Assembly (NCBI GenBank): GCA_965223855.1
Contig: CBDCXM010000008.1
Coordinates: forward strand, 672,001-736,000
Length of the DNA stretch: 64,000 nt
From: Candidatus Multivoradales bacterium
Lineage (GTDB): Bacteria; Acidobacteriota; Thermoanaerobaculia; Multivoradales; JAHEKO01
Reading direction: 5' to 3'
Under the pieces are notes generated by a model. The model saw only the letters and a program-made list of their open reading frames with translations. It made no database searches and was not told the origin of the DNA. Positions 1 through 64,000 of this stretch are shown piece after piece. The position numbers were made by a program, and so were the translations under genes. The first letter of the stretch is position 1; the number at the start of each line of letters is the position of its first letter.

Positions 1-2
1 AT

Positions 3-590
3 CCATCCGGCATCGAGGGTACGCCGTCGACCAGTCACTACGTGCTGCATCGAGACGCGACCTGGCCCCAGCGCGAGTTCGTCGTTCGTTCGCGCCGGCG
101 AATTTTCGATCTCTTCGACCTCGTCGACCTGGCCCAACTGACCGGCCAAGCTGTGGCCGAGACACCGTGGGGGCTCAAGATTGTCAAAGGGGCTACCAGG
201 AGCTCCATCCTCACTCTTCCGAGAAGTTCACTGCGATTCGAGCTGCAGTTGCCGCGACGATGCAAAGCCCGACTGCTCACGTCTCTCCGCTTTCACCCGG
301 TCTCCATGGGTTGGGGAAGCGACGGTGTGATCGCGCGCATCGCAGTGAGAGCCGAAGGCACAATCCCCCTGGCGAGGACAATTCGATTGGGCCCCGAAGA
401 GGCTCGACAGCTCACCCTCGGTCTCGAGGGATTCCAGGGTCGTCGAATCGAACTAACTCTCGAGGCCTTGAACGAAGACGGCATGAACGAGGTCGGGGAC
501 TGGCTTCTGTGGGAAGACCCAGCCATCGAGTCCGTCACCGACTGTGCAGAGCTTCCCCTTGCCAACCTCGCGCGTGAATCGCTCCACTGA
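3..590 (+). CDS. 3' part of a hypothetical protein, truncated by the window edge
   Basis: Frame is open from position 3 to the stop at 590; no family recognised. Confidence 0.5.
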   Translation, partial: PSGIEGTPSTSHYVLHRDATWPQREFVVRSRRRIFDLFDLVDLAQLTGQAVAETPWGLKIVKGATRSSILTLPRSSLRFELQLPRRCKARLLTSLRFHPVSMGWGSDGVIARIAVRAEGTIPLARTIRLGPEEARQLTLGLEGFQGRRIELTLEALNEDGMNEVGDWLLWEDPAIESVTDCAELPLANLARESLH

Positions 591-707
591 ACCGGTCCGG
601 CAGCCTCGGTCAGCTTGGTCCTGCTCAACCGAAGTTTGTCCGGTGGTCTCGCAGCTTCGACGCTGGCGCAGCCCGGAAGAGCGAGAACCGTGCTTCCCTT
701 GGAGGGC

Positions 708-734
708 GAGCTAGTGACGGTCGTCCTCGCGCGT
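708..734 (+). promoter_or_regulatory. Putative ECF-type promoter GAGCT-N17-CGCGT
   Basis: Matches the recurring motif; ~65 nt before ATG 799. Confidence 0.6.
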
Positions 735-798
735 TCTTCCGAGACCGTGGGTGCCAACTCACCCACGGTCGGCACCACGAAACGAGAGAGGAAAGGCG

Positions 799-2307
799 AT
801 GAAAAAACGACGAACCGAGGCCGGAAGACTCATCGCAGCGACATGCCTGCTGCTCGTTCACGGCCTCCACGCTTCACCGCCGAAGTCGGCGACCCTGGAA
901 TCGGAATCGTCGGGGACAGACTTCGAGGCTCCCATCGAGACCAGAGAGCAGGAACTGGGTAGCAACTTTGTCCAGATCGTCAACGACGCAGGGGCCAAGG
1001 GCGAGCAGATGGAGCTGCTGCGTGACACCTTCGACGCCGCCCTCCTGGAAGACGACTCCTTGGACCGGCTCAGGCAGGCCCTGACCTACATGCACGAGGA
1101 GTTCGCGCCCCTGAAGTTCCAGAATGCCGAGCTGGTCGAATGGAAGACTCCTTCTGGCGTCCAGAGAAAGCTTCACACGTTCGCGCTCGATGAGCGGAGG
1201 AAACAGTGGAAGAACATTCAAATGGACGTCAGCGACGAGGCCATCCCTCGGATCACCGGCATCAGCTTCGTCGCCGACGTGTCAGAGCCGGTCTACCTAC
1301 CCGCCGGTGACATCCGGCATGAGATCGAGTGGTTGGACACCTACGTGAACAAGCTGATTCGCGAGGACGACCTTTTCGGCAGCCTTGTCATCGTCGAAGA
1401 GGGGAAGGTGCTCTACGAGCGCTACTTCGGCTTCGAGGATGCTCGCCGTAGCCGCCCTATCAGCGAGGCCACGCGTTTCAACATGGCTTCTGGAGGGAAG
1501 ATGTTTGCAGGCGTGGCGATCGCTCAGCTTGTCGAGGAAGGCAAGCTGGAGTGGAGTGCTTCGGTCAGTCGATACATTCCGGGCGTCGCGGAGGATCTCC
1601 AAGTACGCCATCTGCTCAATCACTCCGCCGGTATCTCGAACTACTGGACGGAGGAGAATGAACAGCGAATGGCCTCTGCGACAGACCCTCAGCAGGAGTT
1701 TCTGGAACTCGCACTCGAAGCCGGAACAGACTTCGAACCCGGAACAGCAGTCCGCTACTCGAACTCGAACTTCATTCTGGCAGGCCATGTGGTCGAGGCA
1801 GCCAGCGGCCGAGACTACTTCGACTACGTCCGCTCGGAGATCCTGGAACCCTCGGGCATGACGCACACACTCCTCTCAGTCGAGGATGACTTCTCGCGAG
1901 ACGTTGCCGAGGCCCTGCGGGGGGAGCCGTTCAAGTGGGAGCGAATCGACTTCAATCCCCGGCCAACGTCTGCAGGTGGCTCGTACACAACGGGCCGAGA
2001 CATGGTCAGATTCTCTCAGGCGCTGACCAACGGCGCCCTCCTCTCGGGAGAAATGCTCGACGTCATTTCAACGAGCACGCTGGCCGGCGTGCCCGACGCC
2101 CTGGACGACTTCGGATACGGCTTTCAGCTCAGTACTCAGGGGCAAACCGACTTCTTCGGCCACGGCGGGCTCGCTCGTGGAGTCAACTTCGGCTTCGAGA
2201 TTGTCAGGGCCAGGGATCTCACGCTGGTCATGTTCTCGAACCAGGACAACGGAGCCTTCGACGATCTCAAGAAGAATGTCATGAAACTCATCTCCGGCTT
2301 CCGCTGA
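799..2307 (+). CDS. Secreted serine hydrolase (beta-lactamase class C/PBP-like)
   Basis: Signal peptide MKKRR...; SGGK, LLNHSAG, YSN and HGG motifs; purine-rich RBS before ATG 799. Confidence 0.85.
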   Translation: MKKRRTEAGRLIAATCLLLVHGLHASPPKSATLESESSGTDFEAPIETREQELGSNFVQIVNDAGAKGEQMELLRDTFDAALLEDDSLDRLRQALTYMHEEFAPLKFQNAELVEWKTPSGVQRKLHTFALDERRKQWKNIQMDVSDEAIPRITGISFVADVSEPVYLPAGDIRHEIEWLDTYVNKLIREDDLFGSLVIVEEGKVLYERYFGFEDARRSRPISEATRFNMASGGKMFAGVAIAQLVEEGKLEWSASVSRYIPGVAEDLQVRHLLNHSAGISNYWTEENEQRMASATDPQQEFLELALEAGTDFEPGTAVRYSNSNFILAGHVVEAASGRDYFDYVRSEILEPSGMTHTLLSVEDDFSRDVAEALRGEPFKWERIDFNPRPTSAGGSYTTGRDMVRFSQALTNGALLSGEMLDVISTSTLAGVPDALDDFGYGFQLSTQGQTDFFGHGGLARGVNFGFEIVRARDLTLVMFSNQDNGAFDDLKKNVMKLISGFR

Positions 2308-2410
2308 TAGCTGCCCTACGCGACTTTAGAGGCGCGGAGACAGCTCAACCTCTCGAAGTCTCGGATCGACGGACAACAAGCTCAGCGCTTCGGCAGGTGG
2401 TGTGAGCAGG

Positions 2411-3839
2411 TCAGAAGGGCTGAGAGCAGAGTGCCTTTGGCCTTCGAATCCCGCAGGTGGTCAACGGCACATGCTCGTAGGCAAGGATCGCCTCGAGAGC
2501 AGGGTCGCGATTGTGTTTGTAGTCAGAGAAGCTCAGGGGCGTCAACAAGTCGGGCGTCGTTGCGTCCCGGTCTTCGAACGGCTCGGGTAGAGAGTTCTGC
2601 CAGTACATGGTCGATGTGTGCACCGCCAGCCGGCTATGAGGCAATCGTGACCCCCGATTGTCAGCAAAGTGGTTCGGACTACCGCCCGTCTGCTCACCAA
2701 CGAAAACGGCGTTCGTCCAGGTCTCGAGGAGGGTGACGAGATGACTGCCCGCCGAGAACGTCCGGCGACCGATGATCACGAAAAGTCTCCCCGGCCGATC
2801 CAGGAGGGGGTCTGAGAGGATGCCCCGAACGAGATCCTTGTTCAGAGTGTTGTCGCCGCCTCCGTGTAGCCTGAGGTCGATGACCAATCGAGCGTCGAGA
2901 CGATCGACGTCTCGAAGGACTCTGGCGAAGAAATTGCTCATGGACTCTCGCTCGTGATTCTCGTTTCGAGTGATCTGGGTGTAGACAATGTTGGAGTCCT
3001 CGAGATACGCCGACCAATAGTGCTTCGGCGCCTTGCGAAACCAGAGGCTCGGCGGGTGCCTGAGCCATAGCGGTGCTGGGGCATTCTCGTCCCTCGCGGT
3101 GAGGAAGCCGACTGCGGTTGCTGCAAGCTCGTGGTCGAAACGGAGATCTGCCATGCTCGGGAGAGCCTCCGTTGCCACAGACTGGAAACGAACGTCTGTC
3201 GACACTGCCCCAGCCGGACCGGCGAGAGTCAACGTAGCTTCGTCGGAACGTGCTGTGATCCCGAGAGCAAACAGCACCTCAGCTGTGGTCATCAGACGAG
3301 GGACGGTATCGAGCAAGGTCGCAGCGTTGTCCCTCGGAGCGATCTCACTCACACGGCGGAAGACCTCCTCGACGTCAGTCCCATCGATCTCGAGAACTCG
3401 TCTGCCGAGCGCCTCCGCCTGCTCCCGGGCCACTCCGATCACGTACCAACCATCAGAGAACCGATAGATCGCTACAGGGAAGCGGCTGAACCCAGTGTGT
3501 CCGTTGACGATCCCGGGATAGAGCCAGAGCGCGGTGTGGCCGTCGCCAAGAAGCGCCATGAGGCGGGCCAGCTCCACGACCACTTCGTTATCCGAGAGGG
3601 AGGGAATCCTCCGGTCCAAGTCCCTCACCGCATCGTCGAAATCCTCCTCGGTGATCGTGTGGAACGGGTCGATGTGCCGCTCCAGGACCTTCTCACGCAG
3701 AGGCTGCCAGGTCCTCCCGCCACTGATCGGGCGAAAGCCGAATCTGGCCGCAAAGCGAACCGGGAAAAATCGAAAGAAGCACGGCGGCAACCAGGATCGG
3801 GCCTGTCCGCAGCCTCAGCAAACTCAACGGTGTTGGCAT
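2411..3839 (-). pseudogene. S41-family peptidase-like gene with a frameshift near 3705
   Basis: Signal peptide plus QWREDL in one frame (3839-3693); LGDGHT, DLRLHGGG, TFSAGS and GEQTGG in the 2411-3790 frame. Confidence 0.7.
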
Positions 3840-3906
3840 CTCTGGAGTCTCCTCGAACTCTGACTCGCCGGTATCGACGCTGGTCGGGCGACGGGCTCTG
3901 AGTGGA

Positions 3907-3934
3907 ACGCGGACCCAACAGGTGGAAGTGCTCA
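3907..3934 (-). promoter_or_regulatory. Putative promoter TGAGCA-N17-CGCGT
   Basis: Motif match ~68 nt before ATG 3839. Confidence 0.6.
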
Positions 3935-4127
3935 GGCCACCTCGCTTCTCTCGAATCAAAGAGCAAATGCGATAGGGCTTGGGCACTTCCCTTGGACCCG
4001 ACACTCACACTCTCCGAAGGACGGCACCGGAGGGGCTCGGAATGCACGCCAGCTTGTGTCGCTCGAGCTGCTCGTCTTCTCACCATGTCTGGGCTCCGAT
4101 GAGGTATCGCGACTCCCCACCTGCTCG

Positions 4128-5270
4128 CTACTTGCCAAGTACATCGAGAACGTCTCGCGCCACTACCGCGCTCCATGCGCGTCCATCGTGCTCCGCAGCG
4201 TTGGAAAGCACGATCACCACATCGCCATCCGCGTGGACCAGGAACGCACTGTTGTGGCCTAGCCAGCCGTCGTCTCCGTTGTGACGTAGTGAGAGCACTC
4301 GGTTCTCGGTGTCGGTGGCGATGCCCAGACCGTAGCCGTACCAGAGACCTCCATCCGCCCTTTGACGCACCCTCGTTCGGGGCCTCTGGATGACTCCCAG
4401 CGGGTCGTCGCTTTCGGCGCTCAGTAGCGCGAGAGCCCACGCAAACAGGTCGGCCGTCGAGGAGTACAGCCCCGTTGCACCGCGATACCCCCAGTTCGCA
4501 CGACTCTTCCCATCTCCGTAGATCGTCCGCCGAACTCTCGGTGCTCGCGGCGACTTGATCGGCGCTATCGATCCGGCCGTCTCGTGCCCCCAGAGTCCGG
4601 TGGCGTCGAGAGATCTGGGCGAGAGCACCTTGCGGACGAGCAACTCATCAAAGCTGGTCCCGGTTGCTTCCTCGATCGCGATCGCAAGAAGGTTGTAGCC
4701 GTCGTTGGAGTACCGATATTCCTGTCCAGGTTCGGCTCGCAGCCTTCGCTTCAGGATCGCGCGCGCAGCTTCCGTCCGACTGGTCAAGCCATCGGCTGCA
4801 TAGTTGTGACCGAGACCCGACGTGTGCGTCAAGAGCTGCTCGATCGTGATGCCTCTCTTTTTCGCCGGAACCTCCTGGAGGTACTCGGCGATCGTGCCTC
4901 CGAGATCCAATGCACCCTCTGCAGCAAGGGTGGCGGCCAGAGCTGCCGAAAACTGCTTCGAGGTCGAGCCGATCCAGTACCTCCGCTCTTTCTGGCCCTG
5001 CGGCAAGGGTACGTCTCCAACGGTCTCCTGCAGGATGATCGCGCCTGCCCTCGCAACGAGTACGTCGCCTCTGAAGCCCTCGCTCGCTCTCACACCGAGT
5101 ACCACGTTCAGGGCTCCTTCCAGGTTCGGCTCGGAGGGCAGAGGGCTCGCCTGCGCCCGGGACAGGGAGCCGTGGAGTTCCCCCACCAAGAGAAGTGCCG
5201 CAACGCCGACCAGCGGCAATGCGAGCGAAGGTCTCCACAGCCCAATCCGTCCTTTGTTGTCTCTCTTCAT
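4128..5270 (-). CDS. Secreted serine hydrolase (beta-lactamase-like)
   Basis: STSK, LLTHTSGL, YSN and HNG motifs; N-terminal hydrophobic signal. Confidence 0.85.
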   Translation of the reverse strand: MKRDNKGRIGLWRPSLALPLVGVAALLLVGELHGSLSRAQASPLPSEPNLEGALNVVLGVRASEGFRGDVLVARAGAIILQETVGDVPLPQGQKERRYWIGSTSKQFSAALAATLAAEGALDLGGTIAEYLQEVPAKKRGITIEQLLTHTSGLGHNYAADGLTSRTEAARAILKRRLRAEPGQEYRYSNDGYNLLAIAIEEATGTSFDELLVRKVLSPRSLDATGLWGHETAGSIAPIKSPRAPRVRRTIYGDGKSRANWGYRGATGLYSSTADLFAWALALLSAESDDPLGVIQRPRTRVRQRADGGLWYGYGLGIATDTENRVLSLRHNGDDGWLGHNSAFLVHADGDVVIVLSNAAEHDGRAWSAVVARDVLDVLGK

Positions 5271-5410
5271 CCATGACTCCGTCAAGGTTCGCTCTGTCTC
5301 TCTGACTCGCCCCGGAGCCATCTATTCCGGAAACGGGTCTTCGTCTGGTGTCCACCTGGGTCCAATCGCGTAACAACTTGAGCGGTCTTCAAGCTGTCGC
5401 ATCACTAGGA

Positions 5411-5437
5411 ACGCGCGGCGTGTCGGGAGGGATGCTC
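5411..5437 (-). promoter_or_regulatory. Putative promoter GAGCA-N17-CGCGT
   Basis: Motif match oriented toward the 4128-5270 gene. Confidence 0.55.
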
Positions 5438-5579
5438 GGTCGAGTGGTCTGAGCCGACGTCCGGAACTGTTGGAGGTGATCCGGAAGGAGCCTCGATCTG
5501 CGCGTACTCGAAGACCCGGCCCGTCGCAACCACTTCGAGACTTGATCACGAGCGACCCACACCAACGAAGGAGGCACCT

Positions 5580-6812
5580 TTGCGCACCACGACAACTCGC
5601 TACGAGAGGAACATTCTCCTCGCTGTCACTGCTCTGACGGCGATGTTCATGGTCGGCACCATGCTCGAGGCTGATGCTGTTGCGCGCCTTGACCGCACAA
5701 CGCCAACCCTCCATCAGGTGGAGCAGTTGATGAAGTTCTTCGACGAAATGGAAGTCGGGGCGCTCGGCAGCCAGCTTGCCCCGACCTTCACCTACGTGGA
5801 CATCGGGCGGGACGACCGGCGAGATCGGGCGGGATTCCTCGCCATGCTTCAGGAGCTCGCCCGAGAGCCTGAGAAGCCTTCTCTGGACGTTCAGTGGATC
5901 GGCAGGGGGCCTGGCCATGCGGACGTGCGGGGTTCCTGGACCGGCCCAGGGGGCTCATCCCCACAGCCGAAGCGCCTGCATTTCGCGATCGAGCTGGACT
6001 TTGACGCAGAGGGGCTTGTGACCTCGTGGGTCGACGAGTTCCGTCCCTGGGAGATCAGGAAGCCAACCCGCGGCGACCAGGACCTCGAGACCGAGCACTT
6101 TCGTGTCGGCTTCTTCTCCGAGGAACTCTCCGCACACCACGCCCGTCAGCTGGGTGAAACGCTCGAGAGGTACTACCAGGAGACGGCGCTCTTCCTCGGC
6201 CAAGGGATGCGGCAGGGCCGGCGCTTGAGCATCAGCGTAGCTGGTTGCTTTCGCTCGCCATACGCCAGCGCGCCTGGGCCGGACGCCTTCATCCTCGTCC
6301 CTGCCTCCATGGCGCAGCAGGAGTACGGCTTCTCCATCGTGCACGAGCTGACCCACAACATCCTGGGGCGGAGCAACCTGTCCGAGACTCTGCGGACGTG
6401 GAATGACAGATCGCTGCGGTCGGGCAACCGACTCTTGGACGAAGGGGTTGCAGTCGCCGTGGAAGAACTCCTGGCGCCGTCCCCGCTCATGTTCCCCAAC
6501 TTCGGCACGGAAACCCATCAAGCCTACTGCGAGGAACGGTCTCGGCTCGGCTTGGTCGACGAGCATTGGGAAGTGCTGGAGGCCGAGTACTATCGTAGCG
6601 ACCCTTCCTTGGAAGGTGCCTACAGGAGGCTGGCCTACCTTCATCAAGGGTCGTTCGCGAAGTACCTGCTCGAACTCCATGGAGTGGAAAAGCTCATTCA
6701 GGCCTTCGGCGCCGACCTGAGCGACTTCCCGGTGATCTTTGGCTCGGATCTGAAGCAACTGCAGGAAGACTGGCAAGCCCAATCTTGCAAGCCGCCAGCC
6801 GAGTCGATGTGA
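5580..6812 (+). CDS. Secreted protein with NTF2/SnoaL-like N-domain and gluzincin metallopeptidase domain
   Basis: AAGGAGG RBS before TTG; signal peptide; HELTH...DEG zinc motif; NTF2-like call is by eye only. Confidence 0.7.
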   Translation: MRTTTTRYERNILLAVTALTAMFMVGTMLEADAVARLDRTTPTLHQVEQLMKFFDEMEVGALGSQLAPTFTYVDIGRDDRRDRAGFLAMLQELAREPEKPSLDVQWIGRGPGHADVRGSWTGPGGSSPQPKRLHFAIELDFDAEGLVTSWVDEFRPWEIRKPTRGDQDLETEHFRVGFFSEELSAHHARQLGETLERYYQETALFLGQGMRQGRRLSISVAGCFRSPYASAPGPDAFILVPASMAQQEYGFSIVHELTHNILGRSNLSETLRTWNDRSLRSGNRLLDEGVAVAVEELLAPSPLMFPNFGTETHQAYCEERSRLGLVDEHWEVLEAEYYRSDPSLEGAYRRLAYLHQGSFAKYLLELHGVEKLIQAFGADLSDFPVIFGSDLKQLQEDWQAQSCKPPAESM

Positions 6813-6987
6813 GTCGACCAGCGATCGAGAGAATGGCCCGGACTTGTGAGACATCCCGCACAGCCGAGAGCACGGCAAAGGCCTCCTCCGCCAGGCCACC
6901 TCGCCCGACAGGAGTCTCAAGAGACGCGCCTTCAGTCGCGAGAGAGTCAGGGCCGTTCGCGTTCCGCGAACGGGGACTTCTGGAGGA

Positions 6988-8559
6988 TCACTCCGCTCTG
7001 ACCCGGCTGTCGAGAGTCCTACACTTTCCCCTCCACCGAGTGCGACCTGGCAAGGTGCCACGAATGAAGAGAGAGGTGAAGTAGAGAACGAACCAACACG
7101 TACTCGCAAGGAGTACCTTCACGGGCCCGAGCACATCGGACACTGCTGGAAGTAGGAAGCAGCAAGGGGCGAGGAGAAAGATGGCCTCGAGACTCGGCAG
7201 GTCGAGGCCTCCATGAGACCGCAGGAATCGATCCGACAGCAACCAGAAGCCGAAAGTGGCCAGCAAATGAACCAACGCGAAATCCTCGGCGCTGAGACTC
7301 GGGTTTATCTGTCTCAGGAAGACCAGCCCGAGGACGGTTGCGACCGCGTAGAGGACAGCAGAAGTCGCGCCCAGCCAGCGAAGCTCCAAGACGTACAAGA
7401 GACCATTGCAGGTCGAGGCGCCGAGGTAGGGCCCAAGAGAGAGTAGAAGGGTCGTTGCGATGGGGAAGACCCGGTCGAACTCGCCACCCAGGATCCAACT
7501 AATGAGCACTCTTCCACATGCGAACCATGCAAGCATCGCTATCGCTGCAGCAGCGATGCCCACCAACAACACGACAGCGCCCCAGTCTTTCACCCTGTCA
7601 AGCCGCCCCGTTTCCGCAAGTTCAGCCAGGGCGGGAAGCCATGCCCTCCGGACGGCCATCGCTACCCCGCGCGCCACTTGAAGGCCCTGGAGCCCGATGG
7701 CCAGGTGGCCGACCGACTCGAGGTCCGTCCAGAAAGACAGCAGCAGCATTCCTACGTTGGACTGGGTCAGTAGAGCCAGGTTGGTCAAGTACGAGGTTGT
7801 TGCGAACCTCCAATGCTCGGATCCCAGCCTCGCCGACCACTTCGGTCGGAGATCCGACGCCCGCACCACTGTGCCAACAGCGGCCACCAGAAGGAGAAGT
7901 TGCACGGAGGAGAGGGTGAACAGGATCTCCGGAAGCATCGCACCTCGCCTGACGACGATGAGCGCGGCCAGGGGAAGGGCGCACACCCTAAGGAGCTCCA
8001 GCCAGATCGAGATGGCTGGCCTCTGAATTGGGATGAGGAGGCTACGGGTACTCTCGAAAGCGAGCTTGAGGGTGCCAAAGCAGCCCGCTGCCAAGATGAG
8101 GGACCACGAGCCCGTTGCCGCGAACCTGACGGTCACAAGGGCGAGTACCAAGCATCCGCCAACTAACGACAGGGCCAGGCGCGTCGCCCACAGGCCGGAC
8201 CCGAGCGCCGCGGCCTCACCTGCCCTACCAAGCGAGATTGCGGTGGCGAGAAAACGCAGCTCGACCTGCTGTAGGCCCAGGCTGCAGAGAGTCTGCGCCA
8301 GCCCGACCATCGCCAGGACGAGAGCGAACTCGCCATAAGCAAGGGGGCCGAGCTCTCTGGCAAGAACCAGCGACAGGAAGATGCCCATCACAGAGGACAG
8401 CAACTGCCCGCCGCCGAGAGTCAGCGCGTTTCCTACAGCTCGATGACCGGCCGTGCTCGCAGGGTCGGGCTGTCGAGCGTCTAGCCCCGCCAAGAGCCCA
8501 CGCTGCGGCGGCGGCCGGAAGATGCGCCGGGGGGAGTTGTCGCGGCCTCCTTCATCCAT
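6988..8559 (-). CDS. Oligosaccharide flippase (Wzx-like); start uncertain
   Basis: LARELGPLAYGEF motif and many TM segments in a glycosyltransferase cluster. Confidence 0.8.
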   Translation of the reverse strand: MDEGGRDNSPRRIFRPPPQRGLLAGLDARQPDPASTAGHRAVGNALTLGGGQLLSSVMGIFLSLVLARELGPLAYGEFALVLAMVGLAQTLCSLGLQQVELRFLATAISLGRAGEAAALGSGLWATRLALSLVGGCLVLALVTVRFAATGSWSLILAAGCFGTLKLAFESTRSLLIPIQRPAISIWLELLRVCALPLAALIVVRRGAMLPEILFTLSSVQLLLLVAAVGTVVRASDLRPKWSARLGSEHWRFATTSYLTNLALLTQSNVGMLLLSFWTDLESVGHLAIGLQGLQVARGVAMAVRRAWLPALAELAETGRLDRVKDWGAVVLLVGIAAAAIAMLAWFACGRVLISWILGGEFDRVFPIATTLLLSLGPYLGASTCNGLLYVLELRWLGATSAVLYAVATVLGLVFLRQINPSLSAEDFALVHLLATFGFWLLSDRFLRSHGGLDLPSLEAIFLLAPCCFLLPAVSDVLGPVKVLLASTCWFVLYFTSLFIRGTLPGRTRWRGKCRTLDSRVRAE

Positions 8560-8623
8560 CCTTTTGGCGGAACGGTCAATAGAGACGCCACAGCTCCCCG
8601 CCCGTCGACTATGACGAAGAAGC

Positions 8624-9631
8624 TCACCTTTCCCGGCCAGAGGCGGCCAGATCCTCGGAGATCGGGAGCCCTTCGCCTGAACGCGAGGCCAACGACCTGC
8701 GATCGCGATAGAGAAGCTCTTCCAAGTAGAGGCGGTGACGGTTCATCATGTCCCCGAGGATGCCGATCTGCGCCACGCCTAGCGCGCAAAGAGCGGCCAG
8801 GCCCGAGAAGGCGCCCAACCACTTGTGGGGGCTGAATGAGCCGGTGTTGACGTAGTGGAGCAGCAGGACCGACCCCGCGAAAAGACTCACACCGGCGAGA
8901 ATTGCGGAGAGTCCCAGAAAGAACTTGAGGGGGCGGTAGTCCCGATAGCTTCGGAGGATGATCCTGAGCGTCTGACTGGCGTAGTTGGTAAGACTCCTCG
9001 CTACGCGACTCCGGCCGTATTCGCGCTGACCGCGAATCGGGATCGCGATCTCGATCATTCGCAGCCTTTGAGCGCTCAAGCAAAGAATCGCCTCCTGGGT
9101 ATAGGTGAACTCGCCGAGCAGGTACAACCGCCAGAGGGCTTGCGGCCCGTAGCACCTCATGCCGCAGGAGACGTCGAACATCCTCTGTCCGATGATCTGC
9201 GAGACCAGCCAGCTCATCACCCTGTTCCCCAGGCGCTTCGTCCAAGGCACCTCCGAGGCAGAGGATGGTGGCTTGAAGCGAGAAGCGGTGGCGAAGTCGG
9301 CTCTGCCGGTCAACACCGGCTTGACCAGCCGAGGCAGATGCGATGGATCGAACTGTCCATCGCCGTCGAGCGTCACCAGGACATCGGTGCCGCTGTCCAC
9401 CGCAAAGCGCAGGGCGGTGTGGAAAGCACCTCCGACACCCGTCGTCCTGCTGTGCGAGATGACCGTTGCGCCGGCGCTTCGCGCAACGTCGGCGGTGTCA
9501 TCGGTGCTGCCGTCGTCAACGACCACAACCTCGGCAACCGGAACGCCCAAGATCTTCCTGGGCAGCGAGCTGATGACCTCCCCGATTGTGCGTTGCTCGT
9601 TCAACGCAGGAATCGCCGCTATTAGGCGCAT
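8624..9631 (-). CDS. Glycosyltransferase family 2 (DPM1-like) with C-terminal TM helices
   Basis: IPALNE, VVDDGSTD, DGDGQ motifs. Confidence 0.9.
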   Translation of the reverse strand: MRLIAAIPALNEQRTIGEVISSLPRKILGVPVAEVVVVDDGSTDDTADVARSAGATVISHSRTTGVGGAFHTALRFAVDSGTDVLVTLDGDGQFDPSHLPRLVKPVLTGRADFATASRFKPPSSASEVPWTKRLGNRVMSWLVSQIIGQRMFDVSCGMRCYGPQALWRLYLLGEFTYTQEAILCLSAQRLRMIEIAIPIRGQREYGRSRVARSLTNYASQTLRIILRSYRDYRPLKFFLGLSAILAGVSLFAGSVLLLHYVNTGSFSPHKWLGAFSGLAALCALGVAQIGILGDMMNRHRLYLEELLYRDRRSLASRSGEGLPISEDLAASGRER

Positions 9632-9739
9632 GAAACCTCCAGCCCTGCGGGGCTGCTGGGTCCCGGGGTGCGAGAGCCGAAAGCGCACCCCCGAAACTCC
9701 GGGCACTGCCAAAGTTCCTGCATCGCCACCCTATGGAGG

Positions 9740-9767
9740 CCGCGCAAAGCGGGTCGGTTGAATCTCA
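9740..9767 (-). promoter_or_regulatory. Putative promoter TGAGAT-N17-CGCGG
   Basis: Motif match facing the GT2 gene; one of a divergent pair. Confidence 0.55.
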
Positions 9768-9801
9768 GCGCCCCGTGGGACCCGCAGACTCGAACAGATG
9801 C

Positions 9802-9829
9802 TGAGCCGGTCGGCACGGCAAAACCGCGA
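9802..9829 (+). promoter_or_regulatory. Putative promoter TGAGCC-N17-CGCGA
   Basis: Motif match 50 nt before the sulfotransferase start. Confidence 0.55.
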
Positions 9830-9878
9830 CCTTCCGTGAGAGCAGCGCAGACGTCTAGCGCCAGACAATCGAAATGCC

Positions 9879-10835
9879 GTGGTAGGACGACGTCCCAACT
9901 TCTTTCTGGTCGGCGCGATCAAGTCCGGGACGACCTCGATGCACCGATTCCTGGGCCGGCACCCCGACATCTACATGTCACCCCGGAAGGAACCCACCTT
10001 CTTCGGCTCGGACCTCAGCGCCCGAGGGTTCGTTCGAGACGAAAGAGAGTACCTTCGTCTGTTCGAAGGAGCGACTTGCGAGAAGGTGGTCGGCGAGGCG
10101 TCCCCCTGGTACCTGTTCTCACGGCGAGCAGCCTACGAGATTCGGCAGTTCGAGCCGGCCGCCAGGATCCTGATCCTGCTGCGGAACCCCGTCGACGTCA
10201 TGTACGCCGCTCACGGTCAGCAGGTCTACAACCTCAACGAGCCGCTAGCCTGCTTCAGAGCAGCGCTAGCCGCCGAGCGCACGCGGAAGGCCCTACTTGG
10301 CTCTCCTTCCGACAGCAGCTACCTCCCCGAGGGGCTGCTGTACCGCGAGGTTGTTCACTTCTCCGAGCAAGTAGCTCGCTACTTCGATGCATTCTCGAGG
10401 AGCCAGGTCTTGGTCGTCCGCTTCGACGAAGTCGTCAGCACCCCGGAGCCGACTCTCCGCAGGGTTCTGCGTTTCCTCGACGTGGACTCGCAACATGCTC
10501 GAACGAGCTTTCCGGTCGCGAACGCTCGCAAGCGACTGAGGAGCCCGTGGCTTCAACGCCAGTTGAACAACCCTCCGCCCGGGTTGGCCAGCACCCTCAG
10601 ACAACTGCTCAGCCGACGCCTGAGAAGAGGACTCGCCGGCCTGCTGAGATGGCTGAACACTCGAGCCGGTCGTCCGCCTCTGGAAACTCCTACCCGACAC
10701 GAACTGCTTCGAGAGTTCTCTGCCGAGATCGACAGACTCGCATCGCTGACCGGCATAGATCTTGGAGATTGGGGCCATGAGTCCATGCACCGCCCCTCGA
10801 CAGGCTCCGCGGGACGCGGAACGGGTTCGGTTTGA
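9879..10835 (+). CDS. PAPS-dependent sulfotransferase
   Basis: GAIKSGTTS 5'-PSB loop, KEPTFF, GEASPWY, LLRNPVD. Confidence 0.9.
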   Translation: MVGRRPNFFLVGAIKSGTTSMHRFLGRHPDIYMSPRKEPTFFGSDLSARGFVRDEREYLRLFEGATCEKVVGEASPWYLFSRRAAYEIRQFEPAARILILLRNPVDVMYAAHGQQVYNLNEPLACFRAALAAERTRKALLGSPSDSSYLPEGLLYREVVHFSEQVARYFDAFSRSQVLVVRFDEVVSTPEPTLRRVLRFLDVDSQHARTSFPVANARKRLRSPWLQRQLNNPPPGLASTLRQLLSRRLRRGLAGLLRWLNTRAGRPPLETPTRHELLREFSAEIDRLASLTGIDLGDWGHESMHRPSTGSAGRGTGSV

Positions 10836-11890
10836 ACACTCCGCATCGGCGTACTGTCGCCGTCTTCTCGAGGAGAGGCACGCCGAAGAGCGTCGAGATC
10901 TATGCTGACCAGATCTGTCGCCACCTCGAGGCCATGAACTGGAAGATTCTCGGTCTTTCAGCCGACCGGGGAGTGCCGGAAGAAGCCGACCTCGCCTGGT
11001 TTCCCGGTTCAACCGGGGCGTTGCTGCCACCCCTCAGGATGCTCTGCAGCTCCAGGCCTCGAATCGTGACCCTTCACGGCGCCGCGCCCCTGACCCTTGC
11101 CGCCCGCGAGTGTTTCCCGAACTCCCGGAAGCTGGCGGCCGGCATCATCCGCCACGAGGTTCGCCGCCTCGTGTGGCGCCTCCCGCGCCTCAGAGCCACT
11201 CGGGTGATCACCGTGTCGAACTTTGCCAGGCAAGAGCTGGTCGAAGCCCTGAGTCTGCCGAGGGAGCACATTTCCCCGATCTATCACGGCATCGACAGGC
11301 GAGTCTTCTACCCGAGCCTCTCCCACAACCCTGAGCAACCGTACTTTCTGCATGTGAGTACCTACCAGCCGCTGAAGAACCTGGAACGGCTCGTTGAAGC
11401 ACACCAGACCTGCCAATTCACCAAGCCGGTCAAGCTTCTGCTGATTGCATCGGGCCTTCCCAGGTCCCTTGTCGCCGGCACGACCGACGTCGAGTACATC
11501 GATGAGAGTCTCTCGCAGGAACGACTTGCCCACTACTACCGCTCAGCGGTCGCCTTCGTGTTCCCTTCTCTGCGTGAGAGCTTCGGCATGCCCCTGCTCG
11601 AAGCGATGGCCAGTGGATGCCCGGTCCTGACGTCGCGCGGCTCCGGCTGCGAGGAGGTTGTCGGCGGAGCCGCGACGCTCGTCGATCCTCGCTCGATACC
11701 GGAGATTCGTGCCGGCCTGCTGCGCCTCGCGCGCTCGAGGACCTACAGATCGAGCCTTGCGGCCAAGGGTATCTCGAGGGCTGTGAAGTTTTCTTGGAGG
11801 CGAAGCGCTTCCCAACACAGCGAGTTGTTCTCTCAGCTCGTTGATCGGGGGGCGGACCGTCAAGGCTACAGGGACCGAAGCCGCTCGTAG
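10832..11890 (+). CDS. Glycosyltransferase family 4
   Basis: FPSLRESFGMPLLEAMASG motif. Confidence 0.9.
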   Translation: MNTPHRRTVAVFSRRGTPKSVEIYADQICRHLEAMNWKILGLSADRGVPEEADLAWFPGSTGALLPPLRMLCSSRPRIVTLHGAAPLTLAARECFPNSRKLAAGIIRHEVRRLVWRLPRLRATRVITVSNFARQELVEALSLPREHISPIYHGIDRRVFYPSLSHNPEQPYFLHVSTYQPLKNLERLVEAHQTCQFTKPVKLLLIASGLPRSLVAGTTDVEYIDESLSQERLAHYYRSAVAFVFPSLRESFGMPLLEAMASGCPVLTSRGSGCEEVVGGAATLVDPRSIPEIRAGLLRLARSRTYRSSLAAKGISRAVKFSWRRSASQHSELFSQLVDRGADRQGYRDRSRS

Positions 11891-12657
11891 CCAAACCGGC
11901 TCATCACGTCTCCGTCGAGCTGCTCATTGACCAGCGCGACAGTCTCGCGATCGAGTGCGTTGCGCCACTGTTCGGTCAGAGTACGTTGACGATAGTTCGC
12001 GTAGGTCGCGTGATCGCCCTTCGTGGACTCCTCCACGTTGACGAAGTCGACCCTCCTTGGCTCGATGGCGAGCGACGAACAGAGATCCGACAACGTTGCA
12101 CGAGGGTTCAGCACCAGATCTTCGTAGCGGACATGGCGCGTCGGAACGCCTCCCGCGAGTTCGAGGTAGCTCTTGTTCTTGGCATTCCAGATCTCTATTG
12201 GAGTTCTTGATGTGAGCCTGCACAATCCCTCTCGGCGAGGCGTTTCGAAGGGCCTCAATGCAAACTTGAAGAGGTCTGTACGCGGCGCCGACAGCGAGGC
12301 GTAGGGTCTATGGAAGAGCGAGAGCAGCCAGGAGTATGGGTTCTTCGTCAGCGTGACGAATCGAAGGCCTGGAGAGCAGGCGCTGCTGGCCCGGACGAAC
12401 GCGACCGGTGGCGCCGCTGCATGCTTCCACCCCAGCGTGCGTCTGCGCGTCATCAGGTCATAGGCGTCCTTGAGAGATTCATGGCCCGGCATGAGTCGCT
12501 GCAGCGAAGCGACCCAGGCTGGGACCACACCGGGCAGGAGCGAGATATCCAGGTTCAGTTCGACGAGACGAGTCAGGTAGTTGGTGCCGGTGTTGCGGTC
12601 ACCATAGAGCTTCAGCACCCCGCTCCCGCGGTCTCGGCCGGTCTTCAGGACGCTCAA
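11866..12657 (-). CDS. Sulfotransferase-like protein
   Basis: GDRNTGTNY loop, KNPYSWLLS, VRYEDL. Confidence 0.7.
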   Translation of the reverse strand: MSVLKTGRDRGSGVLKLYGDRNTGTNYLTRLVELNLDISLLPGVVPAWVASLQRLMPGHESLKDAYDLMTRRRTLGWKHAAAPPVAFVRASSACSPGLRFVTLTKNPYSWLLSLFHRPYASLSAPRTDLFKFALRPFETPRREGLCRLTSRTPIEIWNAKNKSYLELAGGVPTRHVRYEDLVLNPRATLSDLCSSLAIEPRRVDFVNVEESTKGDHATYANYRQRTLTEQWRNALDRETVALVNEQLDGDVMSRFGYERLRSL

Positions 12658-13478
12658 TAGCCCAGCCTTCGGACGATCTCGACCCCTCTTGTGGTTTCGT
12701 AGAAGCTCGACAGCAACGGACTTCGGCGGTACGCGAGCGCCCGACTCCCGTCGACACTCGAAGCTACCTCCTCGAGTACTCCCTTCCGGGGCCGAAGACC
12801 TGCGAACTCGGCAACCCGGCCGAGTGCGTCGAGAGCATCCGTCGTCACCTCTTCGAAACGCACCGTCAACATCTGGTGCCCGACATTCGCCGCGACAAGA
12901 TCTGCCTGCTCCTCGTAGCAGCGCCAGAGCTGGAAGCCTTGCTCGAGGTCCCGACGCACTCCGGCGGGCGCCCGCGAATCGCCGAACAGCTCATCCTCGG
13001 TGCGGCGACGGCCGGTTGATCGTTGTCGCACCACGAGACTGGCCGCCACATCCACCGGATGGCGATGGATCCGAACGAGACGCGCATTCCCGAACAGCTT
13101 CAGCCACAAGCTAATCGTGAACGTGTTGCGAGGGTCCTTCCACCCCCAAGGCATCGCGAGAGTGTCGAGGCCGCGCTCGCGCAGCCATCTTCCGGGGCCC
13201 AGGTAGCTCAGGCAACCCATGCCCCGAAGTCGGTCGCCAAGCGTGCTCGCCATTCGGCATCGCTGTCTAGCAGAGAGCTCGCGGAAAGCACTCGGGCGAT
13301 CCCATGATGCACCTGCGCGCTGGAGCGCCCAGTCATTGAGACGGCGGAAGAAGACAGCCTCGCAGTGAGCGTCGAGTCGGTAGCCCACGAACAAACCGCA
13401 GTCTCGGAGAGCCTGGGCAAGAAGGGTCGTGCCCGAGCGATGCATTCCGAGCAAGATGACCGGGGGACGTCCCGTCAC
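12654..13478 (-). CDS. Sulfotransferase
   Basis: GMHRSGTT, WGWKDPR, RHPVDVAAS. Confidence 0.85.
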   Translation of the reverse strand: MTGRPPVILLGMHRSGTTLLAQALRDCGLFVGYRLDAHCEAVFFRRLNDWALQRAGASWDRPSAFRELSARQRCRMASTLGDRLRGMGCLSYLGPGRWLRERGLDTLAMPWGWKDPRNTFTISLWLKLFGNARLVRIHRHPVDVAASLVVRQRSTGRRRTEDELFGDSRAPAGVRRDLEQGFQLWRCYEEQADLVAANVGHQMLTVRFEEVTTDALDALGRVAEFAGLRPRKGVLEEVASSVDGSRALAYRRSPLLSSFYETTRGVEIVRRLGY

Positions 13479-13479
13479 G

Positions 13480-14445
13480 CTATAGCCGCCTTGCCGTCAA
13501 GCCGTCGAACGCGCCGCGCACAAACGCACCAAAACGCCCGTAGCCTAGGAACATCAGGACTGCCGGCGCCTTGACCAGGAATGTGAATACGGAATAGAGG
13601 ACTCGCGGTACCGGCGGAGACCAGGCTCTCAGAAAGAGCATTCTTCCCCTCGATGCATAGTAGACCTGCTTGCAGGTTCCGCGGCCGACGGAACTCGACT
13701 CCCGGTGGACGACTCGGGCGCCCGGAACGAAGGCCGCGATGTGGCCCGCTGCGATGACCCGCTGCACGAAATCTGCGTCCTCGAAGTAGAGGAAATAGGC
13801 CGTGTCGAAGAGGCCCACTCTCTCGAAGATCTCGGCCCTTATTAGGAGCGCGCAGCCCGAAGCGAACGGCGTCGGGAACCACTCACGGCAGGCTGGAAGG
13901 CGAAGCTTCCTGACGTGTCGCGGCCCCCCTAGCCACCAGTTCATCCTGCCTCCGGCAAACAGGGGCGTCCTGCCGTCCAGACTCAGTAGCGTGGGTGCGG
14001 CGATCGCAACCGAGGGCTCTCTCTCGAGAACTCTCCGGAGGGCCGCAGCAAAGTCATGGGGCGCGGTGGTATCCGGGTTGAGAAGTAGCACATAGCTGAC
14101 CCTGAGTGCGAGGAGGTACTCGATGCCAAGATTGCATCCCCCAGCGAAGCCGAGGTTCTCCTGAGGCCGCAGGGTCGATATCTCGGGATAGCACTCATCC
14201 ACTCGGGACGTCTCCGGAACTGGGCTGTTGTCAACGACGACCACTCTCGAGAGGTCTACGAATGGAGCGATGCTCTCCAAGCAGCCCATCAGAAGCCCTG
14301 CTGACTGGTAGTTGACGATCACGACGCCCAGGTCTGCCGATCCCTCAAGGTTCGGTTGGCCTGGCACCCGCGAGCTCCTCCTCAAAGACCTCGACGTACT
14401 GTCGGGCGATCCGCTCCCATGCGAACTTGCTCTCCGCCTTGTCAC
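13480..14445 (-). CDS. Glycosyltransferase family 2 (start probably further downstream)
   Basis: VIVNY, VVDN, NLGFAGGCN, LLNPD, YFEDAD. Confidence 0.85.
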   Translation of the reverse strand: MTRRRASSHGSGSPDSTSRSLRRSSRVPGQPNLEGSADLGVVIVNYQSAGLLMGCLESIAPFVDLSRVVVVDNSPVPETSRVDECYPEISTLRPQENLGFAGGCNLGIEYLLALRVSYVLLLNPDTTAPHDFAAALRRVLEREPSVAIAAPTLLSLDGRTPLFAGGRMNWWLGGPRHVRKLRLPACREWFPTPFASGCALLIRAEIFERVGLFDTAYFLYFEDADFVQRVIAAGHIAAFVPGARVVHRESSSVGRGTCKQVYYASRGRMLFLRAWSPPVPRVLYSVFTFLVKAPAVLMFLGYGRFGAFVRGAFDGLTARRL

Positions 14446-15523
14446 GAGCTCGCCGACGAATCGATTCGAAGCACTTCGGAGCCTTGAAGATCGCCTTCAT
14501 CCGAGCTGCAAGCTTCTCGTCGTCACCGTACCGAACGAGGAATCCGTCCTGACCGTCCGAAATCACTTCGTCCAGGCCCGACCCACGCGTGCCGATCACG
14601 AGACCGCCACTCGCAAGACCCTCCACAGCGGCAAGGCCCAGCCCTTCGAAAACCGAAGGCACTACCTGAATCTCGCAGCGATTCATCCACTCACAGAGTT
14701 CCTGGTCACCGAGCCCACCAAGAAAGACGACGTGCTCCCTGAGCTCATGGCGTGTCAGGAAACGGGCAAGCCGACGATCGATTCGACCAACAGCTCCCAC
14801 GACGAAGAGCCTGGCCGAAGAGAGCTCGTCCCTGACGCGCCGGAAGGCTCGCAGCAAGAACGAGAAGCCCTTCCGCCGATCCAGGCGGCCTACGAAGAGG
14901 ACCGAGGCATGGATGCGGTCCAGACCCAGGGGCCGAAATCTCTCGACGTCAACGCCTCCGGTGACCACTCGCACCTTTTCGGCATCGACACCGTAGCGAC
15001 GCGTGAGTTCCCTTCCGGTGGCGCTGGAGATTGCGAGGAGAGCTCTGGCCGAGGCGTAGCCCCGTCGCTCCAAAGAGACGAGCCACCTCTTCCATCGCTG
15101 GGCACCGACTAGCTCTGCTTGCGCAGCGTATGTGTGATTCGCGTAGAAGATGACCGGCGCGGTGGGCCTGAAGGCGAGGAGAACTCCTCCGGGGCCACCG
15201 TTCAGGACAACGAGATCCAACCGGTGCCGCTTGACGAGGCGGCCCAGAACAAGGTTCAAGAGTACGGAGAACAGCAGCTGAGACACTGCCGCCCGCCCGA
15301 GGAAGGCAAGTGTCGGCACGTGGCTTGAGATCGGGAGGCGATGCGGGGAGAAGGCGAGGAGCTCGAAGTCCCGACGCTCTCTCAGTCGGTCGTGAAGCTC
15401 CGAGAAGTTCCTGCCCTGCCCTCCCTCAGTGGCGAGGAACGAGAACGTGAACAGTCCGATCCTCGGCCTCGGGGTTCTTCCATCCCCAGACCCGGCGCCT
15501 GACCCGACCGAGCGGCTATTCAC
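14345..15523 (-). CDS. Glycosyltransferase family 4
   Basis: FVGRLDRRKG, PSVFEGLGLAAVEG; GTG 15523 preceded by GAGG. Confidence 0.85.
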   Translation of the reverse strand: MNSRSVGSGAGSGDGRTPRPRIGLFTFSFLATEGGQGRNFSELHDRLRERRDFELLAFSPHRLPISSHVPTLAFLGRAAVSQLLFSVLLNLVLGRLVKRHRLDLVVLNGGPGGVLLAFRPTAPVIFYANHTYAAQAELVGAQRWKRWLVSLERRGYASARALLAISSATGRELTRRYGVDAEKVRVVTGGVDVERFRPLGLDRIHASVLFVGRLDRRKGFSFLLRAFRRVRDELSSARLFVVGAVGRIDRRLARFLTRHELREHVVFLGGLGDQELCEWMNRCEIQVVPSVFEGLGLAAVEGLASGGLVIGTRGSGLDEVISDGQDGFLVRYGDDEKLAARMKAIFKAPKCFESIRRRARDKAESKFAWERIARQYVEVFEEELAGARPTEP

Positions 15524-15535
15524 GCGACCTCTATG

Positions 15536-15562
15536 GCGCGCAGGGCACTGAGCTGCTGGCTC
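15536..15562 (-). promoter_or_regulatory. Putative promoter GAGCC-N17-CGCGC
   Basis: Motif match immediately before GTG 15523. Confidence 0.45.
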
Positions 15563-15566
15563 GAGC

Positions 15567-17576
15567 TTGCGGCGTTGCCAGACGCACGCATCTCGATGGC
15601 AGCTTCGATCAGCAGAGCTACCCGGAGCGAATCCCTCGGCACATGAGGTACGCGTGAGAGACGCGAGTTCAGAGTCAACGGCGACCGCCGCCAACGCGAC
15701 GAGCTCCAGGCCGAGGCTCTCGGTTCCCGCGCCATCAGCAGGTGCCGGCTTGGCCCACCGTCCGTCCTTCATTCGGCTACTGCATCCGACCAAGCTTGCC
15801 GTGCTGGCTCTTGTCGTCGCCCTCGCCGCTCTAGCCCGCTTCCACGGGCTTGAGGAGAGGGGAACCGACGGTAGCGACACCATCTACTACACAAACCTCG
15901 CTCTTTCGTGGGCCGAGGGAAGCCGGACCGTCGCCGTTCCCGGGCAGCAGCCCGTCCATCGCCCGGCCCTGCTGCTCACCTTCGCCGCCGCCATCCACCT
16001 GCTCGGCTTCGAAGACTCCTCAATCAAGACCGTCGTCGCCGCATTCGACACAGCAAACGTCCTTCTCGTCTTTGTGCTCGCGCTGAGCATCTGCAGGAAC
16101 TTCTGGACCGCCCTGGTGCCGACCGCCCTCTACGCCAGCCTTCCGATAGCCATCATGATGGCGCGGCTCGAGCTCGCCCACGCTGTTTCGACCACACCGG
16201 TCCTGGTAGCCACCCTGCTCTTCCTCGCCAGCTTCCGAGTGGGGAAGCCTGCATGGATGGGAGTTGCTCTGTGCGGCGCATCGGGCGTTGGGTTGGGTTG
16301 GGCGGCGCTGTGCCACGAGGATCTTCTGTTCGCAGCCGCGGGGCTGGGCCTCTATGCCCTGTTCGCCAGCTCATCCCCTCTTGGCGCCTGGGCTCGACCT
16401 GCGAGGGAAGCCGCAAGTCTGAGAATTCTCGCCCTTCTTGTCGGTCTCGTCGTTACTGCCTACAACCCCATCGAACGCGGCTTCGTCCGCGTCGTTCGCC
16501 CGGCTCGCCTCGTGGAGAGCTCGACGTCTACGGAGGCCTTCTTTCAGTGGCTGCAGGCTCTGGTGGACTACACCGAGCGACTCTCCAGATTCCTGTGGAA
16601 CGCCACGCTCGCGACAACTTCCTCTGTCGTCGTCGGCGCCGTTGGCCTGATTTCGGCTCTGTTGATCCTGAGGTACTGCTTCCGCCTCTACGGCCGCAGA
16701 GGACCCTCGACGCCCTGTGAGTACCATTTGCCCATCTTCGTCGTCGTCGGATACATGGCTGCCTACTGTCTGACGCTCGACTTCTTCCTCTCCCGCGTGT
16801 TTCTTCCGCTAGTGCCACTCCTCTTGATCTGGATCTCGGCGTGGACACACGAACTCAGCCGTTGCCTGGGCACGCGACTTTCGGCGCTGCTTCTGATCGC
16901 GCTCACCGCCGGCGCCGGCGTTTCCAACCTCCACGCGTTCTCAAGAACGACAAATCTCCTTCATCGCACTTCACTGGACGCATGGATCCCCCTTCTAGGC
17001 CCCGAAGCAGGTCTCGCAACCGGTGCACGACTCTTCAAGTCGTTCGTCTACAACACGGTTCCACCCAGGCAGCTCTTCGACGCGCTGGCGGATCGAGTCA
17101 ACTCAGAGGCGAAGGTCCTCATCACCCCGAGCATCCTGCTGCCTTATCCAGGGAGGAGGGTCTTCCAACTCGGGTACTACTTCGGGGACAACGCCGTCTA
17201 TGTGATCGATCATGAAGAGCCGATACATGAGCTGATCGCTCGGAAGAACATCCGCTTCGTCCTCTTCTCGTCACTGGGGCATCGACCGAGCTTCATGTCC
17301 AAGCACTTCTTCACGCGGTACGAGTACGACGAGCGTTGGAATCGTCGACAGCGCCTTCGCCTTGGTCGGAGCTACGGCTTCGCGAGCCGGAACTACAGCG
17401 TGGACCAGGAATATGCGTACTTGAGACACTTCGTGCTCTCAGTCGGTGGGCGTGTCGTGCACCTCAACGGTAGAGCAACTCCGCCGACTCGGCCTGCACC
17501 AGAGACACCGCCGTGGACGATCGTATTCGAACTCCCTCAGGTCCCGGCACTCGAGGGTGCGCGCGACCCACGCTAG
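15567..17576 (+). CDS. GT-C/ArnT-PMT-like membrane glycosyltransferase; start uncertain
   Basis: First TM followed by GSDTIYY and HRP; multiple TM helices; glycan locus context. Confidence 0.65.
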   Translation: MRRCQTHASRWQLRSAELPGANPSAHEVRVRDASSESTATAANATSSRPRLSVPAPSAGAGLAHRPSFIRLLHPTKLAVLALVVALAALARFHGLEERGTDGSDTIYYTNLALSWAEGSRTVAVPGQQPVHRPALLLTFAAAIHLLGFEDSSIKTVVAAFDTANVLLVFVLALSICRNFWTALVPTALYASLPIAIMMARLELAHAVSTTPVLVATLLFLASFRVGKPAWMGVALCGASGVGLGWAALCHEDLLFAAAGLGLYALFASSSPLGAWARPAREAASLRILALLVGLVVTAYNPIERGFVRVVRPARLVESSTSTEAFFQWLQALVDYTERLSRFLWNATLATTSSVVVGAVGLISALLILRYCFRLYGRRGPSTPCEYHLPIFVVVGYMAAYCLTLDFFLSRVFLPLVPLLLIWISAWTHELSRCLGTRLSALLLIALTAGAGVSNLHAFSRTTNLLHRTSLDAWIPLLGPEAGLATGARLFKSFVYNTVPPRQLFDALADRVNSEAKVLITPSILLPYPGRRVFQLGYYFGDNAVYVIDHEEPIHELIARKNIRFVLFSSLGHRPSFMSKHFFTRYEYDERWNRRQRLRLGRSYGFASRNYSVDQEYAYLRHFVLSVGGRVVHLNGRATPPTRPAPETPPWTIVFELPQVPALEGARDPR

Positions 17577-17768
17577 GGCTCGCTTCTACAACCGGAAGCT
17601 CTGCCTGCGAGCCTCGATCGCTACGGTCGAGGCGGCGCCAAGCGGCTCCTCCCCATCGACGAAATTTGACGGGGACCGAGGTACCCCGCTGGAGCTGCGA
17701 GCCTGGTGGGTGCGAGGGGCGTTCCACACACCACTGGCGTCGCTGCCCCAGATTCTCACAGTGGGCCC

Positions 17769-17796
17769 TGAGACCTCCAGGAGCAACGTTGCGCGT
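17769..17796 (+). promoter_or_regulatory. Putative promoter TGAGAC-N17-CGCGT
   Basis: Motif match 94 nt before ATG 17890. Confidence 0.6.
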
Positions 17797-17889
17797 CCTC
17801 TTCTAGGGCGGCAGGGGATCGTGCGCCCGCCTTCCTGTTGAATCGAACCCCGCGCACCGAGGCATTCAACTCACCCACCACGTACCCCG

Positions 17890-18741
17890 ATGTACCCCGA
17901 GCGAACGACCTCTGAGCCGACCACCAGCCGCATCAGCGAACTACCCAGCCTTCCGCATTCCGATTGCGGCGTGGCCGCAACCACTTTCGGGCCCAGACGG
18001 ACCCAGCAGCTACGAGCTTCCGTCAGGGCCAGCGTCGTGGGAGCCCTGGTACTCCTGCTCCTGGCATGCTCCTCGTCCACCCCGAGCGAACCTCCCCCTC
18101 CTGATGAGCCGACGGCAGAGGAGATTCTGGAAGCTCTGTTCTTGGGTACGGGGGCGGCTGCGGCCAGCACCTGCCCTCATCCCGTCGGTCAATGGAACAC
18201 CTACCAGCGTGGAGCGACGGTGGTACTTCGAATCGCGCCGTCCGTGGGCCCAGCCGACCGAGCGGTCCTCGAAGAACAAATCGCAGTCCTCAACGGAGCA
18301 TTGATGGGGACCCTCAATCTGATCACTCAGAGCACGACGGACCCGGATCCTCGCCCGGGACCGCTCGAGATCACGACTGCGGACTTCCCGTTCGAGGAGC
18401 TGCAAGCTCGCTGCGGAGGCGGGCTGTCCCGCAACGGGTGCATCCTTTGCGACGCCTCCACCTATCCCCTCCTATCCTCATGCCGGCTCTACCAGAACCC
18501 GGAGGCCAATGCGCGTCCGGGCACGATTCATGTCCACGAACTCGGCCACGCCATCGGCCTGTGCCATCTTGCCGGGGAGAGACTTCCCAACGCGGTGATG
18601 GCCTCTCCCAATCGATCGACCTCCAACAGTTTCACCGAGGCCGAGCTGCAGGCGATTCAGCTCGTCTTCGCCAATCCAGCGTTGGAGGCAGGTTCCACGA
18701 GAGCCGACTTCGTCTCAGCCGGCCTCCTCTCGCCCCTCTGA
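17890..18741 (+). CDS. Metzincin (matrixin-like) metalloprotease lipoprotein
   Basis: Lipobox LLAC; HELGHAIGLCH and AVM Met-turn. Confidence 0.8.
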   Translation: MYPERTTSEPTTSRISELPSLPHSDCGVAATTFGPRRTQQLRASVRASVVGALVLLLLACSSSTPSEPPPPDEPTAEEILEALFLGTGAAAASTCPHPVGQWNTYQRGATVVLRIAPSVGPADRAVLEEQIAVLNGALMGTLNLITQSTTDPDPRPGPLEITTADFPFEELQARCGGGLSRNGCILCDASTYPLLSSCRLYQNPEANARPGTIHVHELGHAIGLCHLAGERLPNAVMASPNRSTSNSFTEAELQAIQLVFANPALEAGSTRADFVSAGLLSPL

Positions 18742-18778
18742 CTTCAATCGACCTCCCCCCCACTCAGGAGAGACAACG

Positions 18779-19408
18779 ATGCGCCAAACCTGCAAGCAGT
18801 TGATCGTCCTCGCTGCGGTACTCGCGAGCACGACGGCAGCCGATGCCGACTGGAAGTTGCGGTTGGCCGGTGAGGGCTTGTTTCCCTCAGGAACTGCCAC
18901 GGTCGAAGATTCTCCCGGTCTCCTCGTCATCGAGCCCCAAGATTCCACCGGTTTCGCCATCGAGGCCGAGATCGACCTTCCGGGGCGTTGGGGCCTTGCC
19001 GCCGGCCTCGGCTCCTCCACAGCGGAGATCTCCGTCTCGTTCCTGCCACCCGTCCCGAACATCGACAGTCCCGTGACCGCAAGCGACACCCTTGTCCAGG
19101 CTTGGATCGGGCCCCGCTGGTACCTCGTAGACAAGTCGAGCGCCCAGATCGCCCTGGGTTTTGGCGCCCACTACCTGGACGCGTTCGCCTTCGACTTCCC
19201 TGCCTTGGGAACCACGGCGGAAGTCGGGGACGAAGTCGCTCTGGGATGGATCATCTCCGGAGACTTCGGAGGGAATCGAACTCCCTGGTTCGGCCACGCC
19301 TCGATCGGTTACATAGATTCTTCGTTCGAAATAAGGGAAGGCCCGGTCATCGACTTCGAGCCCACTGTGATCAGGGTCGGGCTGGGACGTCGCTTCTCCG
19401 GCAAGTAG
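18779..19408 (+). CDS. Outer-membrane beta-barrel protein (OmpW-like)
   Basis: AGGAG RBS; signal peptide; amphipathic strands; C-terminal VGLGRRF. Confidence 0.7.
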   Translation: MRQTCKQLIVLAAVLASTTAADADWKLRLAGEGLFPSGTATVEDSPGLLVIEPQDSTGFAIEAEIDLPGRWGLAAGLGSSTAEISVSFLPPVPNIDSPVTASDTLVQAWIGPRWYLVDKSSAQIALGFGAHYLDAFAFDFPALGTTAEVGDEVALGWIISGDFGGNRTPWFGHASIGYIDSSFEIREGPVIDFEPTVIRVGLGRRFSGK

Positions 19409-19439
19409 GGAAGGGCCGAGGGGCTCCGATGTGTCGGTC

Positions 19440-19906
19440 CGCCGCGCCCAGGCCAGGTCGGACTCACCGTCCCCCTGAGCACACGAGGTTGGGTGCTACG
19501 CCAACAGGGCATCCAGGCACGTCGCTTCGATTCTGCCCGTCGGTGAGGACTCCCAGCTCAACTCCTTCACGGAGAACATTCGGGCCTTGTCGTTGGTGGC
19601 AAGCACCAGGGGTTGGTTCACCGTCATTGGGTCGACCTTCGAGACCGACGGCGCGGCCTTCGGAGCTCAGGGACGAGCCCTGCACAACAGCGGTCAGCCC
19701 GTCGGACCCGAGTTCCAGGTCAAGACGCAGATTGCTCGGGGATCAGTTCGTTCCCCGGATAGCCTCCGGTCCCAGGGGGACCTTCGTCGTGTTGTGGTCC
19801 GGCGACTATTCGTTGGCGGATCCAACGGGAGGAATCCTCGGATAGCGTTTCGGGCCGTCAACCAATCTTCAGCGATGGTTTCGAGTCGGGAGATACCAGT
19901 ACCTAG
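19440..19906 (+). pseudogene. Decayed fragment of a secreted repeat protein with an IFSDGFESGD tail
   Basis: VGPEFQV, GDQFVPRIA..FVVLW and IFSDGFESGDTST* occur in different frames with stops. Confidence 0.65.
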
Positions 19907-20275
19907 CCCGGAACGGTGCGATAGACAGGTGAATTACGGACCTCTCAACTATCGCTGAGTCGTAGGCTTCGCTTGCCCAGATCCGCTGGTCCGTCACAGT
20001 GCCGCCCATGTCCATCACAGAAAGTCCCCGCTTGATCTGGCAGGCCGAGCGATGCGATCGACCCGGGCTAGCGGTCAGACCCCCGCGACCTCAACCAGAC
20101 AGACCGCCGGCCAGCTGGGCCCCAACGACAGCAAGGCATCGTTTGAGGTAGCGAGAGCGCCCTCACAAGCCGGGAGGACCATTGGTGCGCGCAAGCTACC
20201 TCGCAGCGGCAGAGCTTCGAAGCAACCCCAGAGCAACATGCTAACAAGCAGGGACTCGACGCGGTCTTGGGGCCA

Positions 20276-20303
20276 TGAGCGCCCAGCCAGACTCCACCCG
20301 CGC
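20276..20303 (+). promoter_or_regulatory. Putative promoter TGAGCG-N17-CGCGC
   Basis: Motif match 32 nt before ATG 20335. Confidence 0.55.
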
Positions 20304-20334
20304 CTGACAAGCCAAGAAAGAGGAACTTGAGGAC

Positions 20335-22017
20335 ATGAAACTTGATAGGACGACTCCCTGTTGGATCTGGACAGCGATGCTACTCGCCGTCCCCTTTGGA
20401 GGCGTCACTGAAGAGGATCCGCGCTCATCCCTTCAGAAGGGGATCGAGCAGGCGCTAGCGCCGTGGGACAGCGACCGGACGCCTGGTGCAGCCGTGCTGG
20501 TCACTCAGGCAGGCGAGACGGTTCTCGAGTACGCGGTCGGCATGGCTGACTTGGAGCACGACGTGCCGATCACCGTCGACTCGGTGTTTCATGTCGCGTC
20601 GGACATGAAGCGCTTTACCGCAGCCTCCATATGCAGGCTCGCCGAACGAGGCAAGCTACGCTTCGACGACCTGCTGTCCGCCCACATCCCGGAGACTGCT
20701 CCGCTCGGTGAACGGATCACGCTGGATCAGTTGCTCTCGCACACGTCCGGTTTGCGGGACCAGTGGTCACTGCTGGCCATGGCTGGTTGGCGGCCGGAAG
20801 ATCTTGTCACGCACGAACAGGTACTGTCGCTCCTCTACCGCCAGGCCTCGACCAACTTTCCGCCGGGCGAAGAACAGATGTACTCAAACTCCGGGTACAC
20901 CCTCCTCGCCGAGGTCGTCTCCCGAGTGGCCGACGTTCCCTTCGCTGACTTCGTGCATCGAGAGTTCTTCGAGCCCAACGGCATGAAGCGAACGCAGGTT
21001 CGCTCCGACGTCAGGGCCATCATCAAAGACCGAGTCGAATCCTACCTTCCGAACGGCGAGGGCGGCTATCTACGCCGGCCGGTCGAGTACGAGGTTCTTG
21101 GTGCCACGGCTCTTCTGACCAGCGCGCGAGACCTTGGCCGTTGGATCGAAGGCGTCCAGGCGGGCTCTGCTCTCACATCCTTCGAGCGCCGGACAATGCT
21201 GGCCCCACGACGACTCCCCAATGGTGATCCGATGACCTACGCCTACGGTCTGTTCGAGCACGATCTGCATGGCCACTCAGCTATCGGTCATGGTGGCGCG
21301 GACGGAGGGTTCAGGAGCTACTTCCTGAGAATCCCCGACGCACAACTGGGCGTCGTCGTCCTCGCCAACACCCCCGAGATCGAGCCGAACGGACTTGCCC
21401 ACAACATCGCAATGTGGGCACTCGGGATCGGGCCCGAGGAGCCCGGCACACTGCCGGCTGACGAGGACTCCCCTCCTCCCGATCTCGATCTCCTGGTCGG
21501 TTCCTATCGAGCTCCGGCCGGTGGCTTCATGACAGTTCGGCGCTGGTTCGATCGACTGCGCCTTTGGGAGTCGCCCGAAGCCTTCGCAGACTTCACCTGG
21601 AACGGGAGCACCGGAGCTTTCGCAGACGAACTCGGCCGCTCGCTTCAGTGCGACGGGAAGAGCTGCACACTGCGTTCCCGTAGCTCCGTCTGGCACGGTG
21701 AACGTGTACCGATCCCTGAGATCGGCCAGCTTGGCGAGTTCGAGGGAAGCTACCGCAGCTCGGAGCTCGAGGCGACCTACAAAGTGTCAAGGGTCGGCGA
21801 GGATCTCGTCGCCCGCGGCGAGCGGGGAACGTATCTGGTCTTGAGCTCAAGTGGCCGGGATTTCTTCGATGGCTCCGAGTGGTACGGCAGGGAGATGCGA
21901 TTCGTTCGAGGCCCCAGTGGCGCGATTCGCGGCTTCATGCTGTCGTCGTCAAGGGCCTTTGACGTGTTCTTCGAGCGCGAGGCCACCCCCAGCTCAGGCG
22001 TCGAGAGCACTCACTAG
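20335..22017 (+). CDS. Secreted serine hydrolase (beta-lactamase/D-aminopeptidase-like) with C-terminal extension
   Basis: SDMK, LLSHTSGL, YSN and HGG motifs. Confidence 0.85.
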   Translation: MKLDRTTPCWIWTAMLLAVPFGGVTEEDPRSSLQKGIEQALAPWDSDRTPGAAVLVTQAGETVLEYAVGMADLEHDVPITVDSVFHVASDMKRFTAASICRLAERGKLRFDDLLSAHIPETAPLGERITLDQLLSHTSGLRDQWSLLAMAGWRPEDLVTHEQVLSLLYRQASTNFPPGEEQMYSNSGYTLLAEVVSRVADVPFADFVHREFFEPNGMKRTQVRSDVRAIIKDRVESYLPNGEGGYLRRPVEYEVLGATALLTSARDLGRWIEGVQAGSALTSFERRTMLAPRRLPNGDPMTYAYGLFEHDLHGHSAIGHGGADGGFRSYFLRIPDAQLGVVVLANTPEIEPNGLAHNIAMWALGIGPEEPGTLPADEDSPPPDLDLLVGSYRAPAGGFMTVRRWFDRLRLWESPEAFADFTWNGSTGAFADELGRSLQCDGKSCTLRSRSSVWHGERVPIPEIGQLGEFEGSYRSSELEATYKVSRVGEDLVARGERGTYLVLSSSGRDFFDGSEWYGREMRFVRGPSGAIRGFMLSSSRAFDVFFEREATPSSGVESTH

Positions 22018-22139
22018 ATGTCGAGTCTCGAGGCGTTGTTCGTGTTCCGTCGAGACAGCCGCCGGAGCGGCGCTGGTCTTTGGCTTCCCTGGTGCATTCG
22101 ATGTTCATTGTCGAAATGCAGTGCTCGAGCACGAGAAGA

Positions 22140-22320
22140 TTCCGGGATTGCAGGCAGCTCGGGGCGATAGCACGATCCGTTGTCGGTCAGCGAACCCTGG
22201 ATGTGGGCGCCGTGGCCTTCTCGAGCAAAGCCGCTGCGGTCTCGGTACGCGGTCGCGAACGGCTTCCACGTAGGCCGGGCATGACCGTCGCCGATGGCGA
22301 AGTGGACAAGCTCTCTGTCG
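22140..22320 (-). mobile_element. IS481-family transposase remnant
   Basis: Translates to ELVHFAIGDGHAR and LTDNGSCYR, resembling the IS481 DDE motifs. Confidence 0.6.
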
Positions 22321-22491
22321 GCGCCAAGTCCGGTGGCGTCCTCAGCGCCCCTTCCGACACTTTCCACCTCGAGACCAGGCACTCCAGGAGTGTCTCGCGT
22401 CGAGCCTGGCAAGGGCGCCGGACGGATCCGTGGAGAACAGTCGTCAGGAGGCCCAACACATGTTGAATCCCGGAGCTGTTGGCTCCGGCTA

Positions 22492-22542
22492 CTACTCGAA
22501 CCAGGGATTGCCGCCAGCGACCAGGTTGGTTCTCACCTTCAG
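22492..22542 (-). CDS. Small peptide precursor (M)KVRTNLVAG-GNPWFE, class II, CTG start
   Basis: GAAAGGGGGTG RBS 7 nt before CTG, the same spacing as the neighbouring paralog; in-frame stop just upstream. Confidence 0.75.
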   Translation of the reverse strand: MKVRTNLVAGGNPWFE

Positions 22543-22622
22543 GGCTCATCACCCCCTTTCCGAAGCATTGGGTTGAGGATGTCTACGACCGGTTCCATGC
22601 TAGGAAGTGCTAGTTGCGGTCA

Positions 22623-22673
22623 CTACTCGAACCACGGGTTCGCACCGACGACGACTTGGGTTCTCGCCTTCAC
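22623..22673 (-). CDS. Small peptide precursor MKARTQVVVG-ANPWFE, class II
   Basis: GAAGGGGGTG RBS 7 nt before GTG; paralogous to five other sORFs. Confidence 0.8.
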   Translation of the reverse strand: MKARTQVVVGANPWFE

Positions 22674-22773
22674 AGCGCACCACCCCCTTCCTTGGGTAGT
22701 TGAGAGGATTCTCGATCGCCACGCTGAGCTTCGCGTAATGCTGGTCTCTCCGAAAGCGCCGTGGAGCCTGACG

Positions 22774-22830
22774 CTACTCGAGGATGTGGGCTGTCGACTG
22801 ACCAGCCTTGACGTTGGTCTTGACCTTCAT
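22774..22830 (-). CDS. Small peptide precursor MKVKTNVKAG-QSTAHILE, class I
   Basis: AAGGAGG RBS 6 nt before ATG; family leader. Confidence 0.85.
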   Translation of the reverse strand: MKVKTNVKAGQSTAHILE

Positions 22831-22891
22831 CGTCTGCCTCCTTGCAGAGTTGAGTGGGTACGCGATCGTTGGGCGCTCCTGACAATCAGGT

Positions 22892-22919
22892 ACGCGGCGT
22901 CGACTCCCGGGTGGACTCA
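22892..22919 (-). promoter_or_regulatory. Putative promoter TGAGTC-N17-CGCGT of peptide cluster 1
   Basis: Motif match 62 nt before ATG 22830. Confidence 0.65.
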
Positions 22920-23139
22920 CGGCGCAGCCCCCCGCCTCCTGCTCACCAAGGGGCACCTGCCACCGCCAGAGGAAACTCTTCGAAGTCGGCCCGCGTCGGC
23001 ATCCTTCGAGGCTGCCGGCGTGCCAATGGGGCCCTCCGCGACTGGCGCTCTCGAGCGGTCATCTCCACACTACCCGCCCTTGCTGGGCAAGAAGCTGCGG
23101 AGACAGCAAGCCTGCGAGCAAGACAACCGAGAAAGCGGA

Positions 23140-23766
23140 CTACTCGGTTCCGGGCGGCTCGTCCGCCAGCGCCGTCAGCAGCCAGGCCTTTGCAAGACGC
23201 CAACGCCTGAAGGCGGAGGATCGCGAAAGACCAAGAACCTCACCAGCCTCGGCAATGGACAGGCCCACAAAGTAGCGCAGTTCCACCAGTCGCGCCAGGA
23301 CCGGATCGTTCTCTGCGAGCCTTTCCAGCGCGCGATCGACGTCAACGAGAATCTCCGGCTCGTAGGCTTCCAAGGCCGCTGCCGCCTCCATCGGCACTCG
23401 GCGCCATCCGTCTCCCCTCTTGCGACACGCCCGCTTACGAGCGTGATCGACGAGGACTCGACGCATGATCATGGCGGCGACGGTGTAGAAGTGAGCGCGG
23501 TTGGTCCATCTCACCGACCGCTGCCGCGACAACCGGAGGTATGCCTCGTTGACGAGAGCGGTGGGGGCCAGGGTGTGGTCCACCCGCTCCGAGCGAAGCT
23601 GGGAGGCCGCTATCCGCCGCAGTCGCCCCACCACGAGACTGAAGAGGGCGTCACGGGCGTCGAGGCTTCCCGACCTCCAGAGGTTGAGAAGCTTGGTGAT
23701 GTCCTGGCCGGCCTCCACCGGCGGAGTCTCTAGGTCTGAAGCGAGACCTTGACTCGGATGCACCAT
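23140..23766 (-). CDS. ECF sigma factor, TIGR02999-like kinase-associated type (start 23766 or 23718)
   Basis: ITKLLNLW, HTLAPTALVNEAYLRL, WTNRAHF, RRVLVDHAR..KRG, VELRYFVGLS. Confidence 0.9.
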   Translation of the reverse strand: MVHPSQGLASDLETPPVEAGQDITKLLNLWRSGSLDARDALFSLVVGRLRRIAASQLRSERVDHTLAPTALVNEAYLRLSRQRSVRWTNRAHFYTVAAMIMRRVLVDHARKRACRKRGDGWRRVPMEAAAALEAYEPEILVDVDRALERLAENDPVLARLVELRYFVGLSIAEAGEVLGLSRSSAFRRWRLAKAWLLTALADEPPGTE

Positions 23767-23875
23767 GACAAGAAAGCTAGTCGAGCCCGCTTGACCTGTC
23801 AACGAAGTGGACCGCCCTTGCCCGAGGGAACACTCGGTGGAGCACCGTCCCAAGACGCCGAAGATTCGGAGTGCC

Positions 23876-26800
23876 CTAGTCCGGCTCGAGATCCGAAAGC
23901 CTCGAATCGGCGACTCCTCGATCGAGAATCGCCCTAGCCAGAAGCCAGGCTTCGTCGCTCCTGCCCGCCCGCGCCAAAGCAAGAGCCCGAACGCGGTCAG
24001 CTTCAAGACCGGTGGCACCGCTGGTCTGCAGGAATCCGAGAGCAGATTCGGACCGACGCTCCGGGTCCGTCCATTCTGAATCGGGATCCTCCAGGTCGGT
24101 GGCCAGGATGTGGGCTGCCGCCAATTGAACCGCTAGCTCGATGGGCAAAGCTTCCACTTCCTGGCCCTCGATCACGGGGCGGAGTATTGCTGCTGCCTCC
24201 GCAGATCGACCAAGGCTCAAGTTCACTCGTGCCCAGTCGACCTTGCTCTGAACCACTTCGCCGTTGAGGTCCTCGAGAGCCGCGGATCGGATCTCCAGAG
24301 CTCTCCGCAAGAGCGGTTCAGCTTCACGACCGCGACCATCTGCGAGTCTTGCCATCCCACCCGTTCGGAGCGCATACGCCAGGTCCGGATGATCGGGTGC
24401 GGCCTTGGCCAGGACAACAGCAGCCTCTTCCGCCAGCTGTACAGCCTCCTTCCAGCGGCCTGACAAGAACTCAAGGTCTGCGATCGCTGCCCATGTCATG
24501 GCCGACCGCGGATGAGCGTGGCCGAGGAGGGAGATTCGGAGATCCAAGGCCTTCTCGAGGTTGGGGCGCGCCGCCTCGAGAAGACCCTCTTCCAGCTGAA
24601 GGGTGCCGAGGTTGTGGAGGGCAGAGGCGACTGATTCGCTTCCTACACCCAATGTGGTCTCATAAGTCCTGATCGCCCGCTGATAGAACTCGGTCGCTTC
24701 GGTGTGCCGACCCTGAAGATCGAGCAGCACGGCCAGGTTGTGAAGCTGATCCCCCAGCCGAGGGCTCTCGCCAACCTCTCTGTCGACGATCTCGAGAGAT
24801 CGCCTGAACAAGGGCTCCGCCCGATCGAGCTGACCTCGACTGGCGAAGACCTTCGCCAGATGATCGAGACCCACGGCAAGTTCGTAGCTGTCCTCGCCGA
24901 TCTTGGTTTCGAGAATCTCAACCGCTCGAGAGAGCTCTTGTTCTGCTGCACCGAACTCGCCAAGCAGCCTCAGTGACGTACCGAGTACGAGGCGCGCTCT
25001 GCCAACCAGCAGGTGGTCGTGCGGTAGGAGATCGACTCGAATCGAGACGCAGTCTTCAAAGAGGCCCTTGGCTTCCAGATACTCACCTCTTTGAACCTCG
25101 GTCTCGCCGAGCGCGAAGAGTGCATCCGCAAGTTCGAGGCTGTGTTCACCGGCAATCTGTCTTCTGGCCTCCAAGGCGCTCAGGTGCAACGCGTGGGCCT
25201 CGGCGAGGTTACCCTCTGCTGCTTCGACCCTTCCAAGGACCAACTGGAGGTCAGCGATCATGAGAGCTTCGTCGCTTCCGGACGCTTCCACCAACTGGAA
25301 GGAACGCTCGAGCTGCTCCCTGGCTTGGGCAAGGCGGCCCACGGTGCGGTCCAGCTCCGCCATCCATCGCAGCGCATCGACAAGCGCCCCTACAGAGCCG
25401 CGCTCCTCGAATGCGGCCACCGACCGGCTGAGGAAGCGTCGTGCTTCCTCGTATTCGCCCAGCCCCACGAAAGCTCGACCCAGGGCGAGCGACAGATCCG
25501 CAGCCAATTCCGCCGGCAGCTCGTCGAGTTGCGACTCGAGCTTCGATGCCCCGGCCTCTACGATCTCCTGGGCGCTCACGCCCTCTCCGAGTGGAGACAC
25601 CGGATCGGCCCGGGCGATCAGTGACACGACGTAGTCTGTCGAAGCCCGAGCACGCTTCGTCTGCGCGGCTGCCTCGTCGAGAGCCCGCGCCTTCCGCTGT
25701 ACTTCGAGGAGTAGCAGCGGGACGAAGAGCAGAACGGAGAGGGCAAGTCCGGCGACCAGCACCGAAGCGACGGGGTGGGCGCGCGCACTCCGCGAGACGA
25801 CGTAGATCAGCGAGCGACGGCGGGTGCGCAGAGGCAGACCGTTGAGGAATCTCGAGATGTCCGCGGCAAGCGCCTCCGCCGACGGGTAGCGCGCTCCAGG
25901 GGCCGGTTCTGTTGCCGCCAGCACGATGGTGTCGACGTCTCCCCTGAGCTGGCGAACGAGACGTCGTCGTCCTACCCCGCACTTCGGAAGGTCCACCGCA
26001 CTCTCGGAGGCAACGGAGTCGCTGGGTCGTGAGAGGCGGGCTTCGCCCGACCCTCGGTGCCCTCTGGCCTGCCCCGTGACCAGGTGATGTAGCAAGACAC
26101 CCAGGGAGAAGACATCGCTTGCTGTAGTTGAAGCTTCGCCTCTGAGCTGCTCTGGACTCGCATACTCCGGTGTCATCCGAGCTTCGCCCGTCTGCGTCGG
26201 CTCTACGTCGGGCTCGAGCCGCTTCGCGATGCCGAAATCGAGGAGCTTCGGACTCCCCTCGCGGGTGACGAGTACATTGCTCGGTTTGATATCGCGATGG
26301 ATTACCAGGTTCTGATGGCTGTGGTGGACAGCCCGACAGACAGGCTCGACGAGTCGTAGCCGCTCCTCGACAGTGAGGCCTTTCAACTCGCAGTAGTCAT
26401 CGATCGGTATGCCATCGACCAGTTCCATCACGAGATAGGGCCGGCCGTCGGAGAGTTCCCCGGCGGCCAACATCTTGGCGATGTGGGGGTGCTCGAGACG
26501 CCCGAGGATCTCCTGCTCGTCGAGGAAACGACGCCTGGCGCCCTCGGCCTCCAGCGGGAGGTCGAGAATCTTGATAGCTACCAGGCCATGCGCACCTCGG
26601 GCGGCGTAGACCACCCCCATGCCACCCCTGCCGATCTCACCTTCAACTTGGTAGCCCGCCACTTCGGTTGGGGCAGCCTTCGCCGTGGCCGCCTCTTCGG
26701 CCGAGCCCTCGAGCCACCCGACTGCTCTCTCCGCTGTGCTGACCAGAGCGCGAACTTCGGCGAGGAGCGCGACATCGTCAGCACACTGGTCAACCAGGAA

Positions 26801-26881
26801 CTCATCTCTCTCCGATGCCGGTAGGTCCAGCGCCGCCTGGAAAAGCTCCTCGAGCTGACGCCAACTGCTGTCGAGAGGCAC
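23876..26881 (-). CDS. Membrane Hanks-type Ser/Thr kinase with extracytoplasmic TPR array
   Basis: GRGGMGVVY, VAIK, HRDIKPSN, DFG, TPEYASPE; one TM segment; long TPR-like helical repeats. Confidence 0.92.
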   Translation of the reverse strand: MPLDSSWRQLEELFQAALDLPASERDEFLVDQCADDVALLAEVRALVSTAERAVGWLEGSAEEAATAKAAPTEVAGYQVEGEIGRGGMGVVYAARGAHGLVAIKILDLPLEAEGARRRFLDEQEILGRLEHPHIAKMLAAGELSDGRPYLVMELVDGIPIDDYCELKGLTVEERLRLVEPVCRAVHHSHQNLVIHRDIKPSNVLVTREGSPKLLDFGIAKRLEPDVEPTQTGEARMTPEYASPEQLRGEASTTASDVFSLGVLLHHLVTGQARGHRGSGEARLSRPSDSVASESAVDLPKCGVGRRRLVRQLRGDVDTIVLAATEPAPGARYPSAEALAADISRFLNGLPLRTRRRSLIYVVSRSARAHPVASVLVAGLALSVLLFVPLLLLEVQRKARALDEAAAQTKRARASTDYVVSLIARADPVSPLGEGVSAQEIVEAGASKLESQLDELPAELAADLSLALGRAFVGLGEYEEARRFLSRSVAAFEERGSVGALVDALRWMAELDRTVGRLAQAREQLERSFQLVEASGSDEALMIADLQLVLGRVEAAEGNLAEAHALHLSALEARRQIAGEHSLELADALFALGETEVQRGEYLEAKGLFEDCVSIRVDLLPHDHLLVGRARLVLGTSLRLLGEFGAAEQELSRAVEILETKIGEDSYELAVGLDHLAKVFASRGQLDRAEPLFRRSLEIVDREVGESPRLGDQLHNLAVLLDLQGRHTEATEFYQRAIRTYETTLGVGSESVASALHNLGTLQLEEGLLEAARPNLEKALDLRISLLGHAHPRSAMTWAAIADLEFLSGRWKEAVQLAEEAAVVLAKAAPDHPDLAYALRTGGMARLADGRGREAEPLLRRALEIRSAALEDLNGEVVQSKVDWARVNLSLGRSAEAAAILRPVIEGQEVEALPIELAVQLAAAHILATDLEDPDSEWTDPERRSESALGFLQTSGATGLEADRVRALALARAGRSDEAWLLARAILDRGVADSRLSDLEPD

Positions 26882-27370
26882 GAACTAGCTCCCGCCCGTT
26901 GAGGATCTGGTGCCGACACACAGGGACGGGTGGAAGACTCGCAGCCTCACCTGCTTCACACGCAGGAGGACGGCGACCGCAGGATCGGGTACCGAAAGAT
27001 CAGCCCAGGGGCGTTTCTCGGACATCAGTTTCGATCCGGTCATGGCCATAATGCTGGTTCTGAACGCGGAGCCGGGGCCATCAACTGTACCCCCTCCAAT
27101 CGTTCTCCCTACTCCAGTAAGCGCGAAGTGGGGAGTTTCGGCTCGGCCTGCGACTGGGCTGGAGGTCTTCAGGCAGCAGAATGTGACGGAGCTGCGCCGT
27201 CCGCCTCATTTCGACCGGTTCTGCGTCCCTGGGCCGCCGCCTGGTGGCGGACACCCTCAAACTCCCGGGGACGGCCAGGCTGGCTCGACAGCGAGGCGAG
27301 GCTCCTGGCCGCTCGAAGTCGGGTTCTTCTACCCGATGATCAGCTGCGCAGGGCTAGCCCCTTCTGTCAC

Positions 27371-27397
27371 GAGTCATCCGCAGCCTCGAGGCCGCGT
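27371..27397 (+). promoter_or_regulatory. Putative promoter GAGTC-N17-CGCGT of peptide cluster 2
   Basis: Motif match 62 nt before ATG 27459; downstream TGTCGGGAGTGCCCA resembles cluster 1 TGTCAGGAGCGCCCA. Confidence 0.65.
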
Positions 27398-27458
27398 CCT
27401 TGGTGTCGGGAGTGCCCAGCCCTCGATCTGAAGTTCTACCTGTGAAGGGAGGCCGTTA

Positions 27459-27515
27459 ATGAGAGTCAGAACCAACCTGCCGGCTGGCGAGTCCACAGTC
27501 GCCATCCTCGGCTAG
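27459..27515 (+). CDS. Small peptide precursor MRVRTNLPAG-ESTVAILG, class I
   Basis: AAGGGAGG RBS 6 nt before ATG; family leader. Confidence 0.8.
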   Translation: MRVRTNLPAGESTVAILG

Positions 27516-27603
27516 AACCAACGCCTCGGCGCTCTCGAGGTCGAGGCCTCGAAGAGAACTCAAACCCTCCCCAGCCCTCCATCCATAGAAAGGAGGTGAG
27601 ATC

Positions 27604-27654
27604 GTGAAGGCAAGAACCAACGTAGTCGCCGGCGCCAGTCCATGGCTTGAGTAG
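27604..27654 (+). CDS. Small peptide precursor MKARTNVVAG-ASPWLE, class II
   Basis: AAAGGAGGTG RBS before GTG; family leader. Confidence 0.85.
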   Translation: MKARTNVVAGASPWLE

Positions 27655-27890
27655 GTGCCGGTCGAAACTCACTCCGGAGTGGATTGACGGGCTGGGCCTC
27701 CTGACGCGCGATCCAATTAGTCGCTGGAGCAGGTTCACGCGGCCCCCGGGGTCCCTCCCTAGTCCAGAGCCAAACACGGCCGCTCGTCGTGATCCTTCCT
27801 CAACTCCCAAGACAAGAAGAAGGGGGCTCGCGGGCAGTCGTCCGCAAGCCACGTCGCGGTTGGCGGCCCGGACGGGCAGAGCCCCTGACC

Positions 27891-27918
27891 TGAGTTCCTC
27901 CCAGTCTCTCTCGCGCGT
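27891..27918 (+). promoter_or_regulatory. Putative promoter TGAGTT-N17-CGCGT
   Basis: Motif match 74 nt before ATG 27992. Confidence 0.6.
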
Positions 27919-27991
27919 CCTCGATCGCATGCATTGCGCGCCAAACGGACGCTCGAATCGCCCAAGCAAGAGATACAGAAGGAGCTTTCCA

Positions 27992-28975
27992 ATGATCCTG
28001 CCAGCCAGGAAAGTCGCCAGTCTGGTCGCCGTAGCGGCCCTTGCAAGCATCACCAGTCTCGGTGCCGACTCTGAGCCGCGAGCCGAGACCGTCGTCCTCT
28101 TCGATCCTCAAGCGCTGGAAACGCCCGAGAGCATCGTCTTCGACAGCCTGGACAACGCCTACATCACACTCGCATTGACCGGCCAGGTAGTGAGAGTCTC
28201 CCAGGATGGTCGCCTGACCCTTGTCACCGAGCTGCCCATCGGGGCTCCCTGTGGTTCGGTACCGACCCTGGCTGCCGGGTTGGCCGTCGATGACAACGAT
28301 CGGCTTTTCGCAGCCGTCTCGGCATGCGACCCTGCGAACTCCGGCATCTGGGAGATCGATACCGGAACCGGCGAACACTGGCTGGTTGCCGTCGCCCCTT
28401 CCTCCGTCGCGATTCTCAACGGCCTGGACGTTCACGGCGACTATCTCTACGCCGCAGACTCCCTGGCAGGCCTCGTGTGGAGAGTGTCCACCTCGGGCGG
28501 TTCGTTCGAGGTCTGGGTAGACGACCCGCTCCTCAAGATCAGGCCGGGTTCGCCCTTTCCGGGTCCCAACGGGCTCCAGTACTACAGAGGTAGCGTCTAC
28601 GTGGCGAACTCGTCGACAGGCGCCATCGTGAGGCTTCCTATTGGGAATCACGGATCTTCGGGAGAAGCCACCGTTCACGTGTCGGCATTTCCTCTAGGCT
28701 GCGACGAGTTCACGTTCGATGTCCTGGGTCGCATCTACTGCGCCACCGGACCCTTCAACAAGGTGCTGCGCCTGACCCCGGGCGATGTCCCATCGACCGT
28801 TCTCGATGCCGGTGACCTGCTCGACGTCCCCACCTCGGTGGCTTTCGGACGACGCGGGCGGAACAAGAGGTTTCTCTACATCGCCAACGCCGCCTTCCCG
28901 TTCGCCACTCAGCAGTTTCGGCCCAGCCTGATGAGGCTGCCCGTGGACATCCCGGGGGATCCTCGGGAGTACTGA
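27992..28975 (+). CDS. Secreted SMP-30/gluconolactonase-like beta-propeller
   Basis: AAGGAG RBS; signal peptide; PESI, NGL, GPNGL, DEFTFD blade motifs. Confidence 0.8.
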   Translation: MILPARKVASLVAVAALASITSLGADSEPRAETVVLFDPQALETPESIVFDSLDNAYITLALTGQVVRVSQDGRLTLVTELPIGAPCGSVPTLAAGLAVDDNDRLFAAVSACDPANSGIWEIDTGTGEHWLVAVAPSSVAILNGLDVHGDYLYAADSLAGLVWRVSTSGGSFEVWVDDPLLKIRPGSPFPGPNGLQYYRGSVYVANSSTGAIVRLPIGNHGSSGEATVHVSAFPLGCDEFTFDVLGRIYCATGPFNKVLRLTPGDVPSTVLDAGDLLDVPTSVAFGRRGRNKRFLYIANAAFPFATQQFRPSLMRLPVDIPGDPREY

Positions 28976-29070
28976 ATGTTCGATTCACTCGATCTTGGTC
29001 CGTCTGGGCCGTGTCGGAAGTCATGGCATCTCCCTTGGCTTCGCAGGCGGCCTGAAGAGTTCCGTCACTG

Positions 29071-30735
29071 ATGTCCATGCCGATCGGAAGGCCGGTCAAG
29101 TGTGTGGCAGCCGTCCTCGAGTCACTACGCCTGGCGTGCTCGCACCGCCAAGCGAGATCGGTACTCCTGGCTGCCTTGGTGCTTGTGGCAGCCCTCACCC
29201 TGCCAGCGAAGGCTCACCTCGCTCGTCGCCCCGGAGCAGAGGCGGAGGGCGCCTGCGTGAGCCGGGCGCTTCCGGGTGTGGCTCAGCCTGAGCAGGTAGC
29301 CACACCCTATCGAGTACCGTGTGAGTTGGCAGCTCCGCTGGATGGATCTCACCACTGCCTGAGGGTTCCCGTGGTGGAAGGGCCAGCCGGGCGGATCATC
29401 GACCTGTATGTATTGGTCCTCGAGGCTACGGGGTCTGCGCCCGAGCCCGACCCGATCTACTGGCTTGCGGGAGGCCCGGGACAGGGGGCAAGCGGCGCGG
29501 CCCCCTTTCTGGCCCAGGTCTTCTCGGGCCCTCGCATCGATCGGGATCTCGTCTTTGTCGACTACCGAGGAACCGGGCGGTCCGACCCTCTGACATGCCC
29601 ACCACTCGGGGATTCCGAGGATCCGAACACATGGATGCGAGAGTTCCTCTCACCCGAGCGCTACCGCTCCTGCCTCCCGGAGCTGATGAAGCGCGGAGTC
29701 GACCTTGGGCGCTACAACACCGCCATCATCGCGGGCGATCTGGAAGTGGTCCGCCGTTCGCTGGGCCACGAGCAGATCAACTTGGCCGGAGCCTCGTACG
29801 GCAGTCGGGTTGGTCTGGAGTACATCCGCAGGCATGGCGACAACGTTCGAGCCGCACTCCTCGAAGGCGTTGCGGCACGTTTCCAGGATCACCTGCTCAC
29901 ACAGGCCGAATTGCTCGAGCGTGGCATCGTCGGTATCAAGGCGCAGTGCCGGGACGACGCCGCTTGTCACGCCGCATTCCCCCACTTCGCCAGTGACATG
30001 GACTCTGTGCTTTCCCAACTGCGGACGGCTCCGATAGAGACGACGGTGGTGAGCGAGCAGACAGGACGGGAGCATCCCGTGACGCTCACCTACGAGAGCT
30101 TCGTCTATGCACTTCGGTTCTCGCTGTACTACTCCGGTCCTGCCGCAGACCTTCCGATGAACGTCACCGCGGCCGCGAACGGAGACTGGACGCGGTTCGC
30201 CGACATGGCGGTCAAGCTGGCGGCGGGCTTCGGCGCCGCCGCCACCGGCATGACGATGGCCGTCCGGTGCGCGGAGGTGGTGCCCTACACGAATGTGACC
30301 GAGGCGCGCCAGCACGCCGAGGGTACGGTCTTCGGCACTCTCCGCCTCGACCAAGAACTGGAAATCTGTCGGGACTGGCCGCGATCGGAAGTCCCTGCGG
30401 ATCTCCATCATCCAGTGGAGTCCGACGTGCAGGTCCTCATGCTCACCGGTGAGTGGGACATCACGTCTCCACCGGAAGATGGGCGGTACGCCGAGCGCTA
30501 TCTGCCGAACGGGAGATTCGTCGAGATGCCGCAGTCCAGGCATGATGGGACGCTTGATACCTGCATGGCACAGGTGCGCGACGCGTACTTCCGACGCGGC
30601 GACTGGCGCTCTATCGACCTCACCTGCCTGACCGAGGTGGGGTACCCACCGTTCAGGACCGCCGGGAGACGCACCTGCGGGCCCTCGGAACGTGCCTCGT
30701 GCGACGGTGAGCTCGCGGTCGAGGACGAGGATTGA
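29071..30735 (+). CDS. Secreted alpha/beta hydrolase (tripeptidyl-aminopeptidase-like); start uncertain
   Basis: GGPG, DYRGTG, GASYG nucleophile elbow, GEWD, catalytic H near SRHD. Confidence 0.85.
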   Translation: MSMPIGRPVKCVAAVLESLRLACSHRQARSVLLAALVLVAALTLPAKAHLARRPGAEAEGACVSRALPGVAQPEQVATPYRVPCELAAPLDGSHHCLRVPVVEGPAGRIIDLYVLVLEATGSAPEPDPIYWLAGGPGQGASGAAPFLAQVFSGPRIDRDLVFVDYRGTGRSDPLTCPPLGDSEDPNTWMREFLSPERYRSCLPELMKRGVDLGRYNTAIIAGDLEVVRRSLGHEQINLAGASYGSRVGLEYIRRHGDNVRAALLEGVAARFQDHLLTQAELLERGIVGIKAQCRDDAACHAAFPHFASDMDSVLSQLRTAPIETTVVSEQTGREHPVTLTYESFVYALRFSLYYSGPAADLPMNVTAAANGDWTRFADMAVKLAAGFGAAATGMTMAVRCAEVVPYTNVTEARQHAEGTVFGTLRLDQELEICRDWPRSEVPADLHHPVESDVQVLMLTGEWDITSPPEDGRYAERYLPNGRFVEMPQSRHDGTLDTCMAQVRDAYFRRGDWRSIDLTCLTEVGYPPFRTAGRRTCGPSERASCDGELAVEDED

Positions 30736-30794
30736 TGGCTCTCATCGCTCGAGTGCGCAGTGCGGCGATGAACCGGACAACGCGGCAGGTCGGC

Positions 30795-30822
30795 TGAGTC
30801 AAGAGTCTGGGCGTTCTCGCGT
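30795..30822 (+). promoter_or_regulatory. Putative promoter TGAGTC-N17-CGCGT
   Basis: Motif match upstream of 30966. Confidence 0.6.
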
Positions 30823-30965
30823 TCTCAACAACGGACCGGCGGGCCTGCGGCCTCCGCCGACCTGCAACCGCATCTTCTGCTCGGCCACGTGGATTCGTCG
30901 TTTCAAGTGGTCGGGAATCAAACTCTTACTTGGAAGGGACCGACAACACCTTGAAGACGACAAGC

Positions 30966-32075
30966 ATGCAATCGGATCGACACACCTGGATTCTCGCTGG
31001 CAGGCTCTGTCGCGCCAGATTGTTCTTCGCAACAGTTGTGCTGGCAGGCCACTTCTCTACCCTCGAGTTGGCCGCCGCAGAATACTCCGTTCGAATCGCA
31101 CCGCCACCGATCGCCGGAGGCGCATCGGTGTTTCCGACCGGCCTCAACAACCAGGGAGAAGTCGTCGGGCAGTTTCAGTCCGGATCGCCTCTCCTGCTGA
31201 AGGGGTGGCACTGGCGACCCGATGGGACGGTCGAGGTGATACCGGCTCCGCCAGGTCTGAGCAGCTACCGAGCCATGGGCATCAACGACTCAGGTTTCAT
31301 CCTGGGCGATGGAGGGTTGTCCTGGGGACTGGCCTGGGTCCTCTCTCCCGACGGAGTTTTCACGTCGGTCGGAACCCTTCCCGGGGACTCGATGAGTCTC
31401 GCCGCAGCGATCAACGAGGACGGAGTAGTGGCTGGAACCTCACGCAGCCCATCTCACACTTCTCCTCGCACCTCCTTCGTCGCCACTCCTGGCCTGCCCC
31501 CGGACCCACTTCAGGGCCAGAGTGAAGCCACAGATCTGAGCAACAGCGGTTTCACGATCGGCTACTACACGTCGCAGACCGGCTTCAGGGTGTCCCCAGG
31601 CGGGGAAACACTGCTACTCCCGCGCATCGACGGGCGATCATTCTCATGGCCCTGGGGCGTCAACTCCGAGGGTTGCACGGTCGGCGGGACAGCCTTCGCC
31701 AACGGAAACGGACACATTCCGTTTCTCTACTGTGACGATCTCGGAACCGTTCCCGTCGGCACGTTCACGGGAGGGGCGAGCGCGGCAGACATCAATGACG
31801 ACCGCACCATCATCGGCAATCTGAGTTCGGGCGGACCGCACCCGTGGATCTGGGACCTCGACCTGGGGATCCGATTTCTGGAGGATCTGATCCCGCCCGA
31901 CGCTGGCGTTGCGCTCCAGTCCGTCCTGAAGATCAACGAACGAGGAGATATTCTCGGCCTCGCCATCCTTCAGGATAGTGGCGACTGGGCACCCGTCGTA
32001 CTGGAATCGACCGCCATCTTCGCGGACGGCTTCGAATCAGGCGACGCCTCTCGTTGGAGCGAGGCCGTTCAATGA
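30966..32075 (+). CDS. Secreted HAF-like repeat protein with C-terminal IFADGFESGD motif
   Basis: Repeated [AG][ILV]N[DEN]xGxxxG units; tail AIFADGFESGDASRWS. Confidence 0.8.
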   Translation: MQSDRHTWILAGRLCRARLFFATVVLAGHFSTLELAAAEYSVRIAPPPIAGGASVFPTGLNNQGEVVGQFQSGSPLLLKGWHWRPDGTVEVIPAPPGLSSYRAMGINDSGFILGDGGLSWGLAWVLSPDGVFTSVGTLPGDSMSLAAAINEDGVVAGTSRSPSHTSPRTSFVATPGLPPDPLQGQSEATDLSNSGFTIGYYTSQTGFRVSPGGETLLLPRIDGRSFSWPWGVNSEGCTVGGTAFANGNGHIPFLYCDDLGTVPVGTFTGGASAADINDDRTIIGNLSSGGPHPWIWDLDLGIRFLEDLIPPDAGVALQSVLKINERGDILGLAILQDSGDWAPVVLESTAIFADGFESGDASRWSEAVQ

Positions 32076-32296
32076 TCGGAGAGACTGGCTGGGCGGTCTC
32101 AAGAGCTTGGTTCTGTCGTCGAGGTGCCAAGCCGAGCCACATCTGACGGTCCTGCTGACGTCATGACCCGAAACTCTTCGAGGACCGAACCCATCGTGCA
32201 GCACGCACGTCTGTAACCGCCAGAACCGACCAACAGTACGCGGCTCATTTTGGATCGCCGACGGGACTACACCATCTCCCTCTCAGAGGAGTGCCC

Positions 32297-35200
32297 ATGC
32301 CTTTGAAACGAGTCCATTTCTGGCTAGGTGTCGCGGCCCTTTCTGTTCTCAGCTCTTCCGGCGCCTTTGCGCAGGCTGATCCGACCGGCAGCCCGACGTT
32401 CCTCAGCCCGCACTCCTCTCCGATCGCCTTCACCGGAGGCTTGGTCCTGGTCGCGAACACGGCTGCAGACACTCTGGACGTCATCGATTCCAGAGGTCGT
32501 GATGTGCTGGCGCGGGTGCCAGTTGGGATCGACCCAGTGTCCGTCGCGGTGCGGCCTGATGGCTTCGAAGCCTGGGTATCCAACCACGTATCTGACTCGG
32601 TGAGTGTTGTCGACCTGCGGCCCTCGACGCCTACGAGGTTTCAGGTCATCGCCACCATTCAGGACTTCGACCCTCGCACCAAGGCCACACGTTTCGACGA
32701 ACCTGTCGGAATCGCTTTTGCCGGCAACGCCAAAGCCTACGTAGCTCTCTCTTCGGAGAATGTTGTGGCGGTCGTGAACGTGGCTCGCCGCAAAGTGATC
32801 CGAAGACTCAGGATCTCTGCTCAGGACCCCAGGGCCATCGCTGTGCAGGGCAATCGACTCTTCGTGCTCCCATTCGAGTCGAACAATCAGACTCAGCTTT
32901 CGGGGTGTACCGGCGCGCCCGACGGCGACCTGTGCACCTTCACAATTCAGAGCTTCAACAATGTTCTTTCTGATGGACTGGTCGTTGATCTCGTCAGGCA
33001 GCCCCGGGTGCCGGACCGCGACCTGTATGTCTTCGACACCAACTCCGATCGCCTTGTCGAGGTCGTCGAGTCCATCGGCACGCTGCTCTACGGCCTGACC
33101 ATAGACTCTCGCGGCAACGTTTTCGTGGCTCAAACGGATGCCCGCAACGACGCCAACGGCCGAGCGGGCACTTTGAACCACGGTCTCCGGGAGATGGAGA
33201 ACCGACCGTTCCTGAACAGAATCTCGCGTGTTTCCTGTACCGGTCTCGCCTGTGCGGCTCCGGACCACTTCGACCTTGAGCCGCTGCCTCCTCTGCAACC
33301 GGCCGCAGGGTCAGCTCTCGCTACGCCCTTCGCCGTTCAGATCAGCCCGGACGACTCGATCCTGGTGGCCACGGCTGCGAGCTCTGACGCTCTTTTTACG
33401 TTGGACGCCCTCTCCGGGGAAGTGCTCGGCCGCGTAACCGTAGGCTCCGTTCCTCGGGGGGTCGCACTCGAGGCATCTGAAGGAGCCCTAGCTAGAGCCT
33501 GGGTCTTCGACGCTGTCGACAACACCGTCTCGATCGTGAACCTGGAAGATCCCTCGGCGCCGCGGGTAGAGGGACTTGTGAGGCTCGAGGACCCGACGCC
33601 TCCTGGAATGAAGCGGGGGCGTCGAGCCTTCAACACGGCAGGCGCTTCCACAACACAGACCTTCTCTTGCGCCAGCTGCCACCCTGACGGGAATACCGAT
33701 CAGTTGCTCTGGGTGCTCGACACCCCGATCCCCGACGGTCAGACGCAAGTGCCACCTCGAAACACGATGCCGGCGCGAGGCTTGAGGAACTCAGCCCCCT
33801 ACCACTGGGACGGGATCCCCGGCGACCCATTCGGAGGCAACAACACTGGCAACATCGGCGGTGCCGAGCCACCGAACTGCGACTTCGAGAATCCACAAAC
33901 CTGTACTCGCTTCCTTGTCGATGCCGCCTTGGCCAGCACCATGTGCAAGATCGAGGAGTGCGATGGCGGCCGACTCTCTCCAGCGGACCGGCGAAGTCTC
34001 GCGCGTTTCCTCCTCGCGGTTCCCTATCCTCCGGCACAGCGGCGGTCGTACTCGAACGCCCTCAGTCCCCGCGCCGTCCGGGGATTCGAGGTCTTCCACA
34101 TCGAGGGAGTGCCAGAGAATGGGAGCAGGAATGTCTGTGGCGACTGCCACCGAATGCCCTTCTGGGTGAGCACCAACACGCCGGGTACTGGCATGGACGC
34201 TCCGACCTGGCGAGGTGCCTACGACCGATGGCTGATCCTGCCCCAGGGTCGCCAGAACATGGTCGATCACTTCACGGCCGAGACTCTCGCCGAAGGGATC
34301 GACGAGAGGTCGTTGTGGGTGGGCGAAGATCCTCGCAGCCCTCTCCAGCCCGTTTGGAACATGGTCACCGAGGGGTCCACAGGGTTCTCGGGAGCCTTCG
34401 CTCGCCAGGTGACGCTTGGCCGTGCGACCGCGCGCAAGCCCCGGACCGAGTCGCTCCTCGCAGCTCTCGAACTGGCGGACTCGGAGGGCGCAGTCGTCCT
34501 GCGCGGTTTCGGCGTCTGGATCAGAGGCGACATCGGTGAGAGAGCAGTCCTCGACTACCAGTCCGGAGTCTACGTGGATGGACTGGGTGGGGAAGCGTTC
34601 ACCCGTGAGCAGCTATCAACCCTGGCGTCGAGCGGCAGCTTCGTCGGCACCTTCACGGGTTGGCCCCCGGCGAACACTGGCCTGGAGCATCCGCAACCTG
34701 CGATCTGGAGCCTTGGTCCGATCGAGCAGCAGAGAGGGCGACAAGAGTTCCCGGTCCTGTCCGGTGGCTCGACAACCATGACTGTCAGCTCGCGCGACGT
34801 TGATGCCGACGCTCAAGTATTCGTCGATGGTCGCCATGTCCAGGCCACTGTGGAGTGTACGGAGGGCCCGACGTCGGACTGCAGGCAGGTAGAGGTCCGG
34901 CTCCTGACGCTGCCAAGTCAGGTGGGCACTCACTTTCTCCAACTTCAGAATCCACGCGGGCTCTTCAGCAACGAGTTCCTCTTCGAAGTCGCCGCCACCG
35001 ACAGCAACGGCTCAGCTGCGGCGGCTGATCAAGAGATGCCCGCGCCAACCACAGCGCCCCCGGACCGGGAAGAATGCAGCCTCTTCGCAGAGTCGCTAGG
35101 TGCCGATGCCCAATCGCCGGAGGTGTTCGAGAGGTCCACTGCGGCCGGACTGGCGTTCCTGGATCGACTCGGCATGCCCGGGATGGCGAGTGCCTCGGTC

Positions 35201-35485
35201 CGTGCCACCCTATGCCGTGCTGCAAGGCTCAAGCGCGCCGAGCAGAGCCCCCTTCCTCGAGAGGCCGAATCGGGCCGAGAGGACTCTCGAGCGCGCATCC
35301 GGCTCTGTGATGAGGCAACGCGAGGTGAGCGCACGGACTGCTCGTTCGAAAGCGTGCGAAGGCCCTTGCGGGCAGAAAGCGAAGAGGACGTGCGGCGCTC
35401 AGCGGCCGACCCGGCCTGTGCGGGAGATCCCTCGCTACCAGGGTGCCTCGCCGCCGGAGAGTCGGAGTCGGACCTGCTCCCCTGA
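32297..35485 (+). CDS. Secreted YVTN-type beta-propeller fused to a di-heme cytochrome c region
   Basis: Signal peptide; VANT/VSNH propeller repeats; CASCH and CGDCH heme motifs. Confidence 0.8.
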   Translation: MPLKRVHFWLGVAALSVLSSSGAFAQADPTGSPTFLSPHSSPIAFTGGLVLVANTAADTLDVIDSRGRDVLARVPVGIDPVSVAVRPDGFEAWVSNHVSDSVSVVDLRPSTPTRFQVIATIQDFDPRTKATRFDEPVGIAFAGNAKAYVALSSENVVAVVNVARRKVIRRLRISAQDPRAIAVQGNRLFVLPFESNNQTQLSGCTGAPDGDLCTFTIQSFNNVLSDGLVVDLVRQPRVPDRDLYVFDTNSDRLVEVVESIGTLLYGLTIDSRGNVFVAQTDARNDANGRAGTLNHGLREMENRPFLNRISRVSCTGLACAAPDHFDLEPLPPLQPAAGSALATPFAVQISPDDSILVATAASSDALFTLDALSGEVLGRVTVGSVPRGVALEASEGALARAWVFDAVDNTVSIVNLEDPSAPRVEGLVRLEDPTPPGMKRGRRAFNTAGASTTQTFSCASCHPDGNTDQLLWVLDTPIPDGQTQVPPRNTMPARGLRNSAPYHWDGIPGDPFGGNNTGNIGGAEPPNCDFENPQTCTRFLVDAALASTMCKIEECDGGRLSPADRRSLARFLLAVPYPPAQRRSYSNALSPRAVRGFEVFHIEGVPENGSRNVCGDCHRMPFWVSTNTPGTGMDAPTWRGAYDRWLILPQGRQNMVDHFTAETLAEGIDERSLWVGEDPRSPLQPVWNMVTEGSTGFSGAFARQVTLGRATARKPRTESLLAALELADSEGAVVLRGFGVWIRGDIGERAVLDYQSGVYVDGLGGEAFTREQLSTLASSGSFVGTFTGWPPANTGLEHPQPAIWSLGPIEQQRGRQEFPVLSGGSTTMTVSSRDVDADAQVFVDGRHVQATVECTEGPTSDCRQVEVRLLTLPSQVGTHFLQLQNPRGLFSNEFLFEVAATDSNGSAAAADQEMPAPTTAPPDREECSLFAESLGADAQSPEVFERSTAAGLAFLDRLGMPGMASASVRATLCRAARLKRAEQSPLPREAESGREDSRARIRLCDEATRGERTDCSFESVRRPLRAESEEDVRRSAADPACAGDPSLPGCLAAGESESDLLP

Positions 35486-35928
35486 TAGCCCCCTGTCGCC
35501 TATTCACTCCCCGGTCGAGTCCCCGCGTTTCTCGAGTCACGCCTCCGGGACCTACCTGAGGATCGGGGCGGCGGGCTCACTGCGGGTTGGCCAGCGCATC
35601 GACTCGACTGCAGGTGATCGTCGCCTCGTCGGGGACTGGACGCTCAGGCTCGGCTCTCGGACGAGGGACCTCCGTCCGTCCAGGTCCTCGTCCGTGGGGT
35701 TTTTCAGGCCGCCCTAGTCATCAAGACCCGGGTTGTCGGTGCCGGACCTGTCGCACCCAACTCACACTCTCTGGATCAAGGAACTCGGATGGGGCCACTA
35801 CTGGACTCACCCCCGGAGACGCCGCGGTCCGCCAGCGACTCGTCGAAGCACTCCCACGGGTCAGGTGTGGCCGAGACTCGATCGGGGGAACGAGAGCAGG
35901 TTCTCCTCCGGACTGCGCGGACCCTCCA

Positions 35929-35955
35929 GAGCCGCTGTCCAGGCCTACCTCGCGA
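35929..35955 (+). promoter_or_regulatory. Putative promoter GAGCC-N17-CGCGA
   Basis: Motif match 82 nt before ATG 36037. Confidence 0.5.
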
Positions 35956-36036
35956 ATCGAACCAGCCCTGGAGGCTCCGGAAAGACTATCGGAAACCCCA
36001 AGGCTCGACCGCTACCAGCACAGAAGGGAAGACAAC

Positions 36037-37218
36037 ATGAAGACACTCGAACGTTCCCCCATCGCCCGAAGGACGAGGCCGGCAACAGCTCTGCTGGTCC
36101 TTCTCGGCTTGTGCTTCGCGAGTTCGCCGGAGCTCGCCCTCGGCGCGGAGCCTTGTTCGGCTGGTGTTGTCGGCAACATCCACCTGAGATGCAGAACCTA
36201 CTCTCAGGTCTACCACGCACTGCCTTGCGGAGTGACGGGTATCGACCACCCCACCTGCGGTGACTACGACTGGGATCCGCAACTGGGCTGTCAGTTCGGA
36301 ATCGGAGACTACCTGGACCCCGATCAGATCTTGGTCGAGTGGTGGGCCGACCAGTCGTGCCCGTCGTTGCAGCCCAACGAGGACTGGTGCTTCGAGATGT
36401 GGGCCTCACTCACGCCCTGCGGACCTCCCGAATCGCCCGAGGACCCTGATTGCCCCGATCCGGTGGCCAGCGGTGTTTGCCAATTCAACTGCCAAGGGCT
36501 CAGCGCACAGGAGGCAGGCCTCCCTCGCTCGAAATCCTCTCGGGTGCCCCACGACTCCCACCTCTCCGACGGTCAACTACGGCAGGCCGGCCTCTCGTAC
36601 GCCGCGGGCTTGGACACCGCCGGTCGAACCGGCTCACAACCGGAGAGCCTGATCGCGGAACTTTGGAACGAGCAGTGCCGCGCGATCGTCCTGATGCCCG
36701 AAGAGTGGCAAGGCGATCCCTGGACCGCAGCTCGAGGGTTCTTCACGATCGGACGAACCTTCCCCCCGGAGGCGCTGGGCTGGCCCGGCGAAGGAGCCGG
36801 GTACGGTGTGCACGATGCTCTGCTGGAGGGGCAGCTCGGTCCGCTCGTCCTGTCTCCGGCGGGCGCCTCGCCCTTGTGGGGTGGTGAAGGCGGAAGAATC
36901 GACACGGACTGGGAGGCTCTCAAGGAAGCTGATCTTTGCATCAACTCCAACGCACTGCTGGCGTCGCCCTACTGGAAGATGATGCAAGGAGGGTTTCAGC
37001 GCAGAAGGGCGTTGGTGCGCTGCCAGGGGAACTCGGCCAGCAACGGCATGGACCTCTACTTCCATTCCTCGAACAGCGAAGAGGATTGGAAGGAGTCGGG
37101 CGCTCTCGCCAGCGAGGTCCGGGGGCAGCTCGAGGAGGTTCGCCGAAGCGGCCTTGTTCCAGTCTGTGTGACCGCCGAGTTGGCGGAGCTACGTCGAACG
37201 GCGCGCTCCGGACGCTAG
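36037..37218 (+). CDS. Secreted hypothetical protein with a Cys-rich N-terminal domain
   Basis: GAAGGGAAG RBS; signal peptide ending ALG-A; dense Cys in the first ~130 mature residues. Confidence 0.7.
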   Translation: MKTLERSPIARRTRPATALLVLLGLCFASSPELALGAEPCSAGVVGNIHLRCRTYSQVYHALPCGVTGIDHPTCGDYDWDPQLGCQFGIGDYLDPDQILVEWWADQSCPSLQPNEDWCFEMWASLTPCGPPESPEDPDCPDPVASGVCQFNCQGLSAQEAGLPRSKSSRVPHDSHLSDGQLRQAGLSYAAGLDTAGRTGSQPESLIAELWNEQCRAIVLMPEEWQGDPWTAARGFFTIGRTFPPEALGWPGEGAGYGVHDALLEGQLGPLVLSPAGASPLWGGEGGRIDTDWEALKEADLCINSNALLASPYWKMMQGGFQRRRALVRCQGNSASNGMDLYFHSSNSEEDWKESGALASEVRGQLEEVRRSGLVPVCVTAELAELRRTARSGR

Positions 37219-37275
37219 TCTGGACGCTGGAAGCAGCCTAATCGCAAGTTCCCTGTGGTCATGGCTGGCGACCGC
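37185..37275 (+). repeat. ~90-bp imperfect direct repeat, copy 1
   Basis: GGAGCTACGTCGAACGGCGCGCTCCGG...AAGCAGCCTAATCGCA...TGGCTGGCG matches 44720-44808. Confidence 0.8.
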
Positions 37276-37284
37276 ATCCACCAC

Positions 37285-37452
37285 GGGGAGTGGGCCTATC
37301 GATTCCCCTACCGCTCTTCACGAGCGCGTACGAGACGACTCCAGCGCCTACTGCACTTCTACAATCACCATCGAATGCACCAGACACTTCCATGGACTGC
37401 CACCCATCAGTCGGCTACCCCGACCGAACAACGTCATGGGAATCCACAGCTA
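37285..37452 (+). mobile_element. IS481-family 3' remnant with probable right end
   Basis: EWAY...LHFYNHHRMH followed by AACAACGTCATGGGAATCCACA. Confidence 0.7.
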
Positions 37453-37464
37453 GCCCAACACTGG

Positions 37465-39981
37465 TCAGGGCTGCGGCGCATCGCCAACGAGCCATACGCC
37501 GGCCACGGCTACTCCGATGGGTCGCCCGTGGCGAAGGAATGTATCGCTTTGGATTGTCACGGTTGCAGCCCCCCTAAGATTAGTGCCTTCAACCGGGAAC
37601 TCTCCTGACCAAGGCGCTTCGGCCACGCGTCCTTCAAACAAGGGCTTCTCGTTGACCAAGACCCTGACCAAGCTCCCACCATCTCGCACCGCCCCGAGAC
37701 GTATCCTGACCGCTCGGAGCGCTCCCCGACCCTCCGCAGGGAGCGGAATCGAGAGGCGCCCGTTTCCGTTGGTCCATCGGATCACGCTTCCATCTGGGTA
37801 GATCTCAGAGTGTCTGAACCCCGACTCGGCCACCCTCGGGTCTCGTCGGACACCCAGGCGGACCCCAACGAAGCTCGGTACTTCTCCAAGACGATCAGGG
37901 ATTCGCCGCAGCTCGCAGTCTCTCGCTCCCTTGGTCCATTCGAGCACCTCCACCTCATTGAATCCATTCCTGATGACCTGCTCAGGCACGATCGCTGAGA
38001 ACAGAGCTCCGGCCGACTCGTGACGGTATGGACGGGTGAAGGCCCATACCCTGCCGTTGACTGCGATGGCCAAAGCAGATTCGTGCGCCCCCGGCCCAAA
38101 GACCGTTCCTACGATCTCCGCGGGTACGAAGCCGCTTTCGCGGTCTACCACCGAGAGTGCGTTCGGTTCCTGGAGGACGACGCTCAGCCGCGACTGCGAA
38201 CTACATGGGGTGTCAGGCAGGTCCATTCCGAGGCGTTCGCTGCCGAAGGTGGGCGCCGGCCACCTGTGTTCTTCACCCGAGCCGAGCAGGATGGTCTTTA
38301 GCCTGGCAGCTTCCACGATTGAGGCGACGGAAACGGGTCCCCAGTCCTCCACGCCAGCGAGCGGGCACCGCAGCGCTTCCCCGCCTACAGCCTCGGTGCG
38401 CAGTTGTGTCGAGCCTGCGAGGGCCGCCAGCGTCATGCTCAGGACATCCACGCTCTGAACAGGGCGATCGTCAGGGCCTCCTTGCAGCTGGCCAGGCATT
38501 TTCACGAACAGGGGAACGCCTGCGATGTCTGAGTAGTTGGCCTGGGTCAGGCCGCGAACCGGCTGGCCTGGCTGAAACGACAGGCCGTGGTCGGCCGTCA
38601 CAACAAGGAGCGACTCCTCGTAGAGCCCGGAGTCGTCCAGAGCAGTCAGGAACTCCCCGAGGAGTTGGTCGACAAAGCCGAGCTGAAGCAAGTGCCTCTG
38701 CTGACTGTGCAGTGCGACCCACGGATCCTCCGGAAGGCGAGTCCAAATTCCTCCAGGTTCAATACCTCTTCGGTATTGGATACCCGACGGCAGGTAGATG
38801 TATGGCGGATGCGGTAGTACCAAGTGCGCGAACCAGAGGGTTGGGCTCTTCGTATCGCGAATGCTCGCGACTAGAGCCTGGTACTCCTGGAGTCGCTGAG
38901 CCCGGCCACCCTCGCTCTGAGGCCCAGGATGCCGCTTCGATTCAGAGAACCGGCCCCAGGAGTCGCTGATGTCCGGGAGCAGGCGGCTCGCCCACCCACT
39001 TGGCAGGATGCTGTGGCCGAAGACGACGAGGGAGTCCAGCGACAGGGTGACGAGTCTTCTGGGGAAGGCTGCGTTCGTTGACTCACATAGCCAGGGTGGG
39101 CACAGCAGGGTTAAGGGCTCAATGGCGGCAACGTTGTACACACCGCCCAGCCGGGTGAAGAGATTCACCGGATACCCTCGAAACGTCGGCGGTATACCAG
39201 CCTCGGGGCACCGACCGCTCAGTAGCGCGGGCACAGCTTGGGTCGTCAGTGGAGCAGCGGCCGTCGCACGTCGATACCAACTCGTTTCTCGGGCAAGCCG
39301 GGCAAACGCTGGATACCGAACCTCATCGACTCTCCCCTCCGGCGTAAGTAGCGAGTTGGTTGGCAGCGCATCGAAGACGACGAACGCTATTGGCGGCCTT
39401 GTGTCCGCGCGGAGAACTGGCGCAGGCGTCTCGTGCTGCGCAGGTAGCCAGAGTTCCTTTATTCCCGGTCTCAGAAGGAACGCCATCGCGAAGACCACCG
39501 AGAATATGGCCGACAGCTGCACGAACCTTCTCGCCGGGGCGCTCGTGGACAGAACGACGCTTGCTACCCCACCTAGTCCGCAAGCTAGGGCTGCTGCTAC
39601 GAGCGGCGCTGCGCCCGGGAGCGTCGATGTAAGGCCCGGCAAAGCCCCGACAGCAACCAACAACGCGTCGCTCGATCTATGGCCAAGCCACCGCGCTCGC
39701 GAGCCAAGGAGGCCAAGCGTTTCGAGCAATGCTATCCAGACTGCGGGCACACTGGCCGAAATCACTAGGGTGAAGGCCACGACCTCGAGGCCGCGAAAGC
39801 GGTGTAGGAGGAAGAACTCCGGATAACGACCCAGCACATCGTAGAGCGGCTGTGCAATACAGAAGCTATATAGGGCGACGACTCGGGCGAACCTCTTGCG
39901 TGCGCTTCTGCTCGCCGTCCCGGACTTCGGAGGCAAACTTGTGACGTCGCGCGCTAGTCGGCTAGGCACTGGGTCGTTCAC
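37465..39981 (-). CDS. Membrane-anchored sulfatase-like (alkaline phosphatase superfamily) protein
   Basis: N-terminal TM helices; VVFDALP, HLVLPHPPY, VTADHG. Confidence 0.8.
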   Translation of the reverse strand: MNDPVPSRLARDVTSLPPKSGTASRSARKRFARVVALYSFCIAQPLYDVLGRYPEFFLLHRFRGLEVVAFTLVISASVPAVWIALLETLGLLGSRARWLGHRSSDALLVAVGALPGLTSTLPGAAPLVAAALACGLGGVASVVLSTSAPARRFVQLSAIFSVVFAMAFLLRPGIKELWLPAQHETPAPVLRADTRPPIAFVVFDALPTNSLLTPEGRVDEVRYPAFARLARETSWYRRATAAAPLTTQAVPALLSGRCPEAGIPPTFRGYPVNLFTRLGGVYNVAAIEPLTLLCPPWLCESTNAAFPRRLVTLSLDSLVVFGHSILPSGWASRLLPDISDSWGRFSESKRHPGPQSEGGRAQRLQEYQALVASIRDTKSPTLWFAHLVLPHPPYIYLPSGIQYRRGIEPGGIWTRLPEDPWVALHSQQRHLLQLGFVDQLLGEFLTALDDSGLYEESLLVVTADHGLSFQPGQPVRGLTQANYSDIAGVPLFVKMPGQLQGGPDDRPVQSVDVLSMTLAALAGSTQLRTEAVGGEALRCPLAGVEDWGPVSVASIVEAARLKTILLGSGEEHRWPAPTFGSERLGMDLPDTPCSSQSRLSVVLQEPNALSVVDRESGFVPAEIVGTVFGPGAHESALAIAVNGRVWAFTRPYRHESAGALFSAIVPEQVIRNGFNEVEVLEWTKGARDCELRRIPDRLGEVPSFVGVRLGVRRDPRVAESGFRHSEIYPDGSVIRWTNGNGRLSIPLPAEGRGALRAVRIRLGAVRDGGSLVRVLVNEKPLFEGRVAEAPWSGEFPVEGTNLRGAATVTIQSDTFLRHGRPIGVAVAGVWLVGDAPQP

Positions 39982-40279
39982 CGACCCGGCCTCTGAAAGT
40001 GGAAGAAGGGATTAGCCATCGCAAGAAGTAGGTCGGGTAGCAGGGAGCCGAATCTGATCTGCTCAGTGTCTTGGTATCTGCCAGCAGGAGACCTGCTACC
40101 ACCAACCGTCTCGATGGCCTGGATGGTCTGCCCTACTCGCTTGAGCGCTACGGGTTCCTCGTCGTTCCTGCCCCTGTGCCGGCCTCGGCGTTTGCTACCT
40201 TCTTCCTTGACTGGAACGCGCGAATCTGACCGGGACTGGCCCAAACCTGACGCTTGCTTCCCTCCTGGCTCGTTAGTTG

Positions 40280-40740
40280 GTACGCTGAGGAGCAGATCGT
40301 CCGGGTGCTTCGCCAGGCCGCTTCGCGCAAGAAGGTCAAGGTCCTCCGTAAACACGGGATCTCGGAGCAGACCTAACTACGGGTGGAAATCGAAGTGCGG
40401 CGGCATGGAGGTCTCCCACTCGAAGCGGCTGAACCACGCTCGAGACAGAGAACCGCCGGCTCAATCGCTCGACAAGCAGATGCTGCCGGAGTGCTGGACC
40501 AAGGGTGGTGAAGCCCGCTGCGCACAAGCTGGCGGTGCGCTGGCTTCGCAGGCGTCTCAGCGTGAGCGTGCGGAGGACTTGCCAAGTAGTGCGGATTGCT
40601 TGATCGACGTGCCGCTACCGGTCCCAGCTTCAGGAGCCGCCTATTCCGCGGGAGCGCCTCTCGGCGCCAGCCCGGAGAGTAGGTGTCCCGGAAGGCGCGT
40701 GGATCGACCGATCGGAGCACCATCGAGCTCTCCGCCGCGG
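40280..40740 (+). mobile_element. IS3-family transposase remnant (orfA and start of orfB)
   Basis: EEQIVRVLRQA, KHGISEQT, YGWKSKCGGMEVS, LDKQML, VSVRRTCQV, with stops and frameshifts. Confidence 0.75.
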
Positions 40741-40849
40741 AGAGGCGAATCCGTCGAGACGCTTCGCCTCGAAGGACGGTCTCGAGCTAGCTCCGATCCC
40801 TTGCTGGGAGCAGCTCGACCAAGCCGGCTATCGCAAGCGAGTCCGCGAG

Positions 40850-41110
40850 ATGGTCAACGCCACCGAGAAGGCGCATGAGGAGACCGGCAGGACCGAACTG
40901 GGGCGCAAGGCGATCCTGGCGCAGGATCCTCACGACGGGCCCGAGCACTTGGAGCGTACGCCTGCACCGAGATTCCATGCCCGCGACGGCAAGCCGCATC
41001 GGGGGATGGAAGAGGCCTACGGTGGTTGGTGATCGAGTACCGCTCCGCTTCGGAGAAGCTCCGCAGAGGCCGACAGGCGTGCTTTCCCGAAGGCTGCTTC
41101 CGTCCACCGT
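40850..41110 (+). mobile_element. Possible C-terminal remnant of a Y1/REP-associated-type transposase
   Basis: LGRKAILAQDPH...PAPRFHA...EYRSASEKLRRG...FPEGCF resembles tails I recall from such proteins; no HUH motif is present. Confidence 0.45.
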
Positions 41111-41360
41111 AAAACCAGCCGGTGGCGGTGAGCGCCAGGTAGCTGCAAGCTACCTCTGCGGAGGGTGGTCTCCGCCATCTCGTCGGGGATCGCGGATTCC
41201 TCCATTCGTCCAGACTCCGGAGAGGGCACCGCGACGACCTCGAATGCCTTCGCGTCAGCGCTTCAGCAGTCGAGAAGCAGGTCAACCGCCCGGTTTCGAG
41301 CCGTGTGCCACGGCGAAGAAGCGAGCCACGACAAGTTGGGCGAGCCGAGAAGGGATTCTC

Positions 41361-41429
41361 GATCATTCACCCGGAACCCCTCTCCCTCCCTGCCCGGGGG
41401 ATCATTCACCCGGAACCTCTCTCCGGGAG
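41361..41429 (+). repeat. Tandem REP-like units GATCATTCACCCGGAACC (2 copies)
   Basis: Exact 18-mers at 41361 and 41400; the second copy forms a CCCGGA...TCCGGG hairpin. Confidence 0.7.
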
Positions 41430-41715
41430 AGCGCTACAGCGATGACCGTCGCCGTTGCTTCAACGGGCGCGCAGAGCGCCGATGCTGAGCCCCGCCCTAG
41501 ATATGTCTCGCGTCCTCGTTGCGGGTGCCGCGCAAGTGAGTGCAAACCTAGGTGTGGAGTCTCAAGACGTTGTTCGGTAGCTGGTTCCCATCTCCTGAGA
41601 GTGGACCTTTCGCCTTCTTTCTCCTAGCTCGAGGCACCCCCTCCAACTTCTAGTTGGAGCCTAATCGCTATCGACGGTTGGAACGAGTCCTGCACCCTGA
41701 TCGCGGTGCGAACGA

Positions 41716-41743
41716 TGAGTTGAGAATGCGGGATTTGGCGCGT
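41716..41743 (+). promoter_or_regulatory. Putative promoter TGAGTT-N17-CGCGT
   Basis: Motif match; continues CGCGTACCT exactly as at peptide cluster 1. Confidence 0.6.
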
Positions 41744-41865
41744 ACCTACTGGAGCCTACGACACGCAGAACGTGGAGGTTCTGCTCTGGCGCACGAGACG
41801 TAGGCGACCCGGCAAGCACGTCGAACAGAACCGGATCCTACCGAATCACAAGAAAGGTGCTCGAC

Positions 41866-42270
41866 ATGAATCGGAAGCGTCGCGTAGGTGCTCTCGTCGT
41901 TGCCACAATGCTACTTCTTGGCGGCCAGCTCTATGCACTGGACCCCAACGGCTGCGCAGACCCCAACCACGATGACGACGACGACAAACCTCATCTTTGC
42001 GCCCTTCCAGGGGCCTGCCAGCCGGGCGACCTGATTGGCGAGCGGTGGAGCCACTTTGGATACCAGCGGTCCGGGGAGACCTGGGTCGAGTGCGGCATCC
42101 AGGGTTGCCGCGGCATCATTCGATGCGTCTGCAATGGAGCAACAAGCTATGTAGCGACCCCCTTCAAGAACTTCGTTTCGTGCGACCCAGCGGAGGAGAC
42201 CTGCAAGGCAGCTGACTATCCGCCTAGCTGGGGGACGCCAGCCACTCCAGCGGCCTGTCCACCGTGCTAG
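41866..42270 (+). CDS. Small secreted Cys-rich protein (11 Cys), paralog 1
   Basis: AAAGGTG RBS; signal peptide; CADPNHDDD..PHLCALPG motif. Confidence 0.8.
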   Translation: MNRKRRVGALVVATMLLLGGQLYALDPNGCADPNHDDDDDKPHLCALPGACQPGDLIGERWSHFGYQRSGETWVECGIQGCRGIIRCVCNGATSYVATPFKNFVSCDPAEETCKAADYPPSWGTPATPAACPPC

Positions 42271-42444
42271 ATGTTCGGGCTCCACAGTCGCGGCATCGAC
42301 GGCCTCTGCCAGGGAGAAGCGGTCCTCTAGCAGGACCGGGCTTTTGGCTTGCCCCGTTGAGCGCGCGCGGAGTTCCTCTTTCCTCACCCACTCGACGCTC
42401 GAGCGATCCCCTACGGGGCTCTTGAAGTGAGCGCCCGGCGCCAA

Positions 42445-42472
42445 TGAGCCACTTGCAACAGCGTTCGCGCGC
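42445..42472 (+). promoter_or_regulatory. Putative promoter TGAGCC-N17-CGCGC
   Basis: Motif match 95 nt before ATG 42567. Confidence 0.55.
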
Positions 42473-42566
42473 TCTGGATAGAGCGAGATCCCGGGGCCAG
42501 AACCAATTGGGAAGCAGCCCAGATGGCCTCTTGAGCACGAAAGACTTCCCTCGCAGAAAGGTCAGA

Positions 42567-43004
42567 ATGAGAAGCATAGCAATCAAAAGAAGCCTTCGTT
42601 TCGGAATTATTCTTCTTGCTCTCACGGTGGCCCCCGCACCTGCCGGGGCGGCTGATTCGAATCCGTGCGCAGACCCGAACCACGATGACGACACCGATGC
42701 CCCCCACCTTTGCGCGCTGCCAGGGACTTGCCTTCCCGGGGACATCGTAGGCGATCGCTTCGGTCATTCCGGCGTTGGCGTCTCAGGCCTGACCAGAATC
42801 AGATGCGACCCAGGAGGCTGTCGGGGGCGTATTCAATGTCAGACTTGCGCTGGGACGACGTACCATCGCTATACCCCTCTGAAGAACTACGTGATCTGCA
42901 CGTCCGAAGCGGGCAATCAGTCAACCTGCAAGGCGAGCGACTATCCGGTATCTTGGAATGCTGGTGTAACGACTGTTGCCTGCTACGAAGAAGTTTGTCC
43001 CTAG
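42567..43004 (+). CDS. Small secreted Cys-rich protein (11 Cys), paralog 2
   Basis: GAAAGG RBS; signal peptide; same Cys scaffold as 41866-42270. Confidence 0.8.
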   Translation: MRSIAIKRSLRFGIILLALTVAPAPAGAADSNPCADPNHDDDTDAPHLCALPGTCLPGDIVGDRFGHSGVGVSGLTRIRCDPGGCRGRIQCQTCAGTTYHRYTPLKNYVICTSEAGNQSTCKASDYPVSWNAGVTTVACYEEVCP

Positions 43005-43060
43005 GCTCCGCGACCAGGCCTGGCCAAGCGAGTGTTCAAGAGCTGTATGGGATTGCCGGG

Positions 43061-43612
43061 TTGATTCACGGTCCGATTCCTTTCGGTTGCGTACTCACAC
43101 TGGCTGTCCTGCTCGGGTGGACGCTGCCTTCAGCTCTCCAAGGAGAGGAGGCCGATGCCTGTCGGCCTGAGGCAACGACTCACTTGGGCGAGATCAACGC
43201 CACTCTTCTATCCATCAGAGACGCCATGACTTCTAGTGCGGAGGTCCGTCAACTGGAGCTGCTGTTTCGGCGGGCCGAGCTCGCTACAGCCAGAGTTGGA
43301 ACCTTGGAGAGTCAGCTTCGGTCAGCCTACGGCGAAAGAGAGACGGTACAGCGACGGTTGGAGCTCGGAGAGCTACAGATTGTCCAGATGGCCGAGGTCA
43401 ATGATCAGGATCACAAACCGATCGGCGCCACCGACAAGTATCACGCCCGACTGCTCCGACAGCTGAAGGCCACCCAGGAGAGGGTTCAGGCGCGACTTCA
43501 CAGTCTAGATCTAGACATTGCTGCCATCCAGAACGAACTGGCAGCCAAGGAGATTGAGGTCGAAGAGTGGACGGACGCTTTGGATCGACGGCTGCTTCCT
43601 GCGCCGGACTGA
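43061..43612 (+). CDS. Secreted coiled-coil protein; start uncertain
   Basis: Hydrophobic signal followed by heptad-rich L/E/Q/R sequence. Confidence 0.6.
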   Translation: MIHGPIPFGCVLTLAVLLGWTLPSALQGEEADACRPEATTHLGEINATLLSIRDAMTSSAEVRQLELLFRRAELATARVGTLESQLRSAYGERETVQRRLELGELQIVQMAEVNDQDHKPIGATDKYHARLLRQLKATQERVQARLHSLDLDIAAIQNELAAKEIEVEEWTDALDRRLLPAPD

Positions 43613-43795
43613 CGCCGGCCGAGACAGGCTCAAGCGAGCCCAACCGGGAACCAGCGGCAAATCGTCGATCGCCAGTGTCTTGACCTGCTGAGGCCCGGCC
43701 ACGAGCAAGCTCGAGGTCGCTCGAGTTCATTCGACGCGAGGAACGAGGCCACATCCGGCGAGACGGCGACTTGCGTCTGTCGTCGCCACCCGACT

Positions 43796-43820
43796 ATTCA
43801 CCCGGAAGCTCTCTTCGGGA
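43796..43820 (+). repeat. Third REP-like hairpin unit
   Basis: ATTCACCCGGAAGCTCTCTTCGGGA, related to the 41361 and 41400 copies. Confidence 0.55.
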
Positions 43821-44044
43821 AGCTATCTTCGGGTCTGAGACGGCGACTGAATACCGGGCGCGCTGTGCGCGAGCCCCTCAGCATCCGTCTCACTTCCGAG
43901 CGGCAGCGACTTCCGAGTGTCTCGTTCCAACTAGGCAGCGGCGCAAGCCTCGACGGAAGAAGGGGTGGTCGATTCCGGCTCTCGGTCCCATGTGCCTACG
44001 CTGCAACCCTGCCGTAGCCGTCTGCGGCGCGCCGCTCCATCCGC

Positions 44045-44542
44045 CTATTGAGGAGGCATCGCTGGACCGCAACGATAGGTTACCTGGCTGTAGTTGGCCC
44101 GCTGACACGAAACCTCCTGCCCTTCGGCATAGGCCTCCACACCCTCGCAGGTGATTGGAGATGCGTCGTTGGGGCAGTTGGCCCAAGCCTTGGCTGCCGG
44201 TTCAGAACCTCCGTCTGTCCACGTCATCCATTGGTCGCTCCACCGTCTGCCGAAGCAAGCCGTCAACGTTGGTGCGTCAGCAAGATTCACGGAGTGACAG
44301 GGCTCGTCTGTAGGGTTGTCGACCATCCCGCCCTCCTCGTCGATGCCAGGGTTGTCGGGGCCGGTTCGCGGATGGCTCCGTGCTCCGGCGTGGGGCATCC
44401 AATGAGGGCATTCGTCGTCGAAAACGGGCTCGACTTGCGCTTCAAGACTCAACCCGCAGAGAAGGGCTGCTAGTAGCGCAAGCGCCGCGGCCCAGAGTAG
44501 CCGGTGTCGGCCGAGATCAGGTGAGTTGGCATCCTGCTTCAC
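44045..44542 (-). CDS. Small secreted Cys-containing protein
   Basis: AAAGGAG RBS before GTG; signal peptide ending LEA-Q; 7 Cys in the mature part. Confidence 0.7.
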   Translation of the reverse strand: MKQDANSPDLGRHRLLWAAALALLAALLCGLSLEAQVEPVFDDECPHWMPHAGARSHPRTGPDNPGIDEEGGMVDNPTDEPCHSVNLADAPTLTACFGRRWSDQWMTWTDGGSEPAAKAWANCPNDASPITCEGVEAYAEGQEVSCQRANYSQVTYRCGPAMPPQ

Positions 44543-44598
44543 GGGAACTCCTTTGGACGGGGTGACGGTCGAGACTCGCTCGGGGTGCTACATGAAGA

Positions 44599-44626
44599 CC
44601 GCGAGGGAACTGCGTTCGTTGACTCA
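44599..44626 (-). promoter_or_regulatory. Putative promoter TGAGTC-N17-CGCGG
   Basis: Motif match 57 nt before GTG 44542. Confidence 0.6.
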
Positions 44627-44719
44627 GCAGGCTTGGAGCGAGTCAGACTCCGGAACTGTTCAGGCGCTTGCAGTTCCCGCCAGCAATCCAAGTGAGATCG
44701 ATCTCCCTTGGAAGGAGTT

Positions 44720-44808
44720 GGAGCTGCGTCGAACGGCGCGCTCCGGGAGCCAGTCTGGGCGCTGAAAGCAGCCAAATCGCAGGCTCCGTGGTCCTGGCTG
44801 GCGCCCGC
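44720..44808 (+). repeat. ~90-bp imperfect direct repeat, copy 2
   Basis: Aligns with 37185-37275. Confidence 0.8.
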
Positions 44809-44929
44809 CTCTTCGGCGCCCGGCGCGCGCTCAGACGTCGGGGATCGTCTGTCGCCGGACGCTCCCCAAGATCCTCCATGCGCCTGCGCTCCTCTTCCAC
44901 TTGCCGGGAGCCTCTGGCGCTCGGCGTGA

Positions 44930-45958
44930 CTAGCGATGCGGATCGGTGGGGCCAGGGGAAGTTCTGTACTGAAGCGCTACGCTGACGAGAATCAAGCACA
45001 AAGCCAGGCCCGGAACCCACCAGGCGCCCCTCGAGACCAGAACAAGGACGACAATCATCAGCGCAGTCCCTCTAAGCAAGCTGCCAGGTCGTGCGCTCCG
45101 CAGGAAACTCATCAGGTCCGCCAGCCACTTGAGAAGATCCCGACGGGCGATCAGTAGAACCACCGACATGACCGTCAACACCGCCGGCCTGCCCCAGGTG
45201 GAAGGCGGAGTCGGTAGATTGACCAGAGCGTGCGCAAAGATGACTGGGAGGAGAGTCTCTGTGCGCACGAACACATAGCCCGCGAAGAGTGAACCAAGGG
45301 CGAGGCTCGCCAACATGATGAGGCTCAGGGCCTCGAGGACAAGATACTGGCCGTGAGCAAGGGTGAAGAAGAGCGTGGAAAGGAGAACGGCCTCCGACTG
45401 GGCGAATCCGTCGGACAGACGGGTCACGAGGTAGCCCCGAAAGTAGAGCTCTTCGACCACCGGGACGAGCAAGAAACTGCTCGCTGCCATGAAAGCGAGA
45501 AAGCCGAGCGACCAGCTGGTGGGGAAAAGGGCCCAATGGCCTGGCCCGCTTCCGAGGGCAGGATAGAAAGTGGCCAGCAACTGAACGGCGTTCGGCAGCC
45601 AGCCCATGGCGGCCCAGAGAACGAAGCCCAGAGCCAGACTCTGGCCAAAGGTTCGACCCCCGGAGCGCATGCCATAGCTCTGAATACGTCGGCGACGCAG
45701 CCAGTAGCCGAGAACGTAGAAGAGTGCGAGGGCAAGCCCGTACTTGAGCGCCTGTTCGATCGTTGCGAGTCGGGCGAGCTCCCAGAAGTCCGGGGTCCCA
45801 GATACCACCATCTCTGACTGGACGACCTTCCACTGCGGAACTCCCAAGCCTGCCTGCACGAACCTGCCGGCGAAGATGGCGACGATCAGGACGCCGACGA
45901 CCTCCAGGATCGCTGCAAGCTCAGTTGTTCGGGACGAGGTCGATACCGTCAAAACCAC
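44930..45958 (-). CDS. CPBP (CAAX/Abi-type) intramembrane metalloprotease
   Basis: EELYFRG, FTLAH and HALVN motifs; multiple TM helices. Confidence 0.9.
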   Translation of the reverse strand: MVLTVSTSSRTTELAAILEVVGVLIVAIFAGRFVQAGLGVPQWKVVQSEMVVSGTPDFWELARLATIEQALKYGLALALFYVLGYWLRRRRIQSYGMRSGGRTFGQSLALGFVLWAAMGWLPNAVQLLATFYPALGSGPGHWALFPTSWSLGFLAFMAASSFLLVPVVEELYFRGYLVTRLSDGFAQSEAVLLSTLFFTLAHGQYLVLEALSLIMLASLALGSLFAGYVFVRTETLLPVIFAHALVNLPTPPSTWGRPAVLTVMSVVLLIARRDLLKWLADLMSFLRSARPGSLLRGTALMIVVLVLVSRGAWWVPGLALCLILVSVALQYRTSPGPTDPHR

Positions 45959-46095
45959 AGCTCACAGGCAAATGCTGCGTACGTTTTCGGCTCCGCAGCC
46001 AAGGCGACATCCATTCTGGTTGAGGGACCTGGACGAGGGACTCGCGACCGGCGAAGTCGTTGGCCAGCGGAGCTCAGCTGTCACCGTTCGGCAGC

Positions 46096-46147
46096 AAAAC
46101 TCCGCCCCGCCCTTGCTGCCCTCAAGGGGCCGCTCGGACGGGGCGGA
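46096..46147 (-). terminator. Possible terminator or attenuator after the peptide gene
   Basis: TCCGCCCCG/CGGGGCGGA stem followed by GTTTT on the minus strand. Confidence 0.4.
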
Positions 46148-46203
46148 CAGGCCCATCTGTTCTTGGCAGGAAGATCGCTGATGAAGCTCTCTTCCTTGTG
46201 CTC

Positions 46204-46260
46204 TCACTCCAGGATCGGCATCAGCGATTGACCTGCCTTGACCTTGGTCTTGACCTTCAA
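46204..46260 (-). CDS. Small peptide precursor MKVKTKVKAG-QSLMPILE, class I
   Basis: AAGGAGGT RBS 6 nt before TTG; directly downstream of the exporter operon. Confidence 0.85.
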   Translation of the reverse strand: MKVKTKVKAGQSLMPILE

Positions 46261-46435
46261 GCTGCCACCTCCTTCCTTCGTCTGCGGTTCGATTTCGGCT
46301 ACCCCGGGAGAGTCGGGGCGTCAGCTTGTCCGGCAACCCTCCTGAAGGTCGCGCAGATTGCAGCCTACTTGCCTCACGCGAAAACCGATTTGCTTTCGCT
46401 TCGATCCGTAAGCTCGACGGCTGATCCGGCATCGA

Positions 46436-48538
46436 CTAGTGCGTCACGAGGACGAGCGCGCCGTCCACATTCTCCAAGGCGCTCAGAACAGTCTCGGCGG
46501 TTGCCGGATCGAGGCCCGAGAGACTCTCGTCGAGAACGAGAAGTCTCGGGCCCTGCAACAGACCCCTCGCAACAAAGACTCTCGATCTTTCGCCATGAGA
46601 CAGACGCCACCCAGACTCGCCAACCAACTGATGGATACCTGCGGGCATGCGATCCAACAAGTCCCCGAGGCCCAGACTTCTGCAGACACGCTCCGCCTGC
46701 CGCAGATCAAAGACCGATGCTGGCCACCGCCCGCCGATCAGGAGGTTGTAGGCAAGGGATCCGGTCAGTAGGTGGTTCCTGTGGAACTGCGGCACAAGTG
46801 CCACGGTCCTGCGTCGAACCGCCGGCGGCATCGACCTGACCTCGAACCCGGAGGCTACGACGGTACCCTCCTCAGGAACGAGGTTCCCAGCGAGCGCTGA
46901 GACCAGGGTCGACTTTCCCGAGCCCGATTCTCCGGACAGTAGGATGCGTTCGCCTTTCTCGATGACAATGGAGCAGTCTCTGAGCACTGCTCGCGATCCG
47001 AACCGATGTGAGATGCCGTGTGCTCTCAGCACCGGCCTTTCCTGACTCTCGCTCAACCTCGACAGGTGTGGCCGGGCCTCCGACCTTGCGAATCCCGAGG
47101 CGATCGACTGCCACGAGGCAGCAGCCCTGGACAGGTCTTCGACCCCGCGAACCAACTTCCACAGTGCCCGGTAGACGAACAGAATTCCACCCACCGTAGC
47201 GGCGATGACAAGGCCGTCGCGATTGGCTCCATAATCGGCGACCGACAGTAGAAGTGCCAAGGCCAGCCAGGCTCGCGGAATGACTGACTTGAGCCGCACT
47301 TCGGACCTATCGAGACGGTCAGTCTTTCGGGTCAGTCTCGCCAGCCGATGGTCCTCTTCGAGATGATGGCAAGACTCGTCTTCTTGAACTCTTCGCGTCG
47401 TCGACCCGACCACCTTCTCCACAGCGTCCTTTGCAACAAGGGCATGACTCCTCGTCCACTCCAACCTCGTCTTGAAGGCCTCTCGACCGCTCAAGACGAC
47501 CGAACACACCGCCACACCAAGAAGAAAAAGGTGGAGACCTGGCGTGAGGCCGAAGGCGAGGAGCCCCGCTCCCAACGCCACCTCGAGCAGAGCGATGAGA
47601 CCGATGTGGGCGCCGCCAAGGGCGTATGTCTCGAGAGACTCCGCCTCGAACAAGGCACCTAGAGCGCGGCCGAGGCCCATCGACTCCTTCGCGTCCTCAG
47701 GCTCTGAGAGAGCAGAGTCCAGCAGACGCTGTCTCACCACGCGCCCCACTGTCACCGTGGCAGTGGCCAGCAGCGAAACTTCGGCAGCCCGGAATGGCGT
47801 CACGCTGCCGAGGAGTAGAGCCCAGAGCACCACCCACGCCGGCGATGAACGGTCCGCAAGGACAACTCCGGCAAGAATCCACCAGGAAGAGAGCAACAGA
47901 ACATGCTGGAGAAGGTGCGCCGACAGCAACTTGCTCACGGTTCCGACAAAACCAGCCGCCTTGAGTTTCTGCCAAGGCGATGCAGAGCTGACAGTGCCTA
48001 CAGACCAGACCCCAGCGCTCCCCCGAGGTAACTCACTCCAGGAGGCGTAGCTCATTCGCACCCGGTCGCGGCCCTTCTTCGACAGGCCACTTCTCTCCAG
48101 GACTCCAAGCAAAGTGGCCAGTCCCTGTGCCGACCTCTCAGGCAGCAGCTCCGAGATCACCTCCGCGATGTCCATCCAGCGCCGCTCGCCGGTGGGAGTC
48201 ACTGCGAGGAATCGATGTCGCCTTCGCTCAACCACCAGCAGGAAGGACAGCTCACCATCAGTCTCGCAAACGAGAAGAGCCGGGTGTTCCCCAGGTTCGG
48301 GTAGGTCTTCCGCGGAAGCTATTAGCCAGTGCTTGCCGGTCGTGAGACCGAGGTCTCGCAGTTGGCTCTCGAGCCACTCGCCCACCTCGGCCATGGAGAC
48401 GGGGCCACTCTCGAGCGCCGGTCCCTCAGACTCCCAACCGGCGAGAAAGACCGCTAGCGCCTCCTTGAGTCGGCTTGCCGGCCATTTCTGGCTCAAGGGC
48501 CGTCCAGACGACCCTCTCGGATCTCCAAGTGTCGCCAC
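46436..48538 (-). CDS. ABC transporter TM+ATPase subunit (partner of the peptidase-containing subunit)
   Basis: GESGSGKS, LSHGE, LLVLDE; TM domain; no C39 catalytic motif recognised. Confidence 0.85.
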   Translation of the reverse strand: MATLGDPRGSSGRPLSQKWPASRLKEALAVFLAGWESEGPALESGPVSMAEVGEWLESQLRDLGLTTGKHWLIASAEDLPEPGEHPALLVCETDGELSFLLVVERRRHRFLAVTPTGERRWMDIAEVISELLPERSAQGLATLLGVLERSGLSKKGRDRVRMSYASWSELPRGSAGVWSVGTVSSASPWQKLKAAGFVGTVSKLLSAHLLQHVLLLSSWWILAGVVLADRSSPAWVVLWALLLGSVTPFRAAEVSLLATATVTVGRVVRQRLLDSALSEPEDAKESMGLGRALGALFEAESLETYALGGAHIGLIALLEVALGAGLLAFGLTPGLHLFLLGVAVCSVVLSGREAFKTRLEWTRSHALVAKDAVEKVVGSTTRRVQEDESCHHLEEDHRLARLTRKTDRLDRSEVRLKSVIPRAWLALALLLSVADYGANRDGLVIAATVGGILFVYRALWKLVRGVEDLSRAAASWQSIASGFARSEARPHLSRLSESQERPVLRAHGISHRFGSRAVLRDCSIVIEKGERILLSGESGSGKSTLVSALAGNLVPEEGTVVASGFEVRSMPPAVRRRTVALVPQFHRNHLLTGSLAYNLLIGGRWPASVFDLRQAERVCRSLGLGDLLDRMPAGIHQLVGESGWRLSHGERSRVFVARGLLQGPRLLVLDESLSGLDPATAETVLSALENVDGALVLVTH

Positions 48539-51081
48539 GCTCCGCCACGACCGAGGTTCCCTCGCGCGACGTCACGAGAAGGGGCAGCTTCCAACCTGTC
48601 GATGACGCCCGCCCGCGTGATGGCACCGTGCTCGAGAAGAACGAACCGGTCGAACAGCTTCGCCTCTTCCCTGTCGTGAGTTACGCATACGATCGTGGCT
48701 GCTCGCCATGCCTCGAGGCAAGCGCGCAGGAGTTCGTTTCGCCTTCGAAGGTCAAGACCTCGGAAGGCCTCGTCGAACAGAACGAGATCAGGCCTGGGGT
48801 GCAGGAGGCCGCGACCGAGCCGTAGCCGCTGCCCCTCTCCCCCGGAGAGCCACTCGCCTCGCTCGCCCGCTCGCCTCTCCAGTCCTCCGCCACGACCTGC
48901 AACCGAGTCCAACAAGTCGGCGGTGCACAGTGCTCGAACGAGGCCGACACCAGCCTGAGCGAATCCGTATCGCAAGTTGCGCAGCAGGCTCTGATCCCAG
49001 ATCTCCACGTCAGGCGCAACCCAAACCGTTCTGTGGTGGCTCGACTCGTCCGGAGAAGGCGGTCGGCCGTCGATCCTCACTCTTCCGCCGGTGGGTTGAC
49101 TCAGTCCCAGCAGAATCCTGATCAAGCTTGACTTGCCGGCACCCGAAGGTCCCAGAAGCGCGACGTGCTCACCGGGAGCAACATCGAGGCTGACACCCCT
49201 CAGCACGTCAACCCCACCGAGAGTCAGCTCTACTGAGTCGAGTTCGATCGTGGGAGCCCCTTGCTTGGGCCTGCGCGAATCAGTCCGGCTCCTGGCGGGC
49301 TCCCTCTGCCCAAGAAGCTCGAGTATGCGATGCGCTTGAAGTTCCAACGAGGGATAGTCACCGGACAGGATCACACCGAGGATGTGTCCGTGCATGAAGA
49401 TGGACAAACCCCAGTAGGCGAGGAGCAGCGCCTGGCTGGACGCACCTCGGGCTGAGAGGTGAGTAACAACGAGAGCCATGATGCATCCGAGTACGACGAC
49501 GTGCATCGTGGTCTCCAACAGCGACACTGCCGCTGTCTTCTGGCGAACCCGCTCTCCCCAGCGTCGAAGAGCTCTCTCATGCTCCCCTCGCACGGTAGCG
49601 CTCGCCCCATGTGCCTCGATCGCATGGCGACCGACAAGAGCGTCGAAGTAGATCCGCGCAAGGCTCTGTCTGGATGACTGCACCCGCCGTTCACGGTCCC
49701 GGACGCGCGGCAACGCGAGCACGGGCAAGCCGAGTCCCGCCACCACTGCGCCAGTAACCGCGGCCAGCCCCCCCGGCTCGATCATGGCCACTCCGAAGGC
49801 CGCCACCACAAGTTCGATGCTCGAGCGGAGACCAGCGTCGAAGAACATCGGCACCCCCCGAAGGCGGAAGAGGGTTGCGAATCGCTCGGAAAGGTCGGAG
49901 GGAAGGCGCGTGCTGAAGAACTCGGGCTGGAGACGTGGAAGCTGCCGGAACAAGGCCAACCTGAGGCGAACCTCGAACTCCGTGGCCCAGCTCAGCAACG
50001 CCTTCGCCTGGTGATACTCCAGGAGTCCGACGACACACAAGAAGGCGCTGAGCATCCCGGCGAAGAAGGCTCGGGCGCCCGGACTCTCGAGGGGGAGGTC
50101 GATGAGACTGCGGAAGAGCAGCGGCTCCAAGGCTGCGCAAACGGCGAGCAGGCAGGCGCCGGAAGCCGCCAGCCATGGCCAACGACACCCCTCAACTGAA
50201 TGCTGAAAGAGCTCAGACCAGACCGAGGGGCGATGGTGAGAATCAGCCCGGGGATGCGTGCCGGCGGTTCGTGCGTCAAGGGGGTGACCGGTCAGCCCTC
50301 GGGGAGCGACGTGGAGCACAACGGCTCCTCTCAGTACCAGGTCATCGGGAGACGCCGCCGGCCTGACCTGGAAGAGTTCCGGGGGCACGGCCTGGGGGCA
50401 AGCTCGCTCCTTCATGAACTCCTCGAAGAGGCGCGAAGCCCTCCACCCAGGAGGCAGTACTCCGTCTGACCGAAGCCTCTCGATCAGGCGTAGGACCGCC
50501 TCGACCTCGGCGGCCTCTCGCCAATCTCTCTGCCGGACCTCGGTCCATCTCGCTTCGAAGGCTCGCCAAGGCACACCAAGCTCCTCGCACCGAGTCCTCA
50601 GCGGATCAAGAAAATCCTCGGAGCCCACCCAGTCGAGCCAATCCCTGATCAAAACCTCTTGAGAGTGGACATAGAGTTCGTCTCTCAAGGTCCGAGCAGT
50701 CGTCCAGCGTCTTCCCCAGGCAGGATCCATGACCTGAAATCGCCCTAGGTGACATCTCCACAGAACCACGAAGTGAGTTGCCTCGTCCGGTGTCCTGGTC
50801 ACTACGATGCAGGGCAGGAAGAGATCCGGCCGCGCCAAGAGGTGCTCGATGGGCACGACCCTCTGCTCTGCGCGGAAACCGAGCGAGGTCAGGAGGTCCT
50901 CGAGCATGTCGATCGAGGTACCGTCGAGCCCCACCCCTGAACGCGCTCTGAGTTCCTCGTAGTTGGCCGACAGACCGAATCCCCTGACCAACGCCTGCAA
51001 GGCGGCAGGGCCACAGTCCATCGCTGAGGCCTGGAGTACCGTCGGAACGATCAGCCTGCGCCGGTCACGAACTCTAGCCAA
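48493..51081 (-). CDS. Peptidase C39-containing ABC transporter (PCAT)
   Basis: LQASAMDCGPAAL, HFVVL, MDPAWG (Cys-His-Asp); GPSGAGKS, LSGGE, LFDE. Confidence 0.92.
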   Translation of the reverse strand: MARVRDRRRLIVPTVLQASAMDCGPAALQALVRGFGLSANYEELRARSGVGLDGTSIDMLEDLLTSLGFRAEQRVVPIEHLLARPDLFLPCIVVTRTPDEATHFVVLWRCHLGRFQVMDPAWGRRWTTARTLRDELYVHSQEVLIRDWLDWVGSEDFLDPLRTRCEELGVPWRAFEARWTEVRQRDWREAAEVEAVLRLIERLRSDGVLPPGWRASRLFEEFMKERACPQAVPPELFQVRPAASPDDLVLRGAVVLHVAPRGLTGHPLDARTAGTHPRADSHHRPSVWSELFQHSVEGCRWPWLAASGACLLAVCAALEPLLFRSLIDLPLESPGARAFFAGMLSAFLCVVGLLEYHQAKALLSWATEFEVRLRLALFRQLPRLQPEFFSTRLPSDLSERFATLFRLRGVPMFFDAGLRSSIELVVAAFGVAMIEPGGLAAVTGAVVAGLGLPVLALPRVRDRERRVQSSRQSLARIYFDALVGRHAIEAHGASATVRGEHERALRRWGERVRQKTAAVSLLETTMHVVVLGCIMALVVTHLSARGASSQALLLAYWGLSIFMHGHILGVILSGDYPSLELQAHRILELLGQREPARSRTDSRRPKQGAPTIELDSVELTLGGVDVLRGVSLDVAPGEHVALLGPSGAGKSSLIRILLGLSQPTGGRVRIDGRPPSPDESSHHRTVWVAPDVEIWDQSLLRNLRYGFAQAGVGLVRALCTADLLDSVAGRGGGLERRAGERGEWLSGGEGQRLRLGRGLLHPRPDLVLFDEAFRGLDLRRRNELLRACLEAWRAATIVCVTHDREEAKLFDRFVLLEHGAITRAGVIDRLEAAPSRDVARGNLGRGGAWRHLEIREGRLDGP

Positions 51082-52216
51082 GAGCCGCTCTAGCCTTTTC
51101 GACCTGCCGTATTGCGACCTGAAGAGGAGTCACTCGATCTACCTCGATGTCCACCAGACACGGCAGGCCCGCCTCCAACGGAGCGTCTCCATCATCCAGC
51201 AAACGAAGTACCACCTGAACGAGTCCCTCTACTTCCTCGCTACCGACACTCGCCACCTCGGCCGGCATTCTGCGGCGTCCGTTCACAGCATGCTCCAGCC
51301 GAACTACGGCCGGCTGACCAGCTCTGACACGACCTACCGCTCCAGGCGGGGCCAACCTCGCTCGCACGACCAGCGGGCCTTCGGGAAGCAAGCTCGCCAG
51401 TCGCTCACCCTTCGAGACGAGTCCACCGACCTCGGTCTCCGTGACACTCGCCACGACACCGGAGCGAGGAGACCGCACTCTCAGGTCCCGGACCGTGCGC
51501 TCCGCCAGAGACACGGCTTCCTCAGCCGCCTGCAAGGCGGCCTCCAGGACGACCATCTCCGACTCGATCTGCTCGAGTGCGGAAGCTTCATCCAGAGCGA
51601 TCCGCTCTCCAGACCGAGTTCCTCCTGTCAGGACCTCCCTCGCAGCCGCCAGGGCACTCTTCCTCGTGACGACCTCGCTGCGAAGCGCATCGACTACCGC
51701 AGCGCTCACGATCCCCTCCTCGTGGAGGCCCTGTTCCCGATCGAGCTCTGCCTCGGCACGCCTCAGAGCCTCGGCCGACGTGTCTCTCGCAGCAGCCAAC
51801 TGGCGCAACAGTGCAGCCTGCTCGGCCGCGCTCACCGACAGTCTCGCGACGGCCAGGGCGCGGGCCCGGTCTCGCTGGCGCAGCTCGGCCCTTACCGACG
51901 TGAGCGTGGCACGTGCCTGAGCAAGGATCAGGTCCTGCGACGGGCTCTCCAGAACGGCGACCAGCTCGCCCGGACCTAGCCGGTCGCCCGGAGCCACCTC
52001 GAGGCTGGAAAGAGCGCTCTCCATTCGGGCCGAGATCTGCAGAAAGCCAACCTCGGACTCGACACGCGCAACCTCCGAAGTTACATAGACAGGCACGGAA
52101 GCCACCGCAAACCAGACCAACCAGCCCAAGATCAGACTCGAGGGCACGATCACGTTGCTGGCTCGCCTGCGACACAGATCCACCAGGACCGCAAGAGTTC
52201 TCGGAAAAACCGCCAT
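51074..52216 (-). CDS. HlyD-family membrane fusion protein
   Basis: N-terminal TM; lipoyl half-motifs VAPGDRL/VRSPRSGVV flanking a coiled coil. Confidence 0.88.
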   Translation of the reverse strand: MAVFPRTLAVLVDLCRRRASNVIVPSSLILGWLVWFAVASVPVYVTSEVARVESEVGFLQISARMESALSSLEVAPGDRLGPGELVAVLESPSQDLILAQARATLTSVRAELRQRDRARALAVARLSVSAAEQAALLRQLAAARDTSAEALRRAEAELDREQGLHEEGIVSAAVVDALRSEVVTRKSALAAAREVLTGGTRSGERIALDEASALEQIESEMVVLEAALQAAEEAVSLAERTVRDLRVRSPRSGVVASVTETEVGGLVSKGERLASLLPEGPLVVRARLAPPGAVGRVRAGQPAVVRLEHAVNGRRRMPAEVASVGSEEVEGLVQVVLRLLDDGDAPLEAGLPCLVDIEVDRVTPLQVAIRQVEKARAALG

Positions 52217-52316
52217 GAGGGTCCGACCGCTGCTCAACTTGCTCACTGTCTCAAGGTCAGGTTCAAACCAAGGAGTTCGAAGACCCCGCCAGGTCACAAG
52301 GCCGAGAAGCGACCCT

Positions 52317-52344
52317 CACCGCCAGGCGCTACTTATCTGGCTCA
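52317..52344 (-). promoter_or_regulatory. Partial motif match TGAGCC-N17-CGGTG before the exporter operon
   Basis: Upstream element and spacing match; only CG is conserved in the downstream element. Confidence 0.4.
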
Positions 52345-52666
52345 CTCGGCTTCCTGCCGCTCCACTCCGCTAGGGTCTCGAATCGTCGGCGACGCAGATC
52401 CCAATCGGCCCAGCATGCATCTCATCTGGCGCAGCATGGAACTCAACCAACGGCAGCCGCGCGTTCTCGATAGGAGGAACGCGTCTTTCGGTGAAGATCA
52501 AGCTCACACCACGGCAACGACCGAGGCCGGCCACAGCAGGCCGTACGGTGTTGGCCACAAGCAGGCTCATACTCAGAAGGTATGAACTCATACTTTTCAA
52601 GGTCTTGGCGTATCGACCTGGTGCGCCTACACTGCCCTTCCCCCGATCGACCTGCGTCGGCTCAAG

Positions 52667-53278
52667 ATGACTGCTCAAGCCTCTTCAAATCAATCCACCG
52701 TCAACACGGAGTCGGAAGGCACCGTCACCCTCCTCCTTGGCGCCTGGTCGCGAAGAGAGCCGGGAGCGCTCGACGATCTGTTCTCACACGTGTTCTCCCG
52801 CCTGCAGCGCATAGCGACCGGGCATCTAAGAAACGAAGGTCTGGGCCAAGGAATGGAGGCTCGAGACCTCGTGAACGAGTCGTACCTCAAGGTCGTCCGC
52901 CAAGGCCCGGTCGCTTGGCGCAACCGAGCCCACTTCTACACCATCGTCTCGATGATCATGCGGAGAATTCTGGTGGACCACGCGCGGAAGCGCCACGCAG
53001 AGAAGCGGGGAGGAGGCTGGCAGCGGGTACCACTCGATCAGGCCTGCCAAGCTCTCGAGGGCGACAGGGCCAGCCTTGTCGACATCGATCGGGCTCTGAA
53101 GAAGCTCTCGGTCACGGACCCCGAACTAGCGCGCGTGGTCAATCTCAGGGTCTTTGGTGGCTTTTCTGTCGAAGAGACAGCGAAGATCCTTGGCTGCTCC
53201 CGAGCCACACTCGGGAGGAGGTGGCGTCTCGCAAAGGACAGCCTGGCAGATGCACTCGGAAGAAGACAGACCGACTGA
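52667..53278 (+). CDS. ECF sigma factor, TIGR02999-like, with atypical region 2.2 (EARD)
   Basis: VTLLLGAW, WRNRAHF, RRILVDHARKRHAEKRGG, LRVFGGFS. Confidence 0.88.
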   Translation: MTAQASSNQSTVNTESEGTVTLLLGAWSRREPGALDDLFSHVFSRLQRIATGHLRNEGLGQGMEARDLVNESYLKVVRQGPVAWRNRAHFYTIVSMIMRRILVDHARKRHAEKRGGGWQRVPLDQACQALEGDRASLVDIDRALKKLSVTDPELARVVNLRVFGGFSVEETAKILGCSRATLGRRWRLAKDSLADALGRRQTD

Positions 53279-54266
53279 TCTGGCTCTCGAATCAGTTCTC
53301 GACAGTCTACTCAGATGCCCCGCCAACGAGCGGGAAGCGGAGCTTCAGGCCTGCAACCTGGGAGCTGGCGGACAGGACTATCTCCGACTCCTGACGACCT
53401 CGTCCGAGGTCGCAATGCAACGCGTCTCTGCGCAGTTGTCTCCTCGCTCGGTCCCAGCAGAAGTAGCCGGCTACGCCATCGGCCGAAGACTGGGTGGTGG
53501 CGGCCTGGCGACCGTCTATGAGGCCGAGGCGCCGGGGAAGCTTCCGAGGGTCGTGGCAGTCAAGGTCATGAGGCCTTCGCTCCCGTCACACCTGGCCGAG
53601 CGGTTGCTCCGCCATGAGGCATTCGTCCTCCGCCATCTTGCACATCGATCGATACCTCGCTTCTACGGCCGGGAGAAATCCGGACAAGGCTCATGCTCGC
53701 TGCTGATGCAACACATCGACGGCACGCCACTGCTCGAGGTCTGCAGGAGTCAAACCCCGTCCCTTGATCAACGGATTGGCCTGGTGCGGCAGCTTTGCGA
53801 TGTTGTTCAGCACGTCCACGATGCCGGTTTCGTTCACTGCGACGTCAAACCCGAGAACATTCTGATCTCAGAGGCGGGTCGCCCCTATCTGGTCGATTTC
53901 GGGTCAGCACGCAAGACACGTCAGAGCCCAGCACTCCCTGTCACCGCGACACCTGGCTACGCATCTCCGGAACTTCTTCGGCACCAGCCGGTAGGACCCC
54001 AAGCCGACGTGTACGGCCTGGGCTCTCTACTTCACAGTCTGTGCTTTCCCCTAGCTCTCGACCGTCCCGCCTGCTTGCTGCGTAGCCAAGATGGGGATCG
54101 GGATCCGGACAACCAAAAGATCTCTCTAGTCACTGAGCTCTCTCGCATTGTTCGCCGGACCCTGCGACTCCGGCCGGAGGATCGGTACTCCAGCGCCGCC
54201 GAACTGGCTGAGGACTTGGACGAACTCGAGAGGCTAGGATGTCCCGCGAGTTCAGGCACTCGGTAG
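53250..54266 (+). CDS. Hanks-type Ser/Thr kinase, catalytic domain only
   Basis: GGGGLATVY, VAVK, HCDVKPEN, DFG, TPGYASPE; no TM or TPR region. Confidence 0.8.
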   Translation: MHSEEDRPTDLALESVLDSLLRCPANEREAELQACNLGAGGQDYLRLLTTSSEVAMQRVSAQLSPRSVPAEVAGYAIGRRLGGGGLATVYEAEAPGKLPRVVAVKVMRPSLPSHLAERLLRHEAFVLRHLAHRSIPRFYGREKSGQGSCSLLMQHIDGTPLLEVCRSQTPSLDQRIGLVRQLCDVVQHVHDAGFVHCDVKPENILISEAGRPYLVDFGSARKTRQSPALPVTATPGYASPELLRHQPVGPQADVYGLGSLLHSLCFPLALDRPACLLRSQDGDRDPDNQKISLVTELSRIVRRTLRLRPEDRYSSAAELAEDLDELERLGCPASSGTR

Positions 54267-55145
54267 GCCGCGCTCTACCACCTCGGCAAATCTCATTGCG
54301 GCCATCGTTGCATCGGGTCGCCGTAGAAGAAACGTCCTACCGATTGGGGGATCACGGGCGATCTGGGCGAACCGGGCTCCAGGACACGCCACAGTAGAGA
54401 ACGAGGTCGGCACGAAAGTAACGCCAAATCCCGCAGCAACCAACGGAACCATGCTCAGCCAGCTCTGAGCCTCCTGCACAATGCGAGGGGAGAAACCATG
54501 AGTACGGCAGCTCCCGATCAACAGATCGTACTCGCCAGGTGAGGCGTGACGAGGGAACATCACGAACGGCTCGTCGGCCAGTCCTTTCCACCTAACGGTC
54601 GACTTCGCCAGTGGATGCGCATCAGGTAGTACGCACACGTACTCCTCCCGTGCCACTTCCCTCAGTACCAGTTCGTCCAACCTGCCGGAAGGTTGACGCA
54701 GGAAGCCGATGTCGGCTGAGCCGGAAGTCACTTCGTCCAGCACAGAACTCGACTGGACATCGTGAAGAACGACCTCGACCTCGGGAAAAGCCGCCCGAAA
54801 GCTCGCGACCGAAGCAGGCAGGGAAGTCAACATGAATGAAGGCGACATCGCGACGACGACCACTCCCGACTCACCAGCAGCCGCCGACCGGACACTCTTG
54901 ATGGCCCCATCGAACCTCGAGACGACATCGCGCGCCAGTGGCAGCAGCAAACGTCCGCAGCTCGTCAGAGCCACCTTCGGTCGGCGTTCGAGCAGGACAC
55001 AGTCCAAAGCCTCTTCGAGACTCCGTATCTGTTGGCTTAGCGGGGGCTGCTGTATTCCGATTCGCTCTGCAGCGCGCCCGAAATGGGCCTCCTCCGCGAC
55101 GGCAATGAAGTAGCGAAGGTGGCGCAACTCGATCCTCATGACCAA
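54252..55145 (-). CDS. LysR-family transcriptional regulator
   Basis: ELRHLRYFIAVAEE.HFGRAAE...QPPLSQQIRSLEE. Confidence 0.92.
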   Translation of the reverse strand: MVMRIELRHLRYFIAVAEEAHFGRAAERIGIQQPPLSQQIRSLEEALDCVLLERRPKVALTSCGRLLLPLARDVVSRFDGAIKSVRSAAAGESGVVVVAMSPSFMLTSLPASVASFRAAFPEVEVVLHDVQSSSVLDEVTSGSADIGFLRQPSGRLDELVLREVAREEYVCVLPDAHPLAKSTVRWKGLADEPFVMFPRHASPGEYDLLIGSCRTHGFSPRIVQEAQSWLSMVPLVAAGFGVTFVPTSFSTVACPGARFAQIARDPPIGRTFLLRRPDATMAAMRFAEVVERGLPSA

Positions 55146-55377
55146 AGCCTAGCAGCCGAGTGCCGGGGCCACAGATCCTCCGGTGCCTGCCCGGCAGGCC
55201 CGATCTCAGCTCGTGGTCGGTGGACCGCCAAGGAGGGTCGGCAACAACCCAAGGCAGTTGCTCGGAGCAAGGAGGACGTCGCGAAGATTCGAGTTCTCCG
55301 TGATCGAACGGAGGGCCCGAGAGTCATCATCACGACGCGAGCGCGAGCGCTGTCGGCGCCGCCGCAGACCCCTCCCT

Positions 55378-56484
55378 TTAGCCCGCCCCTGCTTTCCTCG
55401 GGTGGAAGAGAGCGACCACATGCGTCACGAGAACGTAGAGATAGTGAGCCAGCGGAACTAGCCAGCCCATGAGACCGAAGTGACGGCGGGCGACGAAGCT
55501 CTTCTCTTCCAGAGAGAAGCGTTGGAGCTTGAAGGCTGCCAAGCGCTCGACCAGTGGTAGCTCTGTGTTCCTCCAAGGCTGATCTCGATTGACCTTGCAG
55601 AACCCATGGTGCCCCGGCGCGAGCCATACTCCGACACCCGCAGCCGAGGCTCGCAAGCCGTAGTCGAGATCCCCGCCAAGATGTACCAACCTGGGTTCGA
55701 TGATCCCGAGAAGCCTGGAGACATCGCGAGGTACGAGAACGCAGTTGCCGTTCATGGTCATGCACCGCGTCGGCTCGGATCGAGGCTCCACGAGCGCAAG
55801 GAGGGGCCAGGGTCGAAGCTGCCGCTGCCCTCCGTAGGACAGTTGACCGGTCTCAGGGTCCAACGTCGAACCTACGATAATGAGGTCGCGCCGGCCCGTT
55901 CGAGAGAGCTCGCGGTATGTGGCCAGGAGCCGTTCGATTGCGTCTGGGAGAAGCTGCACATCGTCTTTCAACCACAAGAAGAAATCGAACCGCTCAGGCG
56001 CCTCGTTCGCCGCCCGCAACGCCCTCCGCATGCCCCCACACCAGAAGAGACTGCCATGGCCCTTCTCCATCCGGGTGTTCGGGAATCTGGCGAGGATCGC
56101 CTCCGATGTCCCATCTGTAGAGCCGTCGTCGACGACGAAGGCCTCCTGTCGCCACTCGTCCGACCATTGCTGGGCCTCGAGTGATTCAAGGCACGCCAAG
56201 GTGGTGTCCCGCCGATCGTGGCAAGCGATCAACGTGGCAATCGTGGTCCCTCGCGAGGGCGCTCGTCTCCGACCATCCGAAGACCGGTGAATGACGCCTT
56301 CCGGCTCAACGGTGCCTGCGCTCCCCCGCAACCGCTCGCCCCAGCCAGGGTACTCGCCACGGGCCGGCTCGAAGCTCGCGCTTCGACGGGAACGATCCGA
56401 TATCGGCTCTGAAGGAGCGGCTTGAGAACGCATCGCGGGCTTCTCGGGTCGGCTTGGTCCGCTATCTCTTTCTCTGGGTGACAT
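55378..56484 (-). CDS. Glycosyltransferase family 2; start uncertain
   Basis: VVDDGSTDG, LFWCGGM, NGNCVL, GDLDYG. Confidence 0.85.
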   Translation of the reverse strand: MSPRERDSGPSRPEKPAMRSQAAPSEPISDRSRRSASFEPARGEYPGWGERLRGSAGTVEPEGVIHRSSDGRRRAPSRGTTIATLIACHDRRDTTLACLESLEAQQWSDEWRQEAFVVDDGSTDGTSEAILARFPNTRMEKGHGSLFWCGGMRRALRAANEAPERFDFFLWLKDDVQLLPDAIERLLATYRELSRTGRRDLIIVGSTLDPETGQLSYGGQRQLRPWPLLALVEPRSEPTRCMTMNGNCVLVPRDVSRLLGIIEPRLVHLGGDLDYGLRASAAGVGVWLAPGHHGFCKVNRDQPWRNTELPLVERLAAFKLQRFSLEEKSFVARRHFGLMGWLVPLAHYLYVLVTHVVALFHPRKAGAG

Positions 56485-56589
56485 TCGACTCCGGGCAGTT
56501 CTCTATCAACGCCGCCAGCTCTCTCCTCCTCGACCGAGGGCCTCGAAGAAGGGGCGCGAGGAGATCGGCGTCAGGTTTCTCTGGCCCCC

Positions 56590-57780
56590 TCAGTTGGTGA
56601 ACGCCTCCAAGTACTCGTCGGCAACCCGCTTCCAATCGTGCGCCTCTCCGCTCCGTGCCGCCGCAGCCCGCAACGCAGCCGCATTCGGGTCGTCTAGAGC
56701 CTCCAGGATCGTCGCGGCAAGGGCATCTGCATCGCGCGGAGGGCAGAGCCATCCGTTGTTGCAGGGAGAGATCAGATCCGGTATCCCATCGACCGCGCTG
56801 CCGATGACGATCGAGCCGCTGGCAAGCGCCTCCACGACCACAGTCGGCATCCCATCAGCCTCTCCGTTCGCATCGACAATCGACGGAACGATGACCGCGC
56901 GGCTGCCCGACATAGCAGCGGCGACATATCGATGCGACCTACGACCAACAAATCGAACAGCGCGGGCTACCCCCAGCGCCGTAGCCTCCTGTCTGAGAGA
57001 GGTCGACAGCGGCCCCGCTCCGATGATCACAAGACGAAGCCCGGGGTGCCTCTCGAGTACCCGGCGCATCGCTCGCAACAGGTACTTGAATCCCTTCTTC
57101 TCGACGAGCCTCCCAACGGCTACGAGGTAGCCCTTCGGAAAGTGAAGTTCGCTCGGTGGTTGCTGTGAGCTGTCGAAGAGATCGCTCCGAACCCCCATGG
57201 GCCGAAGAGTCGCCTTCGAAGGTGCAAAGAGGAGGCGGTCCAGCCGGTCTCGGACATGACTACCGTCCGCGAACACGTGGTCCGACCTATCGACGACGAA
57301 GCGCGCTATTGCGCGCCCGGAGGGAAGCTTCTCCAGGAGATAGACGTCTGCGGCATGCACGCTGAGAACGTGCCTGAACGTCGGTGCCCTGCGCCGCAGT
57401 AGTGCGGCAGTCAGGCCTTGAGGAACGAGCCAGTGAGAGTTCACGACGTCGAACATCTGCTGCGTCAGGCACCGATGGAGCGCGGCCAGTTGGGTCGACA
57501 GGAAGAATGGAACCTGAAGGCGAGCCAGCCAGGAGGCACGCAGGTTCTCCCGCATGCCCCGCCCGTAGGCGAGCGCCTGGAGGCGGCGAGGGTAGAAGTA
57601 CGCGAAGCGCCGCACCAGGACGCCTTGCATTGTCTCTACGTCCTGCACCCCCGGGCTCGCCGGCACCAGCGCAGACACCTCACACCGGCGGGAGAGTTCG
57701 GATGCCAGGTCGAGCACGAAGCGAGGTATCCCATCCTCCTCGGCTAGGGGGAAGGTCGAACTGGTAAGGAGCACCCTCAT
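56590..57780 (-). CDS. Glycosyltransferase family 4
   Basis: HWLVPQG, VGRLVEKKG, DGMPTVVVEA. Confidence 0.9.
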   Translation of the reverse strand: MRVLLTSSTFPLAEEDGIPRFVLDLASELSRRCEVSALVPASPGVQDVETMQGVLVRRFAYFYPRRLQALAYGRGMRENLRASWLARLQVPFFLSTQLAALHRCLTQQMFDVVNSHWLVPQGLTAALLRRRAPTFRHVLSVHAADVYLLEKLPSGRAIARFVVDRSDHVFADGSHVRDRLDRLLFAPSKATLRPMGVRSDLFDSSQQPPSELHFPKGYLVAVGRLVEKKGFKYLLRAMRRVLERHPGLRLVIIGAGPLSTSLRQEATALGVARAVRFVGRRSHRYVAAAMSGSRAVIVPSIVDANGEADGMPTVVVEALASGSIVIGSAVDGIPDLISPCNNGWLCPPRDADALAATILEALDDPNAAALRAAAARSGEAHDWKRVADEYLEAFTN

Positions 57781-58218
57781 TCGGAACTAGTGTCCGAAAC
57801 ACTCCCGCAATCTGGCCCCGTCCTCGCGTGCGGATGGCAGCAATACCCATGCGCCCTTGAGGCACTCTCCGTGGGAACACACAAGGCCAGGAGTGAAGAT
57901 CGCTGAAGACACCTGGGACCCTCGTAGGTTCGGGGTTCCAGGTGCCAATGCACTGGGGTCTGCCCTACTACCAAGTCGCGCAACACGGCTGACAAGAACG
58001 CGGCCTTTTCACCGCTCTTCTCTCAGTCAAGGTCGGATTCAGTCCGGCGAATGGAGGAGCCGGCCAGCCGAACACACTGCCCGACAGATTGAAGGGCGGA
58101 CGGGGACGAGCCCACTCTCAGAACGGCAAGTGGGAGCTGTCGCCGGCCGCGTCGTCTCAGTTCGCCGATCCGCGGCTGAGCTGGTCCATCGCAGCAAGCT
58201 CTGCGTAGGGCTGTCGGT

Positions 58219-59070
58219 CTAGGGAGCCGCCGACTCGAGGCGGCGCAGCCACAGGCTGCCGCCACTCAGCGGCGAGCCGTCGGATCGACCGAGAGCGGCG
58301 GCCACCTCTCGCGGCCGGGTGAGGAAGGCGTGATGACTGCCGAAGAGGATCCTGAACGCCGTCGAGTACATCAGGAGGGCGCGGACGAGGTACTGCTCGT
58401 TCCAACTCCGGTTCTCTTCGATCACCCACTCCCGCGGGTACTCGGAGGGCAGGAAGATGTCGTGGAAGTGGATGAGCACGCCTGGAGCCAGGCGGGGCAG
58501 CACTTCGAAGGCGAGGAAGTTCAGGTCGCTCCCGGTCTTCGAGACGTGGGAGGAGTCGATGAAGAGCACGTCGCCGCTCTCGAGTGCCCCGAACTCGCCC
58601 ACGTCGAGGAGCTCCACCCGCGACACCACCAGACGGGTCAGCCCGGAGATTCCGCTCTTCAGGAACTCCCGCGGGTACGGCTCGATGCAGGTGAACTCCA
58701 TCGAACCGTCGAGAAAGCGGTGGTTGACGTCGGCGCTCAGGAGCGACGAGAACCCGCTCCCGACCTCGATCATGCGGCGCGGACGCAGCTCTCGCAGGAT
58801 CACGAAGAGCAGCCGCGCGTCGAGCCAGCTGAACTGCGAGTTGCGGCTGTAGAACCGGTGGGGCCGCGATCGGTCCTCGTGCTCCGGGTAGTCGTAGGCG
58901 TCGATGTGACGCGGAAACCACTCCGTCAGGATCCGGTCGGTCGCCGCCTCGTCGAACTCGATCCCGCGCACCGGGCGCTCGGCCCAGACGGTCTCCTCAC
59001 GCTCGCACAGCTCCTCCGGATCGACGATCGGGGAGTAGAAGTGCCCCGGCGGGAACGCAGCGTCACTCAC
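58219..59070 (-). CDS. Class I SAM methyltransferase (Methyltransf_24-like)
   Basis: IEVGSGFSS, IEPYP, LFIDSSH, HFHDIF. Confidence 0.85.
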   Translation of the reverse strand: MSDAAFPPGHFYSPIVDPEELCEREETVWAERPVRGIEFDEAATDRILTEWFPRHIDAYDYPEHEDRSRPHRFYSRNSQFSWLDARLLFVILRELRPRRMIEVGSGFSSLLSADVNHRFLDGSMEFTCIEPYPREFLKSGISGLTRLVVSRVELLDVGEFGALESGDVLFIDSSHVSKTGSDLNFLAFEVLPRLAPGVLIHFHDIFLPSEYPREWVIEENRSWNEQYLVRALLMYSTAFRILFGSHHAFLTRPREVAAALGRSDGSPLSGGSLWLRRLESAAP

Positions 59071-60064
59071 CGGCAGCCTCGGGCCGGCGGGTGCAGAACT
59101 CGGGGGTCCAGTGTCGATGGCAGCGCAGCTGCTCCACCCCGCCGCTGCGCAGCGCCGCGATCAGGTGCGTCGGCTTGATGACGCCGCGGTCGATCAGCTC
59201 CTCGTCGAGACGGGCCACCCGTTCGATGAACTCCCGCTCCGCCGGCACCTCGGGGTCGAAGTTGTGACCGAAGCTGCGGTCGACGAAGATGTCGATCACG
59301 TTGCCGAACGCGAGGAACACCTCGAAGTCGAAGCGCTCGAGCAGCAGGGGTTGAATGTCCTCTGCGCGAATCCCCTCGTTGCCCTCTACCGAACAGTCCC
59401 AGTTGACGAACTCGTCCTCGAATCGCTGGAGCTGGTGGTTGTACTTGAACCGCCGCGGCAACTCCCGCCACAGATCCTCGACGACCTCCAGCGCCTCGGG
59501 CCAGCGCATGTGGCCGTTGCGGCCGATCATGTCGTTGACGAGGAACACCCCTTCGCTACCGATCGCCTTCCGCACCCGATCGAACAGCGACTCCAGCTCG
59601 ACGATGTGGTGCAGCGAGTGATTGGCCAGGCAGGCGGCGAACGGTCGATCGACGACCCAGTCGTCGATGTCGAGAACACGGAAGACGAAGTGATCTTCGA
59701 GCCCGTGCGCGGCGGCGTCGGCTCGCCCGCGCTCGATCATGTGAGGGTTGAGCTCGAGGCAGTGGAATCGGAAGTTGCCGAGCCCTCGATCTCGCAGCCC
59801 GGTGGCGAGACGCACCTCCAGATCACAGTTGCCGGCACCGATACTGGCGAACTCCGCCGTCCCGGCCGCAGCCTCTGTCGCCGTCCGGCATGCCGCCTCC
59901 AGGTACTGGAGGAAGAAGTCATCGACGTCCTCGAACCCGCACTCGAGGAACATCGGCCGCACCCGGCCGTGACTCCAGACGTGGTAAATCGCCGGCAGGT
60001 CGTGGACGTTCTCGCACTCGCGGTAGCGCTCGATCTCCTGCTCGAGTCTGGAGTCGTGGCTCAT
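59063..60064 (-). CDS. Class I SAM-dependent methyltransferase
   Basis: SIGAGNC, LELN, SLHH. Confidence 0.8.
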   Translation of the reverse strand: MSHDSRLEQEIERYRECENVHDLPAIYHVWSHGRVRPMFLECGFEDVDDFFLQYLEAACRTATEAAAGTAEFASIGAGNCDLEVRLATGLRDRGLGNFRFHCLELNPHMIERGRADAAAHGLEDHFVFRVLDIDDWVVDRPFAACLANHSLHHIVELESLFDRVRKAIGSEGVFLVNDMIGRNGHMRWPEALEVVEDLWRELPRRFKYNHQLQRFEDEFVNWDCSVEGNEGIRAEDIQPLLLERFDFEVFLAFGNVIDIFVDRSFGHNFDPEVPAEREFIERVARLDEELIDRGVIKPTHLIAALRSGGVEQLRCHRHWTPEFCTRRPEAAGE

Positions 60065-60219
60065 GGCGGGTCGCAGCTTGGGCGGCATCGGACGGGGTGG
60101 CAACTGGCGACGCGGCAACTGGCGAGGCGGAGCCGATCGATGACGAATGCAACGAACACTATCAAGTGGACACGGGCCTTAGCTGAGGCTCTGGTAACGT
60201 CTGTCCGCCGGAGGGCACC

Positions 60220-61557
60220 ATCGTCGCGACGACCCCGAAACCCGCCGGACCCGCCACCCTGCTGTGGGTCGCCGCCACGATCCTCGCCTGCGGCCAGGAG
60301 AGCGAGAGCACGCGGCCTGCGGCACCGCCCGAACTCGGCCGAGCCCCCGGGGCCAACGTCCTGATCGTCAGCTTCGACGCCCTGCGAGCCGACGCGCTCG
60401 GCCTCTACGGCTATCCGCGGAAAACCTCGCCTCAGCTCGATCGGTTCGGAGCCGAAGCCCTGGTCTTCGAGCGCGCCTACACTTCCGCCCCGGTGACGCC
60501 CACCTCTTTCGCCGGCGCCTTCACCAGCCGACTCGCCCACGACAGTTTCCGCGGCTGGAGGCTCTCGGAGCTGCCGACGATGGCGGAGGCCTTCCGCGAA
60601 GCCGGGTACGCCACTTTCGGCCTGATGAACAACTCCCAGGTCACCGCGGAGCGTGGCTTCCACCGCGGGTTCGACGACTACGCGACCCCGCGTCTGCCTG
60701 ATGAGGAGCTGCTCGAAGAGGCGATCGCCTGGCTCGACGAACCGCCCGACCGGTGGTTCGCGTGGGTCCACTTCATCTCACCTCACTCGCCCTACGATCG
60801 ACGGGACGAGGCGGCCCACCTCTACGAACCGTACGAGGGGCCGTTCTCCGAAACGACGACCTCCGACTTCCATCCGACCGAGCCGGCCGACATGGCTCGC
60901 GTCCGCGCGCTCTACGACGGGGAGGTGTTCTTCGCCGACACGCTCTTCGGCCGGCTGTTCGCGGCGATCGATGAACAGGTGCTCGACGAGACCCTCGTCC
61001 TCGTCACCGCGGACCATGGCGAGGAGTTCGGTGAACACGGGCGCTATCAGCACTGGAGCCTCCACGAGGAGGGCCTGAGGGTGCCGCTCCTGATCCGCTA
61101 CCCCGGAGGGAACCCGCGCGGTCGCGTAGAGCGCCGCGTGAGCCAGCTCGACCTCTGGCCGACACTCGCCTCGATCGTCGGCATCGAGCCGCCCGAGGCT
61201 AGCGACGGAGTCGATCTGCTGGACAACAAGGACCAGGGGCGGCCGATCCCGGCGGTCGCGATGACCGACACCTCCTACCGCGGCGCCGGCATCACCGCGG
61301 GTGATTGGCGCCTGATCGTCGACTGCCTGCCGGAGCGCCGGGCGAAGCTGTTCGACCTCGCCTCCGATCCGACCGAGAGCCGGGATGTCGCCGAGAGCGA
61401 GCCCCTCAGGACACGGGAACTCCTGGCCGAGCTCCGACGCATCGTCGGTCCGCGGCCGTGCGACGCCCTCGTCGCCGCGATCCGCGGCGCCGATCCGACG
61501 GCCGGCCTCGCCGACGAGACGGTGGAAGAGCTCCGCGCGCTGGGTTACATCGACTAG
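60220..61557 (+). CDS. Sulfatase-family lipoprotein; apparent non-canonical ATC start
   Basis: Frame is open upstream of 60493 and gives ILAC lipobox and NVLIVSFDALRAD; PHSPY, TADHGE, LRALGYI; GGAGG precedes ATC 60220. Confidence 0.75.
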   Translation: MVATTPKPAGPATLLWVAATILACGQESESTRPAAPPELGRAPGANVLIVSFDALRADALGLYGYPRKTSPQLDRFGAEALVFERAYTSAPVTPTSFAGAFTSRLAHDSFRGWRLSELPTMAEAFREAGYATFGLMNNSQVTAERGFHRGFDDYATPRLPDEELLEEAIAWLDEPPDRWFAWVHFISPHSPYDRRDEAAHLYEPYEGPFSETTTSDFHPTEPADMARVRALYDGEVFFADTLFGRLFAAIDEQVLDETLVLVTADHGEEFGEHGRYQHWSLHEEGLRVPLLIRYPGGNPRGRVERRVSQLDLWPTLASIVGIEPPEASDGVDLLDNKDQGRPIPAVAMTDTSYRGAGITAGDWRLIVDCLPERRAKLFDLASDPTESRDVAESEPLRTRELLAELRRIVGPRPCDALVAAIRGADPTAGLADETVEELRALGYID

Positions 61558-62663
61558 GGCAGCTTCGAGTCGCCCAGGCTTGCCCCGCGGGCAGCCTCCG
61601 CCACCACAGGCCCGAGGGCCCGTGCCCAACGCCGCTGCACCTCGGGGCCGGGATGAGAGTCCCAGCCGAGGCTGAAACGCTCGAGAAACTCCTCCAGCGA
61701 CCCGACTTCGGGAAAGAGGCCCAGCAGATCGACGATCGGCACTTCCCGGTCTTCGGCGAGGCGCGCCATCATCGCCCGGTAGTCGGAGACGCCGACGTAG
61801 GGGGCCAGCACGACGGCCGCCCCACCGGTGCGAGCCTGCCGAATCATCTCCTCCAGGGGCTCGTGGACGCTCGTTCGCAGCCGCTGTGAGATCGGGCCGG
61901 ACGCCAGGGGACCGGGCCATCCGCCGTTGTCCGCACGCCCATCACTTCCGGTCGGAACCGGCGCTTCCTCGTCGCCGCCTTCTCCGGCGGCACGCCTGCG
62001 CAGCTGCAACCGCAGGTAGAGGTACGCACGACTGCTCCTCAGCCAGGTCGAGGCGTGGTCGGTCACACCCTGTTGGATCGCCCGATCGGGGACCCGAGTC
62101 GTCGGGTCTTCGCTGCCGTCCCAATGAAGCCAGCCCTCCCCGTCCACCAGGAGCGCCGGCTTGTGATCGTTGTTGGCCGGCATGAGAAGCACCAGGTGCG
62201 GGGAGTACTCGAGAGCTCTGCCGAGACTCGCGAGCTGCTGCTGCGAGTTGTAGCCGTTGACGGCGAAGTTCAGCACCTCGCTCGGAGGTCCGCCCGCGGC
62301 ACGTACCGCCGCCGGCAGCAGGCCGGCCAGCGACTCTTCGGGCTCGACACCGAAACCGAAGCCGATCGAGTCGCCGATGAGAGCGATGCGCAGCACCCCC
62401 TGCCTCGCCTCGGGCGACCACTCGCCGCCGCGGAACCCCTCGCTGTTGGTGGTCAGGTCGGCGCCGAAGGCGGTACCGCGGAAGTTCTCCCGATAGGTGT
62501 ATCCAAGGCTGTCGTCCTCGGCGCGCCGATAGATGTTGCCGATCGGCCAGAACACCTCCTCGGGTACGAGGAGCCGGGTGAGGATCTCCGCACCCGCGGC
62601 GACGACCACCGCTGCCAGTAGGGCGGTCAGGCAGCCGAAGGCGAGATTCCGGGTGGGTTTCAC
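61554..62663 (-). CDS. SGNH/GDSL hydrolase-family membrane-anchored protein
   Basis: GDSIGFG, NFAVNGY, NND, DSHP. Confidence 0.85.
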   Translation of the reverse strand: MKPTRNLAFGCLTALLAAVVVAAGAEILTRLLVPEEVFWPIGNIYRRAEDDSLGYTYRENFRGTAFGADLTTNSEGFRGGEWSPEARQGVLRIALIGDSIGFGFGVEPEESLAGLLPAAVRAAGGPPSEVLNFAVNGYNSQQQLASLGRALEYSPHLVLLMPANNDHKPALLVDGEGWLHWDGSEDPTTRVPDRAIQQGVTDHASTWLRSSRAYLYLRLQLRRRAAGEGGDEEAPVPTGSDGRADNGGWPGPLASGPISQRLRTSVHEPLEEMIRQARTGGAAVVLAPYVGVSDYRAMMARLAEDREVPIVDLLGLFPEVGSLEEFLERFSLGWDSHPGPEVQRRWARALGPVVAEAARGASLGDSKLP

Positions 62664-62688
62664 GGCGGGCGAAAGGACCGGAGACAAG

Positions 62689-62715
62689 AAAAAGGCAGGC
62701 GCCGGAGCGCCTGCC
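62689..62715 (-). terminator. Rho-independent terminator
   Basis: GGCAGGCGC-tccg-GCGCCTGCC-TTTTT on the minus strand after the 62743 stop. Confidence 0.8.
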
Positions 62716-62742
62716 TCGAGCGTACAACGCTGGTGAGGACTC

Positions 62743-63942
62743 CTACTGCTCGGAGACCTCGCCCTCCGGGGTCTCGAGAGCGGCGAGTCGCGCCTCGAGG
62801 GCGGCGATCGTCTCGTGCTGCTGCAGCGTGTAGAGCGTCAGCTCCTCGATCTTCTCGAGCAGCTTCATCTGCATCTTGGAGACGCTGATCGGGCCGACGA
62901 GCTCCTCGGCCGAGGGGACGTTGGGCAGGTGCCCGTTCTCGTCGATGAACGCCTCGACCTCGTCGAGCGGCAGCAGGTCGTAGTCGTCCTCGAACACGTA
63001 GTCGGGAGCGCACGGCATGGTCTGCGCGACACAGGTCGCGGAGTAGACCTCGCCGGGAACGACAAGGTCACCGTCGGTCTCGAACGAGAACACCGGCCCG
63101 CCGGTGTTGATGAAGGCGAAGTTGCCGGTGCCGTTGAGCACATCGAAGTTCCAGACCGACGGCACGGAGTTGTTGACCATCTCGAGGCGCGGTCGGGCGC
63201 CGCTCTCGAGGCTCAGCAGCTGTGTCGTTCCAGCTGTGTCCGTCGTCTCGATGTGGAGGCCGTCTGCGGCGTCGTTGTAGAGGATGTGCATGTTGGAGTC
63301 CGGACTGAACGTTCCGACACCGATGTCTCCCGTGTTCTGCTCGATGGTCAGCGACTCCGACGGTGCGCTCAGACCGATCCGAAACGGCAGGGTCGATCCG
63401 TTCGTCGCGTCCCGGATGAAGAACCCGGCCTCGTTGCCCGCCACGTCCCAGGTCTGTGGCGAGAAGCCGGACGTTCCGTCCTGCTGCAGGCGCAAGGTGG
63501 GGGTGTTGCCGTCCTTGACCTCGATCTCCACGACCGGCGTCGTCGTACCCTGACCCCACTCACCCTGGCTGTCGATCACCATGGAGTTCGCTGGAGCCCC
63601 GGCGAACACCCGGAACAGGAAACGTCCGGCGCTCGCGTCCTCGATCGAGAAGTGGTTGGCACCCCCGTTGGTCGAGTCGTTCGCCGTGAGGCGCCAGTCG
63701 TTCGGCGGGAAGCTGGCCGAGTTCGACGTATCCAGGAAGTGGAACCTGACGTTGTTCTCCTTCACTCGGATGGTGTCGGAGCCGAAGGACTCGCCGTTGA
63801 CGCAGTCGAGGCCTACGCACATCGAGCCGTCGATGATGCAGTCGTCGAGGATGACGTGGTCGGCGGCCGCGGGCATGCCGACGAAGGCAATCGCTCCCAG
63901 GAGGAGCGTCACCGTCCCGGCAGTAGCGTTGAACTTGATCAT
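62743..63942 (-). CDS. Secreted beta-rich fibre-like protein with a C-terminal intramolecular-chaperone (S74-like) coiled coil
   Basis: Signal peptide; IGVGT repeats; PDYVF...GHLPNVPSAEE...LLEKIEELTLY. Confidence 0.75.
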   Translation of the reverse strand: MIKFNATAGTVTLLLGAIAFVGMPAAADHVILDDCIIDGSMCVGLDCVNGESFGSDTIRVKENNVRFHFLDTSNSASFPPNDWRLTANDSTNGGANHFSIEDASAGRFLFRVFAGAPANSMVIDSQGEWGQGTTTPVVEIEVKDGNTPTLRLQQDGTSGFSPQTWDVAGNEAGFFIRDATNGSTLPFRIGLSAPSESLTIEQNTGDIGVGTFSPDSNMHILYNDAADGLHIETTDTAGTTQLLSLESGARPRLEMVNNSVPSVWNFDVLNGTGNFAFINTGGPVFSFETDGDLVVPGEVYSATCVAQTMPCAPDYVFEDDYDLLPLDEVEAFIDENGHLPNVPSAEELVGPISVSKMQMKLLEKIEELTLYTLQQHETIAALEARLAALETPEGEVSEQ

Positions 63943-64000
63943 CGTCTCTCTCCCTGGCTCAGGCTTCGTCACGAGGGCCGCGCTGAGCCTCGACGAGGCT

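Follow-up and report, generated by a model that had tools for sequence, protein, structure and literature searches.

A two-part candidate promoter recurs through a low-GC island of an uncultured Acidobacteriota bacterium that encodes its own kinase-linked ECF sigma factors

The window analysed here, a stretch of 64,000 nucleotides, includes a low-GC island of 58 kb from the genome of an uncultured Acidobacteriota bacterium. Two ECF sigma factor genes lie in this island, ECF1 (23140..23766, - strand) and ECF2 (52667..53278, +), and both products score above the cut-offs of PF07638 and TIGR02999. They are 49% identical and are sisters in the sigma tree (support 97/93), a tree that is mostly unresolved and in which the peptide-linked sigmas do not form one clade (7 changes are needed). 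Each sigma gene is adjoined by a gene for a Hanks kinase: STK1 (23876..26881, -), with one transmembrane segment (residues 367-396) and a C-terminal TPR domain, lies by ECF1, and STK2 (53250..54266, +), a kinase domain alone in which no transmembrane segment was found, lies by ECF2. The sigma2.2 region reads LAPTALV in ECF1 and MEARDLV in ECF2, the latter being devoid of Thr and keeping acidic residues, so that ECF2 does not fit the phospho-switch of the ECF43 group.

The island also carries genes for mini-peptides, of 18 aa at 22774..22830 (-; A1, leader MKVKTNVKAG), 27459..27515 (+; A2) and 46204..46260 (-; A3, TTG start), and of 16 aa at 22623..22673 (-; B1a), 22492..22542 (-; B1b, start doubtful, with CTG at the start position) and 27604..27654 (+; B2). 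An exporter is encoded by genes for a HlyD-family adaptor (51074..52216, -), a C39-peptidase ABC exporter (PCAT; 48493..51021, -) and a second ABC exporter subunit (46436..48496, -), the first and last of which weakly resemble members of the NHLP export trio.

A two-part element with the refined consensus cTGAG(C/T)C-N17-CGCGT(T/C)CT, a candidate promoter, stands before these and many other genes of the island. All 16 sites listed in the initial annotation are present in the window (its coordinates are 0-1 nt lower than ours, since most start from the base preceding GAG, which is T in 11/16), and to these can be added five exact sites that it had missed (41487+, 43837+, 46350-, 52480- and 57999-) and five with one mismatch (15651-, 40217-, 42364-, 44425- and 52438+). 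Among the partial sites it proposed, 5477+ is plausible (TGATCC-N18-CGCGTAC); 52317- and 46049- are weak and have no counterpart among the PWM matches.

Genes of the beta-lactamase fold follow the sites at 708..733 (+; cGAGCTA-N-CGCGTTCTT; gene 799-2307, 65 nt to the start codon), 5412..5437 (-; gene 5270-4128, 141 nt) and 20277..20302 (+; gene 20335-22017, 32 nt). An S41 peptidase gene (about 3859-2411) begins 48 nt from the site at 3908..3933 (-), a gene for an M10-like secreted protein (17890-18741) 94 nt from 17770..17795 (+), one for an SGL-like secreted protein (27992-28975, then a TAP-like hydrolase) 74 nt from 27892..27917 (+), and one for a secreted 369-aa protein (30966-32075, then a 1062-aa beta-propeller protein) 144 nt from 30796..30821 (+). 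The GT2/flippase operon (9631-6988) and the sulfotransferase/GT4 genes (9939-11890) have back-to-back sites at 9741..9766 (-, 109 nt) and 9803..9828 (+, 110 nt). Two sites precede the GT4-GT2-sulfotransferase operon (15523-11866), a weaker one without T at -1 (15537..15562, -, 13 nt) and the one-mismatch site TGACTC-N17-CGCGTACCT (15651..15676, -, 127 nt), and the rightmost site, at the island edge (57999..58024, -), lies 218 nt before a GT4 gene (57780-56590). The gene for a sulfatase-like membrane protein (39981-37465) has the one-mismatch site TGGGCC-N17-CGCGTTCC 235 nt upstream (40217..40242, -).

Cys-rich proteins are encoded after a weaker site (aGAGCC, CGCGAATCG; 35929..35954, +, 82 nt before the gene for a 393-aa protein, 36037-37218) and after those at 41717..41742 (+, 114 nt; secreted 137-aa protein, 41857-42270), 42446..42471 (+, 95 nt; a paralog, 42567-43004) and 44600..44625 (-, 57 nt; secreted 165-aa protein, 44542-44045), with a doubtful one-mismatch site (CCCG for CGCG; 44425..44450, -) inside or before the last of these genes. 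The peptide genes A1, B1a and B1b follow a site at 22893..22918 (-) and A2 and B2 one at 27371..27396 (+), in both cases at 62 nt, and A3, together with a CAAX-protease gene (45958-44930), follows the site at 46350..46375 (-, 89 nt). The site at 52480..52505 (-) lies 263 nt before the HlyD-PCAT-ABC operon (182 nt before an alternative start) and is back to back with the variant TGGAACT-N16-CGCGTTCTC (52438..52463, +), 203 nt before ECF2. No identified gene lies within 300 nt of the remaining three of the 26 candidate sites, which are an exact site at 41487..41512 (+; nearest called gene 344 nt downstream), a doubtful one-mismatch site at 42364..42389 (-) and a doubtful exact-core site at 43837..43862 (+), the last two having no identified downstream gene. 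For the other 23 a co-oriented start codon is found 13-263 nt downstream, a wider range than the 13-145 nt first reported, and by our own tally all of the sites between same-direction genes (8/8) share the orientation of those genes.

The conservation of the element extends beyond the bases by which it was recognized. Among the 26 intergenic matches to GAG-N19-CGCG, positions that had played no part in the initial selection are biased (16 have T at -1, 20 have C at +28 and 16 have T at +29), and no spacer position carries more than 0.26 bit; since the unselected flanks are conserved and the spacer is not, the sites are not copies of a repeat. An AT-richer patch lies 3' of CGCG, with A at +32 in 13 of 24 sites, and no sigma-70 type -10 hexamer was found near the sites, TANNNT occurring just three times in 24 x 170 nt.

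Whether the element is enriched depends on the background, a point on which the initial annotation had asked for a computation. Over the whole window GAG-N19-CGCG is not enriched (44 matches against 42.56 +/- 6.46 in shuffles, 42 of 100 of which reach 44), and TGAG-N19-CGCGT with one mismatch is at chance level as well (32 against 30.15 expected). Enrichment is found in intergenic DNA, which makes up 23.4% of the window according to our own crude gene caller and holds 26 of the 44 matches. The fixed 17-nt spacer claimed at the outset is borne out, as those 26 matches compare with 5, 7, 8, 8, 9, 4, 8 and 4 at spacers N15-N18 and N20-N23. An unbiased scan of all dyads (4-mer/N12-23/4-mer; both strands of 30 intergenic segments totalling 14,838 bp; 786,432 tests) ranks TGAG-N19-CGCG first, with 16 occurrences against 1.17 expected (p 1.9e-13; Bonferroni p 1.5e-7), and exact TGAG-N19-CGCGT is found 9 times where 1.05 would be expected, a count reached by 0/100 shuffles, with 9/9 being intergenic. 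The motif is confirmed as real.

The motif is in excess within the island alone. When intergenic TGAG-Nx-CGCG is counted across the whole genome, N16-22 give 26, 37, 28, 55, 23, 32 and 28, of which the window contributes 1, 4, 1, 16, 0, 1 and 1. At a PWM score >=16 there are 19 intergenic matches inside the island, a count that is circular because the PWM was trained on island sites, and 2 outside. The genome holds 9 strong PF07638 matches and about 15 weaker ECF-like ones, and neither clustered sites nor peptide genes were found at the loci of the other seven strong PF07638 paralogs.

The same arrangement recurs in other Acidobacteriota genomes, where TGAnCn-N17-CGCGT precedes homologous 16-18 aa peptide genes (leader MKVKTNVKAG) at homologous sigma/kinase loci. 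At L004, L005, L008 and L121, TGATC(A/G)-N17-CGCGTTA lies 53-60 nt upstream of MKVKTNVKAG-type peptide genes beside ECF/STK homologs. At L121 the site is followed in turn by peptide, ECF and STK and thus heads the sigma-kinase operon, which implies autoregulation there. Autoregulation is not evident in our window, as no consensus site was found upstream of the STK1-ECF1 operon and ECF2 has just the variant with -35 TGGAACT. Of 69 peptide genes in other genomes that stand first in their array, 7 have TGAnnn-N17-CGC[GC]T upstream; in the same 69 regions spacers of 14-16 and 18-23 give no match, 12 gives 3 and 13 gives 2. The motif is absent upstream of the other 62, and most other lineages have different upstream sequences.

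The motif is probably the promoter of an island-specific, kinase-gated, ECF43-like sigma regulon read by ECF1 and/or ECF2, and the assignment to the local sigmas made in the initial annotation gains support from the anatomy of the sites, the presence of those sigmas, the confinement to the island and the other genomes. RNA polymerase bound to ECF1 and/or ECF2 would recognize TGAGyc as the -35 element and CGCGT as the -10 element, with transcription predicted to start about 7 nt past CGCG. STK1, its kinase domain presumably cytoplasmic and its TPR domain extracytoplasmic, would activate ECF1 by phosphorylating the Thr in its uncharged sigma2.2. About 20-24 transcription units (about two dozen genes or operons) would then fire together, comprising the mini-peptide genes, the C39-ABC/ABC/HlyD exporter, the CAAX protease, secreted proteins (beta-lactamase-fold, S41, M10-like, alpha/beta hydrolases), Cys-rich secreted proteins, and the glycosyl- and sulfotransferase operons.

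ECF43-type sigmas activated by Hanks Ser/Thr kinases are described, in the available portions of the sources, for EcfP/PknT of Vibrio parahaemolyticus and EcfK/PknS of Xanthomonas citri, an adjacent T6SS gene cluster being under EcfK control (PMC8999054, PMC13147305, PMC8103513). The DAED of sigma2.2 in canonical ECFs is STTA in EcfP, according to the available part of PMC8999054. The island likewise has an ECF sigma gene adjoining that of a membrane Hanks kinase, has DAED replaced in ECF1 by the uncharged, Thr-containing LAPTALV (a likeness by description), and has a sigma that putatively controls its surroundings, as EcfK does its T6SS cluster. It differs from what they report in its sensor, a large extracytoplasmic TPR domain, in having at least 20 promoters that fill a 58-kb island, in its second sister sigma ECF2, with acidic residues kept and paired with a kinase-domain-only protein, and in that its module recurs together with a C39-ABC exporter and genes for mini-peptides. 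Those portions name no published target promoter of the EcfP/EcfK group (PMC8999054, PMC13147305, PMC8103513).

The element is strongly enriched in cis and contact with a sigma factor is deduced, so that it could instead bind an activator or repressor, such as the LysR-type regulator encoded in the island (54252-55139) or another island protein. This seems unlikely, as the two blocks lack symmetry and keep a fixed strand with respect to genes (dyad symmetry is usual in LysR sites), the spacing has no tolerance and its geometry fits a -35/-10 pair, the sites lack a sigma-70 type -10 on which a regulator might act, and the element accompanies sigma/kinase homologs in other genomes. Equally improbable is a true alternative-sigma promoter whose reader is encoded outside the island, whether one of the remaining seven strong PF07638 paralogs or some further ECF: the many ECF-like genes and the motif-free STK1-ECF1 operon would suit it, but the other paralog loci are bare of clustered sites and peptide genes, the excess is limited to the island holding ECF1 and ECF2, and in relatives the motif adjoins homologs of ECF1/ECF2, in one case heading their operon. 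Base composition, by-eye search or a dispersed repeat as the source of the pattern can be set aside almost entirely, for the chance-level whole-window counts of the loose and one-mismatch patterns are opposed by the first rank and spacer specificity of the dyad, the excess of the exact extended pattern, the unrelated spacer sequences, and the recurrence elsewhere at N17 only among spacers 14-23. Most likely, the island's own kinase-controlled sigma factors would read the common promoter.

Canonical ECF promoters follow a general AAC/CGT pattern, that of sigmaW being TGAAAC-N16-CGTA. The island element resembles them in its short -35 starting with TGA, its rigid spacer of 16-17 nt, its -10 with CG(C/T) and its lack of a TATAAT-like hexamer, and differs in having TGAGyc rather than GGAAC or TGAAAC at -35 (TGGAACT is found only upstream of ECF2) and CGCGT, followed by conserved yCT, at -10. 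Cluster-situated ECF sigmas are known to drive several operons of one biosynthetic cluster, as MibX does for microbisporicin. The island shares with that system an ECF sigma gene within the cluster and a common motif before several of its operons; its control, unlike that of MibX by an anti-sigma factor, would be exerted by a kinase, its scale is far larger, and secreted enzymes and glycan genes make up most of its cargo.

The island shares further features with peptide-pheromone circuits built around an ABC exporter that has a C39 peptidase, for instance ComC/ComAB/ComDE in streptococci and the regulons of class II bacteriocins: short precursors whose conserved leader ends in Gly-Gly or Ala-Gly, a dedicated C39-ABC exporter, a membrane kinase and a transcription factor encoded alongside, and a putative promoter for that factor before the peptide and exporter genes, a wiring suggestive of positive feedback. 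The island departs from these circuits in its Hanks kinase and ECF sigma output, as opposed to a histidine kinase and response regulator, and in its Gram-negative type of host envelope, HlyD adaptor and second ABC subunit. Its leader, at just 10-11 residues and without the LSxxELxxIxGG pattern, is also different, and cleavage, export and sensing of the peptides are putative. The regulon would take in a new family of tiny, putatively exported peptides, and may constitute a peptide-signalling circuit.

Within the intergenic DNA of the window, the two-block motif TGAGnn-N17-CGCG (GAG-N19-CGCG in its loose form) is strongly enriched, and solely with this fixed spacer. In a scan blind to the motif, which took in every pair of 4-mers separated by 12 to 23 nt in either strand of the 14,838 bp that make up 30 intergenic segments, the top dyad was TGAG-N19-CGCG with its reverse complement, found 16 times against 1.17 expected (p = 1.9e-13; 1.5e-7 after correction over 786,432 tests). 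The loose pattern GAG-N19-CGCG is at chance level over the whole window, with 44 matches versus 42.56 +/- 6.46 (44 or more were reached in 42 of 100 shuffles), yet 26 of these 44 matches are in non-coding DNA, which makes up 23.4% of the window. Intergenic matches at spacers N15 to N18 number 5, 7, 8 and 8, and those at N20 to N23 number 9, 4, 8 and 4. The motif proposed in the initial annotation is thus enriched in intergenic DNA and at this particular spacer, but in its loose form it is not enriched across the window. All intergenic counts given here rest on a crude, home-made two-model periodic-Markov gene caller (3,562 genes, 90.8% of the genome covered), the exception being the comparison of the exact string TGAG-N19-CGCGT with shuffled sequence: it occurs 9 times (1.05 expected; 9 reached in 0 of 100 shuffles), each time between genes.

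Conservation in the 26 intergenic matches extends beyond the search pattern (T at -1 in 16/26, C at +28 in 20/26, T at +29 in 16/26), leading to the refined consensus cTGAG(C/T)C-N17-CGCGT(T/C)CT. With at most 0.26 bit of information at any spacer position, the sites are not repeat copies. The 16 sites first put forward as a putative ECF regulon are all present; of the three partial sites that accompanied them, 5477+ (TGATCC-N18-CGCGTAC) is plausible and the other two are not. Exact sites missing from that original list are 41487+, 43837+, 46350-, 52480- and 57999-, and those with one mismatch are 15651-, 40217-, 42364-, 44425- and 52438+.

The position and orientation of the sites are those of ECF promoters, a co-oriented start codon lying 13-263 nt 3' of 23 of the 26 candidates (the others are 41487+, at 344 nt, 42364- and 43837+). 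All eight sites located between genes of the same direction (708+, 3908-, 17770+, 20277+, 30796+, 35929+, 46350- and 57999-, by our count from the gene calls) are co-directional with these genes (binomial p = 0.004), and two divergent regions carry back-to-back pairs (9741-/9803+ and 52438+/52480-). Hexamers of the sigma-70 -10 type are nearly absent, TANNNT being found three times in 24 x 170 nt and at no fixed offset. The 10 nt following CGCG are richer in A+T (0.44-0.52 versus about 0.35), with an A at +32, seven nt past CGCG, in 13 of 24 sites, which would be an indirect sign of transcription starting shortly after the -10 block. Judged from the sequence, such an anatomy fits a self-sufficient alternative-sigma promoter better than the binding site of an activator. 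A weaker plus-strand match at 15501 (TGACCC-N17-CGCGACCT) overlaps site 15537- within the divergent region that lies upstream of the gene of a 591-aa membrane protein at 15801, and may be the promoter of that gene.

The sites belong to a genomic island. The contigs of the assembly (4.52 Mb, 9 contigs) have a G+C content of 65-68%, but the first 58,000 or so positions of the window are at 61-65%, and nowhere else in the genome is there so long a run of low-GC 10-kb bins. This island (window 1-58300, or 672001-730300 of contig C8) is 4-6% below the genome in G+C, and 23% of it is non-coding, versus 9% genome-wide; it may begin to the left of the window start. No tRNA gene was found in it, and no integrase among its proteins that were scanned. 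Genome-wide, intergenic TGAG-Nx-CGCG occurs 26, 37, 28, 55, 23, 32 and 28 times for N16 to N22, of which the window holds 1, 4, 1, 16, 0, 1 and 1, so most of the genome's excess at N19 sits in the island (C8:675,900-729,991). With the spacer ignored, a PWM reaches a score of at least 16 at 19 intergenic sites and 1 coding site of the island, a circular count since the island was its training set, and at 2 intergenic and 18 coding sites in the other 4.46 Mb, where circularity does not arise. Regulon members outside the island were also sought, but none of the best intergenic PWM matches (C9:1294368, 83130, 105331, 1075648 and others) is followed by a convincing gene, and they were treated as chance.

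The genes behind the sites encode three beta-lactamase-fold proteins, an S41 peptidase, an M10-like protein, a TAP-like alpha/beta hydrolase, an SGL-like protein, a 1062-aa beta-propeller protein, several Cys-rich proteins with signal peptides, a sulfatase-like membrane protein and a CAAX protease, together with glycosyltransferase, sulfotransferase and flippase operons, an operon for HlyD, a C39-peptidase ABC protein and a second ABC protein, and six tiny ORFs of 16-18 aa. The secreted Cys-rich proteins (41857-42270+, 42567-43004+, 44045-44542- and 36037-37218+) contain 8-16 Cys, have a motif site each and gave no family match; two of them are paralogs sharing a CADPNHDDD-rich N-terminal stretch. 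At about 3690-3860(-), 68 nt past site 3908-, an ORF of 48 aa that has a Shine-Dalgarno sequence and begins like a signal peptide overlaps the beginning of the 459-aa S41 peptidase ORF in another frame; a frameshift, a misassembly or a disrupted gene could be responsible.

Two sigma factors are encoded in the island, ECF1 (23140-23766, minus strand) and ECF2 (52667-53278, plus strand). Both consist of sigma2 and sigma4 domains only and match the family profiles PF07638 (174.6 and 155.3 bits, cut-off 21.1) and TIGR02999 (194.4 and 181.8 bits, cut-off 126.15), profiles that place them in the family and not in a numbered ECF group. As in ECF43, a Hanks Ser/Thr kinase gene adjoins each of them. 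STK1 (23876-26881), with ECF1 downstream, is a Hanks kinase of 1001 aa that is predicted to cross the membrane once (residues 367-396), which would put its C-terminal TPR domain, some 600 aa long, on the extracytoplasmic side. STK2 (53250-54266, plus strand; 338 aa), which overlaps the end of ECF2, is a kinase domain alone. STK2 has neither membrane span nor sensor, and its ORF overlaps a convergent LysR-family gene (54252-55139). Kinase-TPR proteins resembling STK1 are greatly expanded in the order: of 41 genomes (the source genome and 40 relatives), 40 have 18-49 matches each and the remaining one has 2. The unpublished genome G005 enters into this tally alone, and none of the claims made here depends on it. 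The best match of STK1 outside the source genome has 37-38% identity over a long alignment, so no STK1 ortholog was found among these genomes.

ECF1 and ECF2 share 49% identity and are mutual closest relatives among 36 sigma sequences (support 97/93). The tree is otherwise poorly resolved and thus has no say on which sigma factor reads the motif; sigma factors linked to peptide genes are not monophyletic in it. In the parts of the literature covered (PMC8999054, PMC13147305, PMC8103513), ECF43 sigma factors are described as missing the acidic DAED segment of sigma2.2 and as having a Thr there (STTA in EcfP, QTTA in the consensus), whose phosphorylation by the neighbouring kinase restores binding to the core polymerase. 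When the segment is placed by reading against these descriptions, that of ECF1 (LAPTALV, with a Thr and uncharged) agrees with them and that of ECF2 (MEARDLV, with two acidic residues and no Thr) does not.

It therefore seems probable that the motif defines an ECF regulon specific to the island, with TGAGyc as the -35 and CGCGT as the -10 element, read by ECF1 and/or ECF2 and with ECF1 gated through phosphorylation by STK1. The main uncertainties of this regulon are that the sequencing runs listed as containing the stretch, four from one study, include no RNA run, that the STK1-ECF1 operon is preceded by no consensus site (a scan for sigma-70 promoters before this operon gave no match either) and that the genome has other ECF paralogs, seven further strong matches to PF07638, near none of which clustered sites or peptide genes were found. 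More speculatively, phospho-ECF1 would fire the variant promoter TGGAACT-N16-CGCGTTCTC, located 203 nt upstream of ECF2, and ECF2, having kept its acidic sigma2.2 residues, would then act without a kinase. A division of the sites into two promoter subclasses, CGCGT(T/C)C(C/T)T and CGCG(T/A)ACCT, with one sigma factor for each, was dropped, as the two do not sort by target type.

The six tiny ORFs of the window (22492-22830(-), 27459-27654(+) and 46204-46260(-)), which are all the copies in the genome, share the leader MKVKTNVKAG. Two groups of them, A1/B1a/B1b and A2/B2, are arranged as mirror images on either side of the STK1-ECF1 operon. When 185,579 species genomes were searched for the back-translated leader, 80 loci were retrieved, mostly from Acidobacteriota of several classes and also from Planctomycetota, Chloroflexota, Myxococcota and a few more. 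These loci hold 158 peptide ORFs, in arrays of up to 14, in which MKVKTNVKAG(G) is almost invariant and is followed by a variable tail of 4-15 aa. Chance ORFs are ruled out by third-position variation, by Shine-Dalgarno sequences and by recurrence in the 80 loci, and ribosome-arrest leaders are unlikely given that the conserved part is N-terminal and that arrays reach 14 genes. This is a widespread and uncurated family of peptides of 14-25 aa with hypervariable tails (L004, L005, L008, L025-L104 and L119-L121; L024 is identical to L004, and L119/L023 to L103). The string MKVKTNVKAG was not found in the literature searched, and NCBIfam and Pfam gave no meaningful match to the five family members (20-41 aa) that were long enough to be scanned, the window's own peptides being too short.

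An exporter gene lies nearby, the product of 48493-51021 having the C39 peptidase domain (PF03412) and ABC domains. Within 8 kb, the 80 peptide loci include a homolog of this C39-ABC protein in 27 cases, a second ABC protein in 23, HlyD in 20, an ECF1-like sigma factor in 8 and a kinase domain in 8 or more (the tally gives 9), all of these being lower bounds because the locus windows are short. Double-glycine leaders end in GG, GA or GS and have the hydrophobic pattern LSxxELxxIxGG; MKVKTNVKAG(G), which has AG or GG at its end but comprises 10-11 residues and lacks the hydrophobic pattern, does not conform to them. Some Blastocatellia and Pyrinomonadaceae records (L028, L035, L056, L062 and L084) carry two leader-like units per ORF joined by an NHNQT(V/M) linker and look like multi-core precursors. 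Several MAGs of Bryobacteraceae and Acidobacteriaceae (L034, L040, L068, L078 and L104) have the same 16-aa peptide, MKVKTNVKAGQSLWGA, whose genes are preceded by a conserved GC-rich hairpin-like sequence and not by the TGAG/CGCG motif.

Homologs of ECF1 with 39-53% identity occur in MAGs of Acidobacteriota and Thermoanaerobaculia and in two of Planctomycetota, and the module itself is repeated at five loci. L004 has the sigma factor, a kinase with TPR domain and TGATCA-N17-CGCGTTAGGG at 57 nt from the first of four peptide genes in tandem (MKVKANVKAGGIMLGD and others); L005 has C39-ABC, the second ABC protein, sigma factor, kinase, TGATCG-N17-CGCGTTAAG and four peptides; and L008 has TGATCA-N17-CGCGTTAAAG, the peptide MKVNSNLKAGQSVGAILE (close to type A of the window), sigma factor, kinase, HlyD, C39-ABC and the second ABC protein. 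In L121 (genome G022), TGATCA-N17-CGCGTTAGGG, peptide, sigma factor and kinase follow each other on one strand, so here the motif heads the sigma factor's own operon. The fifth entry, L001/L002, has TGA(G/C)CC-N17-CGCGTGTCT before the kinase gene (L001) and before the gene of a secreted protein of 133-141 aa (both). Upstream of 69 peptide genes that are first in their array, TGAnnn-N17-CGC[GC]T was present in 7, including records from Blastocatellia, Holophagales and Myxococcota; the same upstream regions gave no match at spacers of 14-16 and 18-23, three at 12 and two at 13. The other 62 differ in sequence, which indicates that the promoter is lineage-restricted. The module of peptide, exporter, sigma factor and kinase is found in several classes of Acidobacteriota, and the leader alone reaches Planctomycetota, Chloroflexota and Myxococcota records.

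On the strength of this conserved synteny, one might tentatively see the island as the output of a peptide-signalling, quorum-sensing-like loop of a hitherto undescribed kind, although we hold this to be rather doubtful. The C39-ABC/ABC/HlyD machine would cleave the MKVKTNVKAG(G) mini-peptides and export them, and on the outside of the cell the TPR domain of STK1 would sense their tails of 5-8 residues. STK1 would then phosphorylate ECF1, and ECF1, followed by the phosphorylation-independent ECF2 produced from the TGGAACT variant promoter, would activate the genes of the peptides and the exporter along with about 20 operons whose products are secreted enzymes and surface glycans. The logic of such a circuit would be that of ComABCDE, with a eukaryote-like kinase and a sigma factor as its parts.

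Acidobacteriota and Planctomycetota are rich in kinase-activated ECF sigma factors, and both an ECF promoter and a kinase/sigma pair of the ECF43 type are already known in kind. Only two such pairs have been studied according to the portions of the literature covered, which give no target promoter, and the literature searched held nothing relevant on a target promoter of ECF43/TIGR02999, although one may exist in the primary work on EcfP (Iyer et al. 2020). As far as our searches reach, what is new is a promoter consensus for this sigma clade (with the same proviso as to EcfP), the scale of the system, in which a single motif precedes almost all transcription units of an island of 58 kb, a sister sigma factor without the phospho-switch and the recurrent coupling to an uncurated family of putatively exported mini-peptides.

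The promoter consensus drawn from the island can be tested and comes with some two dozen natural variants. The island also defines a complete candidate regulon, and ECF1 and ECF2 constitute a natural sister pair, one with and one without the residues of the phospho-switch. The compact promoters and their sigma factors are possible orthogonal expression parts. We know of no peptide signalling that has been characterised in Acidobacteriota; the recurrent link with mini-peptides suggests a possible ligand of STK-type kinases and points to such signalling in this phylum.

Follow-up and report, generated by a model that had tools for sequence, protein, structure and literature searches.

Six leader-plus-core mini-genes beside a C39 exporter and kinase–sigma pairs in a Multivoradales bacterium: a possible peptide signalling system

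Six small genes and their neighbours

The window, a 64,000-nucleotide stretch of the genome of a Candidatus Multivoradales bacterium, carries six short open reading frames (sORFs s1 to s6) beside genes for kinases, sigma factors and an exporter (Table 1). The initial annotation had described all six, and their coordinates and translations matched. As it had also claimed, Thr5 and Gly10 are invariant in 6/6 sORFs and each has a good ribosome-binding site, which reads GGAGG, GGGGG or AAGGAGG and lies 6-9 nt upstream. The s1 gene is the first small gene downstream of the sigma 1 gene, s4 is divergent from the TPR-kinase gene and s6 is placed 175 nt past the second ABC gene. The s4 core is also present in a relative (locus L060, MRVKTQAKAGESTVAILG). 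The leader of s2 has diverged (V8, V9), and its core resembles the relatives' cores ANPWLDGD and DNPWFD. At the start position of s3, already flagged as non-standard, we read CTG, and s3 therefore has either a rare start or is a decaying copy; CTG starts occur in 3/133 members of the family described below.

Table 1. Positions of the small genes and their neighbours in the window; a hyphen in the precursors separates leader from core.
Feature	Position	Strand	Start codon	Sequence	Description or family match
s1	22830-22774	-	ATG	MKVKTNVKAGQSTAHILE	18-aa precursor MKVKTNVKAG-QSTAHILE
s2	22673-22623	-	GTG	KARTQVVVGANPWFE	16-aa precursor (M)KARTQVVVG-ANPWFE
s3	22542-22492	-	CTG	KVRTNLVAGGNPWFE	16-aa precursor (L/M)KVRTNLVAG-GNPWFE
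ECF sigma 1, TIGR02999 type	23140..23742	-			NCBIfam 194.6 bits vs cut-off 126.15
Membrane Hanks-type Ser/Thr kinase, 1001 aa	23876..26881	-			Pfam Pkinase 3.6e-41, TPR_12 1.8e-47
s4	27459-27515	+	ATG	MRVRTNLPAGESTVAILG	18-aa precursor MRVRTNLPAG-ESTVAILG
s5	27604-27654	+	GTG	KARTNVVAGASPWLE	16-aa precursor (M)KARTNVVAG-ASPWLE
CPBP/Rce1-like intramembrane protease	44930..45958	-			Pfam Rce1-like 1.7e-17
s6	46260-46204	-	TTG	KVKTKVKAGQSLMPILE	18-aa precursor (M)KVKTKVKAG-QSLMPILE
Second ABC exporter subunit, without peptidase domain	46436..48538	-			Pfam ABC_tran
C39-ABC exporter (C39 + membrane domain + ATPase)	48493..51081	-			Pfam Peptidase_C39 3.4e-18
HlyD-type periplasmic adaptor	51074..52297	-			Pfam HlyD_3 1.9e-11
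ECF sigma 2, TIGR02999 type	52667..53278	+			NCBIfam 181.8 bits
Short Ser/Thr kinase	53154..54266	+			Pfam Pkinase 1.1e-33

The larger gene arrangement was likewise as proposed: five sORFs surround a membrane TPR kinase and ECF sigma pair, the sixth follows a HlyD/C39-ABC/ABC operon (52297-46436, minus strand), and a second ECF-kinase pair, with sigma 2 in front, is divergent from that operon (52667-54266, plus strand). In the 1001-aa kinase, residues 77-272 form the kinase domain and residues 374-392 the one transmembrane segment, after which come about 600 residues of TPR repeats. With this single segment between the kinase domain and the repeats, the latter are expected to be periplasmic; the protein is a candidate peptide receptor. 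Since the sigma 2 gene ends inside the reading frame of the short kinase, the start codon of this kinase is uncertain; in Pfam the protein matched kinase-type families only, with no TPR or other sensor-domain family. The sigma 1 start codon is uncertain as well.

Within the exporter operon, the C39 domain is the only C39 match in the whole genome, and its Gln, Cys, His and Asp-Pro positions align with those of PCAT1 (4RY2). We regard the C39-ABC protein as the candidate leader peptidase and exporter. For the second ABC subunit, the best NCBIfam rows were under their cut-offs. Directly after s6 lies a gene, absent from the initial annotation, for a CPBP/Rce1-like protease that may have a role in processing or immunity; tblastn gave no match to it beside other members of the peptide family in 74 loci.

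A family of mini-peptides conserved across the order

A peptide HMM run across genomes, as the initial annotation had suggested, matched 54/300 genomes of the same order, and this comparison showed that the sORFs form a conserved leader-plus-core gene family. With a cut-off of at least 15 bits we gathered 133 members from 74 fetched loci and the window; the loci were selected for having matches, and the related genomes are not mutually independent. The members have a median length of 18 aa (21 aa or less in 118/133) and begin with ATG in 124/133 cases, and an SD-like site stands upstream in 151/157 tabulated rows. Positions 1-10 are conserved, with the consensus MK(V/I)KTx(V/L)KAG, and the remainder falls into recurring core classes (QSxxxILE, xNPW(F/L)(D/E), GFAWxD, GV(L/I)xGD, GITxTGAD and others) of class-specific length, 5-10 residues, ending in Asp or Glu in 80/133 members. 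Core-class members such as QSTAGILE, QSTAHILE and QSTTGILE are conserved across genera and families. All synonymous codons are used for Thr5 (ACC 83, ACG 21, ACA 9, ACT 6) and for Gly10 (GGC 76, GGT 25, GGA 23, GGG 8). Given the 133 members, their SD sites and the synonymous variation at conserved residues, we conclude that these are real genes under protein-level selection.

Family genes also stand in tandem, up to 7 copies in a row and with differing cores, and some precursors are longer. One relative (L107) encodes three units with VK(A/S)GG before each, another (L093) two leader-plus-core units, and in two more (L058 and L085) the last residues are QAV(S/A)AILE, preceded by ...K-T-G. Since the junction repeats inside these multi-unit precursors, their sequences suggest cleavage after K-x-G. 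No family member was matched in Pfam or NCBIfam, and the mini-peptide family to which the six sORFs belong, with its leader-plus-core design, is both undescribed and widespread.

The window's genes were also scored with a leader HMM made from relatives only (94 rows, none from the window) against the whole 4.52-Mb genome, a search space of 183,202 short-ORF starts. Ranks 1-4 of the genome went to s1 (27.6 bits), s6 (23.1), s4 (19.2) and s3 (16.6), and rank 7 to s5 (12.6 bits); s2 was not recovered in this search. Whole-genome leader searches yielded no family member beyond the six, which are confirmed as real genes of 16-18 codons, beyond chance. Four other genomes of the same genus had no sORF, C39, promoter motif (see below) or ECF of the peptide-linked clade.

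Exporter, sigma factors and a possible signalling loop

The exporter genes (C39-ABC, ABC and HlyD) lie within 6 kb of family genes in 31/64 loci (30/51 genomes), and a C39 domain was seen within that distance in 22/64. Five genomes (G000, G020, G022, G505 and G546) have a single C39 domain each and G603 one strong and one weak match; in 5/6 of these genomes, with G505 as the exception, C39 is 1-18 kb from the family cluster. Among 44 other genomes of the window's taxonomic family, sORF and C39 were both present in 10, one only in 2 and neither in 32. By position and phyletic pattern the exporter link is strong. The idea that these are leaders for a C39 peptidase gains from this link and from the intact catalytic residues, but the leader has 10 residues and in the window ends in A-G or V-G, not G-G; the shortest cleaved substrate noted in PMC6363468 has 13 leader residues, and the usual end motifs named in PMC10986499 are GG, GS and GA.

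A TPR kinase is found within 6 kb in 13/64 loci, at a median of 139 nt from the sORFs, and an ECF sigma in 9/64. In the relatives' sORF-linked kinases a single membrane segment precedes the TPR repeats, and the gene order is peptide-sigma-kinase in L023 and sigma-kinase-peptide in L076, L086, L087 and L101. The window's 4.5 Mb genome has only 7 TIGR02999 sigmas, two of which flank sORFs. Region 2.2 of sigma 1 (HTLAPTALVNEAYL) keeps the Thr and has no acidic motif, features that PMC8999054 and PMC13147305 give for ECF43 sigmas activated by phosphorylation, whereas sigma 2 (MEARDLVNESYL) is acidic; its phospho-site motif, like that of the sigmas in one relative family, carries acidic residues (EARD, ETHD). 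The proposal of a kinase-activated sigma has support for sigma 1 but not for sigma 2, and that of a sensor kinase for the first kinase, with its TPR repeats, but not for the second, in which no sensor domain was matched.

In relatives, an ECF-type promoter, TGATCA-N17-CGCGTTA, stands almost only before peptide genes. The strict pattern TGATC-N14-TT-NN-YGCGTTA gave 46 matches in 28/300 genomes and its reversed control none; 31 of the 46 precede a leader-type sORF and 3 more a precursor of about 60 aa ending in ...IA(I/V)LE. The relatives' sORF-adjacent ECFs form one clade (97/97 support), and motif and clade-specific ECF (300 bits or more) occur together in 19 genomes, ECF only in 2, motif only in 9 and neither in 270. 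The promoter was not found before sigma, kinase or exporter genes in the 74 fetched loci, and an ECF sigma gene is behind just one of the 46 order-wide matches (L163). Because it almost never precedes such genes, the sigma-to-promoter link in relatives is correlative.

The window's genome gave 0 matches to the strict promoter pattern, and the promoter PWM scored no higher than 10.0 within the window and 14.2 genome-wide, where the training sites score at least 29.7. A two-block motif upstream of the six sORFs reached at most 3/6, equalled in 11/20 shuffles. In the tree, the genome's TIGR02999 sigmas, 7 in number, all lie outside the peptide-linked clade, sigma 2 included and sigma 1 far away on a long branch; a search of the genome for an ECF of that clade gave no match at E <= 1e-66. 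The claim that the sigma transcribes the peptide genes is therefore backed by promoter and ECF clade in relatives, and the window's genome has neither, so that here gene adjacency alone suggests a regulatory loop.

Our preferred reading, held tentatively and put a little short of probable, is that the six genes are precursors of secreted, probably unmodified mini-peptides acting as self-produced signals. The C39 domain of the one ABC exporter in this genome that contains a peptidase would cut after Gly10 of the leader M-K-(V/A)-(K/R)-T-x-(V/L)-x-(A/V)-G. The cores, hexapeptides (A/G)(N/S)PW(F/L)E and octapeptides (Q/E)S(T/L)xxIL(E/G), would leave through C39-ABC, second ABC, HlyD and an unlinked outer-membrane channel. 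Outside the inner membrane they would be sensed by the kinase's periplasmic TPR domain, the kinase would phosphorylate the adjacent ECF43-type sigma on the region-2.2 Thr, and the activated sigma would transcribe targets including the peptide genes, giving a quorum-like loop. We infer cleavage, export, TPR binding, phosphorylation and feedback, and equally the promoter step in this genome. Of the loop as first proposed, the family, the exporter link, the gene adjacency and the relatives' promoter stand; the promoter and the matching ECF clade are missing from the window's genome. Together, peptides, exporter and kinase–sigma pairs may allow a bacterium with two membranes to signal by peptides.

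The strongest competing explanation, which we judge unlikely, is that the peptides are exported outputs only (antagonistic, metal-binding or surface-active), with the TPR domain sensing another cue and no feedback on the kinase. The promoter data show no more than that peptide genes are targets of an ECF-type promoter, and in relatives this promoter is found as well before genes for small secreted proteins rich in Cys (L157-L159) and for further proteins with a signal peptide (L161, L164, L167). Arrays in which several copies differ in their cores look like bacteriocin or natural-product loci, the CPBP family, represented after s6, includes bacteriocin immunity proteins, and 25/64 loci have neither TPR kinase nor sigma nor exporter within 6 kb and so lie distant from any candidate receptor. 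On the other hand, 5-8 unmodified residues would be very small for an antimicrobial, and core classes kept across genera and families suit a ligand better than an arms-race toxin. In addition, the GITxTGAD class adjoins the kinase and carries the promoter (L076, L086, L087, L101) and another class adjoins the exporter, which mirrors layouts with the signal next to its receptor.

That the small genes encode RiPP precursors, with tailoring enzymes elsewhere in the genome, seems improbable to us. A conserved leader, hypervariable core, multi-core precursors and C39 exporter would suit such a class, as would the CGCG motif conserved in one family class and the Trp of many cores. However, clustering of 515 neighbour ORFs (within 6 kb, 66 loci) returned as recurrent only exporter, kinase, sigma, TPR-CHAT and HD-domain genes and, contrary to what the initial annotation had named as grounds for rejection, no constant modifying enzyme (no radical-SAM, YcaO, lanthionine or ATP-grasp type). 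A 10-residue leader also leaves little space for a recognition element, and no precursor family was matched in NCBIfam or Pfam.

We give scant credence to peptides that stay inside the cell, regulating kinase, TPR-CHAT protein or exporter or serving as cis-acting leader peptides. The TPR-CHAT proteins that neighbour family genes in 6 loci are predicted to be cytoplasmic because they have neither membrane segment nor signal peptide, which does not fit periplasmic sensing, and in some cases an orphan copy stands shortly before a gene read in the same direction, as in L061, where 97 nt separate the copy from an EamA transporter gene. A stalling or attenuation peptide would nevertheless be expected to show the opposite of this family's pattern, in which the N-terminus is conserved and the C-terminus varies; tandem arrays together with multi-core forms suggest units that are released, and the exporter link is strong. 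Finally, the CTG start of s3, the diverged, poorly scoring leaders of s2 and s5 and the missing promoter could point to chance frames or unexpressed remnants, a very improbable reading in view of 133 homologues with SD sites and synonymous variation and of four sORFs topping 183,202 short-ORF starts.

Relation to known systems

Gram-positive bacteria have pheromone loops with double-glycine leaders, such as ComC/ComAB/ComDE and plantaricin PlnA-D. Export of pheromones by PCATs is described in PMC10986499, PMC6363468 and PMC7018657. Like these loops, the window combines a small precursor that has a cleavable-type N-terminal leader with a C39-ABC exporter, its signal gene adjoins a membrane kinase and the kinase's transcription factor, and the peptide gene would be that factor's target, here judged from relatives' promoter data. 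It differs in having a Hanks-type Ser/Thr kinase with TPR repeats as candidate receptor in place of a histidine kinase, an ECF sigma as regulator in place of a response regulator, a two-membraned host with a HlyD adaptor in the operon, and a leader of just 10 residues with an A-G end before cores of 5-10 residues.

The RRNPP receptors of Firmicutes (Rap, NprR, PlcR, PrgX, Rgg/ComR) are cytoplasmic, and their peptides are re-imported. Short unmodified linear peptides as proposed signals and a TPR-type repeat as the proposed binding module are common to both. In the window, by contrast, the TPR part comes after the membrane segment of its kinase, which should place it outside the inner membrane, and no Opp-type importer recurs among neighbour ORFs within 6 kb of family genes in 66 loci. 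With NHLP/Nif11-type bacteriocin export (TIGR03794, TIGR03796, TIGR03797) the window shares the HlyD, C39-ABC and second ABC layout and a leader ending in a small-residue/Gly motif. Its three proteins, however, score far under the cut-offs (156.6/853.3, 107.2/709.4 and 42.4/156.2 bits), its leaders have 10 residues where those systems have long protein-like leaders, and no lanthionine synthetase or other maturase is near its genes.

On the regulatory side, the window resembles two pairs in which a Hanks kinase activates an ECF43 sigma, EcfP/PknT in Vibrio parahaemolyticus and EcfK/PknS in Xanthomonas citri, for which PMC8999054 and PMC13147305 describe polymyxin stress and amoeba predation as cues. 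A TIGR02999-type sigma adjoining a transmembrane Ser/Thr kinase is common to these pairs and the window, PknS has periplasmic TPR repeats like those predicted for the window's kinase, and EcfP and EcfK, like sigma 1, keep the Thr and have no acidic region-2.2 motif; sigma 2, in contrast, is acidic there. The accounts in PMC8999054 and PMC13147305 describe no peptide ligand or exporter, whereas the window's neighbourhood includes both peptide genes and a peptide exporter. The PCAT-like exporter HetC of Nostoc, discussed in PMC10986499 with the small regulatory peptides PatS and HetN, is likewise a C39-type ABC exporter of a diderm suspected of exporting very short regulatory peptides. In that account its substrate is unknown and no leader-bearing gene lies nearby; the window's candidate substrates, by contrast, adjoin the exporter and form a family.

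Six short genes and their neighbors

The initial annotation had described six genes of 16–18 codons, each with a good ribosome-binding site and all with Thr5 and Gly10. All six (s1–s6) are present with the peptides given there and carry strong Shine–Dalgarno (SD) sites, and the two residues are invariant in 6/6. Start codons are ATG for s1 and s4, GTG for s2 and s5, TTG for s6 and CTG for s3. Pfam and NCBIfam searches also bore out the neighbors it had named, that is, a kinase/ECF sigma pair amid five of the short ORFs (sORFs), HlyD, C39-ABC and ABC genes followed by s6, and a divergent second pair; assorted secreted enzymes and family-less proteins lie between the two clusters. Sigma 1, adjacent to the TPR kinase gene, and sigma 2, adjacent to a short kinase gene, scored 194.6 and 181.8 bits against the TIGR02999 cut-off of 126.15, and both adjacent genes encode a Pkinase domain. 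The genome (4.52 Mb, ~63% GC) has seven TIGR02999 sigmas in 4.5 Mb, two of which flank the sORFs. A CPBP/Rce1-like intramembrane protease, absent from the initial annotation, was found beside no family member in 74 other loci and may serve in peptide processing or immunity.

Features of the two sORF clusters and the region between them
Feature	Coordinates	Strand	Remarks
s3	22492-22542	minus	
Sigma 1, TIGR02999 ECF sigma	23742-23140	minus	followed by s1, s2, s3
Ser/Thr kinase with TPR repeats	26881-23876	minus	1001 residues; Pfam/NCBIfam
s4, s5			divergent, upstream of the TPR kinase gene
Small Cys-rich protein	42444-43004	plus	N-terminal hydrophobic segment; no Pfam family
Small Cys-rich protein	44045-44542	minus	N-terminal hydrophobic segment; no Pfam family
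CPBP/Rce1-like intramembrane protease	45958-44930	minus	directly after s6
Second ABC subunit	48538-46436	minus	followed by s6
C39-ABC exporter	51081-48493	minus	
HlyD	52297-51074	minus	heads the exporter–s6–protease run, which as a whole lies ~19 kb further on
TGGAAC-N17-CGCGTTC	52437-52482	plus	HlyD/sigma-2 intergenic region
Inverted repeat GCGTTC...GAACGC	52461-52466, 52477-52482		overlaps the preceding feature
Sigma 2 (TIGR02999) and short kinase	52667-54266	plus	divergent from exporter; kinase without TPR or other sensor-domain match

When an HMM of the six peptides was run against the whole genome, the six sORFs scored 31–42 bits and the next match, inside a 672-residue frame, 17 bits. 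As a fairer test, a second HMM was trained on 94 distinct leaders, all taken from relatives, and each of the 183,202 short-ORF starts in the genome was scored with it. Here s1, s6, s4 and s3 ranked first to fourth and s5 seventh, s2 was not among the listed matches, and the intervening match was an 11-residue frame without an SD site. We conclude that the observation of six sORFs is confirmed and that s2, s3 and s5 are more diverged copies. The s3 gene, with two in-frame TGA codons just upstream of its CTG, could be decaying or only weakly translated.

A conserved peptide family and its probable exporter

The initial annotation had proposed following the leader across genomes, together with its co-occurrence with C39 exporters and with TIGR02999 sigmas and TPR kinases, and such neighbors were found in part of the loci. 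With the six-peptide HMM, other genera also yielded short frames carrying this leader. A 20-row alignment of family peptides (A2) was then the basis of an order-wide search (E ≤ 0.05), which matched 54/300 genomes and, by genus, 24/89; in an even sample of the phylum, 13/401 genomes matched. The order-wide tallies count one unpublished genome (G005), on which no specific claim rests. We fetched 74 loci around the matches and scored every ORF of 11–100 residues with the leader HMM, obtaining 133 family members of at least 15 bits, the window's six included. These start with ATG in 124 cases, have a median length of 18 residues and are no longer than 21 residues in 118; an SD-like site precedes 151 of the 157 rows listed. 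Neither Pfam nor NCBIfam, which includes a double-glycine leader model, has a family that matches: s1, s4 and s6, extended to 23–24 residues, gave no NCBIfam row at E ≤ 1, ten longer relatives gave a single, chance-level one (E 0.34), and Pfam gave nothing meaningful.

The family leader reads M-K-(V/I)-K-T-x-(V/L)-K-A-G from position 1 to 10. At position 9, 121 of the 133 members have Ala, 10 have Val and one has Gly, while Gly occupies position 10 in 132; in the window, five leaders end in A-G and one in V-G. The cores fall into classes that recur across genera, with QS(T/V/I)xxI(L/V)E represented by s1, s4 and s6 and xNPW(F/L)(D/E) by s2, s3 and s5. Further classes are GFAWxD and AFHWIDD, GV(L/I)xGD, GIT(L/V)TGAD, GTPLPA, ARxQIIExG and a 35-residue class with CGCG. 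A C-terminal Asp or Glu is found in 80 of the 133 members.

Longer precursors were found in several relatives. One locus (L107, 9981-10163) has three units in one frame with VK(A/S)GG before each, and another (L093, 9968-10150) has two fused leader-plus-core units. In the long forms of L058 (10276-10422) and L085 (10310-10480), a long spacer leads up to a ...K-T-G stretch, with QAV(S/A)AILE at the end. These repeated K-x-G junctions argue that the peptides would be cut after K-x-G, the short C-terminal piece being the functional product. Three precursors of ~60 residues, in L160 (genome G504), L168 (G010) and L169 (G505), have an unrelated N-terminus and a C-terminal ...IA(I/V)LE resembling the QSTAxILE class, and carry the family promoter described below.

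In 31/64 loci (30/51 genomes), family members have exporter genes no more than 6 kb away, and 22 of these loci encode a C39 domain. The window's genome has exactly one C39 domain, that of the window. Of five well-assembled relatives, G603 gave a strong and a weak C39 match and the other four a single C39 domain each. A family cluster is found 1–18 kb away from the domain in all but G505, as judged by the sORF HMM; in G505, however, a promoter-driven ...IAILE precursor sits between a clade ECF gene (see below) and the exporter. Since C39 domains are common across the order (230/300 genomes), an order-wide count does not discriminate; among 44 other genomes of the window's taxonomic family, sORF and C39 domain occur together in 10, singly in two and not at all in 32. 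The catalytic Gln, Cys, His and Asp-Pro positions of the window's C39 domain align with those of PCAT1 (4RY2). We consider it likely that s1–s6 are translated as leader-bearing peptides that are cleaved and exported by the C39 exporter.

The sORF-linked exporters (genomes G000, the window's own, G020, G022, G505, G546, G599, G600, G603 and G539) gave Pfam Peptidase_C39 E-values of 1e-19 to 1e-24, compared with 1e-30 to 1e-38 for most other C39 domains of the order. This suggests that they form a distinct subfamily, perhaps adapted to the short leader. In the window's own genus, the four other genomes (G001–G004, 77–97% complete) have no family sORF, C39 domain, promoter or clade ECF, which makes the locus patchy; gain by transfer or repeated loss could account for this.

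Kinases, sigma factors and a promoter in relatives

In 13/64 loci, a relative of the TPR kinase is encoded within 6 kb (median distance 139 nt), and in 9/64 an ECF sigma is nearby. The kinases have a single membrane segment followed by ~500–600 residues of TPR repeats, so that the TPR part should face the periplasm. The order is peptide–sigma–kinase in L023 and sigma–kinase–peptide in L076, L086, L087 and L101, and two one-strand clusters (L027, L029) also include HlyD and the exporter. In four loci of one family, a GITxTGAD gene is directly 3' of the kinase gene, and convergent arrays of GV(L/I)xGD genes follow the exporter genes. A search for related loci with the kinase returned five, the best at 37% identity in an 'Acidobacteria bacterium' MAG.

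Analysis of k-mers upstream of the sORFs showed GCGTTA to be enriched 28-fold over background. The hexamer belongs to a longer element, TGATCA-N17-CGCGTTA, whose second block is preceded by a run rich in T; this is a shape expected of an ECF promoter and not of a sigma-70 promoter. A loose version of the pattern gave 26 matches in the 1.15 Mb of fetched loci, of which 21 precede a co-oriented family sORF by 22–252 nt, and a two-block matrix, which was trained on such sites, placed 21/21 sites before sORFs. With a stricter pattern we found 46 matches in 28 of the 300 genomes and none with the reversed-pattern control. Downstream of the 46 are 31 leader-type sORFs, three long ...IA(I/V)LE precursors, three Cys-rich secreted small proteins, three other signal-peptide proteins, one ECF sigma and five unclear genes. 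The two small Cys-rich proteins between the window's sORF clusters could be co-regulated effectors; the relatives in which the promoter precedes Cys-rich secreted small proteins are represented by L157–L159.

A tree built from 52 TIGR02999 sequences, including two rows that duplicate the same genes, unites the sigmas adjoining sORFs in relatives as one clade (97/97 support). Clade membership, set at 300 bits or more to an HMM of the clade (alignment A6), was found in 21/300 genomes. Clade ECF and promoter occur together in 19 genomes, the ECF by itself in two, the promoter by itself in nine and neither in 270; these genomes are related rather than independent, and the pattern recurs in three taxonomic families. 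For two of the promoter-only genomes there are draft-assembly explanations or lower-scoring adjacent sigmas. Promoter sites and the clade sigma gene often share a contig, 3–4 kb apart. This correlation points to the clade sigma reading the promoter and thereby driving the peptide genes.

The initial annotation had the ECF sigma transcribing the peptide genes. This part of the proposal gained the correlative promoter–clade link in relatives, but neither element is found in the window's own genome. The best matrix score was 10.0 in the window and 14.2 genome-wide, compared with at least 29.7 for the training sites, and the strict pattern had no match in this genome. No clade ECF was found there either, with no match at E ≤ 1e-66 and none in the tree, in which sigma 1 is a long branch in a distant group and sigma 2 also falls outside the clade. 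When the six upstream regions were aligned, only SD sites were common to them, and a two-block motif search gave nothing beyond shuffled sequences. Between 22300 and 27900, a sigma-70 promoter scan found no site and a terminator scan four terminator-like structures (2.7 expected). In this genome, control of the peptides by the kinase and sigma, or of the pair by the peptides, would be argued from position, five of the six genes flanking the pair, and by analogy with relatives.

By eye, s1 and s4 carry GAGTC(C/A)-N16-CGCGT(A/C) ~60 nt upstream, which we do not count as a finding. Also by eye, a pair of blocks of ECF-like shape lies ~200 nt upstream of sigma 2 and overlaps an inverted repeat.

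Readings of the system and its place among known ones

Peptide pheromones are textbook biology in Gram-positive bacteria. To our knowledge, almost none are established in two-membrane bacteria, and little is known of the cues to which the numerous Ser/Thr kinases that pair with ECF sigmas respond. The layout, in which candidate signals lie beside what resembles a receptor, the ligand-like conservation of the cores and a size too small for plausible toxins led us to a pheromone-loop reading. Ultra-short genes would yield unmodified pheromones of 5–10 residues, exported by a dedicated C39-ABC/HlyD system; TPR domains of Hanks-type kinases would detect them in the periplasm, and the kinases would in turn switch ECF sigma factors on by phosphorylation. 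That the peptides are also ligands of the TPR kinase, closing a loop through the sigma, is the reading we rank first, at a little under even odds, and the complete chain, a peptide-based cell-to-cell signaling family of two-membrane bacteria, probably Acidobacteriota, is a more tentative proposal.

Set against this layout, 25/64 loci have none of the exporter, kinase, sigma or TPR-CHAT/HD neighbors. The peptides could be outputs only, which we regard as rather unlikely; the family would then still be a previously undescribed class of mini-peptides, exported and controlled by ECF sigmas. The initial annotation had raised the case of homologs always lying beside modifying enzymes. No tailoring enzyme family recurs among the 515 neighbor ORFs of 66 loci, a survey that covers linked genes and not unlinked enzymes, and modification by unlinked enzymes is in our view improbable. 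Slightly less probable again is action inside the cell. In six loci (L057, L058, L085, L064, L065 and L027), arrays of the QS..I.E class adjoin one or two TPR-CHAT (caspase-like) proteins and an HD_5 phosphohydrolase, a set that replaces or accompanies the kinase and may be a second read-out or processing module; the TPR-CHAT and HD-domain proteins are without membrane segments or signal peptides and look cytoplasmic. That the sORFs are not genes is very improbable: the conserved residues use all synonymous codons, which points to selection on the peptide and not on the DNA.

If the signaling reading is true, kinase-coupled ECF43 sigmas would have their first known class of natural ligands in these peptides, and annotation would have missed a whole layer of signaling genes of fewer than 20 codons. 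The family shows that genes of 15–20 codons, under the cut-off of every gene caller, can make a conserved family, and it offers testable candidates, namely synthetic peptides of six and eight residues, an exporter and a TPR domain that are both defined and, in relatives, a defined promoter as read-out. In the literature found, no paper connects ECF/Ser-Thr-kinase pairs with short peptides or with a C39 exporter, and neither the peptide family, its 10-residue A-G leader nor its coupling to sigma/kinase pairs is described. The dedicated promoter is likewise absent from that literature, though the 2020 EcfP paper and the predicted ECF43 motifs (supplements of PMC7826278) could still bear on this promoter.

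Comparison with known systems sets the family apart from several of them. Lasso, ATP-grasp and radical-SAM peptides were rejected, no such enzymes being nearby, as was the FxSxx-COOH system, whose model NF040586 matched the kinase TPR region through its repeats only (101.8 bits, cut-off 300). RiPP biosynthetic gene clusters encode a tailoring enzyme with the precursor, whereas the family loci have no recurrent one. RRNPP receptors are cytoplasmic TPR proteins fused to a DNA-binding or phosphatase domain, and their peptide is re-imported; in the window, by contrast, the TPR repeats follow the kinase's single membrane segment, and no recurrent importer is nearby. The window's three exporter proteins resemble the NHLP/Nif11 export trio (TIGR03794/03796/03797) but stay far below its equivalog cut-offs (156.6 vs 853.3, 107.2 vs 709.4 and 42.4 vs 156.2 bits). 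As described in two papers (PMC8999054, PMC13147305), phospho-activated ECF43 sigmas have a region 2.2 without an acidic DAED-type motif and with a phosphorylatable Thr (STTA/QTTA). Sigma 1 shares this hallmark (APTA, with no acidic motif and the Thr kept), unlike sigma 2 (EARD, acidic). Substrates of C39-ABC exporters are described as peptides whose N-terminal leader ends in Gly-Gly, Gly-Ala or Gly-Ser (PMC10986499), and in one study at least ~13 leader residues were needed (PMC6363468). The family leader differs in its 10 residues and A-G/V-G ending; the family shares with double-glycine leader peptides a conserved leader, a variable core and an adjoining C39-ABC exporter with catalytic Cys and His (C39 within 6 kb in 22/64 loci). 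The parts of the system are of known kinds, C39 exporters with leader peptides on one side and ECF43 sigmas with Hanks kinases on the other.

Follow-up and report, generated by a model that had tools for sequence, protein, structure and literature searches.

Short-peptide genes with a common 10-residue leader beside a C39 exporter and kinase–ECF sigma pairs in an Acidobacteriota genome: a possible peptide signalling circuit

Firmicutes provide well-described cases of peptide signalling; to our knowledge, such signalling is almost unknown in the diderm soil phyla. The closest described systems include the streptococcal ComC/ComAB/ComDE and BlpC/BlpAB/BlpHR pathways, for which the background, including two reports (PMC7595303, 10.1101/783472), gives a small precursor, a leader ending in Gly, a C39 ABC exporter, an autoregulated peptide locus and a mature peptide that is sensed at the membrane. 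The first three of these features recur in the stretch of DNA analyzed here (the window: 64,000 nt of Candidatus Multivoradales bacterium, GCA_965223855.1, contig CBDCXM010000008.1, positions 672,001–736,000 of the forward strand), and the last two invite comparison with the circuit proposed below. The leader in the window is only 10 residues long, as opposed to about 20–25 in the streptococcal double-glycine pheromones, and the cores are 6–8 residues rather than 17 or more. Unlike the streptococcal systems, the window organism is diderm and encodes an HlyD adaptor and a second ABC subunit, and the presumed receptor is a Hanks-type TPR Ser/Thr kinase acting on an ECF sigma factor in place of a histidine kinase and response regulator. 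We know of no bacterial peptide signal for which such a TPR Ser/Thr kinase receptor logic has been described.

With respect to export, the same three parts (peptidase ABC transporter, second ABC transporter without a peptidase, HlyD adaptor) are found in systems of the NHLP/Nif11 type (TIGR03796, TIGR03797 and TIGR03794), and these models were the best named NCBIfam matches, at scores far below their cut-offs (156.6 versus 853 bits, 107 versus 709, and 42 versus 156). Substrates of the NHLP/Nif11 type have long leaders of about 70–80 residues. In terms of sensing, the RRNPP type (Rap/NprR/PlcR/PrgX) relies on re-imported peptides and on a cytoplasmic TPR receptor fused to an HTH or effector domain, whereas the TPR region in the window follows a transmembrane (TM) segment, is predicted to be periplasmic and is accompanied by no HTH domain. 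The product of PatS acts on a cytoplasmic regulator, HetR. The PatS/HetC system of Nostoc (PMC10986499) resembles the window in having a precursor of fewer than 20 residues, a short C-terminal part (the active part in PatS), a peptidase ABC exporter and a diderm host; its sequences are unrelated to the window peptides, and it lacks a kinase–sigma pair.

For transcriptional control, the relevant precedents are EcfK/PknS of Xanthomonas citri and EcfP/PknT of Vibrio parahaemolyticus, in which, as in the window, a kinase is co-encoded with the sigma factor and an anti-sigma gene is absent (portions of PMC13147305 and PMC7826278). In those portions, ECF43-type pairs, PknS of Xanthomonas among them, have a kinase that is extended at its N-terminus, crosses the membrane once and carries TPR repeats in the periplasm, the layout that we predict for kinase 1 of the window. 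The acidic DxxD of region 2.2 is replaced in ECF43 factors by uncharged residues and a Thr (consensus QTTA), and amoebae are the stimulus to which the Xanthomonas pair is described as responding, with no ligand named (both from the portion of PMC13147305). Neither a peptide ligand nor linked peptide genes are named for EcfK/PknS or EcfP/PknT in the portions of PMC13147305 and PMC7826278 at hand, whereas in the window mini-peptide genes lie on both sides of the pair, which is also linked to a peptidase-containing ABC transporter (PCAT).

Mini-genes and their leader–core anatomy

Six mini-peptide ORFs of 16–18 codons, three of class I and three of class II, were found in the window, whose gene set was taken as the longest non-overlapping ORFs. 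Cluster 1, on the minus strand, comprises a class I gene with an ATG start (22777–22830; MKVKTNVKAGQSTAHILE; profile score 41.5 bits), a class IIa gene with a GTG start (22626–22673; KARTQVVVGANPWFE; 31.3 bits) and a class IIb gene with a CTG start (22495–22542, stop 22492–22494; KVRTNLVAGGNPWFE / LKVRTNLVAGGNPWFE; 35.8 bits). Cluster 2, on the plus strand, holds a class I gene starting with ATG (27459–27512; MRVRTNLPAGESTVAILG; 37.3 bits) and a class II gene starting with GTG (27604–27651; KARTNVVAGASPWLE; 34.5 bits). These five had been proposed in an earlier, sequence-only reading of the DNA, and all were recovered where that reading had placed them, each behind a strong Shine–Dalgarno (SD) sequence; the copy that it missed is a third class I gene with a TTG start beside the exporter (46207–46260, minus strand; KVKTKVKAGQSLMPILE; 37.2 bits). 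An SD of the form AAGGAGG or AAGGGGGTG lies 6–9 nt 5′ of the start in every one of the six. The CTG start assigned to class IIb also stands, as a TGA lies two codons upstream with no in-frame ATG, GTG or TTG before the CTG, the spacing of the upstream SD (GGGGGTGA) fits the CTG, and the sole alternative start is an in-frame GTG at codon 3. When the six-peptide profile was run against the 4.52-Mb genome, only these six matched (31.3–41.5 bits), the next best score being 17.1.

Each of the six opens with a common 10-residue leader, M-K-x-K-T-x-x-K-A-G, followed by a core of 6–8 residues, and the suggestion that the mini-genes encode putative leader-plus-core precursors of the secreted-peptide type is supported. 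Gly10 is shared by all 22 aligned family sequences and Ala9 by at least 90% of them; in the window, the predicted cut is preceded by Ala-Gly in five of the six peptides and by Val-Gly in class IIa. The family leader thus has the Gly at −1 and the small residue at −2 of double-glycine-type leaders. C39 substrates usually carry leaders of about 15–30 residues with conserved hydrophobic positions at −4, −7 and −12, and the 10-residue leader departs from this pattern, with Val, Leu or Ile at −4 but Lys or Arg at −7, and is too short to have a −12. As to the products, the core pattern seen across the family, x-x-x-W-x-x, spans six residues, which together with the invariant Gly10 favors ANPWFE, GNPWFE and ASPWLE over the class II pentapeptides, such as NPWFE, that had first been envisaged.

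Comparison of leader and core in homologues, proposed earlier as a check, gave an invariant leader and hypervariable cores across arrays, which reach 13 copies among the matches listed from the scan described next. In class I the core is retained from one genus to another, which is not typical of pheromones, these being strain-specific as a rule, and the cluster 2 core ESTVAILG recurs identically in a genome of another taxonomic family (G079).

The leader was found on mini-ORFs in 20 of 300 genomes from the order, G000 included. A 38-bit DNA pattern of the leader, scanned over 185,579 species genomes, gave at least 118 matching stretches, and among the matches listed an SD-preceded mini-ORF was present in 72 of 80 loci. 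The family extends to Acidobacteriota, Planctomycetota, Myxococcota, Chloroflexota and others (at least five phyla), and it includes members with two Cys or longer cores as well as multi-unit precursors in which the leader is repeated before each core (KVKTxVKAG-core-NHNQTVARGL). A protein-database search with a natural multi-unit member of 67 residues returned 899 homologues, all named 'hypothetical', and Pfam/NCBIfam gave no credible match for one window ORF extended upstream, two relatives of 30–35 aa and ten longer members. Literature searches, with supplements (e.g. the ECF group tables, PMC7826278) outside their scope, matched the leader strings only to unrelated papers and, for ECF factors, kinases, PCATs and Acidobacteria, returned no paper describing such peptides. 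As judged from these comparisons of sequence, the mini-genes belong to a large, previously unannotated family of putative short peptides. This is significant in that a leader of 10 residues, simple and open to searching, marks out a large family of mini-peptides that is invisible to gene callers and is tied to a peptidase-exporter and, repeatedly, to Ser/Thr-kinase-dependent transcription systems.

Exporter, kinase–sigma pairs and promoters

The third class I gene lies directly after three exporter genes, all on the minus strand: an HlyD-type periplasmic adaptor identified by domain search (51074–52297), a PCAT with C39, membrane and ATPase domains (48493–51081; PF03412, 3.4e-18) and a second ABC transporter subunit, ABC2, which has no peptidase domain and resembles NHLM_micro_ABC2 at a score below its cut-off (46436–48538). 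Clusters 1 and 2 are 19–24 kb from this exporter. The C39 site of the window PCAT is intact, its Gln, Cys, His and Asp aligning with those of PCAT1 (4ry2), and the earlier suggestion of processing at Gly/Ala-Gly is plausible because an exporter of this kind is encoded in the window. The linkage recurs elsewhere: among 72 loci of 8 kb from the matches listed, a PCAT was found in 17, ABC2 in 18 and an HlyD homologue in 8, and clustering of the neighbors in these 72 loci placed ABC genes in 19. At each of two loci, L023 and L025, a promoter is followed by the peptide, HlyD, PCAT and ABC2 genes in that order. Within the window's own taxonomic family, exactly one C39 match was present in all 10 peptide-bearing genomes, versus 3 of 35 genomes without peptides. 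Taken together, these observations suggest that a dedicated C39 exporter probably cleaves the peptides and carries them out of the cell.

Between the two clusters lie ECF sigma factor 1 (23140–23766, minus strand; PF07638 and TIGR02999, both above cut-offs) and Ser/Thr kinase 1 (23876–26881, minus strand), adjacent and co-directional, giving the sigma factor a co-encoded Hanks-type kinase; no anti-sigma domain was found between 22.5 and 27.7 kb. Cluster 1 follows kinase and sigma gene in the same direction and runs leftwards, and cluster 2 is divergent from the kinase and runs rightwards, so both clusters point outward, as had been described. Kinase 1 has an N-terminal extension, a kinase domain (residues 77–340), one TM segment (about 372–394) and some 600 aa of TPR predicted to be periplasmic. 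Region 2.2 of sigma 1, APTALVNEAY (HTLAPTALVNEAY), is uncharged and keeps a Thr, with PTA in the place of QTTA, a possible likeness to the ECF43 type that was judged by eye and without alignment to ECF43 members. A second pair, sigma factor 2 (52667–53278, plus strand; PF07638) and kinase 2 (53154–54266, plus strand), is divergent from the exporter operon; kinase 2 is limited to its kinase domain and lacks both a TM segment and a sensor domain.

Pairs of a sigma factor with a kinase–TM–TPR protein also adjoin peptide genes at five other loci (L027, L034, L035, L079 and L132). This is a minority pattern, with sigma genes in 5 and kinase genes in 11 of the 72 loci among the matches listed, and since such kinases are numerous in these phyla, some of the peptide–kinase adjacency may be due to chance. 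The search for orthologues of the TPR sensor in the taxonomic family returned none that was close, the best matches having 28–37% identity over part of the length (paralogue level). In other lineages, arrays with sigma-54 promoters are accompanied by FHA-GAF-sigma-54 activators (5 loci), which we regard as a predicted second phospho-Ser/Thr route. Class I peptides of relatives were additionally observed to adjoin a TPR-CHAT protein and a zf-HC2/TPR anti-sigma-like protein (L032, L034 and L060).

Clusters 1 and 2 are each headed by a promoter-like element, GAGTC-N16-CCGCGT (22892–22918, minus strand, in cluster 1; 27371–27397, plus strand, in cluster 2). The equal promoter-to-ATG distance noted in the sequence-only reading holds, with 61 nt between the end of the element and the class I ATG in both, and the similar 5′ leaders that it quoted, TGTCAGGAGCGCCCA and TGTCGGGAGTGCCCA, are both present. 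Peptide genes of relatives carry a conserved ECF-type promoter, TGATC-N17-(C/T)CGCGTTA. Across 13 of the relatives' loci, this motif lies directly before a peptide gene at 9 of 11 strict matches, and the other two precede a 63-aa ORF that itself precedes the peptide; no match was found elsewhere in about 240 kb, and at L027 the motif heads an operon of peptide, sigma and kinase genes. The window elements share the geometry of this motif (TGATCA-N17-(C/T)CGCGTTA) and have no more in common with it than CCGCGT as the −10 element and the spacing. The relatives' promoter matrix misses both of them, as they fall outside its top 40 matches in the genome, and its best match elsewhere in the genome scores 21 bits versus 34–43 bits for the training sites. 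The pattern GAGT[TC]-N17-18-CGCGT occurs six times in the window versus 0.67 expected, a count to be read with the pattern's definition from two of those six. A sigma-70 promoter scan of 22000–28200 returned no sites.

A proposed circuit and its alternatives

Building from these linkages, we propose that the mini-genes are precursors of very short secreted peptides, each with a 10-residue leader and a variable core of 6–8 residues. The C39 domain of the window's ABC exporter would cut after the invariant Gly10, and the PCAT, the second ABC subunit and the HlyD adaptor would pump out the cores QSTAHILE, ESTVAILG, QSLMPILE, ANPWFE, GNPWFE and ASPWLE. The ECF sigma factor encoded between the clusters would drive transcription of the peptide genes once phosphorylated, and so activated, by the transmembrane Ser/Thr kinase that is its partner. 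The best candidate for sensing the peptides after export is the periplasmic TPR domain of kinase 1, and such sensing would close an autoinduction loop to give a peptide signalling circuit. To the mechanism as a whole (cleavage after Gly10, export, kinase–sigma control and perhaps sensing) we assign roughly even odds; the peptides are possibly cell-to-cell signals. Weighing against the mechanism are the atypical leader, the distance of clusters 1 and 2 from the exporter, the minority status of sigma and kinase adjacency, the relatives' matrix missing the window elements, and class I cores that are kept from genus to genus. More speculatively, and on balance doubtfully, this could be the first quorum-sensing-like peptide circuit in diderm soil phyla, Acidobacteriota among them, built on ultra-short linear peptides with a universal 10-residue export leader, C39 export, a periplasmic TPR kinase as reader and ECF sigma phosphorylation, with an FHA sigma-54 activator as reader in other lineages. 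If the peptides are TPR ligands, they would be natural signals for kinase-activated ECF sigma factors, and, as linear products of 6–8 residues are cheap to synthesize, the idea is directly testable.

Tandem multi-copy arrays with hypervariable cores would also be expected if the products were exported antagonists, that is, very small bacteriocins or microcins whose production alone is regulated by the kinase and sigma factor. Class II bacteriocins and microcins typically come with PCAT, ABC and HlyD genes, and some family members have two Cys or longer cores. In Firmicutes, CPBP/Abi-type proteins confer immunity to bacteriocins, and a CPBP/Rce1-like intramembrane protease, which could play such a part, is encoded downstream of the third class I peptide (44930–45958, minus strand). 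A CPBP gene was, however, found beside the peptides in none of the 13 relatives' loci and none of the 72 loci among the matches listed. Class II microcins and bacteriocins have mature peptides of tens of residues, far longer than the window cores of 6–8 residues, which are without Cys and predicted to be unmodified, and conservation of class I cores across genera is not what an arms race predicts. We consider an antagonistic role unlikely.

Somewhat less likely again is a new RiPP class, in which the leader would recruit a modifying enzyme before export. The leader/core architecture would suit such a role, as would the recognition-like sequences that flank the cores in multi-unit precursors, the methyltransferase genes in 5 of the 72 loci among the matches listed, and the wide, unannotated distribution of the family. 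Yet clustering of the genes in those 72 loci yielded only ABC, HlyD, kinase, sigma, sigma-54 activator, MacB and generic methyltransferase groups, and no modifying enzyme lies beside the three clusters of the window.

The conserved N-terminal 10 residues might instead be the functional part of small intracellular regulators, or substrates, of the kinase–sigma pair. Class I cores do offer a possible phospho-acceptor in an invariant Ser beside a Thr (Q/E-S-T), and kinase 2 is without a sensor domain. Against this stand the co-occurrence of the peptides with an adjoining peptidase-exporter, the repetition of the N-terminal unit before each variable core in multi-unit precursors and the predicted location of the kinase 1 sensor domain outside the cytoplasm, and we regard an intracellular role as improbable. 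That the ORFs arise by chance or mark non-coding elements such as RNAs is highly improbable, for although they are very short, have non-ATG starts in four of six cases and would be missed by standard gene callers, an Rfam search of 21500–28500 gave no match at E up to 1, the intercistronic spacers fold like shuffled sequence (z of −1.45, −0.36 and −0.04), the profile is specific to these six in the genome, all six have an SD, and it is the amino-acid sequence that is conserved, with codons changing synonymously both inside one genome and from genome to genome.

Class order and cassette duplication

The sequence-only reading had further described a fixed order of class I followed by class II. 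This order is present in both window clusters, but it is not a property of the family, as none of 103 distinct arrays outside this genome combines the two classes: 12 contain class I only, 22 class II-like only, 1 class II with another type, and 68 other types. A metagenome pattern scan returned four stretches, only two of which are family members; these two are class II-like genes, each solitary on its contig. With both classes combined in no array elsewhere and these class II-like genes standing alone, the order in the window reflects one local duplication.

A duplicated and diverging cassette, as had been suggested, is supported by the alignment of the two copies. They are inverted paralogues with 198 of 274 aligned columns identical (72%) from the promoter through class II, an alignment that stands at z = 13 against 200 shuffles. 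Divergence extends to synonymous sites: class II pairs differ at 2–5 synonymous codons, and the Pro codons of the three class II genes are CCG, CCC and CCA.

Mini-genes of the two cassettes

All five very short open reading frames proposed for 22492–27654 in the sequence-only reading were present as described. Specifically, cluster 1 (minus strand) carries an 18-residue class I mini-gene at 22777–22830 (MKVKTNVKAGQSTAHILE) followed by two 16-residue class II mini-genes at 22626–22673 (KARTQVVVGANPWFE) and 22495–22542 (KVRTNLVAGGNPWFE), and cluster 2 (plus strand) carries a class I mini-gene at 27459–27512 (MRVRTNLPAGESTVAILG) and a class II mini-gene at 27604–27651 (KARTNVVAGASPWLE). A ribosome-binding site (AAGGAGG or AAGGGGGTG) lies 6–9 nt 5′ of the start in all five. 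A profile search of the 4.52-Mb genome returned exactly six matches (31.3–41.5 bits; next best, 17.1 bits), the sixth being a third class I mini-gene at 46207–46260 on the minus strand (KVKTKVKAGQSLMPILE). Four of these six use non-ATG starts (22495–22542, CTG; 22626–22673 and 27604–27651, GTG; 46207–46260, TTG), and ATG opens all of the relatives' copies listed. The CTG start had been suspected earlier and holds, as it is the sole start at the aligned position, with a TGA two codons upstream. Set against the alternative that they are chance ORFs, it is very probable that the mini-genes are real.

The two cassettes are paralogous, with 198 of 274 columns (72%) identical from the promoter to the class II stop (z = 13, 200 shuffles). 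They share similar 5′ leaders and a promoter-like element, GAGTC-N16-CCGCGT, that ends 61 nt 5′ of each class I ATG, in agreement with the equal spacing claimed before. The broader claim of a fixed class I to class II order did not hold up. With class I defined as [QE]S...I.[EG], class II as an x-x-x-W core no longer than 8 residues, and mini-genes joined at gaps of ≤400 nt, only the window's two arrays among 106 distinct arrays contain both classes, and the order is therefore a local feature that a single duplication copied. Arrays elsewhere comprised 12 with class I only, 22 with class II-like genes only, 1 with class II and another type, and 68 of other types, in a count that would miss more distant pairings as some relatives' loci span only 3 kb. 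Two additional class II-like genes on metagenome contigs were each solitary.

A conserved leader/core peptide family

All six peptides share the leader M-K-x-[KR]-T-x-x-x-[AV]-G and diverge after it. In an alignment of 22 sequences, the last leader residue (Gly10) never varies, and Met1, Thr5, and Ala9 show at least 90% conservation. The mini-genes are thus members of a conserved leader/core family. Profile searches found leader mini-ORFs in 10 of 61 relatives' genomes and 20 of 300 genomes of the order (both counts including the window's own). By taxonomic family, the peptide-bearing genomes numbered 9 of 44 in f1 (the window's own family, whose genomes without a match include G005, flagged unpublished), 4 of 24 in f6, 1 of 57 in f8, and 5 of 92 in f7, with none in the other families among the 300 genomes and none in four genomes of the window's genus.

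With respect to wider distribution, a back-translated leader DNA pattern (~38 bits) scanned over species genomes gave at least 118 matching stretches. Those listed include Acidobacteriota (Blastocatellia, Terriglobia, Bryobacteraceae, Thermoanaerobaculia, and Pyrinomonadaceae), Pirellulaceae, Myxococcota including Nannocystis, Anaerolineae and other Chloroflexota, and several Gammaproteobacteria. At least one mini-ORF preceded by a Shine–Dalgarno sequence was found in 72 of 80 loci among the matches listed, in arrays of up to 13 copies. Class I cores change little from genus to genus (QSTAGILE, QSTTGILE, QSTTAILE, QSVGAILE), and the core ESTVAILG is identical in G079, a genome of another taxonomic family. 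Core types (residues after Gly10) differ greatly over the family and also include x-x-x-W-x-x hexapeptides, (I/M)DPNG nonapeptides, two-Cys cores, and multi-unit precursors built as (KVKTxVKAG-core-NHNQTVARGL)n, in which the core has 4–10 residues and the unit occurs up to four or five times (loci L067, L109, L120, L102, and L061; database proteins P0004–P0099). For a 67-residue multi-unit member, a set of 5.8 billion proteins contains 899 homologues (E ≤ 0.01); among the best 120, those named at source are all "hypothetical protein" except one "CxxC motif-containing protein", and all but one lack a Pfam domain. The leader has no credible match in Pfam-A or NCBIfam 20.0 (13 sequences, E ≤ 1), and among the papers searched no relevant one contains its strings or describes the family.

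Linkage to a C39 exporter

The sixth mini-gene directly follows an exporter operon on the minus strand that encodes a periplasmic adaptor (HlyD, 51074–52297), a C39-peptidase ABC transporter (PCAT, 48493–51081), and a second ABC subunit without peptidase (ABC2, 46436–48538). The Gln, Cys, His, and Asp of the C39 domain are kept and align with the PCAT1 active site, and the exporter is intact. Although it resembles NHLP-type three-gene systems, it falls far below their family cut-offs. Divergent from the operon are a second sigma factor (PF07638; 52667–53278, plus strand) and a kinase without a sensor (53154–54266, plus strand). Downstream of the mini-gene lies a CPBP/Rce1-like protease (44930–45958, minus strand), a gene found beside peptides in no other genome examined.

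The peptides are genomically coupled to this type of exporter. Among the matches listed, 72 loci of 8 kb held homologues of PCAT in 17, ABC2 in 18, and HlyD in 8, and neighbour clustering of 72 loci placed ABC genes in 19 and HlyD in 10. An exporter was also present in 5 of 13 wider loci from relatives, with the order promoter, peptide, HlyD, PCAT, ABC2 in L023 and L025. Within f1, exactly one C39 match occurs in each of nine peptide-bearing genomes and in the window's genome, as against 3 of the 35 peptide-free genomes (G025, G029, and G032, the last weak at 4.9e-7); as kin are not independent and C39 is nearly universal elsewhere in the order (234 of 300 genomes), this is a within-family pattern rather than a statistic. 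Neither the peptides nor a C39 domain occur in the four genomes of the same genus, and GC content is 63% in the window versus 68% in the genome; both points suggest that the whole system is an acquired island.

Taken with the invariant Gly10, the exporter makes it probable that the peptides are cut after this residue and that the cores are exported. Such a process would also suit small antagonistic peptides or precursors of an unknown modification; a third alternative, that the peptides are intracellular regulators, would not call for export. The proposed working resembles that of the double-glycine pheromone systems of streptococci, but the window leaders depart from that family in their length and at its hydrophobic positions, and the presumed receptor differs, being a Hanks kinase that would act together with an ECF sigma factor.

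Kinase–sigma pairs and promoters

Between the two clusters, a Ser/Thr kinase (23876–26881, minus strand, 1001 residues) comprises an N-terminal extension, a kinase domain, one transmembrane segment (~372–394), and ~600 residues of TPR repeats that should face the periplasm, the layout that PMC13147305 gives for PknS. The ECF sigma factor follows it (23140–23766, minus strand; PF07638, 2.6e-51; TIGR02999, 194 bits against a cut-off of 126). As had been noted, both clusters point outward, cluster 1 being downstream of and co-directional with kinase and sigma and cluster 2 divergent from the kinase. Region 2.2 of the sigma factor (HTLAPTALVNEAY) is uncharged with a Thr, and would fit the description in PMC13147305 of ECF43 factors that a kinase switches on by phosphorylation. 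A full signalling loop, in which the peptide genes would be transcribed sigma-dependently and the TPR domain would sense the peptides, can be proposed only tentatively.

Sigma factors paired with kinase–transmembrane–TPR proteins adjoin peptide genes in L027, L034, L035, L079, and L132, and 5 of 7 peptide-adjacent kinases examined have this architecture with a sigma factor, the other two having other architectures. Among the matches listed, 72 loci held a sigma factor in 5 and a kinase in 11, modest counts given how numerous such kinases are in these phyla. In ~240 kb from 13 loci of same-order relatives, TGATC-N17-(C/T)CGCGTTA occurs at 11 sites, nine directly 5′ of a peptide gene and two 5′ of a 63-residue ORF located ahead of the peptide. 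In L027 the promoter stands at the head of a peptide–sigma–kinase operon, the layout that would be expected of an autoregulated ECF factor. The 63-residue ORF itself (MK....IWL.EYEGLLP ... TPTAFFE; L023, 9751–9942; L025, minus strand from 10239) is conserved between an ECF-type promoter and a class I peptide in two congeneric genomes.

The window's promoters resemble those of relatives solely in the CCGCGT −10 element and in spacing, and its two sites are absent from the top 40 genome matches to the relatives' matrix. GAGT[TC]-N17-18-CGCGT occurs six times in the window versus 0.67 expected (47 in the genome), an enrichment that lends weak support, as two of the six sites served to define the pattern. 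Those sites include ones 5′ of the genes at 27992 and 30930, and a TGAGC variant lies 5′ of HlyD. The additional promoter-like sites, found by these patterns or by matrix match (27892–27918, 30796–30822, 41717–41743, 52479–52506, and 35499–35532), precede four genes, those for a secreted SGL-type propeller, a 381-residue protein, HlyD, and a 543-residue protein, and may form a local regulon, with the pattern defined after the fact.

In other lineages, a sigma-54-type promoter (TGGCA-N-TTGCA) stands at the first gene of five arrays, and neighbour clustering placed an FHA-GAF-sigma-54 activator beside peptide arrays in five loci; these observations come from Acidobacteriaceae-type genomes (L080, L087, L131, L133, and another locus in their neighbour cluster; L111 and L136). 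This is another route dependent on Ser/Thr phosphorylation. Separately, a TPR-CHAT protein and a zf-HC2/TPR anti-sigma-like protein adjoin class I-type peptides in L032 (5814–8900 and 10881–12230), L034 (10131–13037), and L060.
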